Positions 1-64,000 of a DNA stretch of 64,000 nucleotides are shown piece after piece; within the stretch, counting starts at the first letter, position 1; each line of letters opens with the position of its first letter. The position numbers and the translations under genes were made by a program. The stretch is from a virus (Duplodnaviria > Caudoviricetes): the IMG/VR virus record IMGVR_UViG_3300036803_000040, positions 11,615-75,614 of that record, one strand, 5' to 3'. The notes beneath the pieces were generated by a model. The model did not search any database, was not told the origin of the DNA, and worked only from the letters and a program-made list of their open reading frames with translations.

Positions 1-30
1 GCCGAGCATCTTCACCTCACCTTGCAACAT
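1..30 (-). CDS. 5' end of a CDS running off the window (MLQGEVKMLG...)
   Basis: ATG at 30 preceded by GAGGAGG on the minus strand. Confidence 0.5.
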   Translation of the reverse strand, partial: MLQGEVKMLG

Positions 31-66
31 CTCGAGCCTCCTCGATCGAGCCCCGGAAAAGGTGAA

Positions 67-96
67 GAGCTCCGCGCTATCCGTAGCGCGGAGCTC
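67..96 (-). terminator. Perfect 13-bp hairpin, probable terminator
   Basis: GAGCTCCGCGCTA-tccg-TAGCGCGGAGCTC, followed on the minus strand by TTCACCTTTT; intergenic. Confidence 0.6.
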
Positions 97-153
97 CTCG
101 AGCCACCGTCGGCGGGGGCGCGCCGCAGCGGCCGTTTTCCGCGTTAGCGGAAA

Positions 154-288
154 TCAGCGATCGTCGTCCTCCTCGGGCAAGCCGTCGCCCTCAGACACGC
201 GATCGTCCAGCCGGTCGCCGGCCGTGACGTCCTCCTCACGGAGCTCGTCATCAGTCGGTTCGCGCTCCTGGCCGTCTGGAAACTCCAT
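154..288 (-). CDS. Small acidic hypothetical protein (44 aa)
   Basis: Manual translation MEFPDGQEREPTDDELREED...; TGATG overlap with the upstream gene. Confidence 0.6.
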   Translation of the reverse strand: MEFPDGQEREPTDDELREEDVTAGDRLDDRVSEGDGLPEEDDDR

Positions 289-1304
289 CAGCCTTCGGGC
301 GCCTCATCCGCGGACGGAGCCGCGGCCTCACCGACGCTCGCCGACGTGGCAGCGACGGTCGGCTGCGTCGACCCGGAGTAGACCTCCCAGCCGGCGACGC
401 CTGCGCCGTTCTGCTCGCCCGGCTCGGAGTCACCCGCGAAGTAATACAGCTGCTTCGGGGGCGAGTCCTCCGTCTGGACGGGAGCGGCCGGCCACGTGGT
501 CGGATCGATCGTTGCGGGATCGCCCGAGAACGTGTAGACCGCCCGCTCGTTCACCGAGACGCCCGTGGGCGCCGTCGCGGTCGGATCGGTCACACCGCCG
601 GCGGGAGCTGCGCCACCGGCGGGATCCGCCGGCGTCGAGGTGCCCGTCGGGTCAGTCGGCCCTGCACCCGGATCGGCAACCGGAGCCGCGGGATCCGCGA
701 CCGGAGCCGCGGGATCGGACACCGGAGCGCCCGTGCCGGGATCGACCACGCCGCCGGCGCTCGGATCGGTCGCCGTCGGATCGGTTGCGACACCGCCGGC
801 GCTCGGGTCGGTGGCCACGGGAGCCGCGCCACCCGCGGACGGGTCAGTCGTGCCGCCGGCGCTCGGATCGGGAGCAGCGCCACCCGCCGGATCCACCGTG
901 CCGGTCACACCGGCCGTCGGATCAGGCGCAGCATTGCCCTCGACCTGCGCGACCGCCGGATTGGACTTCGCGGCCGCGACCGCATCCTTGGCGCCCTGCG
1001 CCACAGCCGTGACCGATTCGGTCACCGCGGCAATGTCAGCCTCGCTGACGCCACCGCCCTGAGCGGCCTGAGTCTGCAGCTGAGTCAGCTGCCCCTCGAC
1101 CGTCCCGAGATCGTTCGCCACCTGCGCGAGCTCGTCATGCTCGGCCTGCGCCGCCGTCTTCACGTCATCTACCGCTGAGCGGAGATCGTCGATCGCCGTC
1201 ATTTGCTCCTCCTGTCGAGTAATGAGCTCGATCAGCAGATCGCGCTTGCTCCAACGCCGCATCTCCTCGATCGTCGCCCGCTTTGGATCTTGCACGTTGG
1301 ACAC
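288..1304 (-). CDS. Acidic low-complexity protein with a coiled-coil and DP(S/T)AGG repeats
   Basis: ORF 288..1373; GTG at 1304 has a GGAGGT RBS; alternative leaderless ATG at 1367. Confidence 0.75.
   Translation of the reverse strand: MSNVQDPKRATIEEMRRWSKRDLLIELITRQEEQMTAIDDLRSAVDDVKTAAQAEHDELAQVANDLGTVEGQLTQLQTQAAQGGGVSEADIAAVTESVTAVAQGAKDAVAAAKSNPAVAQVEGNAAPDPTAGVTGTVDPAGGAAPDPSAGGTTDPSAGGAAPVATDPSAGGVATDPTATDPSAGGVVDPGTGAPVSDPAAPVADPAAPVADPGAGPTDPTGTSTPADPAGGAAPAGGVTDPTATAPTGVSVNERAVYTFSGDPATIDPTTWPAAPVQTEDSPPKQLYYFAGDSEPGEQNGAGVAGWEVYSGSTQPTVAATSASVGEAAAPSADEAPEG
560..960. repeat. Degenerate coding tandem repeats
   Basis: Recurrent gccggcgctcgg(a/g)tcgg and accggagccgcgggatc units encoding DPSAGG and DPAAPVA. 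Confidence 0.75.
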
Positions 1305-1375
1305 GATACCTCCGTGATCAGACGCCGCCGCGTGAGCTCCGCCATGAAACCCCGCAGAGAGCGCCATCGCCAACC

Positions 1376-1405
1376 AGCCTAACGCCGGCGCACCGGCGAT
1401 ACCGC
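1376..1405 (-). promoter_or_regulatory. Putative late-type promoter GGTAT-N17-TAGGCT
   Basis: Minus strand GCGGTAT-17 nt-TAGGCT-8 nt-ATG(1367). Confidence 0.55.
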
Positions 1406-1648
1406 GGACCGTCGACGCCGCGGCGCCATCACCCCGAGCTCGCCACGCTCCGCCAACGCCACCATCTCACGCGCCGCCTTCACGCGCTCCTCCCGATCCG
1501 TCTCAGCCCACGCCAGCAGCCACAGCGCCGACTTCGCCGCCGGCGGCAAGTCGCGCCGGCCATCGATGTACGCCTCGACGTTCTCGAAGCTGGCGCCCTG
1601 CTCGAGCATGCGCTCGACCTGCACCCTCGCCGTGTCTGCTCTGCCCAC
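1379..1648 (-). CDS. Hypothetical protein (AKSALWLLAWAE motif)
   Basis: GAAAGGA RBS before GTG 1648; resembles small proteins I associate with Solirubrobacterales (recollection only). Confidence 0.6.
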   Translation of the reverse strand: MGRADTARVQVERMLEQGASFENVEAYIDGRRDLPPAAKSALWLLAWAETDREERVKAAREMVALAERGELGVMAPRRRRSAVSPVRRR

Positions 1649-1755
1649 GGTCCCGTTCCTTTCATTCGCCTGCCCCTCTTCGCGGCAGACACTACGCCCC
1701 GCCGGCCAGCGCGTGCCGGTGCACCCCCAAACAGAACGTGCGAAATAGCGACCTT

Positions 1756-2076
1756 TTACTCGACGCGAGCTCGCGCCTTGCCCACGTACTCGCGCAGCAG
1801 CGGGCCCATCACCGGATGCTTCGCCGCGGCGATCGCATCCACGCCGCCCATCGCGAACGCCGCGCACTGCATCCCCATCAGGAACGCGCCCGGATCGATG
1901 TCGATACCCAACGCCTCCTGAAACGGCCCGATCTGCACGTGGAGATCCTTGATCGCCGCGTCGAGCGTCGCGCGCAGATACGCCTCTACCGGATCCTCAC
2001 CATCCGCGACAGCCTTCCCAGCACGCGCCGCAGCCTGCCGGTGGATCCTGGCCTTCTCATCCTCGATCGCTCCCAC
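1756..2076 (-). CDS. Hypothetical protein
   Basis: 106-aa ORF, AAGGGG RBS. Confidence 0.65.
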   Translation of the reverse strand: MGAIEDEKARIHRQAAARAGKAVADGEDPVEAYLRATLDAAIKDLHVQIGPFQEALGIDIDPGAFLMGMQCAAFAMGGVDAIAAAKHPVMGPLLREYVGKARARVE

Positions 2077-2411
2077 TGCCCACCCCTTCCGTATCGCTGA
2101 TCAAAGTCCGCCATCGACGTCACCCGGTCCGGGTAGCGCCGGCGCATGTATTCCAGCCCGGCGATCGCATTCGCGAGCGGATCGGTGCCGCCCAGCGGCG
2201 CCGGCGGCGGCGTGAACTGCCAGATCCCGGTCGGCACGTAACCCAGATCGCCCGGCTCCCGCGGGTACGGCAGCCGATCCGGACACTCGCCCGTCTCACG
2301 ATCGTGCTCAATCCCTGGCCGGCGACACACCCGGCACCACGACATGCTGATCGTCTGCTGCTCGATCGTCAGCGTGTACGGATCCTGCAGCGCGAACGAG
2401 CTCACGTCCAC
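1986..2411 (-). CDS. Hypothetical protein with CxxC and a partial SLT-like motif
   Basis: GIWQF...DPLANAIAGLEYMRRRY; the 3' end overlaps the next gene, so the end is uncertain. Confidence 0.5.
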   Translation of the reverse strand: MDVSSFALQDPYTLTIEQQTISMSWCRVCRRPGIEHDRETGECPDRLPYPREPGDLGYVPTGIWQFTPPPAPLGGTDPLANAIAGLEYMRRRYPDRVTSMADFDQRYGRGGQWERSRMRRPGSTGRLRRVLGRLSRMVRIR

Positions 2412-2854
2412 ACCCCGCCGTCGGGATGCTCAGCGTGCAGCCGCTCGCCGCCGTCAAGCGCACACTCGAAGCAGAGCGTCCACTCTTCCCGGCCCGTCGG
2501 CTGCGTCACGCTGTAAGGCCCGCCGAGCCGCGGAACCCCGCACACGTCGCAGCGCCCGTACTTGCCGATCCCCGACGCCCTGAGCGCCTTGAGGATCGTC
2601 TCACGGCCCACGAAATAGCAGAGCGGCCGCTCGGCCAGCACCGCGTTCAGCCGCGCCTCGTCCATGTTGACCTTGCCCTCGCCATCCCAGCCCGGATCGA
2701 TCAGCCGCTTCAGCTCATCGGCCTCGAGCGCCGCCTGAAACAGCGTCATCGACACCGTGGCGAAGCCGGCCGGCCACGCCGCGCGGAGATGCTCACCATG
2801 CGCCGGGCAGCAGACCGTCTGCGGCTTGATCAGGATCTCGGCTATGACAGCCAC
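2402..2854 (-). CDS. Hypothetical Cys-rich (Zn-binding) protein
   Basis: CCPAH, CDVC and CFEC motifs; coupled overlaps with neighbours. Confidence 0.7.
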   Translation of the reverse strand: MAVIAEILIKPQTVCCPAHGEHLRAAWPAGFATVSMTLFQAALEADELKRLIDPGWDGEGKVNMDEARLNAVLAERPLCYFVGRETILKALRASGIGKYGRCDVCGVPRLGGPYSVTQPTGREEWTLCFECALDGGERLHAEHPDGGVWT

Positions 2855-3189
2855 CGGACCGACACGGCCACGTTCGCCGGCGCCGAGCCAGCCACCGCGA
2901 TCGTCGCCCGGACCACCGCCGACTTACGGCCCGTCGCGCCATGCCGCCACCGCCACCACCGAGACGCCCGCAGCGTGATCTCAACCCGCCGCTGAAACGG
3001 ATCCTCACGCGCCGACACCGACACGCCCGGCTGCACCACCCGCCTCGCATCCGCCGCCAGCCGCGACGCCAACGGATCCACCTGAGCCTTGATCGTCACG
3101 GGTCGGCACGATAGCTCAGTGATCGGACGCACTAGATGCCAGCGCACCTGCTGCGCGAGCCCCTCGATGATCGGCCAGTTATCAGCCAT
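2842..3189 (-). CDS. Hypothetical protein
   Basis: Trimmed to MADNWP start. Confidence 0.55.
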   Translation of the reverse strand: MADNWPIIEGLAQQVRWHLVRPITELSCRPVTIKAQVDPLASRLAADARRVVQPGVSVSAREDPFQRRVEITLRASRWWRWRHGATGRKSAVVRATIAVAGSAPANVAVSVRWLS

Positions 3190-3400
3190 AGTGCGGTCCA
3201 GCGTGTCCGGCCGGGAGAACGCAGACCGGACCAGGGATCGAGCCATCGCCCCCCATGACATCGCATCGCGGCATCGCCGCCGCCTCGCGGTAGCACGCCT
3301 CGAACGCGCCGCGCTCGCCGCCACAACCGCACCCAGCCACGCCCCGCAGCGGACACTCGGCCTCCTGCTGGCACCGTCTGAACGCCTGCTCGAGCGTCAT
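3182..3400 (-). CDS. Small Cys/His-rich hypothetical protein
   Basis: MTLEQAFRRC...CVLPAGHAGPH; ATGA overlap. Confidence 0.55.
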   Translation of the reverse strand: MTLEQAFRRCQQEAECPLRGVAGCGCGGERGAFEACYREAAAMPRCDVMGGDGSIPGPVCVLPAGHAGPHYG

Positions 3401-3687
3401 GCCTCCGACCGCCGGCGCACGAGCTCCGCCGCCTGCTCGAGCAGCCCGACCACCTCCGCCGTCGCCTCCCGCCCCCACGGCATCGCATCGCCCAGCAACG
3501 CCACAGCCACCTCACCATCCGGGTGCGCGTCCTCCGGGACCAGCACCACCACCGCCCGCGAAATCGGCACGTGACGCCGGCGCGCCTGCGCCTCGAGCTC
3601 GTCCAACGTCCCCTCCGCGAGCGCCTGCAGCAACCCGGCCCGTGTCTGCCTGATCATCGCCTGATCACGCGGCGGGAGCTCGCTCAC
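3397..3687 (-). CDS. Hypothetical protein
   Basis: Trimmed to GTG 3687 (GTGA overlap). Confidence 0.55.
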   Translation of the reverse strand: MSELPPRDQAMIRQTRAGLLQALAEGTLDELEAQARRRHVPISRAVVVLVPEDAHPDGEVAVALLGDAMPWGREATAEVVGLLEQAAELVRRRSEA

Positions 3688-3770
3688 TGCCAGAACCGGT
3701 GTTGATAGTGGCCGGCCAGCATCCCGAGCACGAACGCCAGCACCACCGCGGCGATCCAGATCGCGGTCAC
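3684..3770 (-). CDS. 28-aa single-TM peptide
   Basis: VTAIWIAAVVLAFVLGMLAGHYQHRFWQ; GTGA overlaps at both ends. Confidence 0.5.
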   Translation of the reverse strand: MTAIWIAAVVLAFVLGMLAGHYQHRFWQ

Positions 3771-4393
3771 GCCGCCTCGCTTCCCTCGCCGAGCTCGCGC
3801 ACCGAACCCGCCGGCGCCTCCCAATCAGCCCACAACGGCGTCTTGTACTCCACCAGCGCATCGAACAGCTCGAGCGCCTCGATCGCCGACATCTCCCCGT
3901 TCGCGACCTTCGCGAGCGCCTCCGCCATACGCCGGCCGGTCTGCAGCATCTCCGACTCAGCGCGGAACAGCTCGAGGTTGTCCGGCAGCTTGCCGACATC
4001 CGCCAGCAGCGCCGTGTACCGCTCAAGCGCGTCCGCCCCACCCTTCATCGCCGCGATCGCGACCGCCGGCGCGCGCTCCCTGCAATCCAGCGCCATCGCC
4101 GCGAAGCTCTCCATCTGCTGCTCATAGGTGCGCAGCACCCGCTCGATGATCTCCATCGGCCGTCGCTCGAGCGCTGTCGGGCGCAGCTGAAACGACGCCT
4201 TGAGCCGCTCCACGCTGCGCGTCGTCAGCCCGTATTTCTTGGCGACGTCCTTCTGCTCGTCGCCGGCGTGCAATGCCGCGATGATCGCCGCGTTACGCAA
4301 CGCGAGCTCGGCCGCGTTGAGCGGCTTGCGCCCACGCTTCGCCGGCGGTTTCTTCTCCCCAGCCTCGCCCGACGTTTCTTTGTCCTCAGCCAC
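3767..4393 (-). CDS. HTH DNA-binding protein (Mor-like HTH plus helical C-terminus; activator or terminase small subunit)
   Basis: RNAAIIAALHAGDEQKDVAKKYGLTTRSVERL. Confidence 0.6.
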   Translation of the reverse strand: MAEDKETSGEAGEKKPPAKRGRKPLNAAELALRNAAIIAALHAGDEQKDVAKKYGLTTRSVERLKASFQLRPTALERRPMEIIERVLRTYEQQMESFAAMALDCRERAPAVAIAAMKGGADALERYTALLADVGKLPDNLELFRAESEMLQTGRRMAEALAKVANGEMSAIEALELFDALVEYKTPLWADWEAPAGSVRELGEGSEAA

Positions 4394-4631
4394 GCTCCAC
4401 CGCCTCCGCTTCGCTCAGCAACACCTGGCCGTGCGCAATGTTCATCCGGCACTCGCTGATCGTCCGCTGCAGCTCGCGCAACGCCTTACGGGCGACCACG
4501 CGCTCGACGCTGATCGGCATGCCCATCACCGCCTCGATGAGCGACTCCTCGGCCGTCAACAGCCGCTCGAGCGCCGCCTCACGCCACAGCACCGCCTGGC
4601 GGAGCTCGTCGGGACCGGCGTGCACGCTCAC
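4386..4631 (-). CDS. Hypothetical protein
   Basis: 81-aa ORF with coupled overlaps. Confidence 0.6.
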   Translation of the reverse strand: MSVHAGPDELRQAVLWREAALERLLTAEESLIEAVMGMPISVERVVARKALRELQRTISECRMNIAHGQVLLSEAEAVERG

Positions 4632-4939
4632 TGCACCACCGCGCTCACCCGCACCGCTCGCCAGTCGAGCGCGTTGCGCTTGATCTGCTGCACGATCCTG
4701 ATCAGCATCGAACGATCCGCCACGCCGTTACGGATCCCCGCCGCGGTGATCGTGTACCGAATCGGTGCGCTTGAGCCCGGCATCCGCACAAATAACGTCA
4801 CCTCGACGCCAAACCGCTCGGGTTGGCCGACCACGATCTCCCACCGGATCCCCGGCGGATCGCCGAACGCGACCGACGCGATCTCATACAGATCATCGAT
4901 CGCCTTGCTCACCTCTGGCGCGAGCTTCATACCGCCCAT
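4628..4939 (-). CDS. Hypothetical protein
   Basis: 103-aa ORF. Confidence 0.6.
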   Translation of the reverse strand: MGGMKLAPEVSKAIDDLYEIASVAFGDPPGIRWEIVVGQPERFGVEVTLFVRMPGSSAPIRYTITAAGIRNGVADRSMLIRIVQQIKRNALDWRAVRVSAVVQ

Positions 4940-5304
4940 CCCGTCTGGATCACCTCAAACTCGACGCGCCACACCTCAGCGAGCACGTTCCAGCCGCCAT
5001 TGATCTCAATCCACGCCTCTTTGAACGCGGAATAGCTGTCAAATCCCTCACGGCGCGCCTCCTCATCCGCGGCCGTCACGAACAGCCCACCGATGCCGAG
5101 CAGCGACTCACGACGCACGCTCACGACCCGGACGCGCCCGATCGCCGGCACGCCGCGCTTAGGCTGCACCGCATAGTCGCGGCCCACCTGCAGCGCGCAC
5201 ACCTCACGCCACCACGGCGACCGCGGGTTGCTCGAGCACAGCCGGCGGGTCACCGTCTTCTCGCCGGCCATCACCTTCTCAGCGAGCTCGGCCCGGAAGA
5301 TCAC
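4927..5304 (-). CDS. ASCH domain protein
   Basis: MIF...AGEKTVTRR...EEARREGFDS...VWRVEF. Confidence 0.8.
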   Translation of the reverse strand: MIFRAELAEKVMAGEKTVTRRLCSSNPRSPWWREVCALQVGRDYAVQPKRGVPAIGRVRVVSVRRESLLGIGGLFVTAADEEARREGFDSYSAFKEAWIEINGGWNVLAEVWRVEFEVIQTGWAV

Positions 5305-5501
5305 TGCACCACCGCCACGGCGCGGATCCAGCCGCCGAGCAGCGCACCGTTCGACAGCACCTCGAGCGACTGCGCGCCCTCAGCGCACGCCGAGCACAGA
5401 TCGAACTCGGCCCAGCTGCACGTGCTCACCGGATCCCCGTCACGGTCGACCATGATGCACGCGTTCGTCTCAGTGCAGCCACACTCCCGACAGGATCTCA
5501 C
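5301..5501 (-). CDS. Zn-finger hypothetical protein
   Basis: CRECGCTETNAC...CSW...LCSAC. Confidence 0.7.
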   Translation of the reverse strand: MRSCRECGCTETNACIMVDRDGDPVSTCSWAEFDLCSACAEGAQSLEVLSNGALLGGWIRAVAVVQ

Positions 5502-5677
5502 GAGCTCGCCCCCTTGCTGAGCAGCCCCTCAGCCTCGAGCGCCTCCACGACGTCACGCGCGGCCTTCTCCGCCGTCGCCGGGTTGCTCGTCACCTCCCGG
5601 TACATCGGCAGCGTGTTCGACGGGCAACGCCACTCGCCGCGGAGCACCTGCCGGACGATCTCCTGCGCCGAGCTCAC
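5498..5677 (-). CDS. Hypothetical protein
   Basis: Trimmed to GTG 5677 (GTGA overlap). Confidence 0.5.
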   Translation of the reverse strand: MSSAQEIVRQVLRGEWRCPSNTLPMYREVTSNPATAEKAARDVVEALEAEGLLSKGASS

Positions 5678-6027
5678 GCCGGCGCTCCCGTGATCGTGTG
5701 CTCCGGATCCCGCCGGCCGTGCCGCGGACAATTCGCGTCGACCAGCGCGCCCCACCCGACCGGGCACGAGCACGCCGCCTCGCTCGCGAACGCGTGCTCG
5801 ACAAGCCAATCGAACGCCAGCGCCATCGCCTCGCTGATGTCAAGGTCAGCCCTGGCCACGAACTGCACCGTGTAGCGAGTGCGCTCGAGCCCTACGCCCA
5901 TCCGCCAACGGTGATAGGGAAGATCGATCCCCGCCGACGTCTGCACCGCGATCGGCCACGTCGCCGGCACCGGCTGCCCCGCGTAGGGCCCGTCCAGAAT
6001 CACCGGGATCTTGCGCACCTTAGCCAT
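5674..6027 (-). CDS. Hypothetical protein
   Basis: 117-aa ORF. Confidence 0.6.
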   Translation of the reverse strand: MAKVRKIPVILDGPYAGQPVPATWPIAVQTSAGIDLPYHRWRMGVGLERTRYTVQFVARADLDISEAMALAFDWLVEHAFASEAACSCPVGWGALVDANCPRHGRRDPEHTITGAPA

Positions 6028-6301
6028 GCTCAGCCGCTCGAGCTCGACGCACCGACTCCGCGAACGTCACGCCGGCGATAAACCCACAGCCCGCGGCCGC
6101 GCGGCGCACACTGCCGGCCGCGGCGAGCATGTTGCTCGACTGCCGATCGGCCTCCACCAGCTGCCGGACGACGAGCTCCAACGTCGCCTCATCGTCCTGA
6201 TCGAGCCCGAGCACCTGCGCGACCGTCTCGAGCACCGTCGCCTCGCTCGGGATCTCCTCGTTCAGCCGCATCTGCTCAAGCTCAATCGGATGCAGCGGCA
6301 C
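6020..6301 (-). CDS. Hypothetical protein
   Basis: 93-aa ORF. Confidence 0.6.
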   Translation of the reverse strand: MPLHPIELEQMRLNEEIPSEATVLETVAQVLGLDQDDEATLELVVRQLVEADRQSSNMLAAAGSVRRAAAGCGFIAGVTFAESVRRARAAEHG

Positions 6302-6578
6302 CGCTGGCCTCCTGCTTCGCGTCGGTCTTCTCGCGCCACTCCTGCTTATCCGGGCACGTCGCCCAATGATTCAGCCGCAACGGCGCGCCCTGCGCCCGCG
6401 CGTGCTCAAGGGTCTTATCCGACAACGTGACAGCGAGCAACGCGCCACCCATCCGCGCCGGCTGCAGCAGCAGGATGTTGCCATTACTGACCGGCTCACA
6501 GTCGATCGGCGCCTTTGACCCTTGCGGCGTCATCGCCCAATGCACCCCCGCCTTGCACGACCTGCACTGATCAGCCAC
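6282..6578 (-). CDS. Phage Zn-ribbon hypothetical protein
   Basis: CRSCKAGVHW..T..G...PID.EP...HWATCP, a common phage pattern. Confidence 0.7.
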   Translation of the reverse strand: MADQCRSCKAGVHWAMTPQGSKAPIDCEPVSNGNILLLQPARMGGALLAVTLSDKTLEHARAQGAPLRLNHWATCPDKQEWREKTDAKQEASGAAASD

Positions 6579-6894
6579 GAGCTCGCCTCTTCGCATCCAG
6601 CCACCGCTGAGCCCGACCACCGCTCCAATCCGGCGCGCCAGCGCCGGCGTGCGCATCATCCCACTCAGCCTGCGCCTCCTCCTGCGCTCGCGCCTGGCCG
6701 ACCGTGCGCGTCTCAGTCCTGCGCACGTGGCGCAGCTGTACGCCCGTCAGCATCCCCACCGCGAGCAGCGCCAGCAGCACCGCGGCAAGCCACGAGCCCG
6801 TGCCGATCGCGCCGACGAGCAGGAAGCCCGTCAAGACGAACAGCCACGGATGCCAGCCACGCCGGCCACCGAACGAACGCCAGAAAAAGATCAT
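6571..6894 (-). CDS. Two-TM membrane protein
   Basis: Hydrophobic WLFVLTGFLLVGAIGTGSWLAAVLLALLAVGML; ATGA overlap. Confidence 0.65.
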   Translation of the reverse strand: MIFFWRSFGGRRGWHPWLFVLTGFLLVGAIGTGSWLAAVLLALLAVGMLTGVQLRHVRRTETRTVGQARAQEEAQAEWDDAHAGAGAPDWSGGRAQRWLDAKRRARG

Positions 6895-7706
6895 GCGGCC
6901 GATGATAACGGAATGATCGGCCACTCTCGAGGGACGACGCGATCGGGTTGCGGCGGCACGTCCTTCCACGGCGCGCCGGCGTGAAAGAACTCCTCGAGCT
7001 CGATCGCCTGCACCCGCGCGGCCTTGCGCTGCCACTCATGCAGCGCGTCGAGATCCCCACGGACCCGCTCCCACTCCTGCGTCAGCTCGATGTACTCGCG
7101 GCGCTCATCCTCACCACGGCACCGGCGCACCACGCGGCCGCGCTTGCCCAGCACCCACGCCAGCCGCGCGGCGGCGAGCGCGTCGAACGTCGCATCATGC
7201 GCCGTCGGCAGCTCCGCCCCGTAGTGCTCACACGTCGCGATCAGCTTCCGTGAGCCCTTGCGGTACTTCTGCAAGTCCCGGTCGATCACCATCGGGTCGA
7301 TCACCCGCAGCCTCGTCAGGATCTCAGCGATCGCCGGCGAGCCCAGCCGGCGCAGCTCGCGGTCAGCGACCGTCAAGTCATAGCGCGCGTTGAAGACCAC
7401 CAGCGGCATGCCACGGTTCAGCATCCGCTCGAACGCCACGACCAGCTGCGCGATCGCCTCAGCGAGCTCGACGCCCTGCTGCCGGGCGCGCTCGTTCGTG
7501 ATCCCGTGCACGTCGATCGCCTCCTGCGGGATCTCCACGTGCGGATTGACCAGCCACGCGTGCTCCTCAACAGTGCGCTTCTCGCCCTGCTCGAGCCGGC
7601 TCGGGCCGATCGCCACCAGCGCCGCGGACACGATCCGCGCCTCCTCCGGATCCGATGCCGTCGTCTCGAGATCGAACGCGGCCAGCGGGCCATCCCACCA
7701 GCTCAC
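6891..7706 (-). CDS. DEDDh 3'-5' exonuclease (DnaQ-like)
   Basis: AFDLETT, VFNARYD, AHDATFDA motifs. Confidence 0.9.
   Translation of the reverse strand: MSWWDGPLAAFDLETTASDPEEARIVSAALVAIGPSRLEQGEKRTVEEHAWLVNPHVEIPQEAIDVHGITNERARQQGVELAEAIAQLVVAFERMLNRGMPLVVFNARYDLTVADRELRRLGSPAIAEILTRLRVIDPMVIDRDLQKYRKGSRKLIATCEHYGAELPTAHDATFDALAAARLAWVLGKRGRVVRRCRGEDERREYIELTQEWERVRGDLDALHEWQRKAARVQAIELEEFFHAGAPWKDVPPQPDRVVPREWPIIPLSSAA
6901..6918 (-). promoter_or_regulatory. GATAAC-N4-TGATC site overlapping a TATCAT -10 box
   Basis: gatgataacggaatgatc; -10 lies 7 nt before ATG 6894. Confidence 0.55.
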
Positions 7707-8005
7707 CGGTTCACCACCACCTCAGCCGGCACCCACTCCGCGCCCGGCGATCGCTCCGGGCGCCCCTGAGCCACCCAGAACTCATGGCGGATGATGTCGC
7801 GCAGCTGGCCAGCGAACTCGCGCCACGACCGGGCCCAGCGCAGCGCAGGATCGCGCACCACCCTGACTAGATCGCGCGGCAAGTCGGTGATGTTCGTGAC
7901 CACCATCTGCGCCCGCGGATCCGTAGCCGCCATCCCGAGCGCGAACTCGTGCCGGATCTTCCACCGGATCTCGTCGCCGTCGAAGCTGTAGGGATCAAAG
8001 CTCAC
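7703..8005 (-). CDS. Hypothetical protein
   Basis: Trimmed to GTG 8005. Confidence 0.6.
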   Translation of the reverse strand: MSFDPYSFDGDEIRWKIRHEFALGMAATDPRAQMVVTNITDLPRDLVRVVRDPALRWARSWREFAGQLRDIIRHEFWVAQGRPERSPGAEWVPAEVVVNR

Positions 8006-8136
8006 TCGCCGAACACCCGCCCTCCGATCAGCGACACACAAAGGGCCAGAAAGCCGAACGCGTCGTGATCATGGCGAGTGAGCCAGCACCCGACAGCAGC
8101 GCCCATCATCGCCAACGCCAGCAGATTTCGGATCAC
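8002..8136 (-). CDS. 44-aa two-TM peptide
   Basis: Manual translation MIRNLLALAMMGAAVG...; GTGA overlaps at both ends. Confidence 0.5.
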   Translation of the reverse strand: MIRNLLALAMMGAAVGCWLTRHDHDAFGFLALCVSLIGGRVFGE

Positions 8137-8739
8137 GCCGCCAGCTCTCGATCAGCGTCGCGTGCCGCGATCACGTCCCGGAAATCATGCGGCTTCGCGT
8201 CCGGGTTGACGTCCGGATGCGACAGCGCCGCGGCCTTGCGCCAGTTACCGCCCTGCGCAGCGATCAGCTTCCGGCCTCGAGACGCGTCCCCGTCGCCGAC
8301 GTCGCCGGCGGCGAGCTGCTTCCACCCCTGATACTGCTCACCGCGCTTCGTCACGCCGTAGCGGTCCACAGCCCGCAACGCCTGCAGTCCCAGCGCCACG
8401 GCGCGCACGTTGTCGCGCCAGTCAGAGAACTCGGTCACCTCATAGCGCAGCTGCGGCCGGCCAGGCACCGAGCCCGCAGCGAACGACAAGACGATCCCCG
8501 GCGTGCGCGCGTTGCGGTCCGCCCGCGGCAGCCCGTCCTGGCGGATGTTCGCCGGCGCCATGTCGATCTCCATCGATCGCGTGCTCCGCGCCGTGCATCC
8601 GCAGCTCTTTCGCGAGCAGCTCCACCGTCGCCGACCACGACGCTTTGAACGGTGAGTAGCGCGTCCCGCCGGCATAGGCGAGCGGCCGCTCAAGCGGAGC
8701 GAACCGGACGAGATCCCGCAGATCGGTGTACTCGCTCAC
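8133..8739 (-). pseudogene. Phage J-domain-like (HPD) protein split by a 1-nt frameshift
   Basis: N-half (PFKASWSATVELLAKEL) and C-half (EIDM...DWRDNVRAVALGLQALRAVDRYGVTKRGEQY...SHPD) are in different frames; span is 607 nt = 3n+1. Confidence 0.7.
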
Positions 8740-8963
8740 TGCCCTTCTCCCGACAGGCGCCGCACGATCGTGAGACGCGACGGATCGATACGCCGGCCGT
8801 CGAGCATGAACCCCTGGCCATACAGCCACGAGTCCACTCGGGCCCGCTCCATCTCGGTGAGCTCGTGCCGGCCGGCCTCCGCGTTGTCGAGCGCGTCAGC
8901 CAACGACGGCTCCCCGCGGCGAATGAGATCCATCACCCGCGGCTTGATCGTGTCCTCATCCAT
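8736..8963 (-). CDS. Hypothetical protein
   Basis: AAAGGAGG RBS before MDEDTIK. Confidence 0.65.
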   Translation of the reverse strand: MDEDTIKPRVMDLIRRGEPSLADALDNAEAGRHELTEMERARVDSWLYGQGFMLDGRRIDPSRLTIVRRLSGEGQ

Positions 8964-9369
8964 CCCGCGCCTCCTTTCGAGCTCGCACACGCCGGCGCTC
9001 ATCCCGCGCGACCGGCCCGTGCTTCTTACGGACACCCGGCTGCGCACGCCGGCGGGCGCGCTCCTGCCGGCCGCGGTTCATCTTCTCCCGGTTCTCCTCG
9101 CCCGGATGGCTGCGCGTGAGGCACGTCGCCAGCACGCCGCCGAGCACCGGGAACGCGATCGCGTCGCCGAGCACCACCCACTCCTCCGCGCGCTCCTCGC
9201 CCCAGATCCACGCCGGCGCCACCGGCATCAGCTCAGCGTGCAGCAGCACCCGCGAGAGATCCGCGAGCAGCGGGTCGCCGTCGAGCGTCGGCTTCACCCG
9301 CTCCTGATAGCGCTCAAGCGCGTGAGCGCCGACCTTCAGCCGGCGCGCACCGATCCGCACTGTGCTCAC
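8956..9369 (-). CDS. Hypothetical protein (HALERYQERV motif)
   Basis: Trimmed to GTG 9369. Confidence 0.65.
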   Translation of the reverse strand: MSTVRIGARRLKVGAHALERYQERVKPTLDGDPLLADLSRVLLHAELMPVAPAWIWGEERAEEWVVLGDAIAFPVLGGVLATCLTRSHPGEENREKMNRGRQERARRRAQPGVRKKHGPVARDERRRVRARKEARDG

Positions 9370-9761
9370 TCGATCACCCGCGATTCGACCAGCGGCAGCG
9401 GGGGCGCCGTGTTCTCCACGCCACCCTTCCAAGCCGTCGTCGACGGCGCGCGGAACACGCCGACCTTCGCGTCCGGCGTGCCGGCCTTGCCGGCGTACTC
9501 CTCGATCGCCGCACGCTTGCTCGAGCCGACCTTGCGCGACACCTCCACCCACGCCTCGCCGAGCACATCCTGCGGCTTCGCGGCGCGCCCGTTCGGGCCC
9601 TTGAGCTCGAGCAGCTTGATCACCTTCTCGAGCACCTCGCGGTCGACGCCGCCGCCCGGCAGCTTGATCACGAATGAGTGCTGCAGGATCACCCGCTCAG
9701 TCGGCCGGCGCTCCGCCGCCTCCTCCTCCGACACCTTCCCGTTGTTCGTCTCCGTTGCCAC
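9366..9761 (-). CDS. Hypothetical protein
   Basis: 131-aa ORF. Confidence 0.7.
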   Translation of the reverse strand: MATETNNGKVSEEEAAERRPTERVILQHSFVIKLPGGGVDREVLEKVIKLLELKGPNGRAAKPQDVLGEAWVEVSRKVGSSKRAAIEEYAGKAGTPDAKVGVFRAPSTTAWKGGVENTAPPLPLVESRVIE

Positions 9762-10026
9762 CTAGCCACCCTTCGATCGATATGCGCTCAGCGCCACAGA
9801 GATGACACCGAGCCGTCCGTTCCACCACCACGGCGCCGCAAGCCTCACAGCGCCAGCACTCCTCGCCTGCGTACTCCCACAGCCGGCCCGACCGGCGATA
9901 CAACGCCCGGCCCGGCGCCGACGCCGCATAGCCCATCTCGCGCTCCGCGTCGATCCACCGATACGGGCCCGGCGCCAACGCCACCCGAGCTCCGTCCGCT
10001 GGACCGCCAAGACACGAGCCCCTCAC
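9697..10026 (-). CDS. Zn-ribbon hypothetical protein
   Basis: CEACG...CHLCG. Confidence 0.55.
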   Translation of the reverse strand: MRGSCLGGPADGARVALAPGPYRWIDAEREMGYAASAPGRALYRRSGRLWEYAGEECWRCEACGAVVVERTARCHLCGAERISIEGWLGGNGDEQREGVGGGGGGAPAD

Positions 10027-10223
10027 TCCTCGTCGAGATCAGAGCCGAGCACGTCCACCTGCGCCAGCCGCGTGCCATGCGTCAGCACCACCAGCGCCGA
10101 CGCGCCCAGAATCGCATCCGGGAGCGCCAACGGCAGCGCGTCCGGCGTCACCAGCAGATAGACGCCCAGCCCGATCGCCACGATCAACGCCACCGCGGCG
10201 AGCACCTTCTCGAGCACGATCAC
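10023..10223 (-). CDS. Two-TM membrane protein
   Basis: Hydrophobic 66-aa ORF. Confidence 0.65.
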   Translation of the reverse strand: MIVLEKVLAAVALIVAIGLGVYLLVTPDALPLALPDAILGASALVVLTHGTRLAQVDVLGSDLDEE

Positions 10224-11242
10224 GACGACACCGCGGCGAGACTCGCCTCGAGGCTGGCCATCAGGCTCTCAGCCTCCGTGGCCGGCGCCGGCATGATGAT
10301 CTGCGCCACCTCGCCGGCCTCCGCCTTCACGCGCAGCTCCTCGCGCAACGCGATCGCGTCATCGCGCAGGTCGTCGACCACCGACGGCGGCGCGCTCATC
10401 GCCTCGATCAGCTGAGAGAACATCGCCACCTCCTGCTCGGTGACCTGTTCCTTCTGGATCCGGGTCGCACGCGCCGGCGGCTCGCGGAAATCCTCGCTCC
10501 ACACGAGCTCGAGCAGCACCAGCACCCCGCCGGCGTTACCGATCACACCGAGCGTCTGCCGCGACTTTTTCGTCAGCTTGACCACCGCCATCCGCCGCGT
10601 CGCCTTCAACGCCTCGAAGATGATCCGCAGCGCCCGCGGCGCCTTCTCATCCGCCGCGCCGACGTAGTAGGCGCCCTTCACACGGACGCGCGGCACGTGC
10701 GTGCCATCGATGAAATACAGCACCTCCATGCGCTCGAGCTTCGTCGTGTCGTCGATCACCTCGAGCTGCGTCGTGCAGTCGATAAACCGGCCGTCCTCGA
10801 GCCGGACGCCCTTGCGCACATTCTGCGGGAGCACCACCAGACCGGAGCCCTCCTCGACGAGCTCGCGGCCGTACTGACCGTCGACTTGCTGCAGCGGCGC
10901 GTGAGTCTTGTCGAACAGCGGGGAGCTCTCGGGATCCCGATCACCGAGCGCCGCGCGCACGCGCTCCTCGAACGTCTCCTCCGGGCCGGGATCCTCCGGG
11001 CCGGGATCGTCGGCAAGCGGGTCGCTGGCCACCGGCACGTCCGGGACATCCACGGCCGTCTCCTCGACCGGCACCGGCCGCGCGATCGCCCGCGCCTTCA
11101 ACACGCCGCCGTTCGGGCCGGCCGTGTCGAACTGCGCCAGCTTCGACGGTGACGCGACCGTCGAGAACAGACCGACGGGAACCTCAACAGCGCCGATCTT
11201 CAGCGTCGTGAGGCTCGAAGCCTTCTTTGTTGCACTAGCCAT
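10220..11242 (-). CDS. ku: Ku-like DNA end-binding protein
   Basis: TLKIGAVEVPVGLF, AYYV, LRIIFEALKATRRMAVVK, LLELVWSEDFR, EVAMFSQLI, LMASLEASL match the prokaryotic Ku layout; GAGGAGG RBS. Confidence 0.85.
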   Translation of the reverse strand: MASATKKASSLTTLKIGAVEVPVGLFSTVASPSKLAQFDTAGPNGGVLKARAIARPVPVEETAVDVPDVPVASDPLADDPGPEDPGPEETFEERVRAALGDRDPESSPLFDKTHAPLQQVDGQYGRELVEEGSGLVVLPQNVRKGVRLEDGRFIDCTTQLEVIDDTTKLERMEVLYFIDGTHVPRVRVKGAYYVGAADEKAPRALRIIFEALKATRRMAVVKLTKKSRQTLGVIGNAGGVLVLLELVWSEDFREPPARATRIQKEQVTEQEVAMFSQLIEAMSAPPSVVDDLRDDAIALREELRVKAEAGEVAQIIMPAPATEAESLMASLEASLAAVSS

Positions 11243-11280
11243 CTCGCCCTCCTCGTGAGCGTTCTCGGGGTAACGCGTAC

Positions 11281-11298
11281 AAAGATAACAGAGTGATC
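11281..11298 (-). promoter_or_regulatory. GATAAC-N4-TGATC site with TATCTT -10, upstream of ku
   Basis: aaagataacagagtgatc. Confidence 0.55.
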
Positions 11299-11307
11299 AG
11301 ACGGAAG

Positions 11308-11378
11308 TCGGGGCGCCCGGAATTGAACCGGGTCCACGTGCTCCCAAGGCACGCATGCGACCACTACACCACGCCCCG
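11308..11378 (-). tRNA. tRNA-Pro (anticodon TGG), CCA not encoded
   Basis: CGGGGCG/CGCCCCG acceptor stem, CGTGC-CTTGGGA-GCACG anticodon arm, CCCGG-TTCAATT-CCGGG T arm. Confidence 0.9.
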
Positions 11379-11388
11379 GCGGGGCGAG

Positions 11389-11664
11389 CTACGGTCGCAG
11401 CGCGGCGCGGACGATGCAGTCTTTGCTCTCGAGCAGCTTGCGCAGCCCAGCTGTGAGCTCGGGCCCGTCAAGCGACGATGCGGCCAGCGTGTGCGCGAGA
11501 TCCCCGAACGGCTTGCTGATCGCAGCGAGCTCGGGTGGAAGATGCGCGTGATCGAAATACTGCAGCACGTGCGCCACCGACGGGTGCGCCGCCGCGCGGA
11601 TCTCCTCATAGGTGAGCGTGCCCTGCTCAATCATGTGCGCCGGCAGCCCGGAGTCCTCAGCCAC
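11389..11664 (-). CDS. Small helical-hairpin phage protein (possible Acb2/Tad1-like fold)
   Basis: YFDHAHLP...SKPF..LA...GPELTAGLRKLLESKDCIVRAAL, a widespread phage family; fold link is inference. Confidence 0.65.
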   Translation of the reverse strand: MAEDSGLPAHMIEQGTLTYEEIRAAAHPSVAHVLQYFDHAHLPPELAAISKPFGDLAHTLAASSLDGPELTAGLRKLLESKDCIVRAALRP

Positions 11665-12046
11665 GCGCGCCGGCCTTCGGGATCGGCTTGACGTGCCCGC
11701 GCGACTGCTTGCTCGAACGGATGTTCGTCACGTCCGGGCCCGGCTGCCGGCGAGCTCTGGCCGCGGTTGGCCGCGGCGCCGGCGCCGGCGTCTCGTGCCC
11801 GTTGCGCGCCTCACGCGCCGCGTTGAGCTCGACCGCCAACGCCTCGACCTCGCTGCGGAAATACACGTCCGCTGAGCCGGCGACCGGGATGCGCGTCAGC
11901 CGCGGCACCGCGTCGCGCTTGAAATTCGGCGGCTTTATGTCCAGCAGCTTCGACGCTGCGGTGACGCCCACGAGCGTCTCGCGCTTCAGCTGCTCAGCCA
12001 GCTCGCTCGAGGAGAGGTTCGGGATCTTGGTCTTCCGTGCCGTCAT
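11657..12046 (-). CDS. HTH DNA-binding protein (excisionase/MerR-like)
   Basis: LVGVTAASKLLDIKPPNF...VYFRSEVEAL. Confidence 0.7.
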   Translation of the reverse strand: MTARKTKIPNLSSSELAEQLKRETLVGVTAASKLLDIKPPNFKRDAVPRLTRIPVAGSADVYFRSEVEALAVELNAAREARNGHETPAPAPRPTAARARRQPGPDVTNIRSSKQSRGHVKPIPKAGARG

Positions 12047-12653
12047 TTCCGGGGATGATAACAAGCTGATCGGGTGCTGTCACTGCGTCGAGCTCGCCGG
12101 GAACATCCGAGAACCGTGCCGGCAGGCCGTACACGTCGACGCGAGCGCCGGGCCCGCGCCCGAACTTGCGTGACCACCACAGCTCGCAGACGCGCCGGTC
12201 ATCCACCCACAGCAGCCCGTTGAGCGCATCCTCGAGCGCCCTGGCCAGCTTCGTCCCGTCCGGCAGATCGGACTGATGCGGCAGCCGGTCAGCGTTCGGC
12301 TTCAGCGTGTCCGCGTTGCGGCCCGTCCCGTAGCGTTTCTTCGGGCTCTCGCCGTAGAAGATGACCCGCACCGCGATCGGCCCGTCGACGAGCTCGTGCG
12401 CGACGTCGAGCGCCTGCGCGCACGCCGAGCGGATCTCCTCCCGCCATGCGGTGCCGGCCTTGCCGCTGCTGTCCACCACGTTGACGATCGGGATCCCGCT
12501 GTCTCTCGTGTACGGGATGAACCGCCGCTGGCCACCCTCAGCCGTCCACCGGCCCAGCGGGATCGCGTCCTTCGATCCGGCGCCCTTCGGGTCGCCGGCG
12601 ACCTCGAAGCTGACGAGCGGCTGCGCGTGCTCCGGTGGCCACGTCTCGCTCAC
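11994..12653 (-). CDS. rusA: RusA-like Holliday junction resolvase
   Basis: VAGDPKGAGSK...GPIAVRVIF...PDGTKLARALEDALNGLLWVDDRRV. Confidence 0.8.
   Translation of the reverse strand: MSETWPPEHAQPLVSFEVAGDPKGAGSKDAIPLGRWTAEGGQRRFIPYTRDSGIPIVNVVDSSGKAGTAWREEIRSACAQALDVAHELVDGPIAVRVIFYGESPKKRYGTGRNADTLKPNADRLPHQSDLPDGTKLARALEDALNGLLWVDDRRVCELWWSRKFGRGPGARVDVYGLPARFSDVPGELDAVTAPDQLVIIPGNDGTEDQDPEPLLERAG
12054..12071 (-). promoter_or_regulatory. GATAAC-N4-TGATC site with TATCAT -10, leaderless to the HTH gene
   Basis: gatgataacaagctgatc; -10 lies 8 nt before ATG 12046. Confidence 0.6.
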
Positions 12654-13156
12654 GCCGCCGCCTCGAGCTCGGCCAGTGCCTTGACGAGCTCGGGATCCGG
12701 CTGCGCGAACGGCATCGTCTCACGCCGGCGAGCCTCCGCGGCGATCGCCGCCTCGAGCTCGTCATCGAACAGGCCCACCCACTTCTCGGCCACGATCACC
12801 CGCCACCGGCCGCGGCTCTTCTGCCACGCCACACCCCGGAAGCGTGAGCGGGCGCCGCGATGCGAGCCGACGTTCTGCGCGTTGCCGTGCCGGTCGGTGA
12901 TTCGGAGGTTCTCCCGGCGACAGTCCAGCTTGATCCGGTTCTCGTGATCGATCTCGCGGCGATCGCCGTACTCAAGCCCCATCACCGCCCGGTGCAGCAG
13001 CACGTTACGCCGCGGCAGGCCGGGCGCCTGACGGTACGCGTAGCCCTGCGAGTGAAGCGACCACCGCAGCGAGCCGAGCTCCTCGAACACGTCATCGTCG
13101 ACGAGCGCGTAGTCGCGGACGCTTCCGTCGCGAGCTCGCAGCGGGATCTGCTTCAC
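12650..13156 (-). CDS. HNH endonuclease with AP2-like domain
   Basis: LLHRAVM...IDHENRIKLDCRRENLR; SRFRGVAWQKSRGRWRV...FDDELEAAIA. Confidence 0.85.
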   Translation of the reverse strand: MKQIPLRARDGSVRDYALVDDDVFEELGSLRWSLHSQGYAYRQAPGLPRRNVLLHRAVMGLEYGDRREIDHENRIKLDCRRENLRITDRHGNAQNVGSHRGARSRFRGVAWQKSRGRWRVIVAEKWVGLFDDELEAAIAAEARRRETMPFAQPDPELVKALAELEAAA

Positions 13157-14124
13157 GACGCCGCCTCGAGCATCGCCCGCGCCGCCTCGTCCTGCGATTC
13201 GCTTCTCGCCGGCAGGGACGGCCGGCGCCACGGCGAAGACTGATCCGCCGGCCGCGGCGCATCTTGGGAGGATTCACCGCCGCGGCCGGCACGCAGAACC
13301 GTAACGTCCAGCCCGGCGATCGCGGGAAACTCCGCCGGCACCCGCGGCGTGAACATCTCCTCGCGCAAGTAGGCATTCCACGCCACGATCGTCAGCACCG
13401 CCTTGACTCGCGCGTGCTGACTGTGACCCGCGGCGAGCTCGGAGCGCCACAGCGTCGCCAGCTGCGCCGGCGCGTCGACGCCCTCGCCTCTGGCCAGCTG
13501 GCGCATGAACGCGTCCGCCTCCGCGAGATCCACGACCGAGAACAGGTAGTGCAGGCCGGCCATCAGGCTCCGGGTGATCAGCACCGGCTGCGGCACCGAC
13601 CCGACGCGCTTAGCGCTCAGCCTGGCCGCGAGCTTGCAGCTGTCTCGCAGGCCGGGATGGCGATCGAGCGTCCGGAGGATCTGTCCGATCGTCGGTGGCG
13701 CCAGGCCGGCCGTGAACGTCCGCTGATCGCGCTCATAGATGCAGACGATCCGCGCAGCCGCGGCGAGATTGTTCTGATCGGGCTCGCCGCGGAGCTTGAG
13801 CACATCCCCGATCGAGCGCGAGCGGCCCTGATCCATCGTCTCCTGCGACCGCGGATCCAAGCCGGTGATCAGCACCGTCCGCATTGGCGTGTCCGCCTCG
13901 ATGATCGCCAGCAGCCGATGCTGCCCGTCAAGGATCTGACCGTTGAGATCGATCTTGATCGCCTCACCGTTGACCTGCCAGTCCCCATTGAGGAGATCCA
14001 CCGCGTACTGAGCGATCCTGCCTCGCACCCGCCCGCGGTTGTGTTTGTTGCGCTCGAGCAGCTTCACCGCCGCCGCCGGCGTGATCGTCGCGACCCTAGC
14101 CTGTAGCTGCGTGCCCGTCGGCAT
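13153..14124 (-). CDS. ParB/Srx-like (DGQHR) domain protein
   Basis: NGDWQVNGEAIKID...LDGQHRLLAII. Confidence 0.75.
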   Translation of the reverse strand: MPTGTQLQARVATITPAAAVKLLERNKHNRGRVRGRIAQYAVDLLNGDWQVNGEAIKIDLNGQILDGQHRLLAIIEADTPMRTVLITGLDPRSQETMDQGRSRSIGDVLKLRGEPDQNNLAAAARIVCIYERDQRTFTAGLAPPTIGQILRTLDRHPGLRDSCKLAARLSAKRVGSVPQPVLITRSLMAGLHYLFSVVDLAEADAFMRQLARGEGVDAPAQLATLWRSELAAGHSQHARVKAVLTIVAWNAYLREEMFTPRVPAEFPAIAGLDVTVLRAGRGGESSQDAPRPADQSSPWRRPSLPARSESQDEAARAMLEAAS

Positions 14125-14287
14125 AGGGCGCCCCCCGACGGCCGCTCGAGAACGACCAGCTGTAGGTCCGGCAGTCACAGCCCGGAAACGTGCACTCACC
14201 GTATTTCTTGTGCCAGCCGCGAGCGTGGCCGCAGTGACACGGCTCCTGCGTCCGGGCCTGCTTGGCGAGCTTGTCGACAGCCGCCAT
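14096..14287 (-). CDS. Small Zn-finger protein
   Basis: CHCGHARGWH...CTFPGCDC; TGATG overlap. Confidence 0.55.
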   Translation of the reverse strand: MAAVDKLAKQARTQEPCHCGHARGWHKKYGECTFPGCDCRTYSWSFSSGRRGAPYADGHAATG

Positions 14288-15174
14288 CAGAACGGGATCG
14301 TTGTCTGAGCTCGCCGGTCCGGGCCCTGCAGCAAGAACGGGACGACGAGCCCGCGCATCCGCGACGCGGCGCGATCGCCGAACACCTCCGCCCACACGTC
14401 CGGCGCGTGATTGGTCGCGATCAGCAGCGGCAGCCCCCGGTTCATCCGGTGATCGACCAGCGCGAACAGGCGATCGCGGCGCCAGTCCGTCATCCGGCCG
14501 GCGCCGAGATCATCCAGCGCGAGCACCGGCACCTCGAGCACCCGCTGCCACCGCACCTCATACGCGTCGGTGTCCATGCCGGCCTGCAGCTCATCGAACA
14601 GCTGCGAGCTCGAGCGATACAGCGCGTCGATCTTGTGGCGCTTGATCAGCACCTCGATCAGCATCGAGAGCAGATGCGTCTTGCCGCGGCCAGGCGGACC
14701 GTGCAGCGCCGGCGTCGGGATCGACGCGACGAGATCAGCCGCGTTGAAGTCGCGCAGCCATGCCCGGCACGGCTTCACGGCCTCCTGCTGCGACGTGTCC
14801 TGCGTGTCGAACCGCTCGCCGCGGAACTTGTCCGGGATCCCGCACCGCTGCAGCTGACGCTCGAGCGCCGCGGCCGGGTCGACGCGCTTGAGCGGAATCC
14901 CCGCCTCCCACCCGCACGAGTCGCAGCGAAGCAGCCACACCGGCCCGTCGCGATCGACGATGCACAGCTGGCCCTCGCAGTCGGTCGGACGCAGATACCG
15001 CGGCCGGCCGTCCGCGTCGCGCTCCCGGTCGAAATCGAAGTGCCGCATGTACGGCTCGGGCGCCGGCTCGGGCGCCGCGGGCTCGAATCCGCGCTCCTGC
15101 AGACGAGCCTTCAGCCGGGCGAACGCGTCGCCCTGCTCGTGGCCAGACACGCCCGTTTCCGCGGTAGCGCTCAT
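14287..15174 (-). CDS. DnaC/IstB-like ATPase (helicase loader)
   Basis: Walker A GPPGRGKT, Walker B VLALDDLG, IATN, RAASRM; follows the initiator gene. Confidence 0.9.
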   Translation of the reverse strand: MSATAETGVSGHEQGDAFARLKARLQERGFEPAAPEPAPEPYMRHFDFDRERDADGRPRYLRPTDCEGQLCIVDRDGPVWLLRCDSCGWEAGIPLKRVDPAAALERQLQRCGIPDKFRGERFDTQDTSQQEAVKPCRAWLRDFNAADLVASIPTPALHGPPGRGKTHLLSMLIEVLIKRHKIDALYRSSSQLFDELQAGMDTDAYEVRWQRVLEVPVLALDDLGAGRMTDWRRDRLFALVDHRMNRGLPLLIATNHAPDVWAEVFGDRAASRMRGLVVPFLLQGPDRRAQTTIPF

Positions 15175-15181
15175 GCCGCCG

Positions 15182-15199
15182 GAAGATAAGCGGGCTATC
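15182..15199 (-). promoter_or_regulatory. Degenerate GATAA-N5-CTATC site with TATCTT -10
   Basis: gaagataagcgggctatc; -10 lies 8 nt before ATG 15174. Confidence 0.45.
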
Positions 15200-15211
15200 G
15201 GACAGAACCAT

Positions 15212-16222
15212 CTAGAAGTTCTCCGCCGTCAACGCCTCGCCGCCGTTCCACGCCTCAGTCTGCGCCGGCGAGCTCGCCGCCTCACGGTCCTCCGGGAAGA
15301 TCCCCATCGATGCGTTCTCTTTCGCGACCGCCTGCTCATTCGGCGTCAGCTCATCCCACGCCCGGCCACCACTGAACGTCGCGCTCTTCAGCCGGCCACC
15401 GTTCCCGTTCAGCGACGACAGATCCACCGGCCGGCCAGCGAGCTCGTCCGCCGCATCCTGCGCCACCTGCTCAAACACCCTCGCGTTGCCGTAGATCACC
15501 TGCGGCGTCGGCCGGCGAGCTCCCCCGTTGCGCTTCTCCCACCACCGGATCCGCCACGCCGAGCGCACCAGCCGCCGATGCTTCGCCGCATCCCACGACG
15601 GACGCTCCCGGATCCGGCCGACGATCCCCGTCAGGTTCGCGCCCAGCCCAAAGTCACTGCCAGCCTGCCGGTTGTACTCGCTCAACGCCGCCGCCGCCAC
15701 CCGCATCTCAGCCTCGGTCACCACCCTGCCGGCGACCTTCGTCTTGGCCTTCAGCAGCCCCTCGACGTCGCGCAGCATCTCAGCATCGATGCCCTCCGCG
15801 TCTCCCTGATGATGATCCTTAGTCGTTGGACGGTTAAAGGACGGTTCGGGTGGCATAGCTGTGCCACCCCCCCCCGTGGCATTTGAGCCCCCCTCGGGTT
15901 GCAAAGTGCCACCCCCGCTCGGCTCGGGGGGTTGCAAATCGCCACCCCCGCTCTCAGCGACCGTGCGCCCGACCGGCAGCCGGTATTTCGTCTGCCCTTT
16001 CGGGCCGAGCCCATCCTCGACCGCCCAGCCGTCAGCGACGAGCCGGCGCAGATTCCGGCGGACAGTCGACCGGTCACAACACGCATAGACCGAGAGCGTC
16101 TCGAGGGTCGGATATGTCTCAGTGCCGTCCGGGTGAGCATGATTGGCCAGCCCCATCAGGATCACCTTCGGATTGCCGCCCAGCGGCGTCGTGAGAGCCC
16201 ACGTCAGCGCTTCGATGCTCAT
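15212..16222 (-). CDS. Phage replication initiator (N-terminal winged HTH, conserved phage C-terminal domain)
   Basis: KVILMGLANHA...YPTLETLS...DRSTVRRNLRRL; C-terminal PTPQVIYG..F; adjacent to the DnaC-like gene. Confidence 0.85.
   Translation of the reverse strand: MSIEALTWALTTPLGGNPKVILMGLANHAHPDGTETYPTLETLSVYACCDRSTVRRNLRRLVADGWAVEDGLGPKGQTKYRLPVGRTVAESGGGDLQPPEPSGGGTLQPEGGSNATGGGGTAMPPEPSFNRPTTKDHHQGDAEGIDAEMLRDVEGLLKAKTKVAGRVVTEAEMRVAAAALSEYNRQAGSDFGLGANLTGIVGRIRERPSWDAAKHRRLVRSAWRIRWWEKRNGGARRPTPQVIYGNARVFEQVAQDAADELAGRPVDLSSLNGNGGRLKSATFSGGRAWDELTPNEQAVAKENASMGIFPEDREAASSPAQTEAWNGGEALTAENF
15853..15955. repeat. Iteron-like direct repeats within the initiator gene (putative ori)
   Basis: Two copies of GGTTGCAAA..GCCACCCCCGCTC plus a partial copy; C9 run at 15867-15875. 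Confidence 0.6.
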
Positions 16223-16503
16223 CGAACGAACCCCCAATTCCGGAGATCACAGAGCATCTCGGCGGCGCGCGCCGGCGTCACGCCCACGAACTGCGCCGCG
16301 ACCTCCTGCCCGACGTCGCCCGAGCCCGCAACCAGCAGCAGCATCAGCTTGTGCGCCGGCGACACACGCGCGCCCCACGCGAGCGACATCCGATCCATCA
16401 CGAGATTGTCGATACTGCCGCCAGCGTTCATCGAAAGCGGAAACGCCGGCTTCTGTCGGTCCACCTCTGTACTGTTTCCCACGTCAGTCCTCTCATTCGT
16501 CAT
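16219..16503 (-). CDS. Hypothetical protein
   Basis: 94-aa ORF, ATGA overlap. Confidence 0.6.
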   Translation of the reverse strand: MTNERTDVGNSTEVDRQKPAFPLSMNAGGSIDNLVMDRMSLAWGARVSPAHKLMLLLVAGSGDVGQEVAAQFVGVTPARAAEMLCDLRNWGFVR

Positions 16504-16557
16504 CGGGGAATTGACCTACACGCCGCTCACACGGCGTCTCTCCTCCTCAGAGAGTCC

Positions 16558-16588
16558 AGCGGGCCCGGCTTTCCCAGCCGGGCCCGCT
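16558..16588 (-). terminator. 13-bp hairpin, probable terminator
   Basis: AGCGGGCCCGGCT-ttccc-AGCCGGGCCCGCT directly after a stop codon. Confidence 0.6.
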
Positions 16589-16599
16589 CACGTTACGCC

Positions 16600-17121
16600 C
16601 TAAGCAGCCTTGATCCCACGCTTATCGAACACGGCCGCGAGCATGTCCATCCCCTGCTCGCTGTCCGCCGGCGCGATGACCTTCGCCGCGATATGCGTCT
16701 CGACCACCACCTTCGTGACCTTCTCGTCGTCGTCGCGCGTCGGGACGATCGACGTCTTGCCGACCCGGCCGCGAGTGATGACCAGCACGTCGTCATCGAA
16801 CCCGACCAGCGCGCCGGCGCCCTTGAGCCGCTTGCCGCCGAACACGAACGCATGCTCGACCGGGATCCCGCGGGAGATCAGCGTGCCGAGCGTGACCTTG
16901 CGGCCCTGCTCCCACACGAACAGCTGCCCGTCGTCCTCCTCGCCCACCGGCTCCTGATCATCGATCGCCTGGCCACGCTTGCCGCCCATCGCGGCCGCGG
17001 CCTCCTCGTCGCTCTCCTGAGCTCGGCGAGCTCGAGCCATCGCCAGCTGATCAGCCTCGACCTGCGCAGCATCCGGCTCGCCGTCCTTCGCCTTCGGGGT
17101 AATGCCGTTCTCGTCTGCCAT
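16600..17121 (-). CDS. Hypothetical protein
   Basis: GGAGG RBS before MADENG. Confidence 0.75.
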   Translation of the reverse strand: MADENGITPKAKDGEPDAAQVEADQLAMARARRAQESDEEAAAAMGGKRGQAIDDQEPVGEEDDGQLFVWEQGRKVTLGTLISRGIPVEHAFVFGGKRLKGAGALVGFDDDVLVITRGRVGKTSIVPTRDDDEKVTKVVVETHIAAKVIAPADSEQGMDMLAAVFDKRGIKAA

Positions 17122-17129
17122 CAGTCCTC

Positions 17130-17660
17130 CTACTGAGAGTGCCCGCGTTCCCCACGGACCGGGTGCTCCCTCAGCACGAAATCCGACGCCCACCGCGTCC
17201 CCGCCAGCTCGTCGAGCTCCCGACAGAACTCCCAGACCGACGCCGGCAACGCCGTGTGCGGCACTCGCACCCGTCGCGCTCCGTGCTCATGTCGCTCGTG
17301 AACGTCTGTTCGTAGGAGAACGCCGTTGCGGGGATCCCAGACACGCCCATAAAGCCCCCGAGCGCGAAGCTCACGCTTCGGGAGACAATGGTGGGCATGA
17401 AAGTCGGGATCGTCAGCATCACGTGCTCGGGAACCGGTGATGATGCACTCGCCGCCGGACGCCTCGAACACCTGTACCCGCCACTCCGCCGGCGACAGCG
17501 GGCCCTCCACCGGCCGCTGCTTGCGTTTCCGGGGCATCGGTGAGCGCTCGAGCTCGCGCCGGCCACGGTTCAGAAACTCCCGCACCTTCTCAGCGTCGGC
17601 CTTCAGCCCCGACTTGCGCTCGAGCCCCTTGCCGCGCTTCAGCGGCTTTCCCCGCTTCAT
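17130..17660 (-). CDS. HNH-like endonuclease
   Basis: CIITG...HAHHCLPK...WDPRNGVLL..DVHERH. Confidence 0.7.
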   Translation of the reverse strand: MKRGKPLKRGKGLERKSGLKADAEKVREFLNRGRRELERSPMPRKRKQRPVEGPLSPAEWRVQVFEASGGECIITGSRARDADDPDFHAHHCLPKRELRARGLYGRVWDPRNGVLLRTDVHERHEHGARRVRVPHTALPASVWEFCRELDELAGTRWASDFVLREHPVRGERGHSQ

Positions 17661-17881
17661 CGCAGGTAGGTGCCGTCGGCGGTCAGCCGCCACCTATGCG
17701 ACGTCTTGAGCTCACGAGCCCCGCGCTGGCCGGCGTCCAGCGGCCGGTAGCCCCGCGGCATCGAGCGGCACCGCTTGCCCTTCGGCGCCCCGCACTTAGG
17801 GCACGCCACCCGCTCGTGCACGGTCGCCACCCGCTCCTCGAGCTCGCGAGCGGCGCGGGCCATCTCCTCCTCGATACTCAC
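17657..17881 (-). CDS. Zn-finger protein
   Basis: CPKCGAPKGKRC...H..R. Confidence 0.7.
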   Translation of the reverse strand: MSIEEEMARAARELEERVATVHERVACPKCGAPKGKRCRSMPRGYRPLDAGQRGARELKTSHRWRLTADGTYLR

Positions 17882-19152
17882 GCCGGCGCTCGAGCGTGCT
17901 TGCGCGGCTTGACGCCCCGCTCAGCCTTCGCCCTGGCCGTCGACTCGCGCATCGCCTCCATCAGCTGCGCGTCGAGATCAGCGTGGCCACCACGATCTGA
18001 GTCATCCGGCGTGAAGAAACCGAACCGCCGGCCCCCGCCCTTGATCGTGTACCAGCCGATCACCTGCCGGCCCTTCGCCCACCGCACCGGCACCGGTGGA
18101 GCTCCCGCATCGATCAGCCCCTTCAGCCCCTCCCGCGCCATCTTCTCGATCCGCTTGGCGACCTGCATGCGAGCCGCCCACATCGGCGCCGTCTGCTCTG
18201 AGACAGCGCCCCCGTTGGCCACCCGCACCTCCTCCTCGATCGGGCAGGCCGTCGGCTTGTTACAGAACCCGCAGTGCTTGCCCGGCTGCGGCTTCCACCA
18301 CTGCAGCGCGTCCATGTCGACGTAGCCGTCAGCGTCAGGCTTGAGGTTCGGCCGGCCCTGCGCGAGAGCTCGATCGAGCGCGTGCACCACCGCGGCGATC
18401 TCCTGCTCGACGTCCTCCATCTGATGCCGATGGATCGTCGCCTTGCGGACCTTCGTCTTGCGCGGGTAGAACTCCCGGAGCGTCACCCGGTTGATATTGC
18501 GGTAGTTGCGCATCACGAGATAGCCATACCAGCGCTGCTGGAAATAGCCGTGATAACTCAGCCCCTTGAGCTCCTCATCGTCATAGCCCTTCGGCTCGGT
18601 GTCCTTCGGCTCGGGTGGCAGCCCAAACGTGTCCTTCCAATCGATCACGACCGCCCCGTCCGGCGGATCGAACAGCAACGCGTCCAGCGTGCCGGTGATC
18701 GTCCGCCGGCGCACCTCCCCGTTGTCGTCCGCATAGGCGATCTCCGCCTCGAGCTTGCGTTCGATGTCGACGATCCGACCCGTCGAGAACGTGTTGTCCT
18801 TCGCGAACTTGTCCACCGACATCCGCAGCTCGGGCATCTGACGCATCGGCACCCGCACGATGTCCTCCGCCGGCACGTTGCGCTGATGGCAGACCTCGAG
18901 CAGAATCGCGAGCGCTTCCTTGCGCGGGATCGTGGTCACCTCCTGCGCCTGCATCGTGCGCAGGATCTCCGCCGCGGTGCGGTGAAAGATTGTCCCGCGC
19001 GCCTGCGGCGTCGTTGACCACCCGTTCGCGTAGCGCATCGCGAACCATGCGCTCAGCGGACAGTCGTCATAGTTCGACGCGAGCGACTGCCGGACCGTCG
19101 GCCACAGCTCGAGCACCTTCTCAAAGCTGACCGGCTGCTCGGGCGCCCTCAC
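17878..19152 (-). CDS. PD-(D/E)XK exonuclease (RecB/Cas4-like)
   Basis: GTIFH, GTLDAL...VIDWK, QQRWY, PGKHCGFC...CP. Confidence 0.85.
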   Translation of the reverse strand: MRAPEQPVSFEKVLELWPTVRQSLASNYDDCPLSAWFAMRYANGWSTTPQARGTIFHRTAAEILRTMQAQEVTTIPRKEALAILLEVCHQRNVPAEDIVRVPMRQMPELRMSVDKFAKDNTFSTGRIVDIERKLEAEIAYADDNGEVRRRTITGTLDALLFDPPDGAVVIDWKDTFGLPPEPKDTEPKGYDDEELKGLSYHGYFQQRWYGYLVMRNYRNINRVTLREFYPRKTKVRKATIHRHQMEDVEQEIAAVVHALDRALAQGRPNLKPDADGYVDMDALQWWKPQPGKHCGFCNKPTACPIEEEVRVANGGAVSEQTAPMWAARMQVAKRIEKMAREGLKGLIDAGAPPVPVRWAKGRQVIGWYTIKGGGRRFGFFTPDDSDRGGHADLDAQLMEAMRESTARAKAERGVKPRKHARAPA

Positions 19153-20282
19153 AGCAGCGAGCCCTGATCCGGGTTGCGGACCGCCTCGAGCTCAGACTCG
19201 ACCTGCTCGAGCTCGGCGACGAGCTCGCTCGCCTCGCGCTCCTCGAGCACCGGTTCGTTCAGAGCGTCCTCGATCGTGGCCTTGCGCTTCTCGAGCCCGG
19301 CCACGCGGTCGGCGTCGACCACTACCGCGTCCTGCACGCTCTCCGCCTCGCTCGCGGCCGCTGGCGGGCTCTCCGGGCCCGGCGCATGCTCACCGTCCAC
19401 CACCTCCTCCGCCGGCTCAGACGCCCGCGCAGCGTCCACCTCCGCCTCGAGCCGGTCGGCGATCGCCTCGAGCTCCTCCGTGGAGCGGCCGGCCATCACC
19501 AGCTCGCACTTCGCCGGTGACCACTTCGCCGCGGCGCTGGCCAGCGCCAGCCGTTCCCGCAGCTTCGCGTCGGCGGCGAGCTCGGCGAAATCGAACGGCT
19601 GCGCGCCCTCGCCGGCGGACGGCAGCGACGCCGGCCCCATCTCCTGCATCTGCTGCACCCGCGGGATCTCCCCATCAGAGAGCACGTGGCCGAGATTCAG
19701 CCGCTTACGGCCCGCGCCGATCATCGCGCACTTCTCCATCATCGCCGACTCCTGATTGCCCCACGGCGACTTCTCGAACTTCCAATCCTGATCGAACACG
19801 GGCGCGTACTCATCCCACCGGGCATAGAAGAATGCCGGCCGGCGCTTGGCGTCGACGTCGTGCAGGAACGCGTAGGCCCCGACGATCTTGCCGCGGTCAG
19901 CCGACCCGTAGCTGTGCGTCACCTCGACGGTCCCGTCACGCCGGCGGTTCATCCGAAACTTGTCGTTCTCGCGGACCGTCTCGGCTTCGTAGTAGTAGCC
20001 GTGCTCGGTCGCCTTCGCGACCAGCCCGTTGCGCCCGATGTACGGCGTCCACGCCGGACCCCCGGCATCCTTGGACTTGCCCGGCAGGAAGTAAATCTCC
20101 TGAATCAGCGGGTTCAGCCCGATGCCATCGGCGACCGCCAGGCAGTAGTGAAGCTGCGGCAGCGTGATCTCTTTGCCGCGAAACACGTTGCGCGCGACGA
20201 GCTCGACCATCTCCGCGTTCCACTGCTCGTCCGGCGCCCGCGTCAAGTCCAACGTGCGGCGCACAACAACATCAGTCGACAT
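19149..20282 (-). CDS. RecT/Red-beta-like single-strand annealing protein
   Basis: GLNPLIQEIYF...IGRNGL...IVGAYA...WDEY...W...MMEKCA; adjacent to the exonuclease. Confidence 0.8.
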   Translation of the reverse strand: MSTDVVVRRTLDLTRAPDEQWNAEMVELVARNVFRGKEITLPQLHYCLAVADGIGLNPLIQEIYFLPGKSKDAGGPAWTPYIGRNGLVAKATEHGYYYEAETVRENDKFRMNRRRDGTVEVTHSYGSADRGKIVGAYAFLHDVDAKRRPAFFYARWDEYAPVFDQDWKFEKSPWGNQESAMMEKCAMIGAGRKRLNLGHVLSDGEIPRVQQMQEMGPASLPSAGEGAQPFDFAELAADAKLRERLALASAAAKWSPAKCELVMAGRSTEELEAIADRLEAEVDAARASEPAEEVVDGEHAPGPESPPAAASEAESVQDAVVVDADRVAGLEKRKATIEDALNEPVLEEREASELVAELEQVESELEAVRNPDQGSLL

Positions 20283-20309
20283 CGATCCTCCTAGCTCGGG
20301 GTATCCGGC

Positions 20310-20327
20310 GATGATAACCGACTGATC
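20310..20327 (-). promoter_or_regulatory. GATAAC-N4-TGATC site with TATCAT -10 heading the recombination/replication operon
   Basis: gatgataaccgactgatc, located between a terminator and a GGAGG RBS. Confidence 0.65.
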
Positions 20328-20337
20328 AGATACGAAA

Positions 20338-20369
20338 GCGGGCCCGGCCACCCTAGGAACCGGACCCGC
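20338..20369 (-). terminator. Terminator after the lysis cassette
   Basis: Minus strand GCGGGTCCGG...CCGGGCCCGC-TTTCGTAT. Confidence 0.6.
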
Positions 20370-20430
20370 TCTCAAGCACCGCGCACCCCGAGCACGCGAA
20401 CGCCACTACAGAATACGGCCCAACCGGCAG

Positions 20431-20952
20431 CTAAGCCTGCGGCGCGTCCGGCCCCACCGGTGTGCCAGCCGCCGGCGGCGTGGCCGCGACCGGCGTCGGC
20501 TTCGCTGAGCTCGCCCGGACCACCTGCTGACGGTTCGTGCCGGCGCCCAGCGTGAGCGCGATACCCGACGGCTTCCACAGCAGATGATGCGACGCCAGCG
20601 CAGCGATCACGCCAGTCATCACGAGCTGCAGGGTCGCATCGTTGAAGCCGATCACGTTCGTGGCCAGCGCCGTGTAGAGCGCCGTGGCGATCGCCGCGGC
20701 GAGCACCAGCACCGCCGCCTTGATCGGCTCAGACAGCCACGGGCCGACATGATTGAGCACGTAGGTGAACAGCGGGACGATCGCGCCGATGATCAGCGGC
20801 CATATCTGCTGCCACGGCAGCACCAGCGTCGGAGCGGACTTCGCGACCGACGCGCCGGCGGGAACGGGAGCAAAGAAGAGGCAGAACAGGCCGAGCAGCG
20901 CGCCGGCCATGATGACCCGGAGCAGCCATCGAAGATCGAAGATCAGCGTCAC
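20431..20952 (-). CDS. Holin-like membrane protein
   Basis: Multiple TM segments, HHLLWKPSG motif, follows the lysin. Confidence 0.7.
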   Translation of the reverse strand: MTLIFDLRWLLRVIMAGALLGLFCLFFAPVPAGASVAKSAPTLVLPWQQIWPLIIGAIVPLFTYVLNHVGPWLSEPIKAAVLVLAAAIATALYTALATNVIGFNDATLQLVMTGVIAALASHHLLWKPSGIALTLGAGTNRQQVVRASSAKPTPVAATPPAAGTPVGPDAPQA

Positions 20953-20966
20953 GAGGTTCCTTTCGG

Positions 20967-21911
20967 TCAGAGGTGAATCGAGGTGAGGTGATTGAGCGCC
21001 TGCCACCTAAAGCCGCGCCAGTCCGCGCCCCAGCTCGGCGGATGCTCGAAGTGTGAGACGGCCCAGACGCGCTTGCGCAGCAGCACCAGCTGGCCCTGCA
21101 GCTGCTTGAGCTGATTCTCACTCTGCGCCCGGTGCGCCAGCAGCCGATAGAACTCGCTGACCGCCCCGCGCTCATTGATCCGGTGGCCGTTGATCACGAA
21201 CACCTGATTGGGGAACCGCTCGAGGTGATGCGGATCCGCGACGGGTGGCATCGGCGTCAGGAAGCGGGAGCGCTCCGTGCGCCGGCGCGTGCGCAGCCCG
21301 GCGAGCACCGCCCCGCCGGCGACGTCGTACATCAGCATCGCGTCCGCGGCGCCGCGGTAGTTGCGGGCGCGTAGCAGCCGGCCGATCGTCCACCCCGAGC
21401 TCATCGAGCCGGGCCCAAGGTTGTAGACGAACGAGCACAGCGCATCGAACTCGTGTTGATTGAGCGGGATCCGCAGCCCTCGGACCGCCGGCTCGCAGAA
21501 CTTGGCGACGTACAGCCGCAGCCAGCCCTCAGCCTGCCCGCGGTTGCAGGTCCGCGGCAGCGGCCAGATCACCGAGCTCGTCGTGCCGTAGCCGATCGTC
21601 GGGACGCCCACCGCGTCGCGGTACTGAACCCCGGAGTAGCCCTCAAAGCCCTCGATCAGATGCAGCCCGTCAACCGAAATGTGCTGGACGGCCGCGGCCG
21701 CGGTCAGCTCGGCGAGCTCGGGCTCGATCCGCCACCGGTCAGCCTCGGTCAGCCCGTCCTCGAGATCAGGCCGGCGTGTGCTCTCGAGCGGCAGCTGCGC
21801 TGTCGCCTGCGTCTCGTCCGCCGGCGCGCCGTCCGGTGCGACGCTGCTCAGCTCCGCCTCATCGGTGGGGAGCTCGGCGGCTGTGAGCTCGGTCTGCTCG
21901 GTGACGCTCAT
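20967..21911 (-). CDS. Endolysin, GH24 phage lysozyme
   Basis: LIEGFEG...YRDAVGVPTIGYG...FDALCSFVYNLG...GLRTRRRTER. Confidence 0.9.
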   Translation of the reverse strand: MSVTEQTELTAAELPTDEAELSSVAPDGAPADETQATAQLPLESTRRPDLEDGLTEADRWRIEPELAELTAAAAVQHISVDGLHLIEGFEGYSGVQYRDAVGVPTIGYGTTSSVIWPLPRTCNRGQAEGWLRLYVAKFCEPAVRGLRIPLNQHEFDALCSFVYNLGPGSMSSGWTIGRLLRARNYRGAADAMLMYDVAGGAVLAGLRTRRRTERSRFLTPMPPVADPHHLERFPNQVFVINGHRINERGAVSEFYRLLAHRAQSENQLKQLQGQLVLLRKRVWAVSHFEHPPSWGADWRGFRWQALNHLTSIHL

Positions 21912-21914
21912 CGT

Positions 21915-22595
21915 CTACACCTCCCGCTTATGGGTGCGCCGGCACACCTCGGCGGAGTGTGCGAGCACCACCTCGGTGCGACCGTCGCAGATCCCGTGAG
22001 TGACCGGCAGGTTGTGCTTGCGCTTGAAACGGACCAGCGCGCCGTGCACCTGCCGGTTGAAAGTCCAGTAGCGGCGCGGGAGATAGCCGCACGTGTGCAG
22101 CCGCGTGGTCATCATCAGCACCCGCGAGCCGCGGTCCCCGTAGACGAGCGCACTGTCGGCCGTCTCGATCACCAGCGGCGTCGAGATCAGCCTGTCAAAC
22201 CAGTGATGCGTCGCCTTCGGGCCCGGCAGCCCACCGAACGCCTCGCCGAGCTCCACCCAGCCGCCGACGGTGCCGGCCCAATTGTGGCCCTGATTGGCCA
22301 GCGACAGCGGATGCCCGAAACTGAAATGCTCGCCGGCGCTGACCAGCGCGGTTGTGTGCCCCAAGTAATACTCGTGGCCGGCCCACGGGCCCGAGTCGAT
22401 CCGGACGACGGGATAGTGCGGCCCGAACCCGTTGGGGAATGGCACGTCCTCGAGGATGCGCACCACCTCGCCGTTGCCGGGCGCCTGCACGATGCCGTCC
22501 CAATTGGTCGCGAAGTCGCGACCCTCATCGTCCCACTTCAGCTCGAAATGGTGAGCGGCGGGAAGCCAGCCGTGCGCGGGAAAGACTGTTCTCAT
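21915..22595 (-). CDS. M23-like domain plus peptidoglycan-binding domain
   Basis: VQAPGNGEVV...YYLGH...VSAGE..; C-terminal GDRGSRV...FKRKHNL...GICD. Confidence 0.6.
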   Translation of the reverse strand: MRTVFPAHGWLPAAHHFELKWDDEGRDFATNWDGIVQAPGNGEVVRILEDVPFPNGFGPHYPVVRIDSGPWAGHEYYLGHTTALVSAGEHFSFGHPLSLANQGHNWAGTVGGWVELGEAFGGLPGPKATHHWFDRLISTPLVIETADSALVYGDRGSRVLMMTTRLHTCGYLPRRYWTFNRQVHGALVRFKRKHNLPVTHGICDGRTEVVLAHSAEVCRRTHKREV

Positions 22596-22630
22596 GGCTC
22601 CGCAGTCTGGCGCACGCCCGAGACGGAAGC

Positions 22631-22645
22631 CATCACTCAGTTATC
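22631..22645 (+). promoter_or_regulatory. Inverted-orientation copy of the GATAAC-N4-TGAT site upstream of the lysis genes
   Basis: catcactcagttatc (reverse complement GATAACTGAGTGATG). Confidence 0.35.
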
Positions 22646-23828
22646 AGAGCTTCACAAACACGTTCGCGGCCGCGAACTGCTGCATGTTGTTGTGCGCCGT
22701 GCCCGAGCCCGCGTTCTGGACGGTGACGCCCGTCGCGGCACCGCGGATCGAGATCCCGGTGCCGGCGCCAAAGATGCCGATGCCCGTCCCGGATCCGGCT
22801 GTTCCGTACTCAGCGCCGCCCCCGTAGTTGTTGTTCGTGTTCGTCATCGCCTGGCCCGCACCGGACTGCGGCATGAACGGTGTCGCTGACCAGCCGGCGT
22901 TACCGGGATTCGTCGGCGGACCGTTCATCCCGTGCGAATGGCCGGGATCGCTGACGCCGTGGCCGTGGCCCGGATCGTTGATCCCATGCGCGTGCGTGGG
23001 ATCGGTGACGCCGTGGCCGTGGACCGGGAGCTCTGCGACGCTCAGCACGTGCGTGTTCTCACCGCCGCGGGTGCCGAGCGGCCGGGTGACGCTCGCGCCG
23101 ATGATCGTCGTGTCGCGGTAGTCCGGCACGTTGAAGGTCGTTGAGCCGTCGCCGGCGCCGTGCCGGGTGCCGATCGCGGCGAACAGTGCCGCGTAGCGCG
23201 GGTCGGCCCGCAGATAGGCCGTGCCGTCAGCCAGGACACACCCGACGCGTGTCGGCGCGGCGCTGACGATCAGATCGCCCGGCTGCGCGCTCGTGGAGTC
23301 AGCGACGGGGATCGCCCCGATCATCGCCGGCGTCAGCGCGTCCGGGCCCCCGGCGGCATGCCGGCCAGCGTGCAGCGGCGTGACGGGCGCGAGCTGATCA
23401 AGGCGGGTGATCTTCGTGCCATCCCAGACCGCATTGCCGACCTGCCGGTAGACGTCGACCACGCCGGCGACGATCGTCGGCAGAGCGCCGGGCGCGAGGA
23501 TCGACAGGCCGAACGTGTAATCGGTGTCGTCGCTGAACGGCGCCGGCGACGCCGTGATGTTGTTGTTTTTCGCCGTCGCGAAGATCGGATATGTGCCGGC
23601 GGCACCGCCGGGATGCGCGATCGTGATCGGCGCCTCGATCCAGCGCCACAGCCCCTTGATCGACAGGATCGCCGCGGAGTCGTTCGCGCCGGCCGCGACC
23701 TGCACGTGCGTCGCGTCGGTCTGCACCAGCTGAAACTGCGAGCTGAGCACCGAGAGCACCTTCGTGAGCGCATTCGCGAACCACGACGGGAACACGTCGT
23801 CGCGGATAAACGTCTCCATCTGCAGCAT
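22644..23828 (-). CDS. Tail fibre with collar domain
   Basis: YAALFAAIGTRHGAGDGSTTFNVPD; repeated HxH...DP motifs; follows the baseplate genes. Confidence 0.85.
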   Translation of the reverse strand: MLQMETFIRDDVFPSWFANALTKVLSVLSSQFQLVQTDATHVQVAAGANDSAAILSIKGLWRWIEAPITIAHPGGAAGTYPIFATAKNNNITASPAPFSDDTDYTFGLSILAPGALPTIVAGVVDVYRQVGNAVWDGTKITRLDQLAPVTPLHAGRHAAGGPDALTPAMIGAIPVADSTSAQPGDLIVSAAPTRVGCVLADGTAYLRADPRYAALFAAIGTRHGAGDGSTTFNVPDYRDTTIIGASVTRPLGTRGGENTHVLSVAELPVHGHGVTDPTHAHGINDPGHGHGVSDPGHSHGMNGPPTNPGNAGWSATPFMPQSGAGQAMTNTNNNYGGGAEYGTAGSGTGIGIFGAGTGISIRGAATGVTVQNAGSGTAHNNMQQFAAANVFVKL

Positions 23829-23834
23829 CGCCAC

Positions 23835-23864
23835 AGCCTAAGCGCCGCTCGGCGCTGATACCCC
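23835..23864 (-). promoter_or_regulatory. Late-type promoter GGGGTAT-N17-TAGGCT
   Basis: 6 nt before ATG 23828. Confidence 0.6.
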
Positions 23865-23871
23865 GCGCGGC

Positions 23872-24429
23872 TTAGGCGCCGAACTCGTTTTCGTCGAGCT
23901 GTGAGACGTCGAGCTCGAACGTGGCCGTCGAGACGAACTCGATCTCGAGGTGCGCATCGGTGATGTCACGGATCTGCGTCTGCGCGTCAAGGAAGCTCGA
24001 TGAGCCCGACGGGAACGGGACGGTGATCTGAATGATGCCGTCCGCCGGCGAGCTCGGGTCCGCCGGGTCATGCTCGAGGTATGACCAGCCCGGCCCGACG
24101 ATCTCGGTGATCGTCTGCTCCCACTCAAAGCCCTCGCCGCCGCCGAGCGCCTTGCGCAGCCGCGCGAAGATCCGTTGCCGGCGCGTCGGAATGTCGGCGC
24201 CCGACCCTCCGACCGGCAGCCGGAGCTGAAACTCCCACGCGTCCAGCAGCACGTCCGCGGTGCCCGGATTGAACTGTGAGCGGACGATCTCGACTGCCGC
24301 CTCGACGAGCGCGACCTCTTTGGAGACGGCGTTCGCGACCGCCATGTACTCATAGCTGCCCCGCAGCGGCGGCGGGAGCTGCGCGAGCATCGCCTGCCCG
24401 AGCTCGGTCAATACGGCCGGATCGGGCAT
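23872..24429 (-). CDS. Baseplate wedge protein (YmfQ/DUF2313-like)
   Basis: Follows baseplate J; LLDAWEFQLRLP. Confidence 0.7.
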   Translation of the reverse strand: MPDPAVLTELGQAMLAQLPPPLRGSYEYMAVANAVSKEVALVEAAVEIVRSQFNPGTADVLLDAWEFQLRLPVGGSGADIPTRRQRIFARLRKALGGGEGFEWEQTITEIVGPGWSYLEHDPADPSSPADGIIQITVPFPSGSSSFLDAQTQIRDITDAHLEIEFVSTATFELDVSQLDENEFGA

Positions 24430-25634
24430 CAGAGCGCCAGTGACGCGAGATAGGGCGCCTGCGGCGGCGACAGCGACACAGCGACGTTCGCCGCGGCCCC
24501 GTTGAGCTGCACGCCGCCGGCGTCATGGATGCCCGGCCACGTGGCGATGATGCCGGCCACACGAGCGAGCACCGTCTCATCGCCGGGCAGCACCGTCAGC
24601 AGGTAGGCGGAGATCGCCGCGGCGATGTCAGGCTGCACCGCGACCGTGCCGCCCGTCCCGTCGGCGGAGTAGCCCGTCTCATAGACGATCGAGGCGACGG
24701 TCACAGCGATCCCGAGCGGGACGCTCGTCTCGACGCTGGCCTGCGCGCCGACGGGCGCCAGCCCTGAGCCCTTGCCGGGAACCGGGTCGATCGCCTGCTG
24801 CAGCCCGGTGACCACCGGCGTCGGTAGCGGCTGCCCGTTCGGGTCGGTGATGAGCACCAGCACGCTATTCGGGCCGGTCGGTGTCGGCACCACCTTGACG
24901 TTGCCGACGCCCGGCCATGCGCTCGCCCACTTGATATAGGCGGCGACGTTCGCCCCGCCCTGGCCGACGATCGCCTGCAGCACCCGGATCCGCAGCGACT
25001 CGTCGCTCTCGGGATCGGTGCCGCCGCCGGTAGCGGCCGCGTTGGTCACCGTGACACCGACCGGCAGCGGCGTGCTCGGTGCAGTGATCGCACCCGCGGC
25101 GACGTCGCCGGCGGCGCCGGGCTCGGTGGCCTGGATCGAAAGGTCAAGCGAGCCGGTGCCCGTGCCGGCGTCAGGGATGACACCGGCCTGCGTGACCTCA
25201 TAGGTCGGTGTCACATCGTCAGGCCCGATCGGGACGGTGGCCACGGTCGTGCCGAGCGTGATCTCGGTGCCGGCGGGCCCGGCGAACGTCTCGGTGCCCA
25301 GCGAGCGCGTCGCCTCGAGCCGGTCGATGTTGTAGGCCGCGGCGAGATCGTCGAGATAGGTGCCCCACGCCCAGAGAATGAACGCCGACATCGGCACCTC
25401 GGTGCCGGCCAGGTCATACAGCCGAGCGCACTCGCGGACGGCCGGCATCACCGCCATGTACCAGTGCCCGCCCTCCCGCGTGTCCACCCACTGATCGGCG
25501 TCGGCGACGGGATCGAGGCCCTCGTTCGCCCAATCGATCCACCGGTTGAGGATCACGTCCTCGGTTTGATCCGCGAACAGGCCGACGAAATCGATCGTCG
25601 GGTCTATCGCGGATGCGGGCGCGCTCGTGCTCAT
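24429..25634 (-). CDS. Baseplate J-like protein
   Basis: AWGTYLDDLA, GAAGDVAAGAI, GGTDPESDESLRIR, ANVAAYIKWA. Confidence 0.9.
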   Translation of the reverse strand: MSTSAPASAIDPTIDFVGLFADQTEDVILNRWIDWANEGLDPVADADQWVDTREGGHWYMAVMPAVRECARLYDLAGTEVPMSAFILWAWGTYLDDLAAAYNIDRLEATRSLGTETFAGPAGTEITLGTTVATVPIGPDDVTPTYEVTQAGVIPDAGTGTGSLDLSIQATEPGAAGDVAAGAITAPSTPLPVGVTVTNAAATGGGTDPESDESLRIRVLQAIVGQGGANVAAYIKWASAWPGVGNVKVVPTPTGPNSVLVLITDPNGQPLPTPVVTGLQQAIDPVPGKGSGLAPVGAQASVETSVPLGIAVTVASIVYETGYSADGTGGTVAVQPDIAAAISAYLLTVLPGDETVLARVAGIIATWPGIHDAGGVQLNGAAANVAVSLSPPQAPYLASLAL

Positions 25635-26164
25635 GCTCCTCCTGCCTGAAGTGTGACGTTAGAGACGGTCACTGACTGATCCTCATCGGTGATCACGTCC
25701 ATGCTGAGCACGGTCAAGATGCCCGTCGTGGGATCCCAATCGAGGGAGATGTTCTCCACGCTCGTGATCCGATCGTGGACGAGCAGCGCCTCGACGATGC
25801 TGCGCTGCCAATCGGAGATCGCCTCGCCCTCGGCGAGCTCGCCGATGATCCCGTCGGGCTCCTCCATCCCGAACACGTCCGAGAAGATCGGGTGTGCGTA
25901 GCGGGCGGAGTGCATCGCCGCCTGGCACCACTCCGCTACCGCGTCGAGATCAGTGACCGGCGTCGCGGACTGTCCGGTGCGCACGAACTGCCCCGCCTGC
26001 CAATCAAACTGCCACGTCTGCCCGAGCGGCTGCGGCGGATCCGGTGTCGCCGGCGTCACCACGTCGGTGATCGCCAGCGCGCCGGCTGCGGCCGCGGCGA
26101 GATCCTCCGCCGGCGTGGACTGCGGATCGTCGGCCGGAACCAAAGTGAAATCGTTGAAGCTCAT
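25631..26164 (-). CDS. Baseplate wedge protein (gp25/DUF2634-like)
   Basis: FDW..G.F...AVAEW...ARY..IFS..FG.E...EALLVHDRI. Confidence 0.8.
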   Translation of the reverse strand: MSFNDFTLVPADDPQSTPAEDLAAAAAGALAITDVVTPATPDPPQPLGQTWQFDWQAGQFVRTGQSATPVTDLDAVAEWCQAAMHSARYAHPIFSDVFGMEEPDGIIGELAEGEAISDWQRSIVEALLVHDRITSVENISLDWDPTTGILTVLSMDVITDEDQSVTVSNVTLQAGGA

Positions 26165-26466
26165 CGGCTCACCACGTCAAACGCATGCCATTCCCCATCG
26201 TTACGGCCCACCCACACGAGATCGCCGACGGCCACCTGGCCGGCCGTCACCCGCGCCCGCAGAGTCTCCCCCAACGTGAAGTCAGGATCTCCGTCCTCGA
26301 GCGTGAGCTCGCCCTGCACCTCGCCGATCACGAACGGAGAGATCGTCATCACCGTGAAGCGGTCGACGCCCGAGAGCTCGTTCGCGTGCACCTCACGGAC
26401 CAGCGCGCGCAGCCGCATCGCGAGCTGATCGAACACCTGCCCGTTGCGAGGCTCGCGGGTTCTCAT
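26161..26466 (-). CDS. Putative baseplate spike/OB-fold protein
   Basis: Position after the hub; VAVGDLVWV. Confidence 0.55.
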   Translation of the reverse strand: MRTREPRNGQVFDQLAMRLRALVREVHANELSGVDRFTVMTISPFVIGEVQGELTLEDGDPDFTLGETLRARVTAGQVAVGDLVWVGRNDGEWHAFDVVSR

Positions 26467-26873
26467 CCGACCGGCGCCACATTCGCCTGCAGGGACACGA
26501 TCGTCAGCCGGTTCAGCGCCAGGAACAGCCGGCGGGTGATCGACACCTGCGCCGGCACGTCGGCGGAGTCCAGCACGTAGGCGAACACCTCCCGCGTGTA
26601 GAACTGCACGCGGATGATCTCGCCGATCAGATCGTCAAGCCCGGCGCCCGTCTGCACCAGCGCGAAGCTGCCGGACTCCGGGTTCACGCTCGAGTCATGC
26701 CAGCCGACAGCGAGCCGCTGCGGGTCGGCCAACGGCCCGCCGGCGAATAGCGCCTGCGCGGTGGAGAACACGCGCCGGCCGGCGAGGATCTCGAGCTCCT
26801 GCCCGCCCGCCGGCGTCGACGTCGGCGGTGTCGCCCCCGGAGTCGCGGGGATCAGATCAACGATTTCAGGGAT
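26463..26873 (-). CDS. Baseplate-region hypothetical protein (start uncertain: GTG 26771 or ATC 26873)
   Basis: Frame is open up to an ATC preceded by AAGGGG. Confidence 0.55.
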   Translation of the reverse strand: MPEIVDLIPATPGATPPTSTPAGGQELEILAGRRVFSTAQALFAGGPLADPQRLAVGWHDSSVNPESGSFALVQTGAGLDDLIGEIIRVQFYTREVFAYVLDSADVPAQVSITRRLFLALNRLTIVSLQANVAPVG

Positions 26874-28167
26874 GGCTGCGCCCCTTCAATTTCGGCCGGG
26901 GACGCGTGACCCGCTTGGCGCGGCGCTTCGCCGCGGCCTTCCGAGCTCGCGTCTTCGGGTTGCGTGACGACGAGAACGACTTGAGGCCCGCCCCGATGTA
27001 CGGGTCGGTGGCCGTGAAATCCCACTGCGTCTGATAGACGCCCGCCTGGACGGTGTGCACCGCCCGCGTGCAGAACACGAACGAGTCAGAGCCCTTATAG
27101 CCCTCCGCCGGCAGCTCGAGCTCGATCCCGTCGCCGCGCAGGATGAACGGGATCCCCTGATGCGTGATCGAGATCGTGTCGTTGAGCCGCAGCCGCTTCG
27201 CGAGCTCGCGCTGCACCAGCCCCCGCAGCTCCGCGTGCGAGCTCACCCGGCCGAAATTGTGCGTGTCGTGCACGTAGCCGAGCAGCTTCACGACCGACCG
27301 GTCATAGTCGGTGTATGAGATCCCGCGGGTGCCGTGGCCGTGGCCGAGCCGCCCGTGGCCGGTGAGCACCGTCGTCGGCACCTTCTGGCCGGTCTTCTGC
27401 GCCAGCGCCGCCGTCTGGATCTGCGGGCCGATCAGGTAGATCATCGGGTTGCGCGCCAGCGGGACGATCTCGAGCTCGCCGTTGCGCATCCGGATGATGA
27501 ACGCCCGGCCGCTCTTGGCCTTTTCCTTCTGATAGGCATGCTTGAGCACCGCCAGGCCGGTCACCCCCTTGAGCTTGAGCTCAAACCGGGTCGTGCCCTT
27601 CGCGGCGAGCCGGATCTTGATCCCGAGCGTGCGCCCGACGATCGCCGCCACCTCATTGCACGTGTACCCATACGGCCGGTGCTTGGTCTTGCGAAACCAC
27701 CAGTCGCGGCTGCCGCTGTCCAGCAGCGCCATGTCGTCCTGCAGCGTCAAGGTCACCTGGCCCGTCTCGAGCTCCACCTGCGGCGCGGTGCTGCGCATCG
27801 TCCACAGCTGATAGGTGCCCTCCTCCCACTTCACGCGGCAGCGGACGAGCTGGCCGCGGGAGATCGGCAGCGTCCGCGGATCCTGACTCTCGGGCCGGTA
27901 GGCCGTCAGGCTGCCGACCATCGTCGACTGCTGATCGGTCCACGTCAGCGTGTCGACCATCCGATCGATCGGCAGCGGCGGCTGCTTAGGCCGCAGCACA
28001 TCGAGCATGAACTGAAAGTCGCCCGGCGTGACGGATGGCTGCTTGTAGCGATAGAAGTGCGAAAGGTTCGGCGTGCGAGCTTTCGCGACCGGCGTTGAGC
28101 GCTGCTGCTCCCGGCCCGTCGTCTTGCGCTTTGGCGCGACCAGCGACGCGCCGCCCGAGCTCGACAT
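26866..28167 (-). CDS. Baseplate hub protein (XkdQ/gpD-like)
   Basis: Position after the LysM gene; C-terminal ILRGDGIELE...FCTRAVH. Confidence 0.75.
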   Translation of the reverse strand: MSSSGGASLVAPKRKTTGREQQRSTPVAKARTPNLSHFYRYKQPSVTPGDFQFMLDVLRPKQPPLPIDRMVDTLTWTDQQSTMVGSLTAYRPESQDPRTLPISRGQLVRCRVKWEEGTYQLWTMRSTAPQVELETGQVTLTLQDDMALLDSGSRDWWFRKTKHRPYGYTCNEVAAIVGRTLGIKIRLAAKGTTRFELKLKGVTGLAVLKHAYQKEKAKSGRAFIIRMRNGELEIVPLARNPMIYLIGPQIQTAALAQKTGQKVPTTVLTGHGRLGHGHGTRGISYTDYDRSVVKLLGYVHDTHNFGRVSSHAELRGLVQRELAKRLRLNDTISITHQGIPFILRGDGIELELPAEGYKGSDSFVFCTRAVHTVQAGVYQTQWDFTATDPYIGAGLKSFSSSRNPKTRARKAAAKRRAKRVTRPRPKLKGRSHP

Positions 28168-28997
28168 CAGGCGCCCTGCCCGCCGTTGAGCCCGAGCAGC
28201 TGCGGCCGTGGCGCCAGCCCGACCTGCACGTTCGGGATCTTGATCTTGTAGCCCACCTTGAAACGCCCCGGCAGCTTGACCAGCGGCGTCTTCTGCCCGA
28301 ACCGCTTGCTGATCCCGTTCGCATCCCGAATCTCGCGCCAGAACGCATAGCTGCCGTAATACTCAAAGCTCAGCGACGAGAGCGTGTCGGTCGCCTTCAG
28401 CGCGTGCGTTGTCGGCAGCGTGACCCCGTGCTTGCGTGACGTCGAGCTGCGCCGAGCCGTCCGCGGGTCGCGCCACTCACTGATCGAGATCGTCACGTAC
28501 CGCGTCTCGAGCTCGCCGTTGCGCACGTCGGTGGAGACATCCCGAAACGTGCACTGCATGTCGAGCTCCGACGTCGCCTGATGGCGCGACGGGTTGAAGA
28601 ACACCATCAGATGCACAGCCTTTTTGAAGCGCAGGATCTCCGAGATCCGCCGGCGAATCTCCTGCGGATCCTGGCCGGTGGCCACCAGCCACGGCGCATC
28701 GAAGTCGACGATGATCGCGCTCGGCGTCACCGTCCGCAGCTGCCGCGCGTTCTGATCGCCCATCGCCGGCTGTGAGAAGTGCCCGCCCGAGAGCGTGTCG
28801 TACTCGTTATGCAGCGCCGTCTCGTCGACGGTGAACGGGTCAAGCATCGCCGGCAGATAGATGTTGCGGTCAAGCGCACCCTTCGGTGTCACACCCTTGA
28901 TCGGCGCGAACCTGGCGACGAGGCCCTCCCCCGTCATCCGGGCCCGGCTCGCCGGCTTGCTGGCCGGCACCAGCGACGCTCCGCCCGAGACGCTCAT
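28167..28997 (-). CDS. LysM-containing tail tube initiator (XkdP-like)
   Basis: DTLSSLSFEYYGSYAFWREIRDANGI. Confidence 0.75.
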   Translation of the reverse strand: MSVSGGASLVPASKPASRARMTGEGLVARFAPIKGVTPKGALDRNIYLPAMLDPFTVDETALHNEYDTLSGGHFSQPAMGDQNARQLRTVTPSAIIVDFDAPWLVATGQDPQEIRRRISEILRFKKAVHLMVFFNPSRHQATSELDMQCTFRDVSTDVRNGELETRYVTISISEWRDPRTARRSSTSRKHGVTLPTTHALKATDTLSSLSFEYYGSYAFWREIRDANGISKRFGQKTPLVKLPGRFKVGYKIKIPNVQVGLAPRPQLLGLNGGQGA

Positions 28998-31900
28998 CCC
29001 TCAGCCCCCGCCAGGCTCGCGTCAGTCGCGCCGGATGTCCGGTCGATCGCGTCGAGGATCTTGCCGGCGACGTCGTTCGCGACCGCCTCGAGCTGATTCT
29101 TGTCGCCGCCGTAGAACGTCACGCCGTTCATTGTGATCTGAATCGACCGGCCACCCGCGCCGCCGTGGCCGATCGTGACTGTCTCGCGGCCCTTCTCGCC
29201 GGCGCCGAACAGTGTCGGGCCCATCGTCGTGAACGTGCCGCCCTTGGCGTTCCACCCCGCCCAATTGACGCGCCCGCCGGTGCTGTACCAGTTGTTTGCC
29301 CGCTCGTGCGCCTCAGCGGCCGCGGGTGAGCCGTAGCGGCCCCGGATGTAGTTCAGGCCCCACGCGATCTGCGCCGGCGCGTCGCCCATGTTGTACGGGT
29401 GGCCGTGACCGAGCGCCTGCGGGATCCCGTAGGCCCCCGAGCTCGAATTGAGCGCGTTGGCGTTCCAACCGGACTCCTGCGTCCAGAGCGCCTGCAGCGC
29501 CGGCCACTGATCCATCCCCCAGCCCGCGGAGAGCATCATCCGCCGGCCGAGCGTCTGATTGGCCTGATTGCTGCCGCCGCCGTGGAAGCCGGCGCTGCTG
29601 ATCGCCGACGAGCCCGTCAGCGCGTTGAGCCTGGACGACATGCCCGCCGCGTACATCACGCCGGCCTGATGCGCCATCGCGCCGGGGACGCCGCCCATGC
29701 CCACGCCCGGAGCTCGCAGAGAGATCGACGACGGGACCACGCCGCCGGCGCCGCCGGGCCCGGCGCCGACCGCGCCCAGACTGTTGCCGGCGACCGCCAT
29801 GTGAATGTGATTGAGATGCTGCGCCCACGTGGCCGCGCCCCAATAGCTCGACGGGACACCCTTGCCGAACTTGACCGACAGGTTCGGGTTGTGGATCCCC
29901 TCGGTCAGCGACCGGGCCAGCCCGCTCGAGCCGATCCACGACGCGGCGCGCAGCATCGTCGCCGAGTCGCCGGCGATGTCCGCCGCCTCGCCGAGATAGT
30001 GGTAGCTGCCGTCGGCGTGACCGCCGCGTGTCGTCGAGGTGATCGACAGCGGGAACCGGTTGAGCACCTGCTGCACCGCGGCGGCGATCCCCGCGTGCAG
30101 CTCCGGGTGCGCCGCGGTGACGCTCGCCCCGCCGCCCGACATGGCGCCACCGAGCGAATAGCGCGGCGGCGCTGAGTGCGGCCGGCCCTCGTCGCGGATC
30201 ATCTGCCACGCCGTCTTGCCGAACTTCGCCATCGTCGCCGACGTCAGATCGTTCATCGTGTGCCGGTTGGCGATGTACGCCTCACCGGGCGCCGCCATAC
30301 CACCCGGCACCGGCACCGTATCCAGCAGGCCCGTCCCCGTGATCATGCCGCCGCGCTCATGCTTGGGCAGCCCCGCCGGCGCCTTCGTCGACAGCGGCGA
30401 CACAGCCTTGCCGGTGGCCTGCAGGGTCATCACCGACGCGCCGGCGTTCGCCGCGGCCTGGCCACCCTGCGCCGTCTGCGTGACGATCTGGCGCGCCTGC
30501 GACCGGGAGAAACCCATCTGAGTCAGCGCGTCGATCGCCTCGCGCTGAATCGTCCCCCAGATCCCCGACAGCTTCTCCTGCGCCACCAGCGCCGGGTTCA
30601 CCATCGAATCCTTGATCTTGCCCCACGTCGTCTGCGAGCCGGTGAGGATCTGACCGTTGAAGTAGAACACCCGGTCGGTGAGATCCTTGAAATTGCCCAG
30701 CACGTTGTCGTGCAGGTTGTTTATGTCCTTCGTGATCCCGGCCATCAGCCGCTCGAGCGGCCGGCGCATCTTGGGATCCTCCGCCGACATCTGCCCCGCC
30801 CACGTCGCCATGTCGGAGGCGAAGCTCTTAGCGCCCGCCGGCCCGAGCTGCGTGATCTGCGAGCCCATCCCCTTGAGCATCGTGTTGACGGCCTTATTCG
30901 GCCCGACACCCCGGCTGATGCCGCGGGTAAACGCCGTCTCCCACGTGTTCGACGCGTAGCCGCCGGCGTTCGCGGCGCCGACCGACAGTGCGTGCTGCAT
31001 GAACGCGTTGACCTTCGCCTGATCGGCCGGTGACATCTCAAGGATCGAGCCGGGCACCTCGATGCGGCCCTGCAGCGCGTGCAGCTGCCCCGGCGTGCGC
31101 ACGGCGCCGGCCTGCGCGGCGATCGCGCGCATCTGCGGGCTCGAGATATTCGCGCCGGCGTTATCGGTCCCGAACGCCGCGTGCAGGATCCCGCTGAACG
31201 TCTGCGGGGAGACAGCCCCGAGCGTCAGCGTGCTCGCCGCCGTCGACACGCCCGTGTTGATCGAGTGCGCCACCCCGCCGCCCGACTGCACGCCGGCCAG
31301 GATCCCCTGAATCGCCGCGAGCGGCAGCAGGATCCGCGCCGCACCACCAGCCGCACCGCGAGCCGCACTGCCCGCCTGGCCCAGCCGCCCGACGATCCCG
31401 CCACGCTCAGCCATCGGCACCACGCCCGAGCTGACCGGCATCGCATACCGTGCGCCCTCGACCCCCCCGTAAGCCTGATTGAACGCCACCTCGCCGCGAG
31501 CAGCGCCGATCCCGAGCCGGTCCGCCGTGCTCGAGCGCAGCAGCATCCCACCACCGGCCGCGAGCATCAGCCCGTTCGCCCCCGCCGAGCTCGCCCCCGG
31601 CATCAGGTAAGAGCTGCCGCCGGCCAGCGCCCGCTGTTCAGCTGCGCTCGCGCCGACCACCATGCCACCGCCGGCGCGGGCCCCCCCACCGCGCAGGAAC
31701 CCCGGCCCTCCCGTGATGAACGTGCCCGCCAGGCCGGCCGCGGACGGTCCACCCCCACCCAGCGCCCCCCGCGCACCCTCATAGCCGCCATACAGCAGCG
31801 CGGCGCCGCTCAGCAGGCTCCCTCCGCCCAACCCAGACGCGAACTGCATGAACTGCTCGGCGCGGCTGAGCAGCGGCGTGACCGACTGCACGATCTGCCA

Positions 31901-33286
31901 GATGTCCTTGACGAGATTGCCGATGACCGTCGCGATCCGCGAGATCCCCTGCTCGCTGTCGCGGAAGAACTGACGCACCTTGTCGGGGTTATTCCGGATC
32001 CACTGATCCCACGTCTTGATCGACTCGTCCAGCTGCGTCACCAGCGAATTGCCCGGCGTGACCGCCGGCGCGAAGATGTCCTTCAGCAGCCCCGCGGTGT
32101 CGCCCGTCAACCGCGCCCAATCCTTCGCGGACGTCACCAGCCCGCCCATCGTGCTCTGCACCTTCGCCGTGTTGCCGGTGCTCACCGCCATCCCCGCGGT
32201 CCACTGCTGCACCCACACGTTCGCCTCATGGAAAAACGGCTGCGCGGCCACCGACAGGTTCAGGAAGATCCGGGTGATGTTCTGCAGCGACTTCTCGACC
32301 GTCGGGAGCTCGGCGCTGAACGATTGCGTCAACGTCCCGACCTGACTCAACGGCGACGGCATGCCCGGCGTGGCGTGATGCCCCGGATCGGTCAGGAAAC
32401 TTAGGTACTGATTCGCGGCGCCCATCGTCGCCGTGACCGCCGTGCGCGCCATCGGCGCTACCTGCGGGACCGCACGCGTCGCCGTGTAGGCCAGGTTCGA
32501 CACGCCGCCATAGAACGCCGACTGCGCCGGCCTGATCGCGCCGGCATACGTGTTGACGAGCTGCTGCCCCTGCCGAGCGACCGGCGCCAGCAACGGCTGA
32601 TTGGCGATCAGCGCGTTGATCTTCGCCTGCCCCGCCTGCGCCTGGCGCGACTGCGCCCCGTAGCGCAACACGACCTGCTGCTGCGCATCCATCGCCGCCG
32701 TCATCTGCGTGATGTTCTGGATCGCCGGCTTGGCCACCAGGCCGGTCAGCGCACCGCCAGCGCCCAGAGCGCCCATCGCCCCGATGCCCACCGTGCCGGC
32801 ACCCAGCACAGCCGAGCCCGCCGAGCCGACCAGCGCACCCGCACCACCGAGCAGCTGCGGGCCCAGCCCCACCGCCGGCGCCAGCCACCACGGAACCGCC
32901 CCACCGATCCCGCCCGGTGTCGAGAACGTCCGGCCGACCGTCGGCGTGCTCCCACCCCCACCACCACCACCGGTCATGTCAGAGAAGATCCCGCCGGCCA
33001 TCGCCCGGTCAGCCCCGCTCGAGCGGATGTTCACGCGTGCCGTGGAGCTCTTCGCTCCGATCCGGTCAAGCCGCGCCTCGATCTCGGTCAGCTGCGCGTT
33101 GACCCGATCAAAGCCCGTCAGCTCGATCCGTGGCGTGACGCGCTTCACCCCGAGCTCATCCATGCGCCGGCCGAGAGACGCCAGCGCAGCATCCGCCTCT
33201 CGGCCACGATCCCGAATGTCAGTCAGCGACCGGAGCGCCTGCTCCGAGCTCAGCTCAAATCCGCCGCGGACGGTCCCGTCAGCCAC
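28994..33286 (-). CDS. Tape measure protein with M15-like and SLT domains
   Basis: 1430 aa, Ala/Gly-rich; ITSTTRGGHADGSYHYLGEAAD...HLNHIH; ESGWNANA..SSGAYGIPQA...GLNYIRGRYG. Confidence 0.9.
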   Translation of the reverse strand: MADGTVRGGFELSSEQALRSLTDIRDRGREADAALASLGRRMDELGVKRVTPRIELTGFDRVNAQLTEIEARLDRIGAKSSTARVNIRSSGADRAMAGGIFSDMTGGGGGGGSTPTVGRTFSTPGGIGGAVPWWLAPAVGLGPQLLGGAGALVGSAGSAVLGAGTVGIGAMGALGAGGALTGLVAKPAIQNITQMTAAMDAQQQVVLRYGAQSRQAQAGQAKINALIANQPLLAPVARQGQQLVNTYAGAIRPAQSAFYGGVSNLAYTATRAVPQVAPMARTAVTATMGAANQYLSFLTDPGHHATPGMPSPLSQVGTLTQSFSAELPTVEKSLQNITRIFLNLSVAAQPFFHEANVWVQQWTAGMAVSTGNTAKVQSTMGGLVTSAKDWARLTGDTAGLLKDIFAPAVTPGNSLVTQLDESIKTWDQWIRNNPDKVRQFFRDSEQGISRIATVIGNLVKDIWQIVQSVTPLLSRAEQFMQFASGLGGGSLLSGAALLYGGYEGARGALGGGGPSAAGLAGTFITGGPGFLRGGGARAGGGMVVGASAAEQRALAGGSSYLMPGASSAGANGLMLAAGGGMLLRSSTADRLGIGAARGEVAFNQAYGGVEGARYAMPVSSGVVPMAERGGIVGRLGQAGSAARGAAGGAARILLPLAAIQGILAGVQSGGGVAHSINTGVSTAASTLTLGAVSPQTFSGILHAAFGTDNAGANISSPQMRAIAAQAGAVRTPGQLHALQGRIEVPGSILEMSPADQAKVNAFMQHALSVGAANAGGYASNTWETAFTRGISRGVGPNKAVNTMLKGMGSQITQLGPAGAKSFASDMATWAGQMSAEDPKMRRPLERLMAGITKDINNLHDNVLGNFKDLTDRVFYFNGQILTGSQTTWGKIKDSMVNPALVAQEKLSGIWGTIQREAIDALTQMGFSRSQARQIVTQTAQGGQAAANAGASVMTLQATGKAVSPLSTKAPAGLPKHERGGMITGTGLLDTVPVPGGMAAPGEAYIANRHTMNDLTSATMAKFGKTAWQMIRDEGRPHSAPPRYSLGGAMSGGGASVTAAHPELHAGIAAAVQQVLNRFPLSITSTTRGGHADGSYHYLGEAADIAGDSATMLRAASWIGSSGLARSLTEGIHNPNLSVKFGKGVPSSYWGAATWAQHLNHIHMAVAGNSLGAVGAGPGGAGGVVPSSISLRAPGVGMGGVPGAMAHQAGVMYAAGMSSRLNALTGSSAISSAGFHGGGSNQANQTLGRRMMLSAGWGMDQWPALQALWTQESGWNANALNSSSGAYGIPQALGHGHPYNMGDAPAQIAWGLNYIRGRYGSPAAAEAHERANNWYSTGGRVNWAGWNAKGGTFTTMGPTLFGAGEKGRETVTIGHGGAGGRSIQITMNGVTFYGGDKNQLEAVANDVAGKILDAIDRTSGATDASLAGAEG

Positions 33287-33289
33287 AGC

Positions 33290-33530
33290 TCACCCCGCCC
33301 TCTTGGCGGCGTCGGAAAGACCCTCGCTGAACCCCTCGACGATCGACATCAGATCGCGCTCGCGCTGGCCGGCGTGCATCGCGCAAGCAGTAAGGAACGC
33401 CTCCACCCTTGACGGCCACGGCTCGGGCGGAGGTGGCCCTCCGCCCCGCCGCCACACCGTCGCAGGATCGAGCCCTCGAAACCGCCACTGCGAATAGAGA
33501 GCCCACGCGTGCCCACCGGCCTGTATCAGC
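33290..33530 (-). CDS. Tail assembly chaperone frameshift extension (gpT-like part)
   Basis: -1 frame ORF LIQAGGHAWALYSQWRFRG...KRAG lacking its own start codon, between chaperone and tape measure. Confidence 0.6.
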
Positions 33531-34152
33531 CCAACGACGCCTCGACGAGCCGGCGCTGCGAAGTCCCGAGCCGCTGCGGGTCATACCCGCCCAGCCTCCG
33601 GATCTCCGCCGACACCAGCGTGAGCAGACCCTCCTGCCCCACGAACCGCCGCTCGAGCGCCGTCGCCGGCGATGCCAGCTTGACCGGCTCGATCTGATCC
33701 GTGTCACGGTTACGCATCCGTACCGTGCAGAACTCGTCGCTGCTGATCTTCGTCCGCCGGCCCGACGCGTCGGTCAGCTCGTCGCACGACTCAGCGATGA
33801 TCTCCGCATCCGCGGTGATCCGATCGATCCGACCCGTCGACTGCTGCACGTTACGCAGCTCGATCTGATCGATCTTGCGCGGGTCGATCCGCCGGGAGAT
33901 GAACGTCAACTTGACCATCCCCTTCGGCGTCTCGAACTCCACCGGGATCGTGTGCACGATCGGCGCCGGCGTACCCAGCAGCCAATCCAGCGCGGACTTC
34001 TCCTCCTCCGCGTTGAGCTCCGCACCCTGAGCAGCGTGCTCGAGCATCGTGCGGCCCTTCTCGCCCTGTCCGGCAGCCTCAGCCTTGCCGAACCGCGGAT
34101 CGTCCTTCTCAGACGCTCCTGCGTCCGTTCCCTGCGGCGCTCCTACTCCCAT
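33526..34152 (-). CDS. Tail assembly chaperone (gpG-like)
   Basis: Acidic protein between tube and tape measure. Confidence 0.75.
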   Translation of the reverse strand: MGVGAPQGTDAGASEKDDPRFGKAEAAGQGEKGRTMLEHAAQGAELNAEEEKSALDWLLGTPAPIVHTIPVEFETPKGMVKLTFISRRIDPRKIDQIELRNVQQSTGRIDRITADAEIIAESCDELTDASGRRTKISSDEFCTVRMRNRDTDQIEPVKLASPATALERRFVGQEGLLTLVSAEIRRLGGYDPQRLGTSQRRLVEASLG

Positions 34153-34429
34153 CGTGACCTCCCGGTCGATGATGTCCGGCGAGCTCGCGATCCGCCGGCG
34201 AACTCAGTCCGCCGTCGAAAGGGCCGAGCTCGGCCCGGTCTGTTTCCGCCGAGATCCGTTCGACCTCGACGCCGTACAACCTCAAGAGCCGGCTCAGCTC
34301 GCCGGCGGGCACCTGGCACTCCGCCGCGATCTCAGCCATCCGCTTCAGCAGCCCCTCACGCCCGTGCTGCGTCTTGCTGGCCGCGAACTGCTGCAGTTTC
34401 AGCCACGCTTGCTCGTAGTCACAGACCAC
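34109..34429 (-). CDS. Hypothetical protein
   Basis: 106-aa ORF fills the gap after the tube gene. Confidence 0.55.
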   Translation of the reverse strand: MVCDYEQAWLKLQQFAASKTQHGREGLLKRMAEIAAECQVPAGELSRLLRLYGVEVERISAETDRAELGPFDGGLSSPADRELAGHHRPGGHDGSRSAAGNGRRSV

Positions 34430-34433
34430 GAGC

Positions 34434-34943
34434 TCAGTCCTGCGTGACTGCGATCCCGCCGTCGACGTACTCGTAAGCGCTGAGCGGACGCTCCTGGCGG
34501 AAATTGAACGGGATCTGCCGAGTCAGCAGATCCACCGCCTGATCGTGCCCGCCGGCGTAGGTGAACAGCGTGCAGCCGTCGAGCTGCCACACCGTCGCCT
34601 GCGGCGCCCCGATGTCGTCGAGCTTGGTCTGAATCGAGAACTCCGGGAACGCGGCCGCGGCGCGATCGCCGTTGCGTCGAGCGACCACAAAGTTGTAGAC
34701 CTGCAGCGCCCAATGATCATCGATGTCCTGGATCATGAACGTGCCGACGCGCTCCTCGCCGCCGGGCTTCTGATCCGTCCGCCACGCGCCGGCGATGACC
34801 ACCGGGATCTGCGTGATGTTCACGTTCCAGTCGACCTGCACAACCTCGCCGCGCATCCGGCCGTCGATCCAGACGGTGCCGGCCTTGCCCGAACGCCGTG
34901 CGTAGCCGGGAAGGTTGGCGGTCGGTCCGGGATAAGTCGGCAT
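34434..34943 (-). CDS. Tail tube protein (XkdM-like)
   Basis: SGKAGTVWIDG...G.F...IPFNF; follows the sheath. Confidence 0.8.
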   Translation of the reverse strand: MPTYPGPTANLPGYARRSGKAGTVWIDGRMRGEVVQVDWNVNITQIPVVIAGAWRTDQKPGGEERVGTFMIQDIDDHWALQVYNFVVARRNGDRAAAAFPEFSIQTKLDDIGAPQATVWQLDGCTLFTYAGGHDQAVDLLTRQIPFNFRQERPLSAYEYVDGGIAVTQD

Positions 34944-36448
34944 CAGAGCACCGTTCCATTTCCGACGATGTAGTTGGCGGTCTTCGCGAACTGCCAGCCG
35001 AACGTGTACGGCACCGCATCCTCGAGGGTCGGGTCGCCCGGATCCTCACAGACAACCCACGGCTTCGGGATCGTGATGTCGTCACCCGGCAGGATCAGCC
35101 CGCGGGTGAGGAGATCGTCCTCGAGCGAGCGGGCCTTGCCGCGGACGAGGTTGCGCGTGTCGTCGTTGACGGGCAGATCCCCGATCACGGTGTCGTCGCC
35201 CCACGTCTTCATCGCCCGGACGTAGTTGTCCATGATGCCGATCAGCCGCGGGTCGCCGTAGACGTCCTGCGGCTTGGATTCGGTGTCGCCGATGTAGGTC
35301 GTGACGCCCTTCTCGATCCGCAGATCCGCGTCGGGCGAGCTCGTCGGCGCGAGCACCGTCACGCCGCCGTTGACCGCCGCCTGGATCTCATCGTCGGCGT
35401 TGCCGACAACGGCATGCAAGCCGCCGAGCTTCGCGAACGTGATCGCATGCTCCTCGCTCTTCGCGGCCAGGATCCCGGCCACACGCGGCGCGAGCTGCGA
35501 CGTCGAGAGATCCTTGTCGAGCAGATCGTCGTGGAACGTGCCCCCGCCAACATTGACGACGTGCTCATCGTTGAGCGTGGCGCTGCGAGTGATCGCATCG
35601 GCGACAGCCTCGCCGGCGGCACCGCCGACCACCAGCCGGCACGGCCGACTCGCCTGCGCCTGCGACTGCACCCACGAGAGGTAGGAGGCGAGGATCGGCG
35701 CGCTCGTCAGGTCATACGGGGAGATGATCCCGAACTGCTTGTACTCGATGCCGGCCAGCGCGGCGAGATGATCGGAGGAGACGACGGTGGACCCGTCATC
35801 GCCGCCGGTCAGCGAAACCGGGTTCGTGCTCTGCGTCAGCCGCAGCGCCGGCGCCGAATCGGCGACGAGCGCGTTGGCGGTGACCAGCGCCGACCGGCTG
35901 TTGATCGTCGCGACCAGCGCGGCAAGGTTCGGCGCCGTGTAGATGTATGTCTCCTGCAGCACGTTGTCGAGGTACAGCCGCAGCCGGTCGTTCGCGGAAT
36001 TGCTCGGATCGGCGTCCAGCGTGTAGGAGAACCGGTTGCCGCGCGAGCCGACGTACTTGCCGTCGAGCTCGAGCGTGGCCGCGCCGGCGCCCGTGGCGTG
36101 AATCTGGATCGTGGCCTTCGCGGCGCTCGCGCCGGCCATTCGGAAGGCAAGCACCGCGCCGGCGCCGGGGAATCCCGGAAGACCCTGGCCGGCGAACGCG
36201 CCGGCGACAGCTGTGCGCCCCGGCGTGTCGGAGTCGCCGTAGCGGCCGGTGAACTCCGAGAAACTCTGCACCAGCTGCGGACCGCCCTGCAGTCCGCCGG
36301 TGCCGCCGGGATCAGTGCCGACAGGGCCCCAATCGCTGACGAGCGGGATGGCCACCGTGTCAGCAGCAGCCGGAACGATCCGCGGCGCCCTGGCGCCGGT
36401 GAAGCGGATGACGGTGCCCGGCAGCGTCGGCTTGGAAATGGTGCTCAC
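34943..36448 (-). CDS. Tail sheath protein
   Basis: LPGTVIRF, IPLVSDWGP, RIEKGVTT, IMDN...IGDLPVNDDTR; 501 aa. Confidence 0.9.
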   Translation of the reverse strand: MSTISKPTLPGTVIRFTGARAPRIVPAAADTVAIPLVSDWGPVGTDPGGTGGLQGGPQLVQSFSEFTGRYGDSDTPGRTAVAGAFAGQGLPGFPGAGAVLAFRMAGASAAKATIQIHATGAGAATLELDGKYVGSRGNRFSYTLDADPSNSANDRLRLYLDNVLQETYIYTAPNLAALVATINSRSALVTANALVADSAPALRLTQSTNPVSLTGGDDGSTVVSSDHLAALAGIEYKQFGIISPYDLTSAPILASYLSWVQSQAQASRPCRLVVGGAAGEAVADAITRSATLNDEHVVNVGGGTFHDDLLDKDLSTSQLAPRVAGILAAKSEEHAITFAKLGGLHAVVGNADDEIQAAVNGGVTVLAPTSSPDADLRIEKGVTTYIGDTESKPQDVYGDPRLIGIMDNYVRAMKTWGDDTVIGDLPVNDDTRNLVRGKARSLEDDLLTRGLILPGDDITIPKPWVVCEDPGDPTLEDAVPYTFGWQFAKTANYIVGNGTVL

Positions 36449-36738
36449 GAGAGCCCCTCCCTCACGGAGAACTCGTCCAAGGCGCCCCGGACGTCATCCT
36501 CGGTGAGCGTCTCATCGTCGGCCTTGTCGTGCAGCGCGCCGGCGATCGCGTGCGGCGACACCCGGAAGATGCCCCGAGCTCGCTCAAGCCACTGGCCCTT
36601 TGTGAGCTGCGTCTCGTCGGCTGATGGCGCTGCCGGCGGCGGCGTCGTCTGCTGCGTGGTCGGCCGAGTCTCGGCGGACTTGGCGGTGTCGACCGACGCG
36701 GCCTTTCCGCCGGCCGGTTCTGAAGTCTCGTTTGCCAT
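36445..36738 (-). CDS. Small protein upstream of the sheath (YqzN/YkzM-like)
   Basis: WLERARGIFRVSPHAIAGAL...TEDDVRGALDEF. Confidence 0.6.
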   Translation of the reverse strand: MANETSEPAGGKAASVDTAKSAETRPTTQQTTPPPAAPSADETQLTKGQWLERARGIFRVSPHAIAGALHDKADDETLTEDDVRGALDEFSVREGLS

Positions 36739-36747
36739 CAGTCGGGG

Positions 36748-36777
36748 ATCGTAAATGCGATCCCGCGGCGATACCCC
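36748..36777 (-). promoter_or_regulatory. Late-type promoter GGGGTAT-N17-TACGAT
   Basis: 9 nt before ATG 36738, heading the sheath operon. Confidence 0.6.
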
Positions 36778-37397
36778 TAGCCGCTTCGCAGCGCCCCGGA
36801 CCAGCGGCCAGGAACGAGCCCGCCGGTGGCCAGCGGCGCCGTCGGCGGGATCCGCCCACCCTGCCACCAGCTGACCCGGAGGTTCGCCACGACGGTGTAC
36901 CGCAGCTCGTCCATCGCATCCTGAATCGGCCGGACGGTGAACGTCTGATCGACCGCGGCGTGCATGTACGGGTCAGCCGGCCCCTGCCGGCCAGCGCCCT
37001 CGAGCGGCACGCCGGCGTAAGCGTAGACCGGCAGCCGCCACGGAGCTCCGATCAGCACCGGCGGATCAGCGTCAGTGACCAGCCCCCGCGAGAAACCCGC
37101 GTCAAGCAGTCCCGCGGTGGCCCGCGCCGTCTCTGCCGCCTCGACCGCGGTCGCTCCGACCACCGGGTAGCAGACCACCGTGAACGGCTGCTGCTTCTGC
37201 ACGTCGCCCTGATTGACCGCCCGCCGCGCGAACGGTGTCGCCAGCAGGCCCGGCTCGAGCACGGCGACCGGCCGCGCATCATCAGCCACCGCGGTCCGCT
37301 GCAGCCTCACCGTCCACGGCGGCGAGCCGAGCATCTGCGCCACATAGCGGCGCAGCGACCGGAACACGTCATCGGGATCTCCGTAGCCGCTAGGCAT
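36777..37397 (-). CDS. Tail completion/terminator protein
   Basis: Synteny; trimmed to MPSGYG. Confidence 0.6.
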   Translation of the reverse strand: MPSGYGDPDDVFRSLRRYVAQMLGSPPWTVRLQRTAVADDARPVAVLEPGLLATPFARRAVNQGDVQKQQPFTVVCYPVVGATAVEAAETARATAGLLDAGFSRGLVTDADPPVLIGAPWRLPVYAYAGVPLEGAGRQGPADPYMHAAVDQTFTVRPIQDAMDELRYTVVANLRVSWWQGGRIPPTAPLATGGLVPGRWSGALRSG

Positions 37398-37914
37398 GAA
37401 CCTGAGCCTCCTGTCCGCGCGCCCACCGCTCGAGCTCCTCGGCGCCGATCTCCTGCCACAGCGCGGCGATCTCACCCAGCGCCGTCGTCAGCATGAAAGT
37501 GCCCTTTGTCCCGGTGTGATGCACGATCGTCGCGTAGACCGTGTGCCCGAACTGATCCCAGAATCGCAGCATCCCGCCGGCGCGCGGCATGATGATGTGC
37601 GGCATCGTCGGATACTCGACGTAAGGCGCGATCTCATCGTTCGTGTAGACGTCCATCCGCATCAGCGACCCGTTCTCGAGCACCTCGAGCTCGCCGACCT
37701 TCCACGACTCCTTTAGCGTGCCCGGCAGCCGGCCGTGGCGTGACTTCATCCACTCCTCGAGGTTGACGTTCGGCGGCGGCTTGGCGATCGGCGTGTGCTC
37801 CCTCGTGCGCTCGTGCAGGATCTCCACGACCCGCTCGACCGTCCGGCGCTGCGCCTCGAGCAGCAGCTCGGGCCGACCGAAATTCTCGAGCTTGCCGTCC
37901 GCGTTGTAGCCCAT
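37390..37914 (-). CDS. HK97 gp10-like neck protein
   Basis: HTP...GTLKESW...APYVEYPT..HII.P...V.H.GTKG. Confidence 0.75.
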   Translation of the reverse strand: MGYNADGKLENFGRPELLLEAQRRTVERVVEILHERTREHTPIAKPPPNVNLEEWMKSRHGRLPGTLKESWKVGELEVLENGSLMRMDVYTNDEIAPYVEYPTMPHIIMPRAGGMLRFWDQFGHTVYATIVHHTGTKGTFMLTTALGEIAALWQEIGAEELERWARGQEAQVHA

Positions 37915-38330
37915 CAGTCCTGCACCATCCGCAGCGTCGCCTGCACCCCGAACACCGTGCCGGGAGGCCCGAACGGCTGCGCATCCCCGACCAGCGACCA
38001 CCTGGCCGTCTCAGAGCCCGTCCACGCCGCGAGCTCGGGCGCGGTGACCAGCAGATCCGATTCGCGGCGCAGCACCACCGTCGACCCGTCAGGCCGGATG
38101 ATGTTGTAGAGCAGCGTCGGCTGCTCGATCACCCGCCGGCGGTACTGATTGGCCTGCTCGCCCCCGCCGCCGGGCAGGAACAGCACGCACGGGAACGGGA
38201 CGCCCTGCGTCGGCTCTCCGCCGCCCTCAGCGCCCGGCTCGCCCTCGATCCACTCCGCCGGGTCGGTCTGCGGCTCGTCGTACTCGAGCGGCGTGCCCGT
38301 GTGCACAAGGATGTAGCTCGGCAGCGCCAT
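37914..38330 (-). CDS. Head-tail joining protein
   Basis: Synteny; 138 aa. Confidence 0.55.
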   Translation of the reverse strand: MALPSYILVHTGTPLEYDEPQTDPAEWIEGEPGAEGGGEPTQGVPFPCVLFLPGGGGEQANQYRRRVIEQPTLLYNIIRPDGSTVVLRRESDLLVTAPELAAWTGSETARWSLVGDAQPFGPPGTVFGVQATLRMVQD

Positions 38331-38752
38331 CAGACGGCCCGGAGCCGCCGGACCTCGCCGCGCTCCTCCTCATGCGGGCAGACCCCGCCGTTGTAGGCCC
38401 GAGCGCAGTTGCAATTCCAGCACAACAGCTGAAACCCCTCCGGATACCCGTGGCGCGCGAGCCACTCGAGCACCAGCCCCGGCCCGCCGATCTGGCGCCG
38501 GTGCGCGTGGCCACCACCGTTCACATGATCGATCGTCAGGAACTTCGGGTTCGCCTCGCCACAGCACGCGCACTGATCGCCGTAGGCCGCGAACGCCGCG
38601 GCCTTGAGACGGCGCCGGCGTGCTGCGTTCTTCGCGGCCGATCGATCGAGGCACTCCTGACAGCGCCGGCGCCCCGGCTTGGGATCGCGGCCGCAGTCGG
38701 CGCAGCGACCCGCGGCGATCCGTCTGCTGCGAAGTCGCGCATCGCCTCCCAT
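38330..38752 (-). CDS. Free-standing HNH endonuclease
   Basis: CACCGE...LTIDHVNGGG...FQLLCWNCN. Confidence 0.85.
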   Translation of the reverse strand: MGGDARLRSRRIAAGRCADCGRDPKPGRRRCQECLDRSAAKNAARRRRLKAAAFAAYGDQCACCGEANPKFLTIDHVNGGGHAHRRQIGGPGLVLEWLARHGYPEGFQLLCWNCNCARAYNGGVCPHEEERGEVRRLRAV

Positions 38753-38756
38753 CCGC

Positions 38757-39656
38757 TCAATATCCGTCGGGCCCACCGTGGCCAAAGCCGCCCGGCCAGC
38801 CGATCGTGCCGCTGCCGTAGCCGAGCGACTGCCGGCGGTAATCGAACGCCGTCGCGACACCGGTCGGCGGAGCGACACCCGTCGCGCGCCACACGAAGTA
38901 GTCGCGGGCATCCTCGGTGGCCAGCGCCCACAGCGCCGAGTCCAGCGCATCATCGGTGTCCATCGGCGGACGGCCCTGCGTGGCGCCGCGGCGCGCGAAC
39001 TCGCCCGGCGCGAAATAGCTCTCCGAGTACGGGCCCGCATTGAAGCCCCGCAGCCGCCGGCCCGTCGCGATCTGCTCCGCGAACGCCGGATCCGTCGTCA
39101 CCTTGATCCGCTCAGCCATCCGGGCGATCGCCTGCAACGCGACCGGCGCGAGCTCGTTCGGCACGAGCTCGCACTGCCCCTCATCCGGCGGCGCGGGACA
39201 GCCCAACGTCTGATCGATCAGACGCCACGTGACCGACTGCACCAGCGCGATCGCCTGATAAGTGATCCGGCGCAGATCCCCCGTCGCAGCCGGATCGACG
39301 GCCGGCCGCGGGAACTTCTCACGCAACAGCGGCGACGCATCCCACACGTCATCCGGCGACGGCGGCATGTCGGAGTCGATCGAGCTGCGCACCACGTCTG
39401 ACGGCTCCGACGCGTTCCCGCCGGCGTCGAGAAACACGAGCCGATACCACCCCGTCGTCAGCTGCGCCTGCGCCGTTGTCACGCTCCGCGCCATCGGCGC
39501 GCTCGGGTCGGTGTCAAGCGTGACGAGCGCCAGCGTATCGACGGTCAGCCATGCCCCATCCGGAGCGGTCGCCTCCTGCACCTCGGCCTGCGTCCACGGC
39601 ACCCCGTCATAGCGCGGGTCCGGCACAAGATCAGTCAGACTGACTACGCGGGGCAT
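38757..39656 (-). CDS. Head-tail adaptor-like protein with N-terminal beta domain
   Basis: Synteny; N-terminal GWYRLVFLD; helical C-terminus. Confidence 0.55.
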   Translation of the reverse strand: MPRVVSLTDLVPDPRYDGVPWTQAEVQEATAPDGAWLTVDTLALVTLDTDPSAPMARSVTTAQAQLTTGWYRLVFLDAGGNASEPSDVVRSSIDSDMPPSPDDVWDASPLLREKFPRPAVDPAATGDLRRITYQAIALVQSVTWRLIDQTLGCPAPPDEGQCELVPNELAPVALQAIARMAERIKVTTDPAFAEQIATGRRLRGFNAGPYSESYFAPGEFARRGATQGRPPMDTDDALDSALWALATEDARDYFVWRATGVAPPTGVATAFDYRRQSLGYGSGTIGWPGGFGHGGPDGY

Positions 39657-39698
39657 GTCGCAACCATACTTCCGACCCTCACCCGATCCCGCTGACGG

Positions 39699-41714
39699 TC
39701 AGAGGATGCCGACCCATGTCGCCGCCCCGGCGCCGCCAGCCACCGTGCATATGTACTCGCGCTGATTGGCGACCGTCGGCGTGTCGGTCCGGTGATACCG
39801 GGCGCCGAGCGTGCCCGGACAGACCGGGGCGCCGGTGCCGACCACCGGCTGCAGATCCCACGTGTTGCCCAGAACCGCCGTAGTCTGCATGTAGGTGAGC
39901 GGGCGCGTCACGTTGGCGCCGTTGCGGATCTGCGCGACGGTGATCGTCGAGCCCGGCGCATACTGGCCGGCCGGCGCCGTGAAGGTGCTCACGATCGATG
40001 CGCGGACGAACGGGCCCGGATTGCCATTCCAGCCCGTGACCGGCGTGATGATCGCCGTGTTCTGGCAGTAGTAGCTGTTATCGAGGATCGTGTAGTTGCT
40101 CGCGTCCCCGCCGTTCGTGCTGACCAGCGCGCCCATCGTCGAGTTTGTGTACCCCCACGGACTGTTCGACGCGCCCTGATCGTCGATCGCCGTGTTTCTT
40201 GAGACGGTGCTGTTGACCACCCGGTTCGTGCCGGCCACGCTCGCGCTCGTCGTCACCGAGATCACAGCCGCGCCGGCCGCGGGGAACAGGCCCGAGTCGC
40301 GGATCGTGTTATCGGTGATCTTCAGCCCGTCGATCGAGTAGGCGATCACCGAGATCCCCGAGTAGAGCGCACCGGTGATGTTGTTGCGAGCGATCGTCCA
40401 GTCCTTCGCGAGCACGGTGCTCGTGCCGCCCATCTGCAGCGAGATATGGGCCGAGTAGCCGCCCGTCGCGCCCGACCACGCGAACGTGTTGAGCGCCGTG
40501 TTATTCGGCGTCGTGCCGATGTCATTGTCGGTGATCGACAGCCGGCTCATCGAACCCGTCTGGACGGACGGGCCGAACCAGATCCCGGCGATCACCAGCC
40601 CCGCGCCCGTGTTCACATTCCAGATCGACGGGTCGACGGTGATCACATTGTCGTGGATCTTCACGTCGTCGAGCCCGTAGTAGTTGCCGCCCGAGAGCGT
40701 GTACGGGCCGAGCTCGATCCCGACCGCGCAATGCTGGAAATCGTTGTCGTGCCAATGGACGCCGACCGAGTTATAAGACCCGGCCGAGTCACGGTCCTGC
40801 CAACTATTGCTCGAGGCACCCAGGAAGCCGCCGAACTGCAGACCGAACGCCCGATTGTCGTGCACGTGCGCCGCGGAGCCGTGCGTCTCGATCGCTGTCC
40901 GAGCTCCGTAGTTCGTCACATAGGCCGGCGTGACGCCGCCCAGCAGCGTCGGCTCCCCGCCCGGATTGCCCTGCCAGAACGTGTTGTGATGGATGCTCAT
41001 CCCCACCGCGTCGAGGTAGATGCACGAGAAGTCGTGCTTCTGCGCGGCGATCGTGTTCCCGAGATTGTCGAACTGGCAGTAGCTCACCTCGACGTCGGAC
41101 GAGTTGCCCACATTGTCCGACGAGCCGCTGACCACCCAGACCGAATCGAAGTTCGTGAACCGCAGCCCCTTGACCTTCTGATGCGAACCGATCCCCAGCC
41201 CGATCGCCTCGCACGCCGCCCCGCCGGCGGCAGGCACCACGCCCGCGGCGATCCGCGCCGCCGAGTTACCGTCGATCGTGCCGCCCCCGTGATAGAGCTC
41301 GCCGCTCATGTCGGTGTTCACGCCCACCGGCCCGAAAATCTGACTGAACGCCGTCGTCGACGTCTTCACGCGCAGCGTCGCGCCCTTCTGGATCTCGACC
41401 TCAATCCCGCCGTTGAGCGTGATCAGCGTCTTACTCGTCCCCGAGCTGTTGGTCACCGCCGGGTTGACGAGATAGATCGCCTTAGAGATCCCGATCCAGC
41501 CGGGGAAAAACAGCTTGCCGTTGACCGCCGTCGCAGCGTCCGCGGCTGCTTGGATCGCGGCCGTGTCATCCGTCACACCATCGCCGAGCGCCCCCGAGCT
41601 GCACACGTCGAACACGCGCGCCGTGGCCCGCTGCATCGCCGCGGGGAACTGCACGCCGGCGCCGGTGAGATCGATGCCGCCCTTCGGCCAAATCTTCTCG
41701 AGAAACGTCCTCAC
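39699..41714 (-). CDS. Right-handed beta-helix spike/depolymerase
   Basis: GALGDGVTDDTAAIQAA followed by parallel beta-helix repeats. Confidence 0.85.
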   Translation of the reverse strand: MRTFLEKIWPKGGIDLTGAGVQFPAAMQRATARVFDVCSSGALGDGVTDDTAAIQAAADAATAVNGKLFFPGWIGISKAIYLVNPAVTNSSGTSKTLITLNGGIEVEIQKGATLRVKTSTTAFSQIFGPVGVNTDMSGELYHGGGTIDGNSAARIAAGVVPAAGGAACEAIGLGIGSHQKVKGLRFTNFDSVWVVSGSSDNVGNSSDVEVSYCQFDNLGNTIAAQKHDFSCIYLDAVGMSIHHNTFWQGNPGGEPTLLGGVTPAYVTNYGARTAIETHGSAAHVHDNRAFGLQFGGFLGASSNSWQDRDSAGSYNSVGVHWHDNDFQHCAVGIELGPYTLSGGNYYGLDDVKIHDNVITVDPSIWNVNTGAGLVIAGIWFGPSVQTGSMSRLSITDNDIGTTPNNTALNTFAWSGATGGYSAHISLQMGGTSTVLAKDWTIARNNITGALYSGISVIAYSIDGLKITDNTIRDSGLFPAAGAAVISVTTSASVAGTNRVVNSTVSRNTAIDDQGASNSPWGYTNSTMGALVSTNGGDASNYTILDNSYYCQNTAIITPVTGWNGNPGPFVRASIVSTFTAPAGQYAPGSTITVAQIRNGANVTRPLTYMQTTAVLGNTWDLQPVVGTGAPVCPGTLGARYHRTDTPTVANQREYICTVAGGAGAATWVGIL

Positions 41715-41727
41715 GCGACTCTCCTCA

Positions 41728-44190
41728 TCAGACCGCCGCCCCGGTGGCGTCTACCCAGCCGGTGTTCGCCGTGTTCACCCAGATCGGCTTGTTCAGGGTC
41801 GTGTCAAAGAAACTCAGCCCCGGCCCTGTGTTCGATCCCAAGGCGGGGCGAGCTCCCGTCGCGCCGGACCCGGTGCGCATGCTCCGGGTGCCGTTCATCA
41901 CGAGATGCCCGGATGAATTGATCCGCATCAGCTCAGTCGACGCGGCCGGCGACCCGGAGAAAAAGATGTGCTGCGGGTTGACGGCCGCGTAGTAGTTCAG
42001 GACGTTCGCCGACACGAGGCTCGCGCTCGTGGTCCCGAACGTGATTCTGGGCCCGAACGTCGGGGAGTAATCGTCCGTCGAGTTAGCCCCGCCGCCGGTC
42101 TGCACGTAGTACGGGTTGGTCAGGTTCGTGGCCACGCCGCGCTTGACGTTGAAGTTAGAGGCCGAGTCCTCATAGACCGCGCCCTGACAGGCGCCCGTCC
42201 CGTCAATGCAGACCGGGCCGCTGACCGAGCATCGGGTGCTGACGGTCAGGAAGATCGGCGCGGTCTGATCGTTGTGCTGGACAGCGGAGGCCGCGATCCC
42301 GTAGACGCCGCCAGACACGCTGACGCTCGTGCTGCCGGTGATCAGCAGCGCCCGCGTCGTCGCGAACGGCGCGATGTTGCCGTTGAGCGCCACGCCGGTG
42401 CCCTTGACGATGAACGGGCTCGGGCAGGCGTCGAGCGTGACGTTGCCGGCGATGATCCCGCCGGTGGCGTTGGCGCCCGTCGTCGGCGAGCAGTTGACCA
42501 TGCCGGCACCCAGGCCCGACCCGACGTTGCCCTCGAGCACGAAATCGGTGAACGTGTCGCCGGCGCCGTTGGCTTCCAAGTCGATCGCGAACGAGCCGAT
42601 CGTCTTGAATCGGCACATGGCGACCCGGAGGTTGCTGACCCTGATGATCGCGAGCCCCATGCGAGCGTTCGTGTCGGTGTCGCCGACCACGGATGCGCCG
42701 CAGTCATCGAATACGCAATGCGTGAACTCGACATCATCGGGCGCGCCGTTCGTGGCGTTGAGGTAGGCCCCGTCGCCGCGGAAGTTGTAGAACCGGCACC
42801 GGTTGACCTTCAGCCGCGCGATCGCGTTCGCAGTCGACAGCCACAGCGCAGCGATGTCCTCCGACGCGCCGTGATTCCCGTTGCGCTTGTTGCCGTCGAA
42901 CGTGATCCCCTCAAAGCTCAGATCGGTCGCGGCATCGGACGGGATGAACAGGTAATAGACGGCGTTGCCCGTCGCGGTGTTGGGCGCCATCGTGATCGTC
43001 GTGTTGCCCATCCCCTCGCCGGTGACTCGAGTGCCCGACGGCAGCGCCGGCAGCACGCTCGGAGTCACCACGAAGTTGCCGCGGCCAAAGTTGAGCGTGG
43101 CGCCGCCGGCGGGAAGCGCGTTGATCGCGGCCGTGATCGCCGTCGTGGCGTTACTGCCGTCGCCGGCAGCGCCCCACGCCTTGACGCTGACGCTCGGCGC
43201 GTCGGTGTACTTGAGCGTCCCGTCTGAGCGGACAACGACCTGCTGGCCGGCGCTGCCGACCGCGAGCCGCGCCCACGTGCCCCCAGAGCGCACGAGAATG
43301 TCCTGATCGGCCACGCCCCGCGCGTCGGTGACCACGCCGGCGTTGAGCTCGGCGAGCGGCTGATGCCCGGTCGCGTCCAGCGAGCCGACACCGTTCGCGG
43401 CTCCGCGCGACAGCGGCCCGATATACACCGACGGGTTGCCGGTGATGTTCACCGTGTAGGCGTTCAGCGCCGGCGGCGAGCTCACCCACGCTTCCGCCGA
43501 GAGCGTGATGTGATTCGCGTCGGTGTAGACGACATCACAGTCTTCCTGCGCCAGCGTCGTGTTGTTGATCAGCGTCGCCTTGACGTACTGAACGCCGAGC
43601 CCGTGATTGACCACGAACGACGACGAGGCCCCGTCCCCGATCTGCGCCGTTGACACGCCGCCCGTCGAGCCGAGCGTCGGGATCTGCGCCGCCGGGATCT
43701 TCGACGTGCCATCCAGTGACGCGACGCCGTTCGCCGCAGCTCGAGCCGCGGCCAGCACCGCCGCCGCAGTCCCCGCCGGCTCACCCCCAAGATCCGCCGC
43801 GGCGACACCCGACGCGATTATCGCCGCCTTCGTCGGCGCTGACGTCGGATCGTTCGCCGACCCGGCCGCGATCGTCCGCGGCGTGACCAGCCCCCCGCCG
43901 CTGACCACGATGTCGAGCTCCTGCGGCTGCCCGACAAACACCGGGTTCTGCGCCGTGTCGACCACCTGGCCATCAGCATTGGTCTGCAACGGCTGCGCCA
44001 CCGGCGCGCCCGAGCCCGTCGAGTTTTCAAAGCAGTCCGCGTGCGTCGTCGTGCCACGCTCATACACGTGCACCGTCGCCCCGACCGCCGGCACCAGCAC
44101 CCGCTGCGCCGCCGAATACCCCGGCAGGAACAGCGACGTCGAGCCGAGAACAGCTCCGCCGACGAGCTCGTCTACGGGGACGTAATACAT
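41728..44190 (-). CDS. Right-handed beta-helix spike/depolymerase
   Basis: SVKAWGAAGDGSNATTAITAA..., beta-helix repeats; C-terminal FDTTLNKPIW...WVDATG. Confidence 0.85.
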   Translation of the reverse strand: MYYVPVDELVGGAVLGSTSLFLPGYSAAQRVLVPAVGATVHVYERGTTTHADCFENSTGSGAPVAQPLQTNADGQVVDTAQNPVFVGQPQELDIVVSGGGLVTPRTIAAGSANDPTSAPTKAAIIASGVAAADLGGEPAGTAAAVLAAARAAANGVASLDGTSKIPAAQIPTLGSTGGVSTAQIGDGASSSFVVNHGLGVQYVKATLINNTTLAQEDCDVVYTDANHITLSAEAWVSSPPALNAYTVNITGNPSVYIGPLSRGAANGVGSLDATGHQPLAELNAGVVTDARGVADQDILVRSGGTWARLAVGSAGQQVVVRSDGTLKYTDAPSVSVKAWGAAGDGSNATTAITAAINALPAGGATLNFGRGNFVVTPSVLPALPSGTRVTGEGMGNTTITMAPNTATGNAVYYLFIPSDAATDLSFEGITFDGNKRNGNHGASEDIAALWLSTANAIARLKVNRCRFYNFRGDGAYLNATNGAPDDVEFTHCVFDDCGASVVGDTDTNARMGLAIIRVSNLRVAMCRFKTIGSFAIDLEANGAGDTFTDFVLEGNVGSGLGAGMVNCSPTTGANATGGIIAGNVTLDACPSPFIVKGTGVALNGNIAPFATTRALLITGSTSVSVSGGVYGIAASAVQHNDQTAPIFLTVSTRCSVSGPVCIDGTGACQGAVYEDSASNFNVKRGVATNLTNPYYVQTGGGANSTDDYSPTFGPRITFGTTSASLVSANVLNYYAAVNPQHIFFSGSPAASTELMRINSSGHLVMNGTRSMRTGSGATGARPALGSNTGPGLSFFDTTLNKPIWVNTANTGWVDATGAAV

Positions 44191-44197
44191 GGCGCGC

Positions 44198-44491
44198 TTA
44201 CTCCGCGCGCTGCACGCTGTACTTCGGCGTCCCGGCTGAGATCAACGACACCTTGCGCTGCCCCACGGGAAAGCTCTGAGAGCCCGCAGCGCCCGCCTCG
44301 AGCTCATAGCAGTCGCCCCCGTTGACGGTCGCCTCGTTCCCATCCGTGCACACGAACACCGCCGCTGTCCCGTCCGTCCAGACGGTCACCCGCCCGACCT
44401 CATCCACGAACACGACGTCATCCGCCACGTTCGCGACCAACACCTTGTCGTGCGCTGCGAGCTGACCGCGCGGGACGTTGTAGACCGCCAT
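44198..44491 (-). CDS. Hypothetical virion protein
   Basis: 97-aa ORF in the structural operon. Confidence 0.7.
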   Translation of the reverse strand: MAVYNVPRGQLAAHDKVLVANVADDVVFVDEVGRVTVWTDGTAAVFVCTDGNEATVNGGDCYELEAGAAGSQSFPVGQRKVSLISAGTPKYSVQRAE

Positions 44492-44503
44492 GCCCCGCGG
44501 CGC

Positions 44504-45484
44504 TCAGCTGCCCGAGCCGAGCGACTCCTCGCCGGCGCCCACGACCGTCTTGCGGTTCGCGTGCGTGCGCTCGTAGTCAAGGATCGCCTGGCGCTCCTCG
44601 GCGGTGCGATCCTCATGCTTGAGGTGAGCCGCGACCTGATCGGCCTTCAGCTCGTCATAGCCCTCGAACGGAGGATCCTGCGACGCCACGTTGTCGCCGG
44701 GAGGATCAGCCTCGCCGCCCTCGCCGGCCTGGCCGGGTGACGTTGCGAGATCCGCCTCGAGGCCACCGGTCGGCACCTCGCCGGCGCCCAAGTTCTGCAC
44801 CGCGCGCAGCTGGACGAGCTCGTCGCGCATCTCCTGATTGGCGCGGCGGAGCTGCTCGAGCTCGTCGTTGCGCTCCTCACCGGAGCGCGTGTCCGGCTCG
44901 CCCTCGCCGTCGCCGGCGCTGACAGCATCGTCGGCGCCTCCGCGGCCCTCAGCGGCCTTGCGCAGCGCAGCGATCTCTCGCCGCGCCTCGGTCAGCTGCC
45001 GGCGCTGAATCTCGGCCTGCGTGCCCTCGGTGTCGAACGCGACCACGCCGCGGTCCTTCATCGTCTTGATCTGCGACAGCCGCGAGCCGTTGTCGTAGCT
45101 GTCGGGCAGCACGTCCGCGTTGTACGGCGCGTGCCACTTCGCGACCCGGCCGGACGGCAGCCGGTAGCTGAACGTGAGGATCTGCTGACCGGCGAGATGA
45201 TCGCCGCGCACCGCGGCCGACACGACCACCGCCCCCTCGGGGACGAGCGGGTCGCCGTTCTCGCGCTTCAGCCCGTCGAGGTACTCGCGCACCTCGTCGA
45301 TGTCGATCCCGAGCGTGCGCTCGTCATCGCGCGGCCGTGACAGCGCCCGACGCAGCCCCGGAGGGTTCATCTGCGTGTGCAGCCGGATCAGCTGCCGTGC
45401 GCTGTTGGACTGCGAGACAGTCCCGAACTGAGAAGTGGAGTCGGGATCCAGCGGGCCGACCTTGACACCCGGAAGCGCGCTCAT
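44504..45484 (-). CDS. Capsid-adjacent protein with small C-terminal helical domain
   Basis: Follows the MCP; YDELKADQV...ILDYERTHANRKTV. Confidence 0.75.
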   Translation of the reverse strand: MSALPGVKVGPLDPDSTSQFGTVSQSNSARQLIRLHTQMNPPGLRRALSRPRDDERTLGIDIDEVREYLDGLKRENGDPLVPEGAVVVSAAVRGDHLAGQQILTFSYRLPSGRVAKWHAPYNADVLPDSYDNGSRLSQIKTMKDRGVVAFDTEGTQAEIQRRQLTEARREIAALRKAAEGRGGADDAVSAGDGEGEPDTRSGEERNDELEQLRRANQEMRDELVQLRAVQNLGAGEVPTGGLEADLATSPGQAGEGGEADPPGDNVASQDPPFEGYDELKADQVAAHLKHEDRTAEERQAILDYERTHANRKTVVGAGEESLGSGS

Positions 45485-45487
45485 GGC

Positions 45488-46615
45488 TTACGCCCTCGAG
45501 GCCAGGAAGCAGGCCCGCGGATCGCCCTGCGCGCACCCGAACACGTGCCGGATCTTGTGCGGCAGCTCGTCGAAGTCGAGCGTGTACGGATCATCCGCAC
45601 CCCCGCCGACCGACTCGATCTGCGACCGCATCATGCCGATGAACGGCTCGCGCTGATCACGCAGGAACGCGATCACGAACGCGGGCCGGCTGACATCGGC
45701 GAACAGGCGCCAGTCGTTCGGATCCTGCAGGTAGGGCTCGACGATCACATCGCCGGGCAGCAGCTCGTCGCCGGCCAGAGCGTTGAGCGTGCCCTTCTCG
45801 AGCGTCGACCCGGCCGGGTTGGTCACCTGCACACCCGTCTCCTGAGAGCGCATGATCCGCTTGAAATTCAGGCGGACACGCTCGGAGCGGGTCAGGATGT
45901 TCGCCGGCGTGATGTCGATCGGGAAGCCCTCGGTGTCGGTCGTCGAGCGCATCTGCTCGATGATCGAAACGAGGTTGTCCTCGGTCGGCTCCGCGGCGGC
46001 ACCGGTGAACAGGTTGCCGGAAGGCAGCCCCGTCCGCGGCGTGGCCGTGAAGAACGGCAGACCGTCGATCCAGTTGGCGTTCGTCTCGACGATCGCCGTG
46101 GCGACCTGCGACACGTAGGCGGCGCTCATCCGACCGAGCTCGGTCGGCGTGCGGTTCAGGATCAGGTTCACGTCATCGTTCACGACCATCTCGAACGTGA
46201 CCGAGTACACGCCGCCGTGCTTGCCGACGGAGAAAGGCGGGCCCATCTCCTCCGAGCTGCGGATCCGCGGGTACTCGTCGAACTCCTGCACCGGCCCCAT
46301 CCCGGTCAGCCCGTTGAGCTGCGAGACGGTGTGCACACGGAAGTCCTCCGCGCGCTCGAGGCCGAGATACTGATCCCAGACCGCGGCGCGGCGCTGGAAT
46401 GCCTGCCGCATCCGGTGACGGATGACGGTCAGCATGAAAATCGGGAAGTCGGCACGACCCTCGGGAGAGCCGGTGCCCTCCTCGAGCGCGTCCTCGAAGT
46501 CCTCGGACTCCGCCAGGGCGCGCTGAGCATCGTCGTCGTCGCGCCACGACTCGTACATCTCGAAGAGCTCGAGGTGCTTGCCCCAAACTCCGTAGCGGCC
46601 TGAGCGACGACGCAT
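45488..46615 (-). CDS. Major capsid protein (Mu gpT-like, HK97 fold)
   Basis: DFPIFM...EDFR...VQEFDEY...FSVGKHGGVYSVTFEMVVNDD...LGR. Confidence 0.85.
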   Translation of the reverse strand: MRRRSGRYGVWGKHLELFEMYESWRDDDDAQRALAESEDFEDALEEGTGSPEGRADFPIFMLTVIRHRMRQAFQRRAAVWDQYLGLERAEDFRVHTVSQLNGLTGMGPVQEFDEYPRIRSSEEMGPPFSVGKHGGVYSVTFEMVVNDDVNLILNRTPTELGRMSAAYVSQVATAIVETNANWIDGLPFFTATPRTGLPSGNLFTGAAAEPTEDNLVSIIEQMRSTTDTEGFPIDITPANILTRSERVRLNFKRIMRSQETGVQVTNPAGSTLEKGTLNALAGDELLPGDVIVEPYLQDPNDWRLFADVSRPAFVIAFLRDQREPFIGMMRSQIESVGGGADDPYTLDFDELPHKIRHVFGCAQGDPRACFLASRA

Positions 46616-47028
46616 TAGAACGAGCTCCTGAGATCGAGGTTGACCAGCGCTCGGCCGTGTGTCGTGTCGATCGAGTCGATGACACCGAACCGCTGGAATC
46701 CGGCGTTCAGCACGCCGCCCGTGAGCGCGGTCGCCGCGAGCACGAGCGCGTTGTCCGACGCGCGGATATAGAGCGGCGTGCCGGCCACAGCGCCACCGGG
46801 AAGCAGCGACGTCGCGACCTCGTGCTTGCCGGCGAGCATGATGATGAACGGCTCGCTGATCGCGATCTGCTGCGCGATCGCGGCGTTCGCCACGGACGGG
46901 ACCATCGGCGCGACCTGCTGCGACTTCGCGGCGATGCCCGGATGATTGAGCTCGACGGCGGGAGCGCCGTGAGTCGTCGCCTTCGTGGCTACTGCTTCGT
47001 AGCGCCGGCCGGGAGCCTCAAGCGGCAT
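46615..47028 (-). CDS. Capsid cement/decoration protein (DUF2190-like)
   Basis: 137 aa between scaffold and MCP; AGTPLY...FGV. Confidence 0.65.
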   Translation of the reverse strand: MPLEAPGRRYEAVATKATTHGAPAVELNHPGIAAKSQQVAPMVPSVANAAIAQQIAISEPFIIMLAGKHEVATSLLPGGAVAGTPLYIRASDNALVLAATALTGGVLNAGFQRFGVIDSIDTTHGRALVNLDLRSSF

Positions 47029-47029
47029 G

Positions 47030-47764
47030 TCAGCCCTCCACCTTTCCGCCGAATGCTTCCACGGCCTTGTCCTCGGACTCGGCGAGCCCCATGTTCACGA
47101 ACCGCTGACGCCAGTACGGCTGCGCCTTGCGGCGAGTGCTGGCGGTGCGGGTACGGTCCTCGCCGGCGTCGGAGCGCTTGGCGCCCTCGCCCTTGACCCG
47201 CGGCTTGCCGGTCGCCTCCGCGATCAGGTCACGGACGTGATCGAGATCAGCCTCGACGCGCGCCTCGAGCACCTGCTGAGCGGTGAGCTCCTTGCCGTCC
47301 GCGTCGCGCTGCTCGCTCTCGGCGATCTGCAGCGAAGCGGGAGGCCCTTCGGGAAGCATGGAGTAGCGCGCCTGCAGATCGACCTTCCACTTCGGCGGGA
47401 TGCCGACGGCCGACTCGATCAGCCGGTGCGCGATGGTGCTGAGCTCGCGCTGCTCATCGCGCTCGGCGATGGTGCGCTCGGTCTGCTCGCGCAGCCGCTG
47501 CTCAAACTCTTCGACGGTCGGCATGTCGGAGCTGGACTCCTGCATGATCCGACGGACGTCAGCCTCAGTGAGCCCTTCCTTCATGTCGTCCGCATCTCCG
47601 TCGTCGTCGTTCTTCTTGGCGCCGCGCTTCCGCTTGACCTCTTCGCCGGCGCTGCCGGCGCCGCTGTCGCTCGACTCAGCAAGCGCGGGCAGCAGATGCG
47701 GAGCGTGCTCCTGCATCCACTCGCGGAGCTCGTCAGGCTTTGTGGGAAGCGCGATATCACTCAT
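47030..47764 (-). CDS. Putative internal in-frame scaffold protein (244 aa)
   Basis: ATG 47764 (MSDIALP) lies 9 nt after a GTGGTAT-N17-TACGCT promoter match. Confidence 0.5.
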   Translation of the reverse strand: MSDIALPTKPDELREWMQEHAPHLLPALAESSDSGAGSAGEEVKRKRGAKKNDDDGDADDMKEGLTEADVRRIMQESSSDMPTVEEFEQRLREQTERTIAERDEQRELSTIAHRLIESAVGIPPKWKVDLQARYSMLPEGPPASLQIAESEQRDADGKELTAQQVLEARVEADLDHVRDLIAEATGKPRVKGEGAKRSDAGEDRTRTASTRRKAQPYWRQRFVNMGLAESEDKAVEAFGGKVEG

Positions 47765-48541
47765 GTGCGGCGAAGCGTAAAGCGACTCCGCGAGCGATAC
47801 CACTAGCCGCACGTCGTCGCTGCTCCACTCGCCCACTTCGGGCCACGCGCCCTCTTCCTCGAGGCCCTCCGCGATCAGCAGTTTCCCGCCCGCGCCGCCA
47901 CGCACCACGTAGTCGACCGAGCCCTGCGGCTGCCGGCGGATCCCCTCGATGATCATGCCCTTCTGGCCGGCGCGCCACGGCACCGGGCCCGGCTTGCCCG
48001 ACGTCGGCCACGCGTTGATCGACGTGTGCAACAGGTTCGGGTTCTCGCCCACCGTCTTACGGACCAGCGGCGTCGCCCAAACCTCAGCGATCACGCCGCC
48101 CTTCTGATAGCCGTAGTTGGCGTCATCCTCCTGCACGAAATCGCGATCCCAGCCGCCCTTGAGCACTTGGCCACCGAGCTCGCGGACGCTGCGGCCGTAC
48201 TTCGCGAGCGTCTTGGCGAGCTCGGGCGGAGCGTGATCGAGAAACATCGGCCAGCCGTTGAAGACGCCGGCGTTGCTCTCGAGCATCCGCGGCGTGTAGA
48301 CCGGCGACAGACCACGCACCCGCCGGCCGCGGCTCATGCACGGCCGGATCGTGACCATCTTGCCGACGCCCTGATCGTCGAACACTTTGCCGAGCTTGGG
48401 CCGGCCTGCCGCCACGGCGATCGGAGCTCGGCGCTCCTGCACCCATGTCGGCGTCCAGACCTGCGCCTCGACGCACGGCCCGAACGTGAGGATCTCCTCG
48501 GCGCTCAGCGCCTCCTGCAGCTCGTCGTCCTCGTCGGCCAC
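47030..48541 (-). CDS. Prohead protease plus scaffold
   Basis: VYTPRMLE...MFLDH...RSVRELGG...TSINA...SVDYV protease-like half; acidic coiled-coil C-half. Confidence 0.8.
   Translation of the reverse strand: MADEDDELQEALSAEEILTFGPCVEAQVWTPTWVQERRAPIAVAAGRPKLGKVFDDQGVGKMVTIRPCMSRGRRVRGLSPVYTPRMLESNAGVFNGWPMFLDHAPPELAKTLAKYGRSVRELGGQVLKGGWDRDFVQEDDANYGYQKGGVIAEVWATPLVRKTVGENPNLLHTSINAWPTSGKPGPVPWRAGQKGMIIEGIRRQPQGSVDYVVRGGAGGKLLIAEGLEEEGAWPEVGEWSSDDVRLVVSLAESLYASPHMSDIALPTKPDELREWMQEHAPHLLPALAESSDSGAGSAGEEVKRKRGAKKNDDDGDADDMKEGLTEADVRRIMQESSSDMPTVEEFEQRLREQTERTIAERDEQRELSTIAHRLIESAVGIPPKWKVDLQARYSMLPEGPPASLQIAESEQRDADGKELTAQQVLEARVEADLDHVRDLIAEATGKPRVKGEGAKRSDAGEDRTRTASTRRKAQPYWRQRFVNMGLAESEDKAVEAFGGKVEG
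47774..47803 (-). promoter_or_regulatory. Late-type promoter inside the protease gene
   Basis: CTAGTGGTAT-17 nt-TACGCT. Confidence 0.55.
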
Positions 48542-48545
48542 GGGA

Positions 48546-48962
48546 TCAGTAGTAGGGGAGCTTGCGGTCGGTGCCGTTGATCCGCACCGTCACGTAGCCC
48601 GCCGGCGTCGCCGGCAGAGCCGAGCCGCCACCCGCGGCCGGCGCCGCGGTCTGAGACGCGCCCGTGAGCGCCGTCTCCGCTTGGCTCGGCGTCTGATTGA
48701 CGTCCTGCAGCAGCCCGCGGACGGTGTTCTCCGACACGCCGAGCAGGTTCGCCACCTCTGACACCGGATGCCCGGCATAGGCCAGGTCGACGGCCCGCTG
48801 ATTGAGCGTGCCCGGCGCGGTCAACCCGGCCGCGACATTGGAGAGGTTCTGCAGCGCGCCCCGGATTGTGTTCTCGGACACGCCCATCAGGTTTGCGATC
48901 TCGGAGATCCCGTGCCCGCCGTGCGCCAGATCCACGATCCGCTGAGTTTGTGTAGTCGCCAT
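48546..48962 (-). CDS. Tandem-HTH protein with fibre-like C-terminal motif
   Basis: Two repeats of R.VDLA..GH..SE.ANL.GVSENT.RG.LQ; ends PATPAGYVTVRINGTDRKLPYY. Confidence 0.75.
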   Translation of the reverse strand: MATTQTQRIVDLAHGGHGISEIANLMGVSENTIRGALQNLSNVAAGLTAPGTLNQRAVDLAYAGHPVSEVANLLGVSENTVRGLLQDVNQTPSQAETALTGASQTAAPAAGGGSALPATPAGYVTVRINGTDRKLPYY

Positions 48963-48969
48963 GCGCCAC

Positions 48970-48999
48970 AGCCTAAGCCCGGTCGCCGGCGCATACCCC
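48970..48999 (-). promoter_or_regulatory. Late-type promoter GGGGTAT-N17-TAGGCT
   Basis: 7 nt before ATG 48962, heading the capsid operon. Confidence 0.65.
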
Positions 49000-49006
49000 T
49001 AGAACG

Positions 49007-49040
49007 AACGACGGCGCCCCCGTGAGGGAGCGCCGCCGTT
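49007..49040 (-). terminator. Terminator after the Rpf-like gene
   Basis: GGCGGCGCTCCC-tcac-GGGGGCGCCGTC-GTTCGTTCT on the minus strand. Confidence 0.65.
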
Positions 49041-49074
49041 GGCTGAAACCCGGTAGGAAAGAAATCCTACCCCG

Positions 49075-49632
49075 TCAGCAGCCGTCGTATGGCGCCCACG
49101 GCTGAGCGCCGCGATCGGCGTACATCCGCGAGAACGCCTGCTTCTGCTCGGCCAGGCTGCCCTGACCGCCGGGCCCTTGGATCCCGTAGATGTTCGACGA
49201 GCCGGCACCGTTGGTCGACTCGCGCATGGCGACACACTGCGCGAACGAGCTCGGCACTCCCGGCACGCTGCCATAGCCGCCGGCGCTCGAGCTCGGCGTG
49301 TAACTCGCCGACGACGCGGCCGGCGCGGAATATGACGAGCTCGGCGTTGGCGTTGAGATCGCCGCCGGCGCTACTACGGGCGCCGGCGGTGGCGCGAGCA
49401 TCCGCTCGAGCACATGCGTCGACGCGACCACCTGTGCATCCGTGGCCGGGCCCTTCGCGGTGCCATCCTTGACGATGTTGCGGCCCGGAGCCTGCGCCCC
49501 GAGCTTCGCTACCACGTGCCGGCGCACGTAGGAATACACGCCACGGTGGCGTGCTGTCGGCGCCTTAGCCTGCGCCGCTGCCGGAAACACGACGGCCAGC
49601 AGAGCGGCCATCATCATCAGTCGTCGTTTCAT
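49075..49632 (-). CDS. Secreted Rpf-like (lysozyme-fold) muralytic protein
   Basis: Signal peptide with AQA site, Ser/Pro linker, CVAMRES...YGIQ...SLAEQ...GAQPW..C. Confidence 0.7.
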   Translation of the reverse strand: MKRRLMMMAALLAVVFPAAAQAKAPTARHRGVYSYVRRHVVAKLGAQAPGRNIVKDGTAKGPATDAQVVASTHVLERMLAPPPAPVVAPAAISTPTPSSSYSAPAASSASYTPSSSAGGYGSVPGVPSSFAQCVAMRESTNGAGSSNIYGIQGPGGQGSLAEQKQAFSRMYADRGAQPWAPYDGC

Positions 49633-49692
49633 CGGTAGACCTCCTGAAACGCGTAGAGCCGACGCTGCGATAACTCAGCGCCGGCAATTTGC

Positions 49693-49707
49693 GATCAGGA
49701 AGTTATC
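49693..49707 (+). promoter_or_regulatory. Inverted-orientation GATAAC-N4-TGATC site upstream of the Rpf-like gene
   Basis: gatcaggaagttatc; a second GATAAC half-site at 49669. Confidence 0.45.
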
Positions 49708-49728
49708 AGGATCCCGGCGCGGATGACG

Positions 49729-50751
49729 CTAGACGACGGTGCCGCCGGCGAAGTTCGCCTTGTTCATCCTCAGCTGCGCGTTGCTCTTCGCCTGAGCTCG
49801 CAGCTTGACGCGCTGCTGCTTCGCCGCGGCCCTGCTCGCCGGCGTGCTCTTCGTCCGGCTCGCCTTGATCGTCGCCTGCTTGCTCGTGATCGGGCCCGGC
49901 GCGATCGCCCTGGCGTTCACGTTCCCGCGCAGCGCCGCGAGCGTCTGCCGGCCAATCACCCCGTCGACCTGCAGCCCGTGCTGCTTCTGATAGTTGGTCA
50001 CCGCCGCCTGCGTCTGCGGCCCATACTTGCCGTCGGCGGGAATGTGCAGCTGGCGCTGCAGCGACTTCACCAGCGCCCCCTGCGACCCCTGGCCCAGCAC
50101 CCGCGGCGTCGACGTGCGCGAGCTCGAGCTCCGCGTGGAGTGCCGGCGCGACGTCGCCCGCGTGGCGCGCTTGCCGCCGGTCGTATAGCCGAACTTGCCG
50201 CCCCCAGCTCGAGGATGCTTGCTCGGGTTCCACGTCTTGTAGCCGGCCGCGAGCTGCTTCTGCGCGGCCGCGGCCTGAGCTGCGCCGCGGACCTGCGACT
50301 GCTGCGGCGTCTCGAGCGGCGGATTGAACGCCTCGAGCATCATCCCGATCCCCTCACGGACCGGCGACGGCTTCGTCCCCGGATGCGGCGGCGGCTTGCC
50401 CAACGGCAGCGCGGCCGGCTGCCGAGCTCCCGGCACCGCGCCGGGCCCCGGCGCCTGCTGCGCCTGCTTCATCGCCGCGGCCGCTTCCCGCTTGCGCTCG
50501 AGCGCGTGCTGCGCCGGCGTGTCGAGCTTCACGTCCCCCACGGGCGCCTTGACGTGCGCGCCACCGCCCTCCGGGGCGATGATCGCATGCGTCGGTGGCG
50601 TGCCGCCATGCGGGCGCACGACGCGCCCCACGACCGATTTCCCGCCCTTCACCGAGACGCGCACCCGATCGCTGCTCGTGAAATCCGAGTCCGGGAACTC
50701 CTGCGCCGGCGGCGGCGGAGCGAACCCCTCGAGCAGCATCGAGATGCCCAT
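49729..50751 (-). CDS. Head-region protein with SH3-like, HPR module and PG_binding_1 domain
   Basis: MLLEGF, MMLEAF, WNPSKHPRAGGGKF, GSQGALVKSLQ...DGKYGPQT.AAV..YQ...GL.VDG.IG..T. Confidence 0.8.
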   Translation of the reverse strand: MGISMLLEGFAPPPPAQEFPDSDFTSSDRVRVSVKGGKSVVGRVVRPHGGTPPTHAIIAPEGGGAHVKAPVGDVKLDTPAQHALERKREAAAAMKQAQQAPGPGAVPGARQPAALPLGKPPPHPGTKPSPVREGIGMMLEAFNPPLETPQQSQVRGAAQAAAAQKQLAAGYKTWNPSKHPRAGGGKFGYTTGGKRATRATSRRHSTRSSSSRTSTPRVLGQGSQGALVKSLQRQLHIPADGKYGPQTQAAVTNYQKQHGLQVDGVIGRQTLAALRGNVNARAIAPGPITSKQATIKASRTKSTPASRAAAKQQRVKLRAQAKSNAQLRMNKANFAGGTVV

Positions 50752-51566
50752 CAGCAGCCCTCGAGCAGCGCGCCGAGCGCCGACTCAGTGATCCGCCGAG
50801 CTCGAGCAGCCTTCTCGGCCGCGAGCTGCGCGTTCTGAAGCCTGTAGGCGTCCTGCACGACCTGACCGCGGTAGGCCGGATGCAACGGGCCGATCTTCGT
50901 CGCGTTGCTGTGATGAACGTCCACCGTCGTGCCCGTCACCGGATCGCGCAGCCGCAGATACCCGTTGCGCTGCAGGCCCGACACGGCACGCAGCTGCGGC
51001 TTGCTGTAGCCCTCCACCTTGCCGTTGACGATGCTCGGCGTCCGATACTGCGCGACGTCGCCAACCTTGAAACCGCCGTGACGATCCTGCTGCGGCGCCG
51101 GCGTCGCCCCGAACTCAAGCCCGTCCTTCTGAGCTCGCCGGATCGCATCCTCGGTCGGCGGCTTGTACGGCTTCGCTGCCGGCGCGTTCGGATCCAGCTT
51201 GCGCCGGCGCGACGTCTCAAGGTCCGCCTGCGCGCGGCGCCGGTCAGTCATGCTCATCGGCGTTTCGCCTTGACTACGCCACGCGGGCGATCGCGGTTCC
51301 GGAGCCTTCCCCGTCGCCAGATCCACCACCCGCTGCGCCCCAGCCCGATCGATCGCCGGACGTCCCGGCCGAGCTCGCACCGCGCCCTGAACGGCCGACA
51401 GCAGCCGCTCCCGGTCGAACGACGTGCCGCCCTGCACCGTCGTGACCTGCGTCTTGCCGTGCATCACGTGCAGCTCGCCGGCCACCCACCGGCCATGCCA
51501 ACCCCGCGGATGCTTCGCATCGCTGAACCCCTCGAGCAGCATCGTGATCGGCACGCCGGCCATCAT
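50751..51566 (-). CDS. Head-region protein with HPR module and SH3/KOW-like domain
   Basis: MLLEGFSDAKHPRGWHGRW; FKVGDVAQY...; ends LLEGC. Confidence 0.7.
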   Translation of the reverse strand: MMAGVPITMLLEGFSDAKHPRGWHGRWVAGELHVMHGKTQVTTVQGGTSFDRERLLSAVQGAVRARPGRPAIDRAGAQRVVDLATGKAPEPRSPAWRSQGETPMSMTDRRRAQADLETSRRRKLDPNAPAAKPYKPPTEDAIRRAQKDGLEFGATPAPQQDRHGGFKVGDVAQYRTPSIVNGKVEGYSKPQLRAVSGLQRNGYLRLRDPVTGTTVDVHHSNATKIGPLHPAYRGQVVQDAYRLQNAQLAAEKAARARRITESALGALLEGC

Positions 51567-51574
51567 AAGCCGCG

Positions 51575-51667
51575 TCAGCTGCGAAAGCCGCGGGCCCAGA
51601 CGCGGAGACGCCGCGCCCAAGAGCGCAGCATCTCCACCGCCATGTAGCTGATCGGGTCGACCCTCAT
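51575..51667 (-). CDS. 30-aa peptide
   Basis: MRVDPISYMAVEMLRSWARRLRVWARGFRS; TGATG overlap. Confidence 0.4.
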   Translation of the reverse strand: MRVDPISYMAVEMLRSWARRLRVWARGFRS

Positions 51668-52047
51668 CAGTCGTAGCTCGCGTACTGAGCTGGCGTCTCG
51701 AACCGGTCGTGCAACGCAACCGCCCCGTAGAACCGAGAGCCGGTGATCTTCTCGACGGCCTGACCGAACCGGCTATCGCTCGTCGCGACATAAGCGCCGC
51801 CCATCATCGGGCCCACCCCGGCCGGCGGGCGCAGCGGCTTGTATTCGCCGTCGACTTCCACCGCCGGCACGACGCGCGCCACGCCGGGAACGTTGCCCTT
51901 GAGCAGCAACGCCGCGGGGCGCGTCTCGTCGGGCTCGAATGGCCCCTCGACGTTGACGAGCGTGAGCGAGTCCTTCTCGCTCGAGACGCCACCGTTCGAG
52001 CAGTTGCCGATCCGCTTGTCCTCGAGTATCGACACGATCAGTCCCAT
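51667..52047 (-). CDS. Conserved phage hypothetical protein
   Basis: NCSNGGVSS...GPFEP...MMGG.Y..TSDSRF...YGAV.LHDR.E. Confidence 0.75.
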   Translation of the reverse strand: MGLIVSILEDKRIGNCSNGGVSSEKDSLTLVNVEGPFEPDETRPAALLLKGNVPGVARVVPAVEVDGEYKPLRPPAGVGPMMGGAYVATSDSRFGQAVEKITGSRFYGAVALHDRFETPAQYASYD

Positions 52048-52049
52048 CT

Positions 52050-52337
52050 CTACACCTCCCAGCCGGCGAGTGCCGCCGCTTCGTCGTTGGTCAAGATCCG
52101 CACCGACTCGCGGCCGGTCAGGAACCCCGTCAGGTAGTCGCTCCCGATGCCGCACACCGGCTCGACCACGCCGGCGCTCCACCCCTCGATCGCGGCGCTC
52201 ATCACGCTCCCGTCTCGCAGGTAGACCAGCAGCACGGGATCCTGCGGGTCCGTGCCGACGGTCACCTTGAGCCGTCTCCCGGCGTTCAGCGCGTCCCTCG
52301 CGCGCTGCACCGTCAGTCGATCGTTATCCGTACTCAC
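52050..52337 (-). CDS. Hypothetical protein
   Basis: 95-aa ORF. Confidence 0.65.
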   Translation of the reverse strand: MSTDNDRLTVQRARDALNAGRRLKVTVGTDPQDPVLLVYLRDGSVMSAAIEGWSAGVVEPVCGIGSDYLTGFLTGRESVRILTNDEAAALAGWEV

Positions 52338-52340
52338 TGC

Positions 52341-53021
52341 TCAGCCCTCCTCTGTCGGGCAGCTCGCGCACCGTGCGCCCTGCTGCCGGTTGTAACGGAT
52401 CATCGAGCCCTTCTCGAGCTCAGCGCCGCAGTCCTCACACGAGCTCGTGAACCGAGCCGTGATCATCCTGTCCCGCGGGCCCTGCACCTTCTCGCGCTGC
52501 AGACGCTCGAGACGCTGCCGCGCCTGCGTGATCTGCCCGCCGAGATTGGTCACCTTGTACTGAGCCGCACCCGCGGCCCGCATGACCTCCTCGCGCTCCC
52601 ATGCGCCCTTCGCGCGGAGCTCGGCACCGCCGGCCTTGCGGATCTCCGCGCGCTTGGCCTTGACCGCCTCACGCTCCCGCTCGAGCCCGGCCAGCTTCGC
52701 GGTCAGCCGCTCGATCGCGTCCGGATCGTCATCGTAGATCGCGCGCTCGGCCTGAGCTCGGATCTCCTCCGCCGCGCCGGCCTGCCGTGCCGCCTTCCGG
52801 CTCAGCTCGAGCGACGCGTCCGCTGCGTTGCGAGCTCGCTCGAGCGCCTTCTCGTGACGCCGCTGCGAGTGATGCCCGACCAGGATCGGCTGCCCGAACG
52901 GGATCATCGCCGTGGCCGCGCGGCTCGCCTCGTGCGCCGCGTCACCCTTCGACGCGTTCCCCGAGCTCCAACCGTCCAGCCTGTCCGCTCGAGCCAACCT
53001 GCGTTCGCGGTAGGTCGTCAT
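52341..53021 (-). CDS. DUF3560-like protein with C-terminal Zn ribbon
   Basis: RERR..RA.R...IPFGQPILVGHHSQRRH...I.LDDPDA.E.L..KL; CEDC...RC..C. Confidence 0.8.
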   Translation of the reverse strand: MTTYRERRLARADRLDGWSSGNASKGDAAHEASRAATAMIPFGQPILVGHHSQRRHEKALERARNAADASLELSRKAARQAGAAEEIRAQAERAIYDDDPDAIERLTAKLAGLEREREAVKAKRAEIRKAGGAELRAKGAWEREEVMRAAGAAQYKVTNLGGQITQARQRLERLQREKVQGPRDRMITARFTSSCEDCGAELEKGSMIRYNRQQGARCASCPTEEG

Positions 53022-53215
53022 CCCGTCATCTCCATGATCGTGCTCGTCTCGGCCTCGTGCTCGCCGTCCGCGCTACCGGCCTCGACCGCGGCCATGCACC
53101 CGCTGTTGCCCGCTTCGTACTCCACCCACGCGCCGTCGACGTCTTCCCTGACGGTCTGGCCGCAGTAGATGCAGACGCCCTCTCTGCGGCGCGTCTGCTC
53201 GGTTCCCTTATCCAT
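53018..53215 (-). CDS. Small Cys-containing hypothetical protein
   Basis: AGAAAGGAG RBS; CIYCG. Confidence 0.65.
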   Translation of the reverse strand: MDKGTEQTRRREGVCIYCGQTVREDVDGAWVEYEAGNSGCMAAVEAGSADGEHEAETSTIMEMTG

Positions 53216-53252
53216 CTCACCTTCTCCTTTCTGAGCCTCCCGGCCCACTAGG

Positions 53253-53270
53253 GATGATAACAGGTTTATC
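53253..53270 (-). promoter_or_regulatory. 18-bp repeat copy 1 (GATGATAACAGGTTTATC)
   Basis: Identical at five intergenic sites; TATCAT -10 on the minus strand. Confidence 0.8.
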
Positions 53271-53275
53271 GCGTG

Positions 53276-53761
53276 TCAGCTGCTCCTCTCGTCGCCGGCG
53301 ATGCCGACGCAGCGCCACCCCTCAGCGGCCTTCGCGCCCTGCCGGAAGACCGTGACGTAAGCGCTCGCCGCTCCGCTCAGCCCCGTCCCCGATGCGGCGA
53401 TCGCCGCGCCGGCCGCGGCCCGCTCGACGATCTCCGTCGTGCGATACCCGCGCCTGGCCAGCGCCTTCGCCGAGCTCCCCGTGGGGATCCACTCGCCGGC
53501 GCCCGTCAGCCACTTCTCGCCGTAGCGGGTCTGGCAGACCTTCGCCTCGACGGCCGCGCCCTCGAGCGTGACCAGCGCCGTCCGGGCGAACAATGCCGTC
53601 CCGCCGGCCTCAGCGATCTCCGCCTGCGTGTCCTTCAACCGAGCGGTGATCCCGCTCGCCCACTGCGACAGGAACCCGTCCGTGTCGCAACGCTCGAAAC
53701 TCGCCGCGGCCTCCGCGCGACAAGCCGCCGCCTGCTCCCTCAATTCGCTCGCCGTACCCAT
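53276..53761 (-). CDS. Hypothetical protein
   Basis: SFERCDTDGFLSQWA motif; strong RBS. Confidence 0.75.
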   Translation of the reverse strand: MGTASELREQAAACRAEAAASFERCDTDGFLSQWASGITARLKDTQAEIAEAGGTALFARTALVTLEGAAVEAKVCQTRYGEKWLTGAGEWIPTGSSAKALARRGYRTTEIVERAAAGAAIAASGTGLSGAASAYVTVFRQGAKAAEGWRCVGIAGDERSS

Positions 53762-53793
53762 CCGATCACCGCCTTTCTCTCGTTTGCAGACCT

Positions 53794-53811
53794 GATGATA
53801 ACAGGTTTATC
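53794..53811 (-). promoter_or_regulatory. 18-bp repeat copy 2
   Basis: GATGATAACAGGTTTATC. Confidence 0.8.
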
Positions 53812-53817
53812 GCCCGG

Positions 53818-54804
53818 CTACGCCTCCGCGGCGAGCTCGAGCCCGCGCAGGATCCGCTCGCGGTCTGCCTGCTCGAGCGCCACCTCACGCCGATAGACGT
53901 CCAAGTCGATCTCGCTGCGGATCGCCTCCCGCACCGTGTCCGCGAGCAGCTCCGGAGGCATCGCCTCGAGCTGACACGTCTCGCCCGTCCAGTTGCGTGA
54001 GCGCGTGTCGCTTTTCTTCGGCGGCGCCGTCGGGAGATCATTCTCATAGACCTGATCCTCGGTCAGCGCCACACGCACCGGCCGCAGCTCGGGCGAACGC
54101 TTGCCCGTGACGATCTCCATCACCTGCTCCTCCTCGAGCGACATCGCCTTACCCAGCGCGATCGCGTTCTCGGGATCGTCGTTCACCTGCGCCGCGTGCA
54201 CGAGCTGGCGCACGAACATCCGCGCGTCCTGCGCCATCGCCGTGAAGATCGACTCGCCCGACGGGTCATAGTCGCCGCAGTGCAGGAACACCGTCGGCAC
54301 GTCGCGCAGCAGAGCTCGCTTCGCGATCTCCCACGTCACCGTCACGCTCGAGAACCCACCCGTCGAATAGATCGGCACGCTGAACGGATACGCGACGCGC
54401 TGCATCTGCGGCACCATGCCGGCCGCTTCGCACCAGAGCTCGATCGCGACATCCTGGCCGGCGAGCCGGTGCCTTGAGTAGTGCTCGACGTCGCTCTGCA
54501 CGCCCTCCCAGAAATCCGCCACGTCAGCGAACGTCTGCGGCTCACCGCCGGCGGTCCCGTCATCACGGATCGCCCCGAACGAGATCATCCCCGCCCGGCG
54601 AGCTCGCACGAGCATCTCGCACAGCCGCGCGTAAGCCTGCTCGGTCTTGTCATAGCCGTACTGGCCGACCAGCCGGTAGAACACCTGGCGGACCGTCAGC
54701 GGCAGGAACTTCTGATACTCCTCGAGCACCGAGTCGACCTGATCCAACAGCGCGAGCGTCTCCACTCGCGGCTCCCACGTCGCAAACCCACGCGGTCTAG
54801 CCAC
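53818..54804 (-). CDS. Toprim-domain protein (TopoVI-A/Spo11/JetD-like)
   Basis: LTVRQVFYRLV, ELWCEA, GGFSS, LHCGDYDPSG, RVALT..Q, LEAMPP. Confidence 0.8.
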   Translation of the reverse strand: MARPRGFATWEPRVETLALLDQVDSVLEEYQKFLPLTVRQVFYRLVGQYGYDKTEQAYARLCEMLVRARRAGMISFGAIRDDGTAGGEPQTFADVADFWEGVQSDVEHYSRHRLAGQDVAIELWCEAAGMVPQMQRVAYPFSVPIYSTGGFSSVTVTWEIAKRALLRDVPTVFLHCGDYDPSGESIFTAMAQDARMFVRQLVHAAQVNDDPENAIALGKAMSLEEEQVMEIVTGKRSPELRPVRVALTEDQVYENDLPTAPPKKSDTRSRNWTGETCQLEAMPPELLADTVREAIRSEIDLDVYRREVALEQADRERILRGLELAAEA

Positions 54805-55114
54805 GGGACATCACCTCCTCGATCGTCTGTTTGAACTTGCCGGCGATCGCCGGCGGGAACGCCTCGAGCACCTCCTCGAGCTCGCCGCTTCGATAGTCAC
54901 CGTCGAGCTCGCCGGGCCCGTGGAACGCCGCGGCCCACTCACTACGCGGCGGGCGGGCATCCTCGTGCCAGCCCGTCCCGTCGGTCGACCACATGCCAGG
55001 GAACCGCTCCTCGTCCCGGAGGATCTCCGTCTGCGGGCCCCACACCTGATAAGAGACGCGGCCGGCGTCGAGCGTCCAGCCCGGCCCGTGGAATCGCATC
55101 GCCTCGATCTTCAT
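54797..55114 (-). CDS. Hypothetical protein
   Basis: 105-aa Trp-rich ORF. Confidence 0.65.
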   Translation of the reverse strand: MKIEAMRFHGPGWTLDAGRVSYQVWGPQTEILRDEERFPGMWSTDGTGWHEDARPPRSEWAAAFHGPGELDGDYRSGELEEVLEAFPPAIAGKFKQTIEEVMSRG

Positions 55115-55506
55115 GCCGGCACCTTGTCGCTGTACCGGACGCCGGCCTTCGGGCGCCTGTAGAGCTCACAGTCGCGGTTATGACACGTGCCGGCCCACGA
55201 CCCGAACGTGTCGATCGGCCAGCCGCACGTCTCGCAGTGCGAGTGCGCCGCCGACACGCCCGTGTTGCATTTCGTGCAGCGCCCGTACTCCTCGAGCTCC
55301 GCAGCCTCACGAGCTCGAGCCTCCGCCGCCGCGCGCAGCTGACTCTCATAGCGCTTGAAATCGTCGCCGGCCTGCCCCGCCGCGTCGACCGCCCGCGCCA
55401 GATGCGCCTTCAACGTCCGGTCGACGTCGCCGGCGAGCTCATACGCCTCACGCGTCAGCTGCTCGGCGTTCGCCAGCTTGCGCCGGATTCGCTCGGCCTT
55501 ACTCAT
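55111..55506 (-). CDS. Coiled-coil plus Zn-ribbon protein
   Basis: CTKC...CETC...C...C. Confidence 0.7.
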   Translation of the reverse strand: MSKAERIRRKLANAEQLTREAYELAGDVDRTLKAHLARAVDAAGQAGDDFKRYESQLRAAAEARAREAAELEEYGRCTKCNTGVSAAHSHCETCGWPIDTFGSWAGTCHNRDCELYRRPKAGVRYSDKVPA

Positions 55507-55512
55507 CCTCGC

Positions 55513-55734
55513 TCACCTCTTCCACGGTTCGATGATCTTCACGTCCGGCCCGTAGGCCCTGCGCAGCACCCGACGGAGCTCGGCGATCGAGCGGTTGTCG
55601 AACTGCCGCGGCAGCGTCCGGTCGCCGATCTGGATCGTGTCCGGACCGGTCGCCTGATACAGCCACGACCACGCCGGGCCAGGCCGCGGCCGCGACGGGT
55701 AGACCTTGACTCGAGTGATCGTGATCTCGGTCAT
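55513..55734 (-). CDS. Hypothetical protein
   Basis: 73-aa ORF. Confidence 0.65.
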   Translation of the reverse strand: MTEITITRVKVYPSRPRPGPAWSWLYQATGPDTIQIGDRTLPRQFDNRSIAELRRVLRRAYGPDVKIIEPWKR

Positions 55735-56051
55735 GCCGCCATCGCGATCCGCAGCTGCCGGGCGGTCCCGATCTCGCGCTTGATCTCCTGCGCCATCTTG
55801 ACCACCTCACGCTGCTCCGCTCGAGCCGCCTTCAGCGTCCGCAGCGTCATGTTGTCCTGCGTGACGAACCGGCCCGTGACTCGCGTCGCGGCCTGCATCC
55901 CCCGGACCAGCTGCGCGCCGTGAATGCCGCAGCAGTAGAAGGGCCCGCCGCAACACTCGATCGAGCGGATCCCGTACTCGATCGCGCTCAGCGTCTCCGT
56001 CGCCTCGATGTACTCCTGAATGGCGCCCTGCGCCTTCGATGCGGTATCCAT
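55731..56051 (-). CDS. Hypothetical protein
   Basis: GAAGGA RBS before MDTASK, downstream of repeat copy 3. Confidence 0.7.
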   Translation of the reverse strand: MDTASKAQGAIQEYIEATETLSAIEYGIRSIECCGGPFYCCGIHGAQLVRGMQAATRVTGRFVTQDNMTLRTLKAARAEQREVVKMAQEIKREIGTARQLRIAMAA

Positions 56052-56097
56052 CGTGTCACCGTCCTTCGGTCGGGGTTTCTCTCTCACCTGCACCAGC

Positions 56098-56115
56098 GAT
56101 GATAACAGGTTTATC
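56098..56115 (-). promoter_or_regulatory. 18-bp repeat copy 3
   Basis: GATGATAACAGGTTTATC. Confidence 0.8.
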
Positions 56116-56318
56116 GGCGGCGTGCGATCACGCGGCGGATCACGAGCAGCCCCCACGAGCTCGTCAACCGGGCCCGGAATCGGCAGCAGCGCGACCACCA
56201 GCGCCGCCTTCTCATACCAGCGCGCCTCGCGCCACACGCCGCGGATCAGGCCGGCGTGCGCCCGGACCAGCAGCAGCACGCCGGCGATCGCCGCGGCCAG
56301 CAGCACCGTCTCGATCAT
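56111..56318 (-). pseudogene. Small membrane protein with an apparent extra G in a G5 run
   Basis: Removing one G at 56150-56154 gives ...PIPGPVDELVGLLVIRRVIARRR-TAA. Confidence 0.5.
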
Positions 56319-56413
56319 CGCGGCCGCTCCTCGCTCGAGACGAACCGCTCCGGGTCAAGCCGGAACGCCCACGCGACCAACCTGTCCGCGATCAGGGCTC
56401 GCAGCCCTGCCAT
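56315..56413 (-). CDS. 32-aa peptide
   Basis: MAGLRALIADRLVAWAFRLDPERFVSSEERPR; coupled to both neighbours. Confidence 0.45.
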   Translation of the reverse strand: MAGLRALIADRLVAWAFRLDPERFVSSEERPR

Positions 56414-56995
56414 CTAGCTCACCGCCTTCCCTGCCGCGATCGCCCGCTCGGTCTGAGCGAACAGCACGACCCTGTAGTTGCCGCCGTCGCCGCCGGCAGC
56501 CTCGAACTCCTCGATCGCGGCCATCGCCCGCTTCGCGCGATAGGCCACCGAGATCACCGCCTCTTTCTCGACGCCCATCGCCAGCCAACCCAGCTCGCCG
56601 ACCGCCTTGCAGCGGGCCTCGTTCTGGACCGCCTCGTCGTCGGCGGGGACCAGCTTCACGCCCTCGCCCTCGAACTTGCGCTGATCGCGCTGCTCGAACG
56701 TCCACTGACCGGGCAGTCCGTCGATCTCGACGATCTCGCCGAGCTCGATCCTGCGCGCCGCCATGTACTCAGCGTGCGCCTGCCCGGTGTTGTCGATCAC
56801 CGCTGCGTGCACCGTGGTGAACGCCCAAGGTCCGGGGATCTCCGGGCCGCTCTGCTCCTGTCGCGCCTTGCTGCCGGCGGGGACGACGCACACGTTGCAC
56901 TTGCCCCATCGCGCCCCGGTGACCACGATGTCGCCGGTCTTCAGCAGCTCGCCGTAGCGATCCATCTCCGTCGCGAGCTTTGTTGCCGTACCCAT
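56414..56995 (-). CDS. Hypothetical protein
   Basis: 193 aa, strong RBS, downstream of repeat copy 4. Confidence 0.75.
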   Translation of the reverse strand: MGTATKLATEMDRYGELLKTGDIVVTGARWGKCNVCVVPAGSKARQEQSGPEIPGPWAFTTVHAAVIDNTGQAHAEYMAARRIELGEIVEIDGLPGQWTFEQRDQRKFEGEGVKLVPADDEAVQNEARCKAVGELGWLAMGVEKEAVISVAYRAKRAMAAIEEFEAAGGDGGNYRVVLFAQTERAIAAGKAVS

Positions 56996-57032
56996 CTCAC
57001 CGTCTCCCTTCGTTGCTTACCGGTCCACCCGT

Positions 57033-57050
57033 GATGATAACAGGTTTATC
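57033..57050 (-). promoter_or_regulatory. 18-bp repeat copy 4
   Basis: GATGATAACAGGTTTATC. Confidence 0.8.
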
Positions 57051-57063
57051 AGCGGCGCGAGCT

Positions 57064-57264
57064 CTACTCGATGAACACCGCGTAGACGCCCTCCGCCGCC
57101 GGCAGCGCCGGCCGCTCAACCTGCTCAGCCGCGATCCACTCCACGCCGCCCCACTCCTCGAGCAGCTGCAGAGCTCGCGTCGGCGAGTCCGCGGCCACGA
57201 GCGCCTCCGCGTGATCCCCGACGATCGCGAACCACACGAGCAGGCTCAGCAGCTCGTCAGGCAT
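57064..57264 (-). CDS. Hypothetical protein
   Basis: Trimmed to MPDELL. Confidence 0.55.
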   Translation of the reverse strand: MPDELLSLLVWFAIVGDHAEALVAADSPTRALQLLEEWGGVEWIAAEQVERPALPAAEGVYAVFIE

Positions 57265-57469
57265 CGTCTGCCGCCGCCTGCAGCATCCGCTGATGCTTGG
57301 CGCTGGCCACGTGCCGGCGCACCGCCGCGACCGCGCGCGAGTGCTCGATCGGCTCCCCGCGGTAGCCGCACGGCTCGCACACCGCAACCATGCCGCCGTA
57401 GATCGCCCGCGGGTCGCCCCAATCCACGCCGGCCGGGTCGCCGGCGATCGGATGCTCGAGCTCAACCAT
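57257..57469 (-). CDS. C2H2-like Zn-finger peptide
   Basis: CEPC...H....H. Confidence 0.55.
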   Translation of the reverse strand: MVELEHPIAGDPAGVDWGDPRAIYGGMVAVCEPCGYRGEPIEHSRAVAAVRRHVASAKHQRMLQAAADDA

Positions 57470-57779
57470 TCGGCCGTCTCCCACTCCCGCCGCACCGATA
57501 GCACGTGTACCCCGGCCACTCCGCACGACCGCCGGCGCCACCGCATCGCGGGCACGCGCCGGGATCCTCGAGCGACGTCTCCGCTTCGCCCCGGACGATC
57601 AGCACGCGATCGTGCCGCTCGAGCTCGAACCCCTCGAGCGCCGCGGCCGCATCCTCGAGCGTGCCGCCGTAGCCGCGCCGGACGATCACGCCGCCGCCCT
57701 GCGCAGGCCACACGCAGCCATTCCAGCGCAGACCAGCCCGCCGCAGAGCTCCTCGCACGTTGTCGCTGTTGGCGATCAT
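57462..57779 (-). CDS. Protein with CxxCxGxG Zn finger
   Basis: CPRCGGAG...CYRCGGSG. Confidence 0.65.
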   Translation of the reverse strand: MIANSDNVRGALRRAGLRWNGCVWPAQGGGVIVRRGYGGTLEDAAAALEGFELERHDRVLIVRGEAETSLEDPGACPRCGGAGGRAEWPGYTCYRCGGSGRRPNG

Positions 57780-58498
57780 CCGATGTCCATCGTCAGGTTG
57801 CGAGCTCGACCGCAGTAGTCCAGCCCATCGGCCAGGTAGGTGTCCTTGAACTTGGCCCACTTGCTGCCGTCCACCGAATCGGCCTGCAGCACGTCTCGGC
57901 AGTAGTCCAGCCGGCGCAGCGTGTTCACCCTGCCGACGTGCACCCACTTGCCGCGCTGCTGCGCTTCGCGGGTCAGAGCTCGCGCTGCGGGCCCCAGCTT
58001 CCAATCGGTGTCGCCGCCGATAAACAGCGCGTCGATCCGGTGCCAGCTGCGCTCAAGCCACGCGGGCATCTCCTCGAGCCCGTTCTGTGCGACCAGCGCG
58101 ACGGGGATCCCGCGGCGCTCTAGCGCCGGCGCGTGGATCTCGAACATGCGAGCCGTCTCGCGAGCGTCGGCCACCTTGTCGGGAACCGTCGCCCACAGGC
58201 AACCGTCGAGCCCGGTGATGCGGTCCAGCATCCGCTGCCAGGCGATCGCGTCCAAGCCCTGAAAGCAGTCGTTGTCAGCGGCCCAGCTGATGCCCGCCTC
58301 GTCGGTCGCCTCGATCGAGCTCGTGTGCCGCGGCTGTATCAGCCGGCCCATCGCCGGGTGCGCGTAGCGCTCGAAGTCGGGATGGCCTGTCGTGACCAGC
58401 AGCAGCATCCGCTGCGTGCGCAGTCTCGAGAGATCCTGAGCTGTCAGGCGATCGGTTGCGGCCGCTTGCGCGGCCGCGGTCATCGTTGCGGTTGCCAT
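57776..58498 (-). CDS. TGT/DpdA-like TIM-barrel protein (putative base-exchange enzyme)
   Basis: WAADNDCF...VPDKVADA..T...VAQNG...LFIGG..DWK...KWVHVGRVN...DSVDGS. Confidence 0.65.
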   Translation of the reverse strand: MATATMTAAAQAAATDRLTAQDLSRLRTQRMLLLVTTGHPDFERYAHPAMGRLIQPRHTSSIEATDEAGISWAADNDCFQGLDAIAWQRMLDRITGLDGCLWATVPDKVADARETARMFEIHAPALERRGIPVALVAQNGLEEMPAWLERSWHRIDALFIGGDTDWKLGPAARALTREAQQRGKWVHVGRVNTLRRLDYCRDVLQADSVDGSKWAKFKDTYLADGLDYCGRARNLTMDIG

Positions 58499-58503
58499 CT
58501 CAG

Positions 58504-58812
58504 TCACCCCGCCTGGACGATCTTGCGGGACTTCTCGCCAACCCACCCGTGCGCCCCGGTGGAGCGTTCGTAGTAGATCCAGCCCTCGCCGGCGTACTCC
58601 TGGCCGGTCGCCCACTCGGCGATGACCCCGCGGCCGTCCTCGGTGGCCGTCCAAGTCTCAGCGATGACCTCGCCGGCGATGATCGCCTCGATGCCGAACT
58701 CGGCCTCCGCTGCCTTGCTCCACCCGCACTGCGTAACGATCAGCTCGCCGCAGATGTTGGCGGAGTAGACCTTCTGAGTCGTCCCCGTCACCTGCTCGGT
58801 CGCCGTACTCAC
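58504..58812 (-). CDS. Hypothetical protein
   Basis: GAAAGGAGG RBS, downstream of repeat copy 5. Confidence 0.75.
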   Translation of the reverse strand: MSTATEQVTGTTQKVYSANICGELIVTQCGWSKAAEAEFGIEAIIAGEVIAETWTATEDGRGVIAEWATGQEYAGEGWIYYERSTGAHGWVGEKSRKIVQAG

Positions 58813-58873
58813 TAGGCCCTCCTTTCCGGGCCCTCCGGTCGGGCCCTTCGGTGTCTCCCTGAACCTGCACCAC

Positions 58874-58891
58874 GATGATAACAGGTTTATC
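58874..58891 (-). promoter_or_regulatory. 18-bp repeat copy 5
   Basis: GATGATAACAGGTTTATC. Confidence 0.8.
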
Positions 58892-58911
58892 GGCAGCGTG
58901 CCGAGACAGAG

Positions 58912-58940
58912 CTCGAGCTCCGCGACGAACGGAGCTCGAG
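58912..58940 (-). terminator. Hairpin separating the head transcript from the accessory island
   Basis: CTCGAGCTCCG-cgacgaa-CGGAGCTCGAG, followed by CTCTGTCT on the minus strand. Confidence 0.55.
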
Positions 58941-59070
58941 TTTCCTGCCTCTGAGTTTGGGCCTCGTCACCGTGCTCGCGGACCGTCGCCCGGCCGTCGG
59001 CACACTCCCTACGGCTTACCGCTCCACCCCCGCGGGAGGCTTCAACGCGTGCGCCGGGCCCGTGGGAAGA

Positions 59071-59241
59071 TCAGACCGTCGGCGTCGCGCCCTCGAGCTT
59101 CTCGAGCGCCCGCACGATCGCCGGCTTCTCCGCCGGCTGCGCGCCGTAGCTCTCATCCGGCACCGACTGCGCCGCACCGATCAGCGCCTCGCGCTCGTCA
59201 TCCTCGAGCGCCTCGACCTGCCACTTCTGTCCCTCTCCCAT
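59071..59241 (-). CDS. 56-aa hypothetical protein
   Basis: Manual translation MGEGQKWQVEALEDDERE...; GGAGG RBS. Confidence 0.6.
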   Translation of the reverse strand: MGEGQKWQVEALEDDEREALIGAAQSVPDESYGAQPAEKPAIVRALEKLEGATPTV

Positions 59242-59250
59242 CACAGCCTC

Positions 59251-59448
59251 CTATGGCGTCCCTGGCGGTGCCAGCGGCGCCTTCGCGGTCGCATTCGCCT
59301 CATCGGACCCGAACGCCGGCAGCTTGTCGATGTCGACGCGCTCACCCCCGACGATCAGCGGCTTCGCGTATGCGCCCTTGAGTTTCTTCTCGCCCCAATC
59401 GCCGACATCGTTCCCGCCGGCAGCCTTGATCTCCTCGTGAGTCGGCAC
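59251..59448 (-). CDS. Hypothetical protein
   Basis: 65-aa ORF. Confidence 0.6.
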   Translation of the reverse strand: MPTHEEIKAAGGNDVGDWGEKKLKGAYAKPLIVGGERVDIDKLPAFGSDEANATAKAPLAPPGTP

Positions 59449-59454
59449 GTCTGT

Positions 59455-61485
59455 TTACCCCTTCGCCTTGTCCAAGAATCGCTGATACATCGCAGCGTGT
59501 TTGATCACGAGCTTATCAGCGCCGCGTGCGCGCTCGGCGATCACGCTGTTCGGCCGCGCCGTCGTGTCCACGATCTGCAGATGGATGCCGGGGATCTTCG
59601 ACACGTCCTCGACGAACCGCCGCGACACCTCCGCGTGCGCATCCTTGAGAAACTGATCGGGCACGTACCGCCCGCCCTTATCGCCGCGGGCCTTGGCCCT
59701 GGCCATCGCCGTCTTCACGTCCGTCGTGGCGTAGTGCACGCTGACCTCGTGGCCGGCGCGCTGCGCCTGGCGGATCTTGCCGGCGAACTTGTCCGGGCCC
59801 GAGTCGCCCACCGTGTCGACGAGAATGTGATGCTGCCGGCCGAGCGCCAGCTTTGTCAGCACCTTCGCGAGATGCGACGCCTCCTCGTGCGTCGCGTTCG
59901 ACGCATCCTTGCGGCCGGCGTCGACCATCTGCTGATACTCCGGGAGCATCGCCCGGATCGTGTCCGGGTCGGCGTTCACGACATCCTTGGGCAGCGTCAG
60001 CATCCCGAACTTCTCGAGCCCCGACTTGCCGGATGCCGGCCCGCCGGCGGTGAAGATCGCCCTGGCCTTCCCCTCGTGACGCGCCTTGCCCTGCAGCATG
60101 TTCGTGAGGATCTGCTCGTGCAACGCCTGGCGCTCGGGACTGTAGGCACCCAGCGAGCCGTCAGCGTTGACCAGCCGGTGCGCGTGCTCGGTGTCGGCGA
60201 CCTTGCCGGCCATGATGTCCTTCCCGGCCTTCAGCGCGCTCGAGCTCCACTTCCCCGTCCCGACCGAGCTCGCGAGCTTGCCCAGCGGGATCTGCGGCTT
60301 GCTGGCCAGCGCCCGCGTCGCCGCGTTGGCCGGGTTGCGCCTGCCGCCCTCATAGCTCTGATGCGCCGCAGAGCGGATCCGTGACGCGCTCGAGCTCGGC
60401 CGGCTCTCGATCGCGGCGCGAGCTCGGGCGCCGCCCGTCGTCCACTTGCCGCCGAACCCGCGGAGCTCGTCCGGGTGGAACGCCTCCGCGATCAGATCAA
60501 AAGGGTCAGCGCGGCGTGCCTCCTGCACACGCCGCAGCGGTGGGATCTCGGTGCTCGAGACGGTCATCAGATCAAAGCGCAGCGCCTCCGCGACCTGCTC
60601 AACCTTGCTGTCGCGCTCCGGTGTCGTCGGCGCCGGCGGCAGCCCCGCAGAATGCCGCGCCGCCTGCTCAGAGCTGAACTGCTTGTAGCTCGTCTCACCG
60701 CTGTAGCTGTGCGGGTCAGCCACCAGGAACTTGCCGACCGTCGGCAGCGTGATCACCCTGGCCGGCGCCTCCTCGAGATGCGACTGCAACGCCTTGAGTG
60801 CATCGTCCCGGCTCGCGCAGTTGTAGTCGGTCACCCGCTTGCCGTTGACCGCGAACGCCGCGTGCTGATTGGGCTCGCGCTTGCCGTTGATCCCGCCGTA
60901 GCCGCGGCGCTGCGCGACCGTCCCGACATGCTGGCCACCGTCATAGACCTCGTGGCGATCGACCTCGTTCGACGCGCTGGCCGTCCGCTTCAGCGTCGGC
61001 TTCCACGCCGCCGCCTCACGCAGCACACCCTCGCCGAGCAGGCCGATCAGCCCGTCGACGCCGACCACCTCCTCGAGCAGCAGGATCCGGCCCATCGCGT
61101 CACGCTCGGCGAGACGCTCATCCGCCCACGTGGCCACGTAGCGGTCCGCCTCCTCGATCCACGATTCCTTGACCGCGCCCTTCGCGGCGTTTCCGGCTTT
61201 CTTGGCCTCCCACTCAGCGACGGCCTTCGCTGCCGCGGCCTGCGTGTTGGCGTCGACCTTCCCGCCGCCGGCAGCCCACCGCTTCACCACGCCGATCGCC
61301 TTCTGGATCGCGCTTGACTCGTCGCTGGCGCCCGAGCGCAGGATCCCGTGCGCGACGTGCTGAATGTAGTCCGGCAGCCCGCCGGCGCGCGCCACCCAAT
61401 TGCTCGTCTTCGACGTCGAGAACGGCTGCGGCGTGCTGGCCTTGACCAGCGAGTCTGCAGCCTCCCGTAGCGGCGCCAGGGTCAT
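59455..61485 (-). CDS. Head-region multidomain protein with C-terminal zeta-toxin-like P-loop kinase
   Basis: N-terminal NWVARAGGLPDYIQHVAH helical domain; AIFTAGGPASGKS, NADPDTIR, HEEAS, ILVDT, ARAKAR..KGGRYVP. Confidence 0.85.
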   Translation of the reverse strand: MTLAPLREAADSLVKASTPQPFSTSKTSNWVARAGGLPDYIQHVAHGILRSGASDESSAIQKAIGVVKRWAAGGGKVDANTQAAAAKAVAEWEAKKAGNAAKGAVKESWIEEADRYVATWADERLAERDAMGRILLLEEVVGVDGLIGLLGEGVLREAAAWKPTLKRTASASNEVDRHEVYDGGQHVGTVAQRRGYGGINGKREPNQHAAFAVNGKRVTDYNCASRDDALKALQSHLEEAPARVITLPTVGKFLVADPHSYSGETSYKQFSSEQAARHSAGLPPAPTTPERDSKVEQVAEALRFDLMTVSSTEIPPLRRVQEARRADPFDLIAEAFHPDELRGFGGKWTTGGARARAAIESRPSSSASRIRSAAHQSYEGGRRNPANAATRALASKPQIPLGKLASSVGTGKWSSSALKAGKDIMAGKVADTEHAHRLVNADGSLGAYSPERQALHEQILTNMLQGKARHEGKARAIFTAGGPASGKSGLEKFGMLTLPKDVVNADPDTIRAMLPEYQQMVDAGRKDASNATHEEASHLAKVLTKLALGRQHHILVDTVGDSGPDKFAGKIRQAQRAGHEVSVHYATTDVKTAMARAKARGDKGGRYVPDQFLKDAHAEVSRRFVEDVSKIPGIHLQIVDTTARPNSVIAERARGADKLVIKHAAMYQRFLDKAKG

Positions 61486-61592
61486 GTCAGCACCAGCGCC
61501 ACGAGCAGCCCGACGATCCCGCCGGCGACAAAGCCCTCCCACCAGGCATGGCGCAGACGACGCTCAAGCGGCCGGTGAATCCCTGCCGTCAC
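61482..61592 (-). CDS. 36-aa single-TM peptide
   Basis: MTAGIHRPLERRLRHAWWEGFVAGGIVGLLVALVLT; ATGA overlap. Confidence 0.5.
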   Translation of the reverse strand: MTAGIHRPLERRLRHAWWEGFVAGGIVGLLVALVLT

Positions 61593-61594
61593 GG

Positions 61595-61738
61595 TCAGTA
61601 GTAGCGCCGGCCGACGCGCGCCGTCCCCAGCGCGTAGAGCACAACGCCGACGATCAGCAGGATGATGCCGATCGTGTAGAGGATCGGGATCGCGGCCACC
61701 AGGCCGATGATTAGGAGAACCAAGCCGAGAATGATCAT
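61595..61738 (-). CDS. 47-aa membrane protein (DUF6131-like)
   Basis: MIILGLVLLIIG...ILYTIGIILLIVG...VGRRYY. Confidence 0.7.
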   Translation of the reverse strand: MIILGLVLLIIGLVAAIPILYTIGIILLIVGVVLYALGTARVGRRYY

Positions 61739-62106
61739 GCGGCAGACCGTACCGCGGGCGCCATCTCGATACCCCGCGCCGCCGGCCGGTGATCCGCGGC
61801 GCTGAGCAGCAGCGTCACCTTCAGCACGGCGAGCTCGCGGCGTGTCGGCGGACGGTCCTGATACGCCCGACGGAAGCCGTCACGCACCCCGTAGATCGCC
61901 ACCTGCCAGCCCGCGCGATCGCTCGAGTCGCTCGGCCAGCGCACCGCGCCCGCCGGCGGATCCGGCGTGTTGGACAGGATCGTCCGCTTCCCCGGCCGGA
62001 TCGCTCGCTCCCACGCCTCATCGAACGACAGCCCCTCGATCTTCGCCTCGAGCAACAGCCGTGTCAGCTGCTCGTGCGGGAGCTCATACAGACGCTTGGG
62101 CGCCAC
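61735..62106 (-). CDS. Hypothetical protein
   Basis: GGAGGT RBS before GTG 62106. Confidence 0.6.
   Translation of the reverse strand: MAPKRLYELPHEQLTRLLLEAKIEGLSFDEAWERAIRPGKRTILSNTPDPPAGAVRWPSDSSDRAGWQVAIYGVRDGFRRAYQDRPPTRRELAVLKVTLLLSAADHRPAARGIEMAPAVRSAA
61746..61775 (-). promoter_or_regulatory. Late-type promoter GGGGTAT-N17-TACGGT
   Basis: 7 nt before ATG 61738. Confidence 0.6.
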
Positions 62107-62233
62107 TCCTACCTCCATCTCGAGATTGATCATCGGGCAGCTCGAGCTCGGCCGGCACCCCGTCGGCCTCGTCATGCGCCACAGCCACCCACTTGCCGGC
62201 CACCACGACATACGCCCGGCCGTCCTTCGGCAT
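62084..62233 (-). CDS. Small hypothetical protein
   Basis: MPKDGRAYVVVAGKW... Confidence 0.4.
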   Translation of the reverse strand: MPKDGRAYVVVAGKWVAVAHDEADGVPAELELPDDQSRDGGRSGAQASV

Positions 62234-62259
62234 CGGCCCCGCCGCCGTGCCTCCCAGCC

Positions 62260-63732
62260 TCACGCGGCCACCTTCGGCACGCCACGCGACTCGATCGGCC
62301 TGGCCTTCACGCCGACCTGATCGTTGTACTCGTGCATCAGCTCGAGCATTCGGCCAGTCCCGGCCGAGAACCGGAGCGCCTGCACCGTGTAGGCCGGATT
62401 GCTCATCTGATGCAGCGCAGCCGCGGCCCACCGGTGATGCCCGTCGAGCACGTGGCGCTCGCTGCTGATCAGCATCATCCCGCCCTTCTGCGGATCCCAG
62501 CCCTTCGCCAGCGCCGCCACGGCGCCGCCGTTGATCTGATCCTGCGTCGCCTGCAGCTCGCTCGGCGCGATCGTCTCGACCTCCGCCGTCACGCGCTTGC
62601 CGCGCAGGAACTTCATAAAGCCCTGCAGGTTGTCCTTCGGGATCTGCGGCATCTCCGACCGGTGCAGCGCTCGAGCGTGCGACCGGAATAGGTTGGCGTG
62701 ATCACCGACCTGCAGCAGATGCAGCGACGATGCTGTGCCGTCCCCGAGCTCGTCGACGAGCTGCTCCGCGTCTTTCGGGGCGATCGCCGCCGGCAGCCCG
62801 CGCTTGAGCGCCGTCGCGGCCTCTTTGGGCGCCATGAACGCGTCGGTCACCCGGAACTCGCCGCGGTAGCCGCGGGGATGCTTGACCGGATCGAACGCCT
62901 CGCTGACGCCGGCGAACGGGATCGCCGCCACGTCCATGCCCATCTCGAGCAGCTGATCGCGGACGTCGAGCTCGGCCAGCAACGCGTCCGCCTCGTCGGC
63001 CTCCATCACCACGCCCGACGCTGCGCGCACTGCGTCGCGCGTGTCCGGCACGTCGCTCGGGCGCATCCACCCCTCGAGGATCGCCTCGCCGTAGCTGTGC
63101 AGGCTCGAGGTGCAGCCGTAGTGCCGCGGCGGATGCACTCGATCGAGCACCGCCCACGGCCAGAACTTGCCGGCCATGAACTTGCACGCCTCCGTGTGCT
63201 TCTGAGCATGCCCCAGCTTCCAGAACGCGCCGAGCGGCGACACCTGGCGCAGCTGCGAGCGTGTGACCGCGGCGATCGCCCTGGCCACCATCGCCTCCGC
63301 CCGCTGGCGTGCGTAGCGCTCCTCATCGGCGAGCAGCTGCCGGATCTTGGCCTGGCGCTCGTCGGGATCCTTGATCCGGAGCGCCTGCGGCATCGCGCTC
63401 GCCAGGCGGTCCGCGGCGTTCTTAGCGAACTCCTGCTCGAGCACCATCTCCTGCCGTGCGACCTCCGCTACATCGTCGCGCTGGCCCCCGTAGCTGCCGA
63501 GCTCGGCTGTCAGCCATGCCTGATGCTGCGCGCGCAGCTGCGCCAGCCACGAGACGAACCCCCCCAGAATCGCCGCGGCGGCGACACTCACCCCGCCAGC
63601 GCCGGCGAGCGCTGCCGCCGGCGGTACGACCGTGCCCGCGGCCGCGCCAACCCCGACCACCGCGGCGCCCGTGGCCGCGGCCCTGCGAGCTCGCCGCGGC
63701 GGCTGCTGTTGCGCTGCCGGCGGCTGAGCCAC
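62260..63732 (-). CDS. MuF-like head morphogenesis protein fused to HPR module and ParB-like domain
   Basis: FWKLG..KHTEAC..MAG...HPPRHYGC; EAFDPVKHPRGYRGEF; SELQATQDQI...VLDGHHRWAA. Confidence 0.8.
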   Translation of the reverse strand: MAQPPAAQQQPPRRARRAAATGAAVVGVGAAAGTVVPPAAALAGAGGVSVAAAAILGGFVSWLAQLRAQHQAWLTAELGSYGGQRDDVAEVARQEMVLEQEFAKNAADRLASAMPQALRIKDPDERQAKIRQLLADEERYARQRAEAMVARAIAAVTRSQLRQVSPLGAFWKLGHAQKHTEACKFMAGKFWPWAVLDRVHPPRHYGCTSSLHSYGEAILEGWMRPSDVPDTRDAVRAASGVVMEADEADALLAELDVRDQLLEMGMDVAAIPFAGVSEAFDPVKHPRGYRGEFRVTDAFMAPKEAATALKRGLPAAIAPKDAEQLVDELGDGTASSLHLLQVGDHANLFRSHARALHRSEMPQIPKDNLQGFMKFLRGKRVTAEVETIAPSELQATQDQINGGAVAALAKGWDPQKGGMMLISSERHVLDGHHRWAAAALHQMSNPAYTVQALRFSAGTGRMLELMHEYNDQVGVKARPIESRGVPKVAA

Positions 63733-64000
63733 TCAGCTGTTCCCGTTGAGCGCCATCGCCGTCTGCACAGCCGGGTCGGCGACGAGCTCGCGAAACAGCT
63801 TGCCGGCATCCCCGACCATGCGATCGACCTGGCCGCGAGCTCCCGCCTCGAGCCACTCCGCCTCGAGCGCCCCGTCGCCGGCGCCGCCCGAGCCCTGCGA
63901 ATTGGCGCCGTAAGGCTGCTGGCCCGAGTCCGGCGAATCGTTCGCGCCGGCGCCCGCGCCAGAGCCCGTGGCCCAGTCAGGCGCGCCCTGGCCCGGCGTG
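63733..64000 (-). CDS. C-terminus of a truncated CDS, probably the portal
   Basis: Open frame ...GALEAEWLEAGARG...ALNGNS-TGA directly upstream of the MuF-like gene; identity from synteny only. Confidence 0.5.
   Translation of the reverse strand, partial: TPGQGAPDWATGSGAGAGANDSPDSGQQPYGANSQGSGGAGDGALEAEWLEAGARGQVDRMVGDAGKLFRELVADPAVQTAMALNGNS

Follow-up and report, generated by a model that had tools for sequence, protein, structure and literature searches.

Head-locus proteins of a soil phage, probably packed into the head, are built from cassettes with glutamate junctions and a KHPR header

The soil phage studied here, of which a window of 64,000 nucleotides (the whole stretch of DNA that was analysed) was available, encodes cassette-built proteins that are probably packed into its head. 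Four minus-strand proteins of the head locus, of 490, 695, 271 and 340 amino acids, carry the module K-H-P-R-x3-G-x-(F/W), referred to as the header; three of the copies are canonical and one is divergent, and all are situated at cassette boundaries. This confirms the observation of an initial annotation, which had described a short module shared by four modular head-region proteins, and partly supports its interpretation. On balance, we lean slightly towards the complete explanation of these proteins as head cargo made of cassettes, with junctions that would be cleaved after glutamate and a header on most modules.

The header and the proteins that carry it

In a six-frame regex scan of the window, K-H-P-R falls into real coding frames at three places only (Table 1), each copy being followed by x3-G-x-(F/W); an additional match (15473-15484, plus strand) lies in a non-coding frame. 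The fourth copy, in the 695-aa protein, has E-L-R-G instead. A header HMM derived from 116 motif instances of other phages and run against the six-frame translation of the genome matches the canonical copies only, with 1.8 bits for the 695-aa copy, which fits a divergent subtype, F-N-P-G-E-L-R-G-F-H-G-x-W, recurring in the relatives P0021 and P0032. Across 17 homologues of the 340-aa protein, E140 and F142 of the junction do not vary, nor do W174, K178-R181, G185 and F187 of the header. Since the copies share merely 39-63% DNA identity and use different Pro and Arg codons, conservation acts at the protein level.

The 490-aa protein consists of a MuF-like core (about aa 1-275; weak match to TIGR01641, SPP1 gp7, at aa 121-211, E 0.016), junction and KHPR header (aa 276-293), and a ParB/Srx-like C-terminal domain (about aa 348-472) that corresponds to a phrog_2859 match (aa 348-472) and whose D-G-H-H-R core aligns with P0030 (E 0.004). 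In the 695-aa protein, a conserved N-part is followed by a bipartite junction (V-Q-E-A ... I-A-E-A-F), the divergent header and a zeta-toxin-type kinase. The 271-aa protein comprises a tag (M-x7-L-L-E-G-F), the KHPR header, a domain without family assignment, a decayed header and an SH3-like C-domain, and ends in I-T-E-S-x4-L-L-E-G-C; its start, M-M-A-G-V-P-I-T-M-L-L-E-G-F, giving 271 rather than 346 residues, was deduced from the GC3 profile and agrees with the P0004 gene call. The 340-aa protein is a cassette pair composed of tag, SH3-like barrel, bipartite junction, helix, KHPR header and PG_binding_1 domain. Its AF2 model is confident in two regions, the barrel (aa 29-76), for which VIA retrieved Tudor/KOW-type barrels (Z 7-8.5), and the PG-binding domain, which matched that of an endolysin (Z 10.6); it predicts disorder for the intervening junction (aa 122-143, pLDDT <50) and header (aa 178-187, about 50). 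Of the effectors named initially, the zeta and PG-binding domains stand, as does the SH3-like one (a Tudor/KOW-type beta-barrel), and the label "ParB-like" holds only on the D-G-H-H-R core.

Accessory genes of about 7.5 kb interrupt the head module; hence, the 271-aa and 340-aa genes might not be head genes. This island between some of the genes and the capsid genes would suit late-expressed toxins or wall-binding proteins that work inside or from the producing cell, are released at lysis and never become virion cargo, their motifs being flexible linkers, as would the PG-binding domains, which are typical of endolysins, and the statement that MuF toxins have no known biological role (PMC11699363). 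However, Pfam revealed no catalytic lysin domain in the 340-aa protein, Glu sites are common to cargo, scaffold and capsid propeptide, and many relatives have cargo joined in frame to MuF-like, portal, protease or capsid proteins, which renders this alternative improbable.

Table 1. Positions of genes, headers and glutamate sites in the window
Feature	Position	Strand	Remarks
Lambda-family portal gene, 3' end	63733..63999	-	gene begins at opposite contig end
490-aa minor head protein	62260..63732	-	directly after portal gene
K-H-P-R core	62872-62883	-	within 490-aa gene
V-S-E-A-F junction + K-H-P-R-G-Y-R-G-E-F header	62854..62907	-	regex scan; HMM E 5e-7
h-h-E-(A/G)-F site	62893-62907	-	490-aa gene
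695-aa head-locus protein	59455..61542	-	Pfam Zeta_toxin aa 489-643, E 1.7e-25
I-A-E-A-F + divergent header H-P-D-E-L-R-G-F-G-G-K-W	60442..60492	-	subtype also in P0021, P0032
h-h-E-(A/G)-F site	60478-60492	-	695-aa gene
DUF3560 protein	52341..53021	-	Pfam DUF3560, E 5e-28
271-aa free-standing cassette	50751..51566	-	start from GC3 and database call P0004
K-H-P-R core	51504-51515	-	within 271-aa gene
L-L-E-G-F + K-H-P-R-G-W-H-G-R-W header	51486..51539	-	regex scan; HMM E 1e-7
h-h-E-(A/G)-F site	51525-51539	-	271-aa gene
340-aa cassette pair	49729..50751	-	Pfam PG_binding_1, E 8e-14
N-terminal tag L-L-E-G-F	50722-50736	-	residues 6-10 of 340-aa protein
Bipartite junction V-R-E-G-x3-M-L-E-A-F	50326..50361	-	340-aa protein
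h-h-E-(A/G)-F site	50326-50340	-	340-aa gene, 35 residues upstream of KHPR
KHPR header K-H-P-R-A-G-G-G-K-F	50191..50220	-	HMM E 1e-12
K-H-P-R core	50209-50220	-	within 340-aa gene
503-aa prohead protease-scaffold fusion (predicted)	47030..48541	-	AF2 model and fold search
C-terminal bipartite junction of 503-aa protein	47051-47086	-	site pattern
Major capsid protein	45488..46615	-	Pfam Phage_capsid_4, aa 54-369
Capsid propeptide end, bipartite junction L-A-E-S ... L-E-E-G	46475-46516	-	site pattern

Glutamate junctions and the predicted protease

The bipartite junction of this phage family reads h-x-E-(S/A/G), 3-8 residues, (L/M)-L-E-(G/A)-F. Six head proteins together contain 36 h-x-E-(A/G/S) sites versus 9.6 ± 3.0 expected by shuffling, a number reached in none of 1000 shuffles, whereas 52 sites were observed and 67.5 expected in all other proteins; the enrichment is strong and specific to head proteins. 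In the same statistics, control patterns (Asp, Gln or charged P1') showed no enrichment. Helical sequence rich in A, E and L could account for part of the h-x-E-(A/G/S) enrichment, but the control patterns argue otherwise. The bipartite pattern, defined post hoc from data already inspected, was found five times, always in head proteins (shuffle mean 0.37).

As the initial annotation had noted, sites of the L-x-E type are present in scaffold and capsid leader, where they are enriched statistically. The 503-aa protein has 15 h-x-E-(A/G/S) sites versus 2.7 expected, and the 695-aa protein nine versus 2.4. Of 92 homologues of the 503-aa protein, with identities as low as about 35%, 69-79 retain the sites. 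All three h-x-E sites of the capsid protein lie within its first 47 residues, and its propeptide boundary, L-x-E-(G/S)-(T/G)-G-(S/A)-P-E-G-R-A-D-F, is kept in the relatives L007 and L009. Further sites, A-L-E-A and W-L-E-A, occur in the C-terminal region of the portal.

The gene proposed to encode a gp21-type protease does so at the level of fold. The N-domain of the 503-aa protein (about aa 52-222) is modelled by AF2 with the T4 gp21/herpes assemblin fold; its best match in VIA is T4 gp21 (5jbl_A; Z 8.7, rmsd 3.6, 121 aligned residues), the VZV protease comes second (Z 6.9), and herpesvirus proteases were the best Foldseek matches (E 0.03). The likeness is one of fold only, as sequence and profile searches gave no link to gp21. 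The C-half is helical and displays repeated h-x-E-(S/A) sites.

Cassette exchange and the header across phages

Relatives exchange cargo exactly at the junction. Most of 30 homologues of the 490-aa protein measure 270-310 aa, stopping where the junction begins, and MuF-like homologues mostly end at A-I-P-F-A-G, after which the longer ones add differing cargo via h-x-E-(A/S)-F-x3-(K/E)-H-P-R. The L007 homologue of the 695-aa protein keeps the N-part and has a canonical KHPR header with an SH3-like domain in place of the kinase; both L007 and L009 possess other cargo behind the same header, and cargo of relatives also includes RelA/SpoT-like or DUF3560 domains. The DUF3560 protein, free-standing and header-less in the present phage, appears in P0002 as a module with its own KHPR header, joined to the counterparts of the 271-aa and 340-aa modules, and modules homologous to the 271-aa protein are fused in P0002 and P0008. 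The junction is found at every module boundary and at the N-terminus of P0002, P0006, P0007, P0008, P0023 and P0025; free-standing cargo genes start with a junction-like peptide (M-x3-8-L-L-E-G-F), and the L-L-E-G-F tag of the 340-aa protein recurs in P0006, P0008, P0023 and P0025. Swapping at the header, together with the same modules being fused in some relatives and split in others, is what one would see if the header were a mere joint for shuffling, a recombination landmark like polymorphic-toxin demarcation motifs, devoid of a biochemical role. Yet its residues are invariant across phyla of very different GC content, which, with the low DNA identity and differing codons of the copies, argues for selection on the peptide and makes such a joint extremely improbable.

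Beyond this family, the header follows the consensus (W/F)-D-E-S-K-H-P-R-x3-G-K-F-G, with 105 matches by word search and occurrence in 1,568 phage protein cluster representatives (E ≤ 1e-3) across bacterial phyla. Proteins have up to 18 matched stretches at a median spacing of 265 aa, always ahead of a domain, within gaps before Pfam domains, often at the extreme N-terminus and never C-terminal. Co-occurring families include MuF, portals, DUF2213, Mu-like_Pro, S78 and S78_2, together with the effectors ART, zeta, GNAT, NUDIX, Acb1 and InPase, and the P0001 gene lies between MuF and prohead-protease genes; among 79 header proteins scanned, no conjugation genes or conjugative-element context were seen. 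Neither Pfam nor NCBIfam has a model for the header, and it was not found printed or described in any searchable paper. An F116-type giant virion protein has a ParB-like domain in common but lacks KHPR, so the header is not required by all packaged polyvalent proteins.

This distribution speaks against the initial view that KHPR is part of the prohead-protease recognition or cleavage site, a single merged signal. Such a signal would fit the three of four copies that directly follow h-h-E-(A/G)-F, and the conservation, within a lineage, of residues upstream of the core. However, the invariant core occurs alongside five or more prohead-protease families that are unrelated or have diverged, in 23 of 75 prophage cases, many of them small free-standing proteins, it lies within five residues of the first Met with nothing upstream to be cut off, the header of the PG-binding module is 35 residues away from its Glu site, and scaffold and capsid sites are without KHPR. 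We therefore rejected this candidate as very improbable and regard KHPR as an independent pan-phage header.

The header might itself be the capsid-loading signal, docking cargo to a conserved component inside the procapsid (such as MuF, portal or protease), with Glu junctions merely trimming or separating. N-terminal headers sit where a loading tag is needed, the header co-occurs with MuF (11 of 79 proteins scanned) as well as with portal and protease domains, and several copies could provide avidity in very large proteins. Still, we consider this rather unlikely: the header persists where covalent fusion to portal, MuF, protease or capsid already guarantees loading, this family has a separate N-terminal tag that some modules bear without KHPR, and the candidate partners are very diverse in sequence.

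Known systems and the proposed route of head cargo

In phage T4, prohead protease gp21 cuts the capsid-targeting sequence off the internal proteins (IPI-III, Alt) after (L/I)-x-E. Common to both phages are a short N-terminal peptide ending in h-x-E, unrelated cargo domains, a same-fold protease encoded beside scaffold and capsid genes, and the same site type in scaffold and capsid propeptide. Unlike in T4, the junction described here is bipartite and also internal, linking cassettes in polyproteins, there is a second element, KHPR, the predicted protease forms a fusion with the scaffold and shows no similarity to gp21 detectable in sequence, and the head is of the lambda type, with a gpA terminase, a lambda-family portal and Phage_capsid_4. 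Inner-body proteins of phiKZ-type phages are cut by gp175 at (S/A/G)-x-E; there, as predicted here, many proteins inside the head are substrates of a Glu-specific prohead protease, but phage type and site consensus differ, and phiKZ is not known to have a KHPR element. Polymorphic-toxin demarcation motifs, such as VENN in CDI and PxxxxDPxGL in Rhs, are likewise short conserved peptides at boundaries where variable toxin domains exchange. Each protein has just one of them, and the proteins are toxins of secretion systems, whereas KHPR occurs once per domain and is also the N-terminal tag of single-domain phage proteins.

MuF (SPP1 gp7/Mu F) polymorphic toxins with fused toxin domains (Jamet et al. 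2017, PMC5576092; also PMC11699363) resemble the 490-aa protein as minor head proteins encoded after the portal with a variable C-terminal effector, and zeta kinase, as here, and ART are known cargo. In contrast, the MuF-like core here is below family thresholds, and fusion takes place at a defined peptide common to free-standing cargo genes; neither paper describes a junction motif. Polyvalent proteins of phages (Iyer et al. 2017, PMC5512222), for which packaging, processing and injection are predicted, likewise combine several effectors, are encoded among late or head genes and draw on the same domain repertoire (DdrB-type ParB, ART-PolyVal, zeta kinase, GNAT, InPase, LPD3). A zincin metallopeptidase domain is proposed as their processing agent and the KHPR header is not mentioned (PMC5512222), whereas header proteins mostly lack a zincin domain and have one header per domain.

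We infer that cargo of this phage is packaged, cleaved after Glu and delivered as follows. Each cassette would consist of a disordered, family-specific Glu junction, which free-standing cargo genes have at their N-terminus too, in most cases the pan-phage header (W/F)-x3-K-H-P-R-x3-G-x-(F/W), and an effector, here a zeta-type kinase, ParB/Srx-like domain, PG-binding domain or SH3-like barrel. Two routes into the procapsid are proposed for cargo: fusion to a conserved head protein, such as the MuF-like 490-aa protein or the 695-aa protein, or an N-terminal tag resembling the T4 capsid-targeting sequence. The gp21/assemblin-fold domain of the 503-aa fusion would be the phage's own protease, cutting after Glu in the cargo junctions, its own scaffold tail and the capsid propeptide, and thereby releasing the modules.

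The general concept is already known from polyvalent proteins (PMC5512222), MuF-fused toxins (PMC5576092) and the T4 capsid-targeting sequence, and the KHPR header and the bipartite junction appear to be new. Being C-terminal of the predicted cut, the header would stay on each mature module; judging from this position, we tentatively suggest that it may be a per-module address tag, needed most likely after release, that keeps the module with the DNA or ejection-competent.

The head locus and its module-bearing proteins

The window covers most of a single 75.6-kb contig with 69% GC, on which all genes lie on the minus strand. The contig ends share a repeat of ~165 nt with one mismatch (63835-63999 of the window versus L001:2-170 at the other end), which makes the genome either terminally redundant or circularly closed. 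Across these ends runs the portal gene, placed in the lambda family with a weak Pfam match; it directly adjoins the gene for the 490-aa protein. A large terminase gene of the lambda gpA type is located upstream in the genome. No close isolated phage was found, the top capsid identity being ~25%; metagenomic relatives are many, one of them in a Solirubrobacteraceae MAG, and the two relatives represented by loci L007 and L009 are myoviruses with a sheath gene. The host is probably an actinobacterium.

Features of the head region in their order on the minus strand (window coordinates)
Feature	Coordinates	Strand	Assignment
Portal gene	stop at 63733	-	lambda family
490-aa protein	62260-63732	-	module-bearing
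158-aa protein		-	
695-aa protein	59455-61542	-	module-bearing; zeta kinase
57-aa and 65-aa ORFs	59071-59448	-	candidate immunity genes
Small-gene island	51667-59448	-	~20 small genes, including a DUF3560 gene
271-aa protein	50751-51566	-	module-bearing
340-aa protein	49729-50751	-	module-bearing
185-aa protein	49075-49632	-	
138-aa protein	48546-48962	-	tandem helix-turn-helix
503-aa protein	47030-48541	-	putative protease-scaffold fusion
137-aa protein		-	
Major capsid protein	45488-46615	-	Phage_capsid_4

Between the putative cargo genes for the 695-aa and 271-aa proteins, the head module is split by the island of ~7.5 kb; a comparable insert is present in L009, and none in L007. By analogy with MuF toxin loci, the two small ORFs that directly follow the zeta-kinase gene are candidates for immunity genes. 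The 185-aa protein combines a signal-peptide-like N-terminus with a small Cys-flanked C-domain and has no Pfam match at E <= 1. The 138-aa protein, composed of two helix-turn-helix units, is encoded directly upstream of the protease-scaffold gene, where a gene for a DNA-binding protein is unusual.

All four positions at which the initial annotation had placed a shared module were confirmed. Three copies are canonical, K-H-P-R-x3-G-x-(F/W), hereafter the header; the copy of the 695-aa protein belongs to a divergent subtype (E-L-R-G-F-G-G-K-W) that is seen again in relatives. A header HMM trained on 116 instances from other phages retrieved exactly the three canonical copies from the six-frame translation of the genome (E 1e-12 to 5e-7). 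With its start corrected, the 271-aa protein begins with M-M-A-G-V-P-I-T-M-L-L-E-G-F and the 340-aa protein with M-G-I-S-M-L-L-E-G-F; thus, two cargo proteins open with an h-L-L-E-G-F peptide (the tag). In the 340-aa AF2 model, the confident parts are a Tudor/KOW-type barrel and a PG-binding domain, between which the tag, junction and header are predicted to be disordered. The 695-aa protein contains a zeta toxin kinase domain (PF06414, E 1.7e-25, aa 489-643) with the Walker A motif G-G-P-A-S-G-K-S, and the 490-aa protein yielded no PDB match in a sequence search. The 271-aa protein also has a second, decayed header, D-R-H-G-G-F-K-V-G-D, at residues ~185-200, in front of an SH3-like domain; at the equivalent place, the database protein P0008 has an intact K-H-P-R-G-F-H-G-R-F-K-V-G-D.

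Glu junctions and the putative protease-scaffold protein

The initial annotation implied that cleavage-like sites of the LxE type are commoner in head proteins than in non-structural ones, and the counts agree. Six head proteins together contain 36 h-x-E-(A/G/S) sites versus 9.6 +/- 3.0 in within-protein shuffles, with 0 of 1000 shuffles reaching 36. Relative to composition, the excess concerns the 503-aa protein (15 versus 2.7 expected), the 695-aa (9 versus 2.4), 271-aa (3 versus 0.6) and 340-aa (3 versus 0.4) proteins, and the capsid protein (3 versus 1.4), where all sites fall within the first 47 residues. No enrichment was seen for control patterns in which P1 is Asp or Gln or P1' is charged. 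In the other 85 of the 91 proteins, the sites are under-represented (52 versus 67.5 expected, with 985 of 1000 shuffles having at least as many), which may reflect avoidance of the protease site.

The sites mostly occur in pairs, h-x-E-(S/A/G) and h-L-E-(G/A)-F separated by 3-8 residues. This bipartite junction, a pattern defined post hoc after inspection of the data, is present at five places in the genome—the capsid propeptide, the 503-aa C-terminus, and the 340-, 271- and 695-aa proteins—versus a shuffle mean of 0.37. The capsid propeptide boundary takes the form L-x-E-(G/S)-(T/G)-G-(S/A)-P-E-G-R-A-D-F in this phage, L007 and L009, and the 503-aa sites at positions 250, 406, 440 and 486 are kept in 69-79 of 92 aligned homologues despite the poorly conserved C-terminal half around them. 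Six database proteins (P0002, P0006, P0007, P0008, P0023 and P0025) carry a junction at every module boundary, and all their N-termini read M-x3-5-L-L-E-G-F; in the L009 proteins, the corresponding N-terminal tag takes the form G-L-I-G-x-L-A-E-A. Since the second half of the junction equals the tag of free-standing genes, a cut at the first Glu would yield an N-terminus like that of a cargo gene, and the tag would be lost with a cut at the second. An exact DNA pattern for E-(A/G)-F-x3-K-H-P-R-G matched only 5 loci in IMG/VR, 2 of them real; as judged from this pattern, the combination is specific to this phage family.

The 503-aa protein is composed of a strongly conserved N-domain and a helical, scaffold-like C-terminal half. 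Sequence and profile searches against PDB returned coiled-coil noise only, and no sequence-level link to gp21 was found in Pfam, PHROGs, NCBIfam or PDB. The AF2 model of the N-domain (pLDDT > 90), compared with 48,161 chains in a VIA structural search independent of Foldseek, gave T4 gp21 as the top match (5jbl_A; Z 8.7, rmsd 3.6, 121/165 residues), followed by the varicella-zoster (VZV) protease (Z 6.9), while Foldseek placed herpesvirus proteases weakly in its top rows (E 0.03). The N-domain thus has an assemblin-type fold, consistent with the earlier designation of this product as the protease, and we read the protein as an assemblin-fold protease-scaffold fusion. Across 49 homologues, H103, S174, D102, S208 and D210 do not vary and H172 hardly does; H103 and S174 are candidate catalytic residues. 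Cutting after Glu in h-x-E is predicted indirectly, from site enrichment, conservation and position at the capsid propeptide boundary.

The KHPR header across phages

A word search with the header profile recovered 105 proteins; HMMER, run in full over 1.84 billion representatives, recovered 1,568 at E <= 1e-3, of which 229 at E <= 1e-10. The exact canonical DNA pattern occurs in at least 120 stretches in species genomes and at least 102 in IMG/VR; among the matches listed, the species genomes include Chloroflexota, Bacteroidota, Firmicutes, Desulfovibrio, alpha- and betaproteobacteria, Actinobacteria, Verrucomicrobia and Planctomycetota. One seeming case from E. coli was discarded, as it had no match in complete E. 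coli genomes. No model in Pfam, NCBIfam or PHROGs spans the header, and literature searches for the printed motif returned nothing relevant.

The consensus is A-x-(W/F)-(D/N)-(E/A/P)-S-K-H-P-R-x3-G-(K/R/Q)-F-G-x-G-G, with H, P, R and the G invariant. Up to 18 matched stretches are found per protein (18 in P0206, a protein of 7,334 aa), at a domain-sized median spacing of 265 residues. By Pfam coordinates, the header falls in the gap preceding each domain; at least 41 residues (median 365) always follow the last copy, and 44 of 140 proteins have their first copy within the first 40 residues. Of the 75 copies that could be evaluated in prophages of sequenced genomes, 23 begin no more than 5 residues from the first Met of a single-domain ORF. 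Being always before domains and often N-terminal, the element is a header, not a trailer, and needs nothing upstream.

The initial annotation had regarded the KHPR module and the Glu sites as one system. This part does not hold: the header core accompanies at least 5 protease families, and the 5-12 residues before it are conserved within a lineage and differ between lineages; therefore, the core is not a Glu-protease site, and the two signals are merely adjacent in this phage family. Self-cleavage at the header was set aside because candidate nucleophile residues are not invariant, and a 2A-like translational skip because it would be senseless for N-terminal copies.

The proposed diversity of downstream domains was borne out by the searches. 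In 79 scanned header proteins, the head families comprise MuF (11), the prohead proteases DUF2213, Mu-like_Pro, S78 and S78_2, and one portal; the effectors comprise ART families, NUDIX, GNAT, zeta toxin, Acb1, InPase, 2H phosphoesterase and topoisomerase IB; conjugation genes were absent. The word-search matches also include portals of the lambda, Mu and HK97 types and capsid fusions, and the gene of the multi-effector protein P0001 is flanked by a MuF gene and a protease gene. A domain of Acb1, the anti-CBASS phosphodiesterase, is present in 3 header-bearing polyvalent proteins (among P0212-P0324), and NUDIX, InPase or topoisomerase IB in others; these proteins are candidate pre-packaged counter-defence enzymes. 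In Neisseria prophages (P0070 and ~30 proteins), the head-maturation protease of the DUF2213 family has both a KHPR header at its N-terminus and an LPD3 domain. No proteomically studied isolated phage with a header was identified, tblastn against isolated phages with the 29-residue consensus or P0001 being too insensitive for a short motif. A giant virion protein of the F116 type, 'structural protein 5' of Pseudomonas phage Epa33 (L132:8548-19947; 3,799 aa), shares a ParB-like domain with the 490-aa protein and lacks the KHPR header.

Cassette exchange and the proposed delivery of phage proteins

Proteins injected together with phage DNA are known in outline from the T4 internal proteins, the P1 Dar proteins, the N4 RNA polymerase, MuF toxins and polyvalent proteins. 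Beyond T4-like phages, we know of no sequence rule for which proteins are cargo, how they are separated and how they are addressed.

Comparison with relatives reveals cassette exchange at the junction. The 490-aa protein was compared with 30 homologues, most of which are 270-310 aa long and end just past A-I-P-F-A-G; this phage and 4 others continue with h-x-E-(A/S)-F-x3-(K/E)-H-P-R-(G/D)-x2-G-x-(F/W) and then with unrelated domains, and one more homologue has a decayed header. In the L007 homologue of the 695-aa protein, the N-part is kept, and a canonical header and an SH3-like region replace the zeta kinase. L009 has a header, a PG-binding domain, a second header and a RelA/SpoT-like domain, the latter weak (Pfam E 0.11). 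In P0002, a DUF3560 module and counterparts of the 271-aa and 340-aa modules, homologous to them, form a single protein of 878 aa; its three modules correspond to three separate genes of the window, where a junction ends the 271-aa gene and opens the 340-aa gene. DNA identity between the header copies is just 39-63%, which speaks against recent gene conversion as their origin and argues that selection acts on the peptide itself.

The 490-aa gene resembles MuF genes in lying directly downstream of the portal gene and in having both core-only and cargo-bearing homologues. The protein itself had no Pfam match to MuF/SPP1 gp7 (PF04233) at E <= 0.01 and a weak one to TIGR01641 (aa 121-211; E 0.016, 15.6 bits versus a cut-off of 39.65), and it matches phrog_2859, whose function is unknown. 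Its putative ParB/Srx domain of the DdrB type has no Pfam match even at E 1; a D-G-H-H-R core can be aligned with the ParB-like part of the database protein P0030 (E 0.004). Polyvalent proteins of phages carry at least two unrelated effectors per polypeptide and are encoded among late genes (Iyer 2017); the proteins of the window resemble them weakly, with 1-2 cargo domains each, and relatives do so fully, P0002 with several modules and P0001 with ParB, GNAT and kinase domains. In concept, the cargo matches phage polyvalent proteins (PMC5512222) and MuF polymorphic toxins (PMC5576092, PMC11699363), none of which papers mentions the header. The T4 capsid-targeting sequence with gp21 is a further conceptual match: by sequence likeness, unrelated proteins here likewise bear an N-terminal peptide of ~10 residues ending in a protease site, and a junction cut that exposes and then removes the tag would follow the same scheme. 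Three elements appear to be undescribed: the header motif, the family's bipartite Glu junction, and the occurrence of a gp21-fold protease-scaffold fusion together with a head module of the lambda type.

We propose a two-signal system, in which junction and tag would direct the loading of free-standing cassettes and their separation by the prohead protease, and in which the KHPR header, being C-terminal of the predicted cut, would remain on every mature module. A separate header for each domain is sensible only if the modules separate and each needs its own tag. As the header is kept on modules already fused to portal, MuF, protease or capsid proteins, a role after loading is favoured, e.g., association with packaged DNA or exit competence; a role in loading is nearly as likely. 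That the header, (W/F)-D-E-S-K-H-P-R-x3-G-K-F-G-x-G-G, constitutes a universal portable address tag of tailed phages, borne by each module that travels in the capsid and is delivered with the DNA, is a tentative proposal that we regard as less likely than not.

Two testable rules follow—a Glu-junction code with a gp21-fold protease in a lambda-type head, and a 20-residue header in more than 1,500 protein clusters from many phyla. If the header were only a linker, it would still define the cassette boundaries of a large protein class that is missed by current domain libraries. If it is an address tag, the header alone would mark injected effectors across phyla, including the anti-defence Acb1, NUDIX and ARTs, and would allow phage-delivered effectors and counter-defence proteins to be listed from sequence; it would also offer a handle on a conserved partner and a tool for loading engineered or foreign cargo into phage heads.

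Follow-up and report, generated by a model that had tools for sequence, protein, structure and literature searches.

Streptomyces phage phiC31 carries conserved inverted repeats that act as dispersed repressor operators overlapping its early promoters. The stoperators of Cluster A mycobacteriophages comprise tens of 13-17-bp sites spread genome-wide and oriented with transcription (PMC9283540, PMC6550527). These sites are asymmetric, 13-14 bp long and bound by a monomeric repressor, and they block elongation inside operons (PMC9283540). T4-type phages contain promoter-early stem-loops (PeSLs), mobile regulatory cassettes (PMC2839356, PMC4122927) described with a strong sigma-70-like promoter that has both a -35 and a -10 element (PMC2839356). 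Morons and other accessory insertions in phage structural operons are discussed as a concept in the same literature (PMC2839356).

Five copies of a promoter-like box

The locus described here belongs to an uncultured, high-GC phage from soil and was analysed in a 64-kb window, the whole stretch of DNA under study, of a 75.6-kb virus record. An 18-bp repeat, GATGATAACAGGTTTATC, occurs in five exact copies in this window, whereas shuffled sequences are expected to contain none. The copies start on the plus strand at 53253, 53794, 56098, 57033 and 58874, which bears out the perfect five-fold repeat reported in an earlier note on this DNA. The next-best match elsewhere in the window has 3 mismatches, a scan of the whole record at 2 mismatches or fewer found no extra copy, and the exact 18-mer is absent from all other high-GC contigs of IMG/VR and JGI metagenomes. 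Since the genes of the region are encoded by the minus strand, the box reads GATAAACCTGTTATCATC on the coding strand. The boxes and the units that they head are as follows.

58874-58891, minus strand: box copy 5, heading D102, E240, F105, G70 and H66
57033-57050, minus strand: box copy 4, heading I193, J32 and the K region
56098-56115, minus strand: box copy 3, heading L106, M73, N131, O105 and P328; at the end of, or inside, an upstream coding signal
53794-53811, minus strand: box copy 2, heading Q161 alone
53253-53270, minus strand: box copy 1, heading R65, S226, T95 and U126
51667-58812, minus strand: the five box-headed units together, about 19 genes, mostly ORFans
59503-59517, minus strand: degenerate sixth box, GATAAGCTCGTGATC, of family D2, with upstream sequence resembling that of the boxes and with the -10 lost

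GATAAACCTGTTATCATC is a near-palindrome that overlaps an extended -10, TGnTATCAT, and is built like a -10 promoter, with the TATCAT hexamer that had been attributed to it. The distances from box to start codon over the five copies are 61, 37, 46, 32 and 37 nt. Strong ribosome-binding sites had been claimed downstream of every copy; RBS-like motifs are strong behind copies 5 and 1, but weaker behind copy 3. Similarly, the claim that every copy is intergenic holds for four of them: copies 1, 2 and 4 begin 5, 6 and 13 nt past the stop codon of the preceding gene, and copy 5 lies within a 259-nt spacer. Copy 3, however, is not cleanly intergenic, as it sits inside an ORF open in frame from 56318 to 55731. 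The GC3 signal changes frame near 56200, into the frame closed by a TAA within this box. The degenerate sixth box directly precedes the small genes B65 and C56.

Sequence similarity between the copies extends beyond the box. The flank that copies 3 and 5 had been said to share is real (77% identity over 52 nt), and copies 1 and 4 are 78% identical over 74 nt. Downstream of the boxes, homology between copies takes in the leader, the RBS and the first codons (p <= 0.006, four pairs), and the flanks upstream show no such homology, one pair excepted. The repeated parts are promoter-leader units only; the genes behind them are unrelated, and no paralogy was found among the island genes.

A box family across the genome and its relatives

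The repeat had been regarded as an element specific to the island. This view did not survive comparison, as a family of boxes is found genome-wide and in related phages, and by its sequence the island box is a sub-type of this genome-wide and group-wide family of putative promoter/operator boxes. The family pattern GATAAC-N4-TKATC has 23 matches in the 64-kb window against 0.52 expected. Boxes occur in four of five related phage records analysed in full (G001-G004), with 13 in the present genome, 3 in G001, 8 in G002, 7 in G003 and 14 in G004; a search of the fifth, G005, found none at all. All usable boxes in this genome and in G001-G004 are on the coding strand and close to the gene that follows; they precede recombination, replication and small accessory genes, including those for RecT/exonuclease, Ku and a DnaC-like protein. 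The earlier note proposed immediate expression of the island; the presence of RecT, Ku and DnaC-like genes under the same box class suggests early or middle expression, not specifically immediate-early.

The box retains the features of a core promoter throughout the family. TAnnnT is invariant at box positions 12-17 and is usually preceded by TGn. TAnnnT with TGn is an actinobacterial -10, and a leaderless start 7-8 nt after the -10 is standard spacing. Four non-island boxes have this leaderless-mRNA geometry, with an ATG or GTG 7-8 nt after the hexamer, and the ORFs opened by these starts have 85-335 codons and high GC3. At 17-18 nt before the -10, some boxes have a TTGCAC or TTGACG hexamer. 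The five island boxes have CGGCAC, GCTCGC, TCGCAC, GCGTAG and CAGCTG at the -35 position, which is not conserved, as is common among actinobacterial promoters. Nearly all boxes in the relatives are followed by an ACCCGAG element that the island boxes lack. Since they have neither this element nor a conserved -35, the island boxes may behave unlike the main class.

The family box also contains a dyad, GATAA-N5-TTATC, which spans about -23 to -9 and overlaps the core promoter, with ~10 bp between half-site centres. Every island box has five of the six dyad pairs complementary, and most G002 boxes have all six. Boxes in G003 read GGTAAC...GTTACC, as opposed to GATAAC...GTTATC in G000, G001, G002 and G004: of the 7 G003 boxes, all have G at position 2 and 5 have C at position 14, whereas these positions are A and T in 37 of 37 boxes outside G003. 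This paired change of half-sites, a single lineage event, suggests a symmetric binder acting in trans. A search for such a regulator yielded weak HTH_23 and phrog_836 matches on a 208-aa protein encoded at 3767-4393; other weak candidates are a zinc-finger protein of 87 aa and an H2TH/mIHF-like protein of 115 aa. No integrase was seen.

A second, late-type promoter class, GGTAT-N17-TAnnnT, is found at structural genes (6 sites against 0.04 expected). The nearest member upstream of the island is listed below, and the next one downstream is at 48970-48997.

61746-61773, minus strand: nearest upstream late-type promoter, GGTAT-N17-TAnnnT

An accessory block within the head genes

The island extends from about 59.5 to 51.6 kb, with about 19-20 non-structural genes wedged among head-assembly genes. 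Its edges are marked by the following features.

59455-61542, minus strand: MuF-like head gene in the upstream flank, with a C-terminal zeta-toxin kinase domain
58903-58951, minus strand: GC-rich hairpin, dG -40.4 kcal/mol, z -4.2, 11 nt upstream of box copy 5
51568-51644, minus strand: two strong hairpins, dG -48.2, z -3.3, between the U126 stop and the W271 start
50751-51566, minus strand: W271 in the downstream flank, with a KHPRG motif

The earlier note placed this island in the head module, and the flanking genes agree: the island follows a lambda-type portal, g490, g158 and the MuF-like/zeta gene and precedes a protease-like gene, the scaffold and the capsid. W271 starts at 51566, the position after which the note had head-cargo genes resume; X340, which has a peptidoglycan-binding domain, follows it. 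The same head-module site is without the island in every relative examined, in support of an accessory block. In G001, portal, g490, g158, MuF, X340, protease, scaffold and capsid are contiguous within 7.4 kb, and this order also occurs in G002, G003, L016, L018 and L124. W271 is likewise absent from the relatives examined. The nearest relative compared has 74% capsid identity; closer relatives, at 85-95%, are present in the protein database and may carry the island. A Solirubrobacterales MAG contig has related head genes, which is a host hint only.

Strong hairpins are present at both island edges and none separates the cassettes. Among the 70-nt stretches that precede the boxes, only that of copy 5 folds stably (z -4.4); those of copies 4, 3, 2 and 1 are no more stable than shuffled sequence (z -1.0, +0.8, +0.2 and +1.3). 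The hairpin at 58912-58940 that had been proposed to insulate the island is real, but is the inner 12-bp stem of the larger structure at 58903-58951. This predicted fold may be terminator-like or a stabiliser of 3' ends; it has no U-tract, and any insulation would be partial at most. The downstream pair overlaps a possible ORF of 30 codons (51575-51667). No promoter of either class was found for W271, X340 and Y185 downstream of the island. If these genes are expressed, the edge hairpins are not tight terminators, given the lack of a promoter there and the lack of U-tracts.

Most island genes have no Pfam or PHROG function; several encode zinc-ribbon proteins. Three genes can be described further.

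57776-58498, minus strand: E240, TIM-barrel, DpdA-like (TGT-family) candidate DNA-guanine transglycosylase
53818-54804, minus strand: P328, topoisomerase-VI-A/Spo11-like, putative winged helix (5Y-CAP) plus Toprim, phrog_6247
52341-53021, minus strand: S226, DUF3560 protein with a C-terminal zinc ribbon

E240 and P328 are the only island genes with homologues in the relatives examined. The E240 structure model (pLDDT 91) matches bacterial TGT with Z about 15 over 213-218 aligned residues, a score that other TIM barrels tie. By tblastn, E240 is 41-48% identical to actinophage genes annotated by their depositors as 'DpdA-like tRNA-guanine transglycosylase', and it has no Pfam TGT match. Of FolE, QueD, QueE and QueC, which can supply a 7-deazaguanine precursor, QueC and QueD (PTPS) were searched for in the whole record and gave no match, so that the precursor would have to be supplied by the host. 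The possible anti-host or anti-defence role that had been proposed for the island is suggested by this one DpdA-like gene. P328 matches PHROG 6247 'DNA topoisomerase' with E 2e-35. The top 7 Foldseek PDB matches of its model (pLDDT 90.5) are all topo VI A subunits, though weak (E about 1e-3, TM 0.3), and its alignment shows invariant Tyr43 and Glu122 plus D178-x-D180.

Proposed explanation and alternatives

The explanation that we favor, and consider reasonably probable from the sequence, is that the 18-bp repeat forms the core of a promoter for host RNA polymerase, of the sigma-A type with an extended -10, carrying an operator and driving an accessory block of early/middle type. The operator would be the 15-bp dyad GATAAa-cct-GTTATC at about -23 to -9, where a dimeric, probably phage-encoded regulator would bind and shut the promoter. 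Each of the five copies would drive one transcription unit of non-structural accessory genes; these units, co-directional and closely packed, would have been inserted as a block into an ancestrally contiguous head-gene operon and be partly insulated from the head genes by the edge hairpins. Homologous recombination would have spread the units. Because its promoter class is shared with recombination and replication genes, the island would be expressed with the early/middle genes rather than with the surrounding head genes.

Several other explanations account for parts of these data. The boxes may primarily be recombination substrates, PeSL-like portable cassettes of about 60-75 bp in which the promoter is real but secondary and which the phage RecT/exonuclease moves, deletes and duplicates, with the island as the product. 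Cassette shuffling is indirectly supported by the homologous promoter-leader units, with unrelated genes behind them, and by the E240 and P328 homologues elsewhere in relatives. Homologues of E240 (49-54% identity) lie in other box-headed regions, and the make-up of the unit varies: here E240 belongs to a 5-gene unit, in G002 it stands alone between two boxes, and in G004 a small additional gene precedes it. A P328 homologue of 66% identity likewise has a box-headed location elsewhere, and in G003 and G001 P328 is found in the terL-portal accessory region. Boxes 43 kb apart in G002 have long near-identical flanks, and the phage encodes RecT and a PD-(D/E)XK exonuclease. However, 18 exact bp between flanks of about 70% identity are a short substrate, the 18-mer recurs in none of the other high-GC contigs, and the relatives compared offer no close pair differing by one cassette at a box. 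Recombination as the primary role is fairly unlikely. A polymerase specificity directed by the phage, through a sigma-like factor, an RNAP modifier or an unrecognised phage RNAP, would read the dyad, the -10 and, in relatives, the transcribed ACCCGAG. Such a specificity is consistent with the ~35 nt conserved in relatives from the left half-site to +8, with a -35 region that is weak or absent and with many identical copies per genome, a pattern that recalls T7-type or middle/late phage promoters more than those of a host. The boxless state of the related G005 is expected if a phage-encoded factor is needed. Yet no RNA polymerase or sigma-factor domain was found among the proteins scanned, which left out some small ORFs, TAnnnT with TGn is an actinobacterial type of -10, and the leaderless spacing is the usual one. 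We regard phage-directed specificity as unlikely.

The dyad could instead act in RNA or single strands, as a hairpin GAUAA-ACCUG-UUAUC with a role in processing, boxB-like antitermination or translation within one long transcript, its likeness to a -10 being coincidental. The arms are complementary, the G003 variant retains complementarity, and long read-through transcripts are likely with no stable terminators between cassettes. However, the stem has 5-6 pairs, mostly A-U, and conservation extends beyond the dyad to the last T of TAnnnT and to the TG extension. At four boxes a start codon follows after 7-8 nt, and no transcript from upstream is needed there; 2 of 7 G003 sites keep T opposite G although all left half-sites changed, which fits altered binding specificity better. 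We regard an RNA role as very unlikely. Finally, the five copies might be an artefact of assembly, formed by repeat-induced joins between fragments of different phages, such that the island was never truly in the genome. The contig is metagenomic, the ends of the record overlap by 167 nt with 2 mismatches, and the frame switch in GC3 near 56200 adjoins box 3. On the other hand, assemblers use k-mers much longer than 18 bp, neither GC content nor GC skew changes along the island, genes are tightly spaced with overlapping stop and start codons across units, and the box family is found both genome-wide and in relatives. We give a chimera hardly any credence.

Comparison with known systems

The likeness to PeSLs that the earlier note drew is upheld for repeated promoter and RBS units among variable ORFans, but not for the stem-loop, as a stable one lies beside copy 5 only. 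Like PeSLs, these intergenic units are squeezed between an upstream stop and a downstream start and are concentrated in an ORFan-rich region of genes absent from relatives. Homology is confined to the regulatory unit, with unrelated genes on either side, and the phage encodes its own recombination system. A dyad overlapping the -10 is shared with one PeSL subclass. Unlike PeSLs, the units lack a stable G-C stem-loop or terminator each, hairpins being confined to the island edges, and they have no conserved -35 and no AT-rich upstream element. They carry instead an AT-rich, operator-like palindrome of 5-6 bp whose symmetry is kept across phages, and the host is probably of a high-GC actinobacterial type. 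Recombination between PeSL units yields mini-circles and, among near-identical phages, cassette indels, events that are hypothetical in the present system.

As in phiC31, many copies of one inverted repeat lie in non-structural regions, at or overlapping promoters, and one phage regulator presumably binds all of them. Unlike phiC31, no repressor gene was found and no integrase was seen, the dyad is joined to the -10 in one constant register and followed in relatives by the conserved transcribed ACCCGAG, and five copies lie within the head operon. Identity with Cluster A stoperators was considered and rejected, since the sites here are dyads with a -10 at the heads of genes or units. Stoperators do offer a parallel in their many copies across the genome, oriented with transcription, and in that the site co-evolves with the specificity of the phage regulator, as the G003 variant may illustrate.

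Like morons, the island consists of non-structural genes with their own promoters and an edge hairpin, lies between conserved virion genes and is missing in relatives. It differs in size, with about 19 genes in five units rather than one gene, and in that every unit is headed by the standard promoter/operator of the phage itself, not by unrelated imported signals. The island represents one local use of a control box that is widespread in a little-studied phage group, rather than a novel type of system.

An Exact Repeat Heads Five Gene Units

The earlier note described five perfect copies of a repeat heading the gene units of an island within the head module. That count is borne out: the exact 18-mer occurs five times on the plus strand, where none is expected by chance, and the whole virus record holds no further copy at two mismatches or fewer. 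Because the minus strand carries nearly all genes, the repeat is to be read as GATAAACCTGTTATCATC. The island (~51.6-59.5 kb) is transcribed from that strand, and most of its genes are named here by a letter and a codon count.

Boxes of the island, read on the minus strand
58874, box 5, heading D102 to H66
57033, box 4, heading I193 to K
56098, box 3, heading L106 to P328
53794, box 2, heading Q161
53253, box 1, heading R65 to U126

Each repeat contains a dyad, aligned as GATAA-ACCTG-TTATC or GATAAa-cct-GTTATC, that overlaps TGtTATCAT, a predicted extended -10 of the TGn-TAnnnT type, in agreement with the TATCAT -10 box proposed earlier. The distance from box to start codon is 32-61 nt, in place of the 35-65 nt first given. 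Copies 1, 2, and 4 begin 5, 6, and 13 nt past the upstream stop codon, so their spacers hold little beyond box, leader, and RBS. The claim that every copy is intergenic suits these three and copy 5 but not copy 3, which lies inside a frame open from 56318 to 55731. The GC3 signal near 56200 jumps to the other frame, closed by a TAA within box 3. This switch falls in a small membrane-protein-like ORF (56111-56318), where one frame continues past box 3 to reach the following gene. A frameshift, overlapping genes, or an assembly indel could account for it.

The window spans bases 11615-75614 of a 75,614-bp IMG/VR record with a GC content of 69%. The record ends (genome 1-167 and 75448-75614, the latter being window 63834-64000) repeat 167 nt with 2 mismatches, so that in effect it represents 75,447 bp of either a complete circle or a genome with terminal redundancy. 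A likely portal gene spans the join, and the record is thus a permuted complete genome rather than a fragment. Scans for the exact 18-mer returned 5 contigs from IMG/VR and 61 from JGI metagenomes, all with a single copy in DNA of <58% GC and without any island gene; they were rejected as true relatives and attributed to chance.

A Box Family Shared with Related Phages

Judged from sequence, the island repeat is a sub-type of a box family that recurs throughout this genome and the wider phage group. The pattern GATAAC-N4-TKATC has 23 matches in the window versus 0.52 expected. Non-island copies read GATCA-N4-GTTATC(A/T/G)T on the coding strand and precede a RecT/PD-(D/E)XK exonuclease operon, Ku, a DnaC-like gene, and several small genes. 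At four of them, an ATG or GTG lies 7-8 nt past the TAnnnT hexamer, each opening an 85-335-codon ORF with high GC3. Such spacing is that of leaderless mRNAs, which are common in Actinobacteria, and it is the strongest sign that sequence alone gives of a real -10 in the hexamer. A subset of boxes has a weak -35-like nnGCAC, TTGCAC, or TTGACG 17-18 nt 5' of the -10.

Relatives were found by a capsid alignment, a single-protein capsid search of IMG/VR having returned no match. Five whole records were compared, and four of them (G001-G004) have such boxes, again on the coding strand.

Related phages: capsid identity to this genome and number of boxes
G001: 74%, 3 boxes
G002: 66%, 8 boxes
G003: 58%, 7 boxes
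G004: 66%, 14 boxes
G005: 49%, 0 boxes

At nearly every box of the relatives, (T)ACCC(C)GAG follows 6-10 nt past the -10 and precedes the RBS and start codon (loci L032-L044 in G002 and G004, L030-L031 in G001, and L036-L039 in G003). The element also follows three non-island boxes here (window 20313, window 11284, and genome 6330). Transcripts are predicted to begin with ACCCGAG, which may serve as an initial transcribed sequence or an RNA 5' element.

The five island boxes stand apart in several respects. They are identical over 18 nt, all five lack ACCCGAG, and their left half-site is GATAAA versus GATCA at this genome's remaining boxes, which makes them more palindromic (5/6 pairs complementary). 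Identity among boxes of one genome is seen beyond the island as well, since several G002 boxes tens of kb apart share a 17-mer and long flanks. Upstream of B65 and C56, the two small genes that precede the island, the stretch 59503-59517 is a decayed sixth copy whose flank is box-like. A box-like dyad at 49693-49707, in reverse orientation upstream of the downstream flank gene Y185, has no usable -10 on either strand and may be an operator-only site.

Structural Promoters and Hairpins at the Island Edges

Structural genes use a different motif, GGTAT-N17-TAnnnT, with six exact minus-strand sites versus 0.04 expected.

Promoter-like GGTAT-N17-TAnnnT sites heading structural operons, minus strand
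61746-61773
48970-48997
47774-47801
36748-36775
23835-23862
1376-1403

Besides the island boxes, no promoter of either class is found within 58900-49000. The flank genes W271, X340, and Y185, immediately downstream of the island, must therefore be reached by read-through.

This bears on the hairpin that the earlier note took to insulate the island from the upstream head transcript. The hairpin exists and forms the inner stem within a larger fold, 58903-58951 (dG -40 kcal/mol, z -4.2), that ends 11 nt before box 5. Paired strong hairpins also occupy 51568-51644 (dG -48 kcal/mol, z -3.3), between the last island gene and W271, where they overlap a possible Arg/Trp-rich 30-codon ORF (51575-51667). 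Neither site has a U-tract, and the dependence of W271, X340, and Y185 on read-through means that these hairpins cannot be tight terminators. Candidate roles for the edge hairpins include attenuator, 3'-end stabilizer, or processing site. A terminator for each cassette was rejected, as the 70 nt 5' of boxes 1-4 fold no better than shuffled sequence; with four boxes lacking an upstream hairpin, the cassettes are not insulated from one another.

An Accessory Block inside the Head Module

In the direction of transcription, the gene order runs from terL (GpA type) through small genes, a 668-codon ORF, g490, g158, a MuF-like gene, B65, and C56 into the island, and then through W271, X340, Y185, Z141, AA503, and AB159 to the major capsid protein. 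The 668-codon ORF spans the record ends and weakly matches the lambda portal family, whereas g490 has no match in Atlas and PDB searches. The MuF-like protein (695 aa) carries a zeta-toxin kinase domain at its C-terminal end, X340 has a peptidoglycan-binding domain, AA503 resembles prohead proteases by language-model features, and the major capsid protein belongs to Pfam Phage_capsid_4.

In G001, portal to capsid is contiguous inside 7.4 kb, and an X340-like gene directly follows the MuF-like gene. The same contiguous order occurs in G002, G003, contigs L016 and L018, and a Solirubrobacterales MAG contig. No relative compared has island genes at that place, the closest being 74% identical in capsid while relatives at 83-95% (P0001-P0012) are known from the protein database. 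These comparisons bear out the earlier proposal of an accessory block embedded in the head module. Only E240 and P328 have homologues in the five whole records. Among the close relatives, a 31,289-nt contig seems to encode both capsid P0011 and a P328 homologue, P0243.

G004, a complete relative, is extensively rearranged very near the junction that the island occupies here: 31 kb (32438-63449; L040-L044) separates its X340 homologue from the protease-scaffold-capsid block, which argues that this part of the genome is a recurrent breakpoint. That stretch opens with a box at 32541 and includes tail and recombination genes. A foreign-composition origin of the island was rejected, since it is uniform in GC content and GC skew. 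With the island as query, megablast gave no match among 50,697 cultured phage records, and all capsid tblastn matches fall below 30% identity, indicating that there is no cultured relative. The sole match among 185,579 species genomes, L124 (JBOGYZ010000269.1, the Solirubrobacterales MAG), spans 25.8 kb and keeps this order of head genes, with a 47% identical capsid and no boxes; it gives a weak hint of a Solirubrobacterales host lineage.

Island Gene Content

Pfam, PHROGs, and PDB sequence searches returned nothing for most of the proteins encoded by the ~19 island genes. E240 (57776-58498) is modeled as a TIM barrel (pLDDT 91) that aligns with tRNA-guanine transglycosylase (Z ~15, ~215 residues), although other TIM barrels score equally well. 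Actinophage genes annotated by their depositors as DpdA-like transglycosylases are 41-48% identical to it. DpdA enzymes put 7-deazaguanines into phage DNA, shielding it against restriction (PMC6884629, PMC10516641). Neither QueC nor QueD is present in the whole phage record, so any precursor would be host-derived. Homologues of 49-54% identity lie in a far-off non-structural region of G002, G003, and G004, likewise as solitary, box-flanked genes; that of G002 is a single gene between two boxes. Among 11 other phage contigs searched, a box near DpdA-like genes was found only in G002 and G004.

P328 (53818-54804) matches PHROG 6247, "DNA topoisomerase," and the seven best PDB matches of its model (pLDDT 90.5) are topoisomerase VI A subunits with weak scores. 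No topoisomerase VI B subunit is encoded near P328. Its family is very large (>1,900 database matches, unnamed phage proteins). A 66% identical homologue in G003 lies behind a box in an accessory stretch between terL and portal, and a 23% identical one occupies the corresponding position in G001.

S226 is a DUF3560 protein, and translations of F105, G70, N131, R65, and S226 show Cys-rich zinc-ribbon-like motifs. The C-terminal part of F105 (57462-57779) has two CxxCxGxG repeats, CPRCGGAG and CYRCGGSG, a zinc-finger repeat typical of DnaJ-type chaperones. Taken together, the island reads as a nucleic-acid-directed accessory gene set. The anti-host or anti-defense module suggested earlier finds a counter-defense link in E240 and in none of the other genes.

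How the Boxes May Work

Downstream of the boxes, homology between copies extends over leader, RBS, and first codons (pairs 1-4, 2-4, 3-4, and 3-5; p ≤0.006, 500 shuffles), and the upstream flanks show no similarity except in one pair. Paralogy among the cassette genes was rejected, as the genes headed by island boxes are mutually unrelated. Repetition is thus confined to promoter-leader units and does not extend to the genes.

Boxes in G003 (L036-L039) provide a view of the dyad itself. Both half-sites have shifted in parallel, GATAAC...GTTATC becoming GGTAAC...GTTACC: G stands at position 2 in 7/7 boxes and C at position 14 in 5/7, whereas in all 37 boxes outside G003 these positions are A and T. 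The concerted change fits an altered specificity of one symmetric trans-acting binder.

Boxes of G003
59258
56686
51534
49601
46781
44207
35245

The explanation we consider probable is that host-polymerase promoter-operator boxes drive an early/middle-type accessory block in a late operon, with units spread by duplication or recombination. Each box would be a promoter for the host polymerase that has the dyad as its own operator, whose putative ligand would be a dimer, probably phage-encoded. Candidates for this regulator are the products of genome 6337-6843 and of window 3767-4393, 11657-12046, and 17657-17920, sought among small proteins that this genome shares with G001-G004 and that G005 lacks. 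The island would then consist of early/middle-type accessory units set within the late operon, and its promoter-leader units may have spread via duplication or recombination.

Several alternatives can be weighed against the same evidence. Homology of the promoter-leader units would suit boxes that act chiefly as recombination substrates in the manner of PeSL (promoter-early stem-loop) cassettes of T4-type phages; this reading is rather unlikely. It is quite unlikely that a phage-specified polymerase specificity reads the boxes; neither a phage RNA polymerase nor a sigma factor turned up in the proteins that were scanned. An RNA-level hairpin signal formed by the dyad is very improbable. Least credible is an assembly artifact, to which exact copies and the frame switch near box 3 might be ascribed and against which stands the same device in four related records.

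A more elaborate proposal, doubtful at present, treats box, leader, and RBS as a portable 60-75-bp adaptor with two jobs. A captured gene would join the phage early/middle regulon through one dyad-binding regulator, and the adaptor would supply homology by which the phage RecT system could transfer cassettes to new sites, even within the head operon. Lacking the ACCCGAG leader and having GATAAA as its left half, the island sub-type would define a sub-regulon with timing of its own.

The favored promoter-operator reading offers a testable transcription map for a little-studied soil phage lineage, possibly infecting Solirubrobacterales, in which accessory and other non-structural genes are headed by a dyad-plus-(-10) box and structural genes by another motif. 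It also suggests that early-type accessory cassettes can occupy a head operon that relatives keep contiguous. Boxes could be used to predict timing classes of ORFans in the group, to fish for the regulator, and to find candidate counter-defense genes such as the DpdA-like enzyme.

Comparison with Known Systems

The boxes resemble the dispersed operator families of actinophages, of which the conserved inverted repeats of phiC31 are an example. They are unlike the stoperators of Cluster A phages, which are asymmetric and intragenic (PMC9283540). The PeSL cassettes proposed earlier as an analogue share the placement of regulatory units between stop and start codons, the ORFan-rich variable regions, and the confinement of homology to the units; the analogy fails for the defining stem-loop/terminator feature, lacking at four of the five boxes here, and mini-circles and cassette indels are PeSL traits (PMC2839356). 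If the boxes are cassette-exchange sites, PeSL-type modular shuffling would reach beyond T4-like phages, and the adaptor, if real, would be its actinophage counterpart, with an operator-promoter in place of a promoter-terminator.
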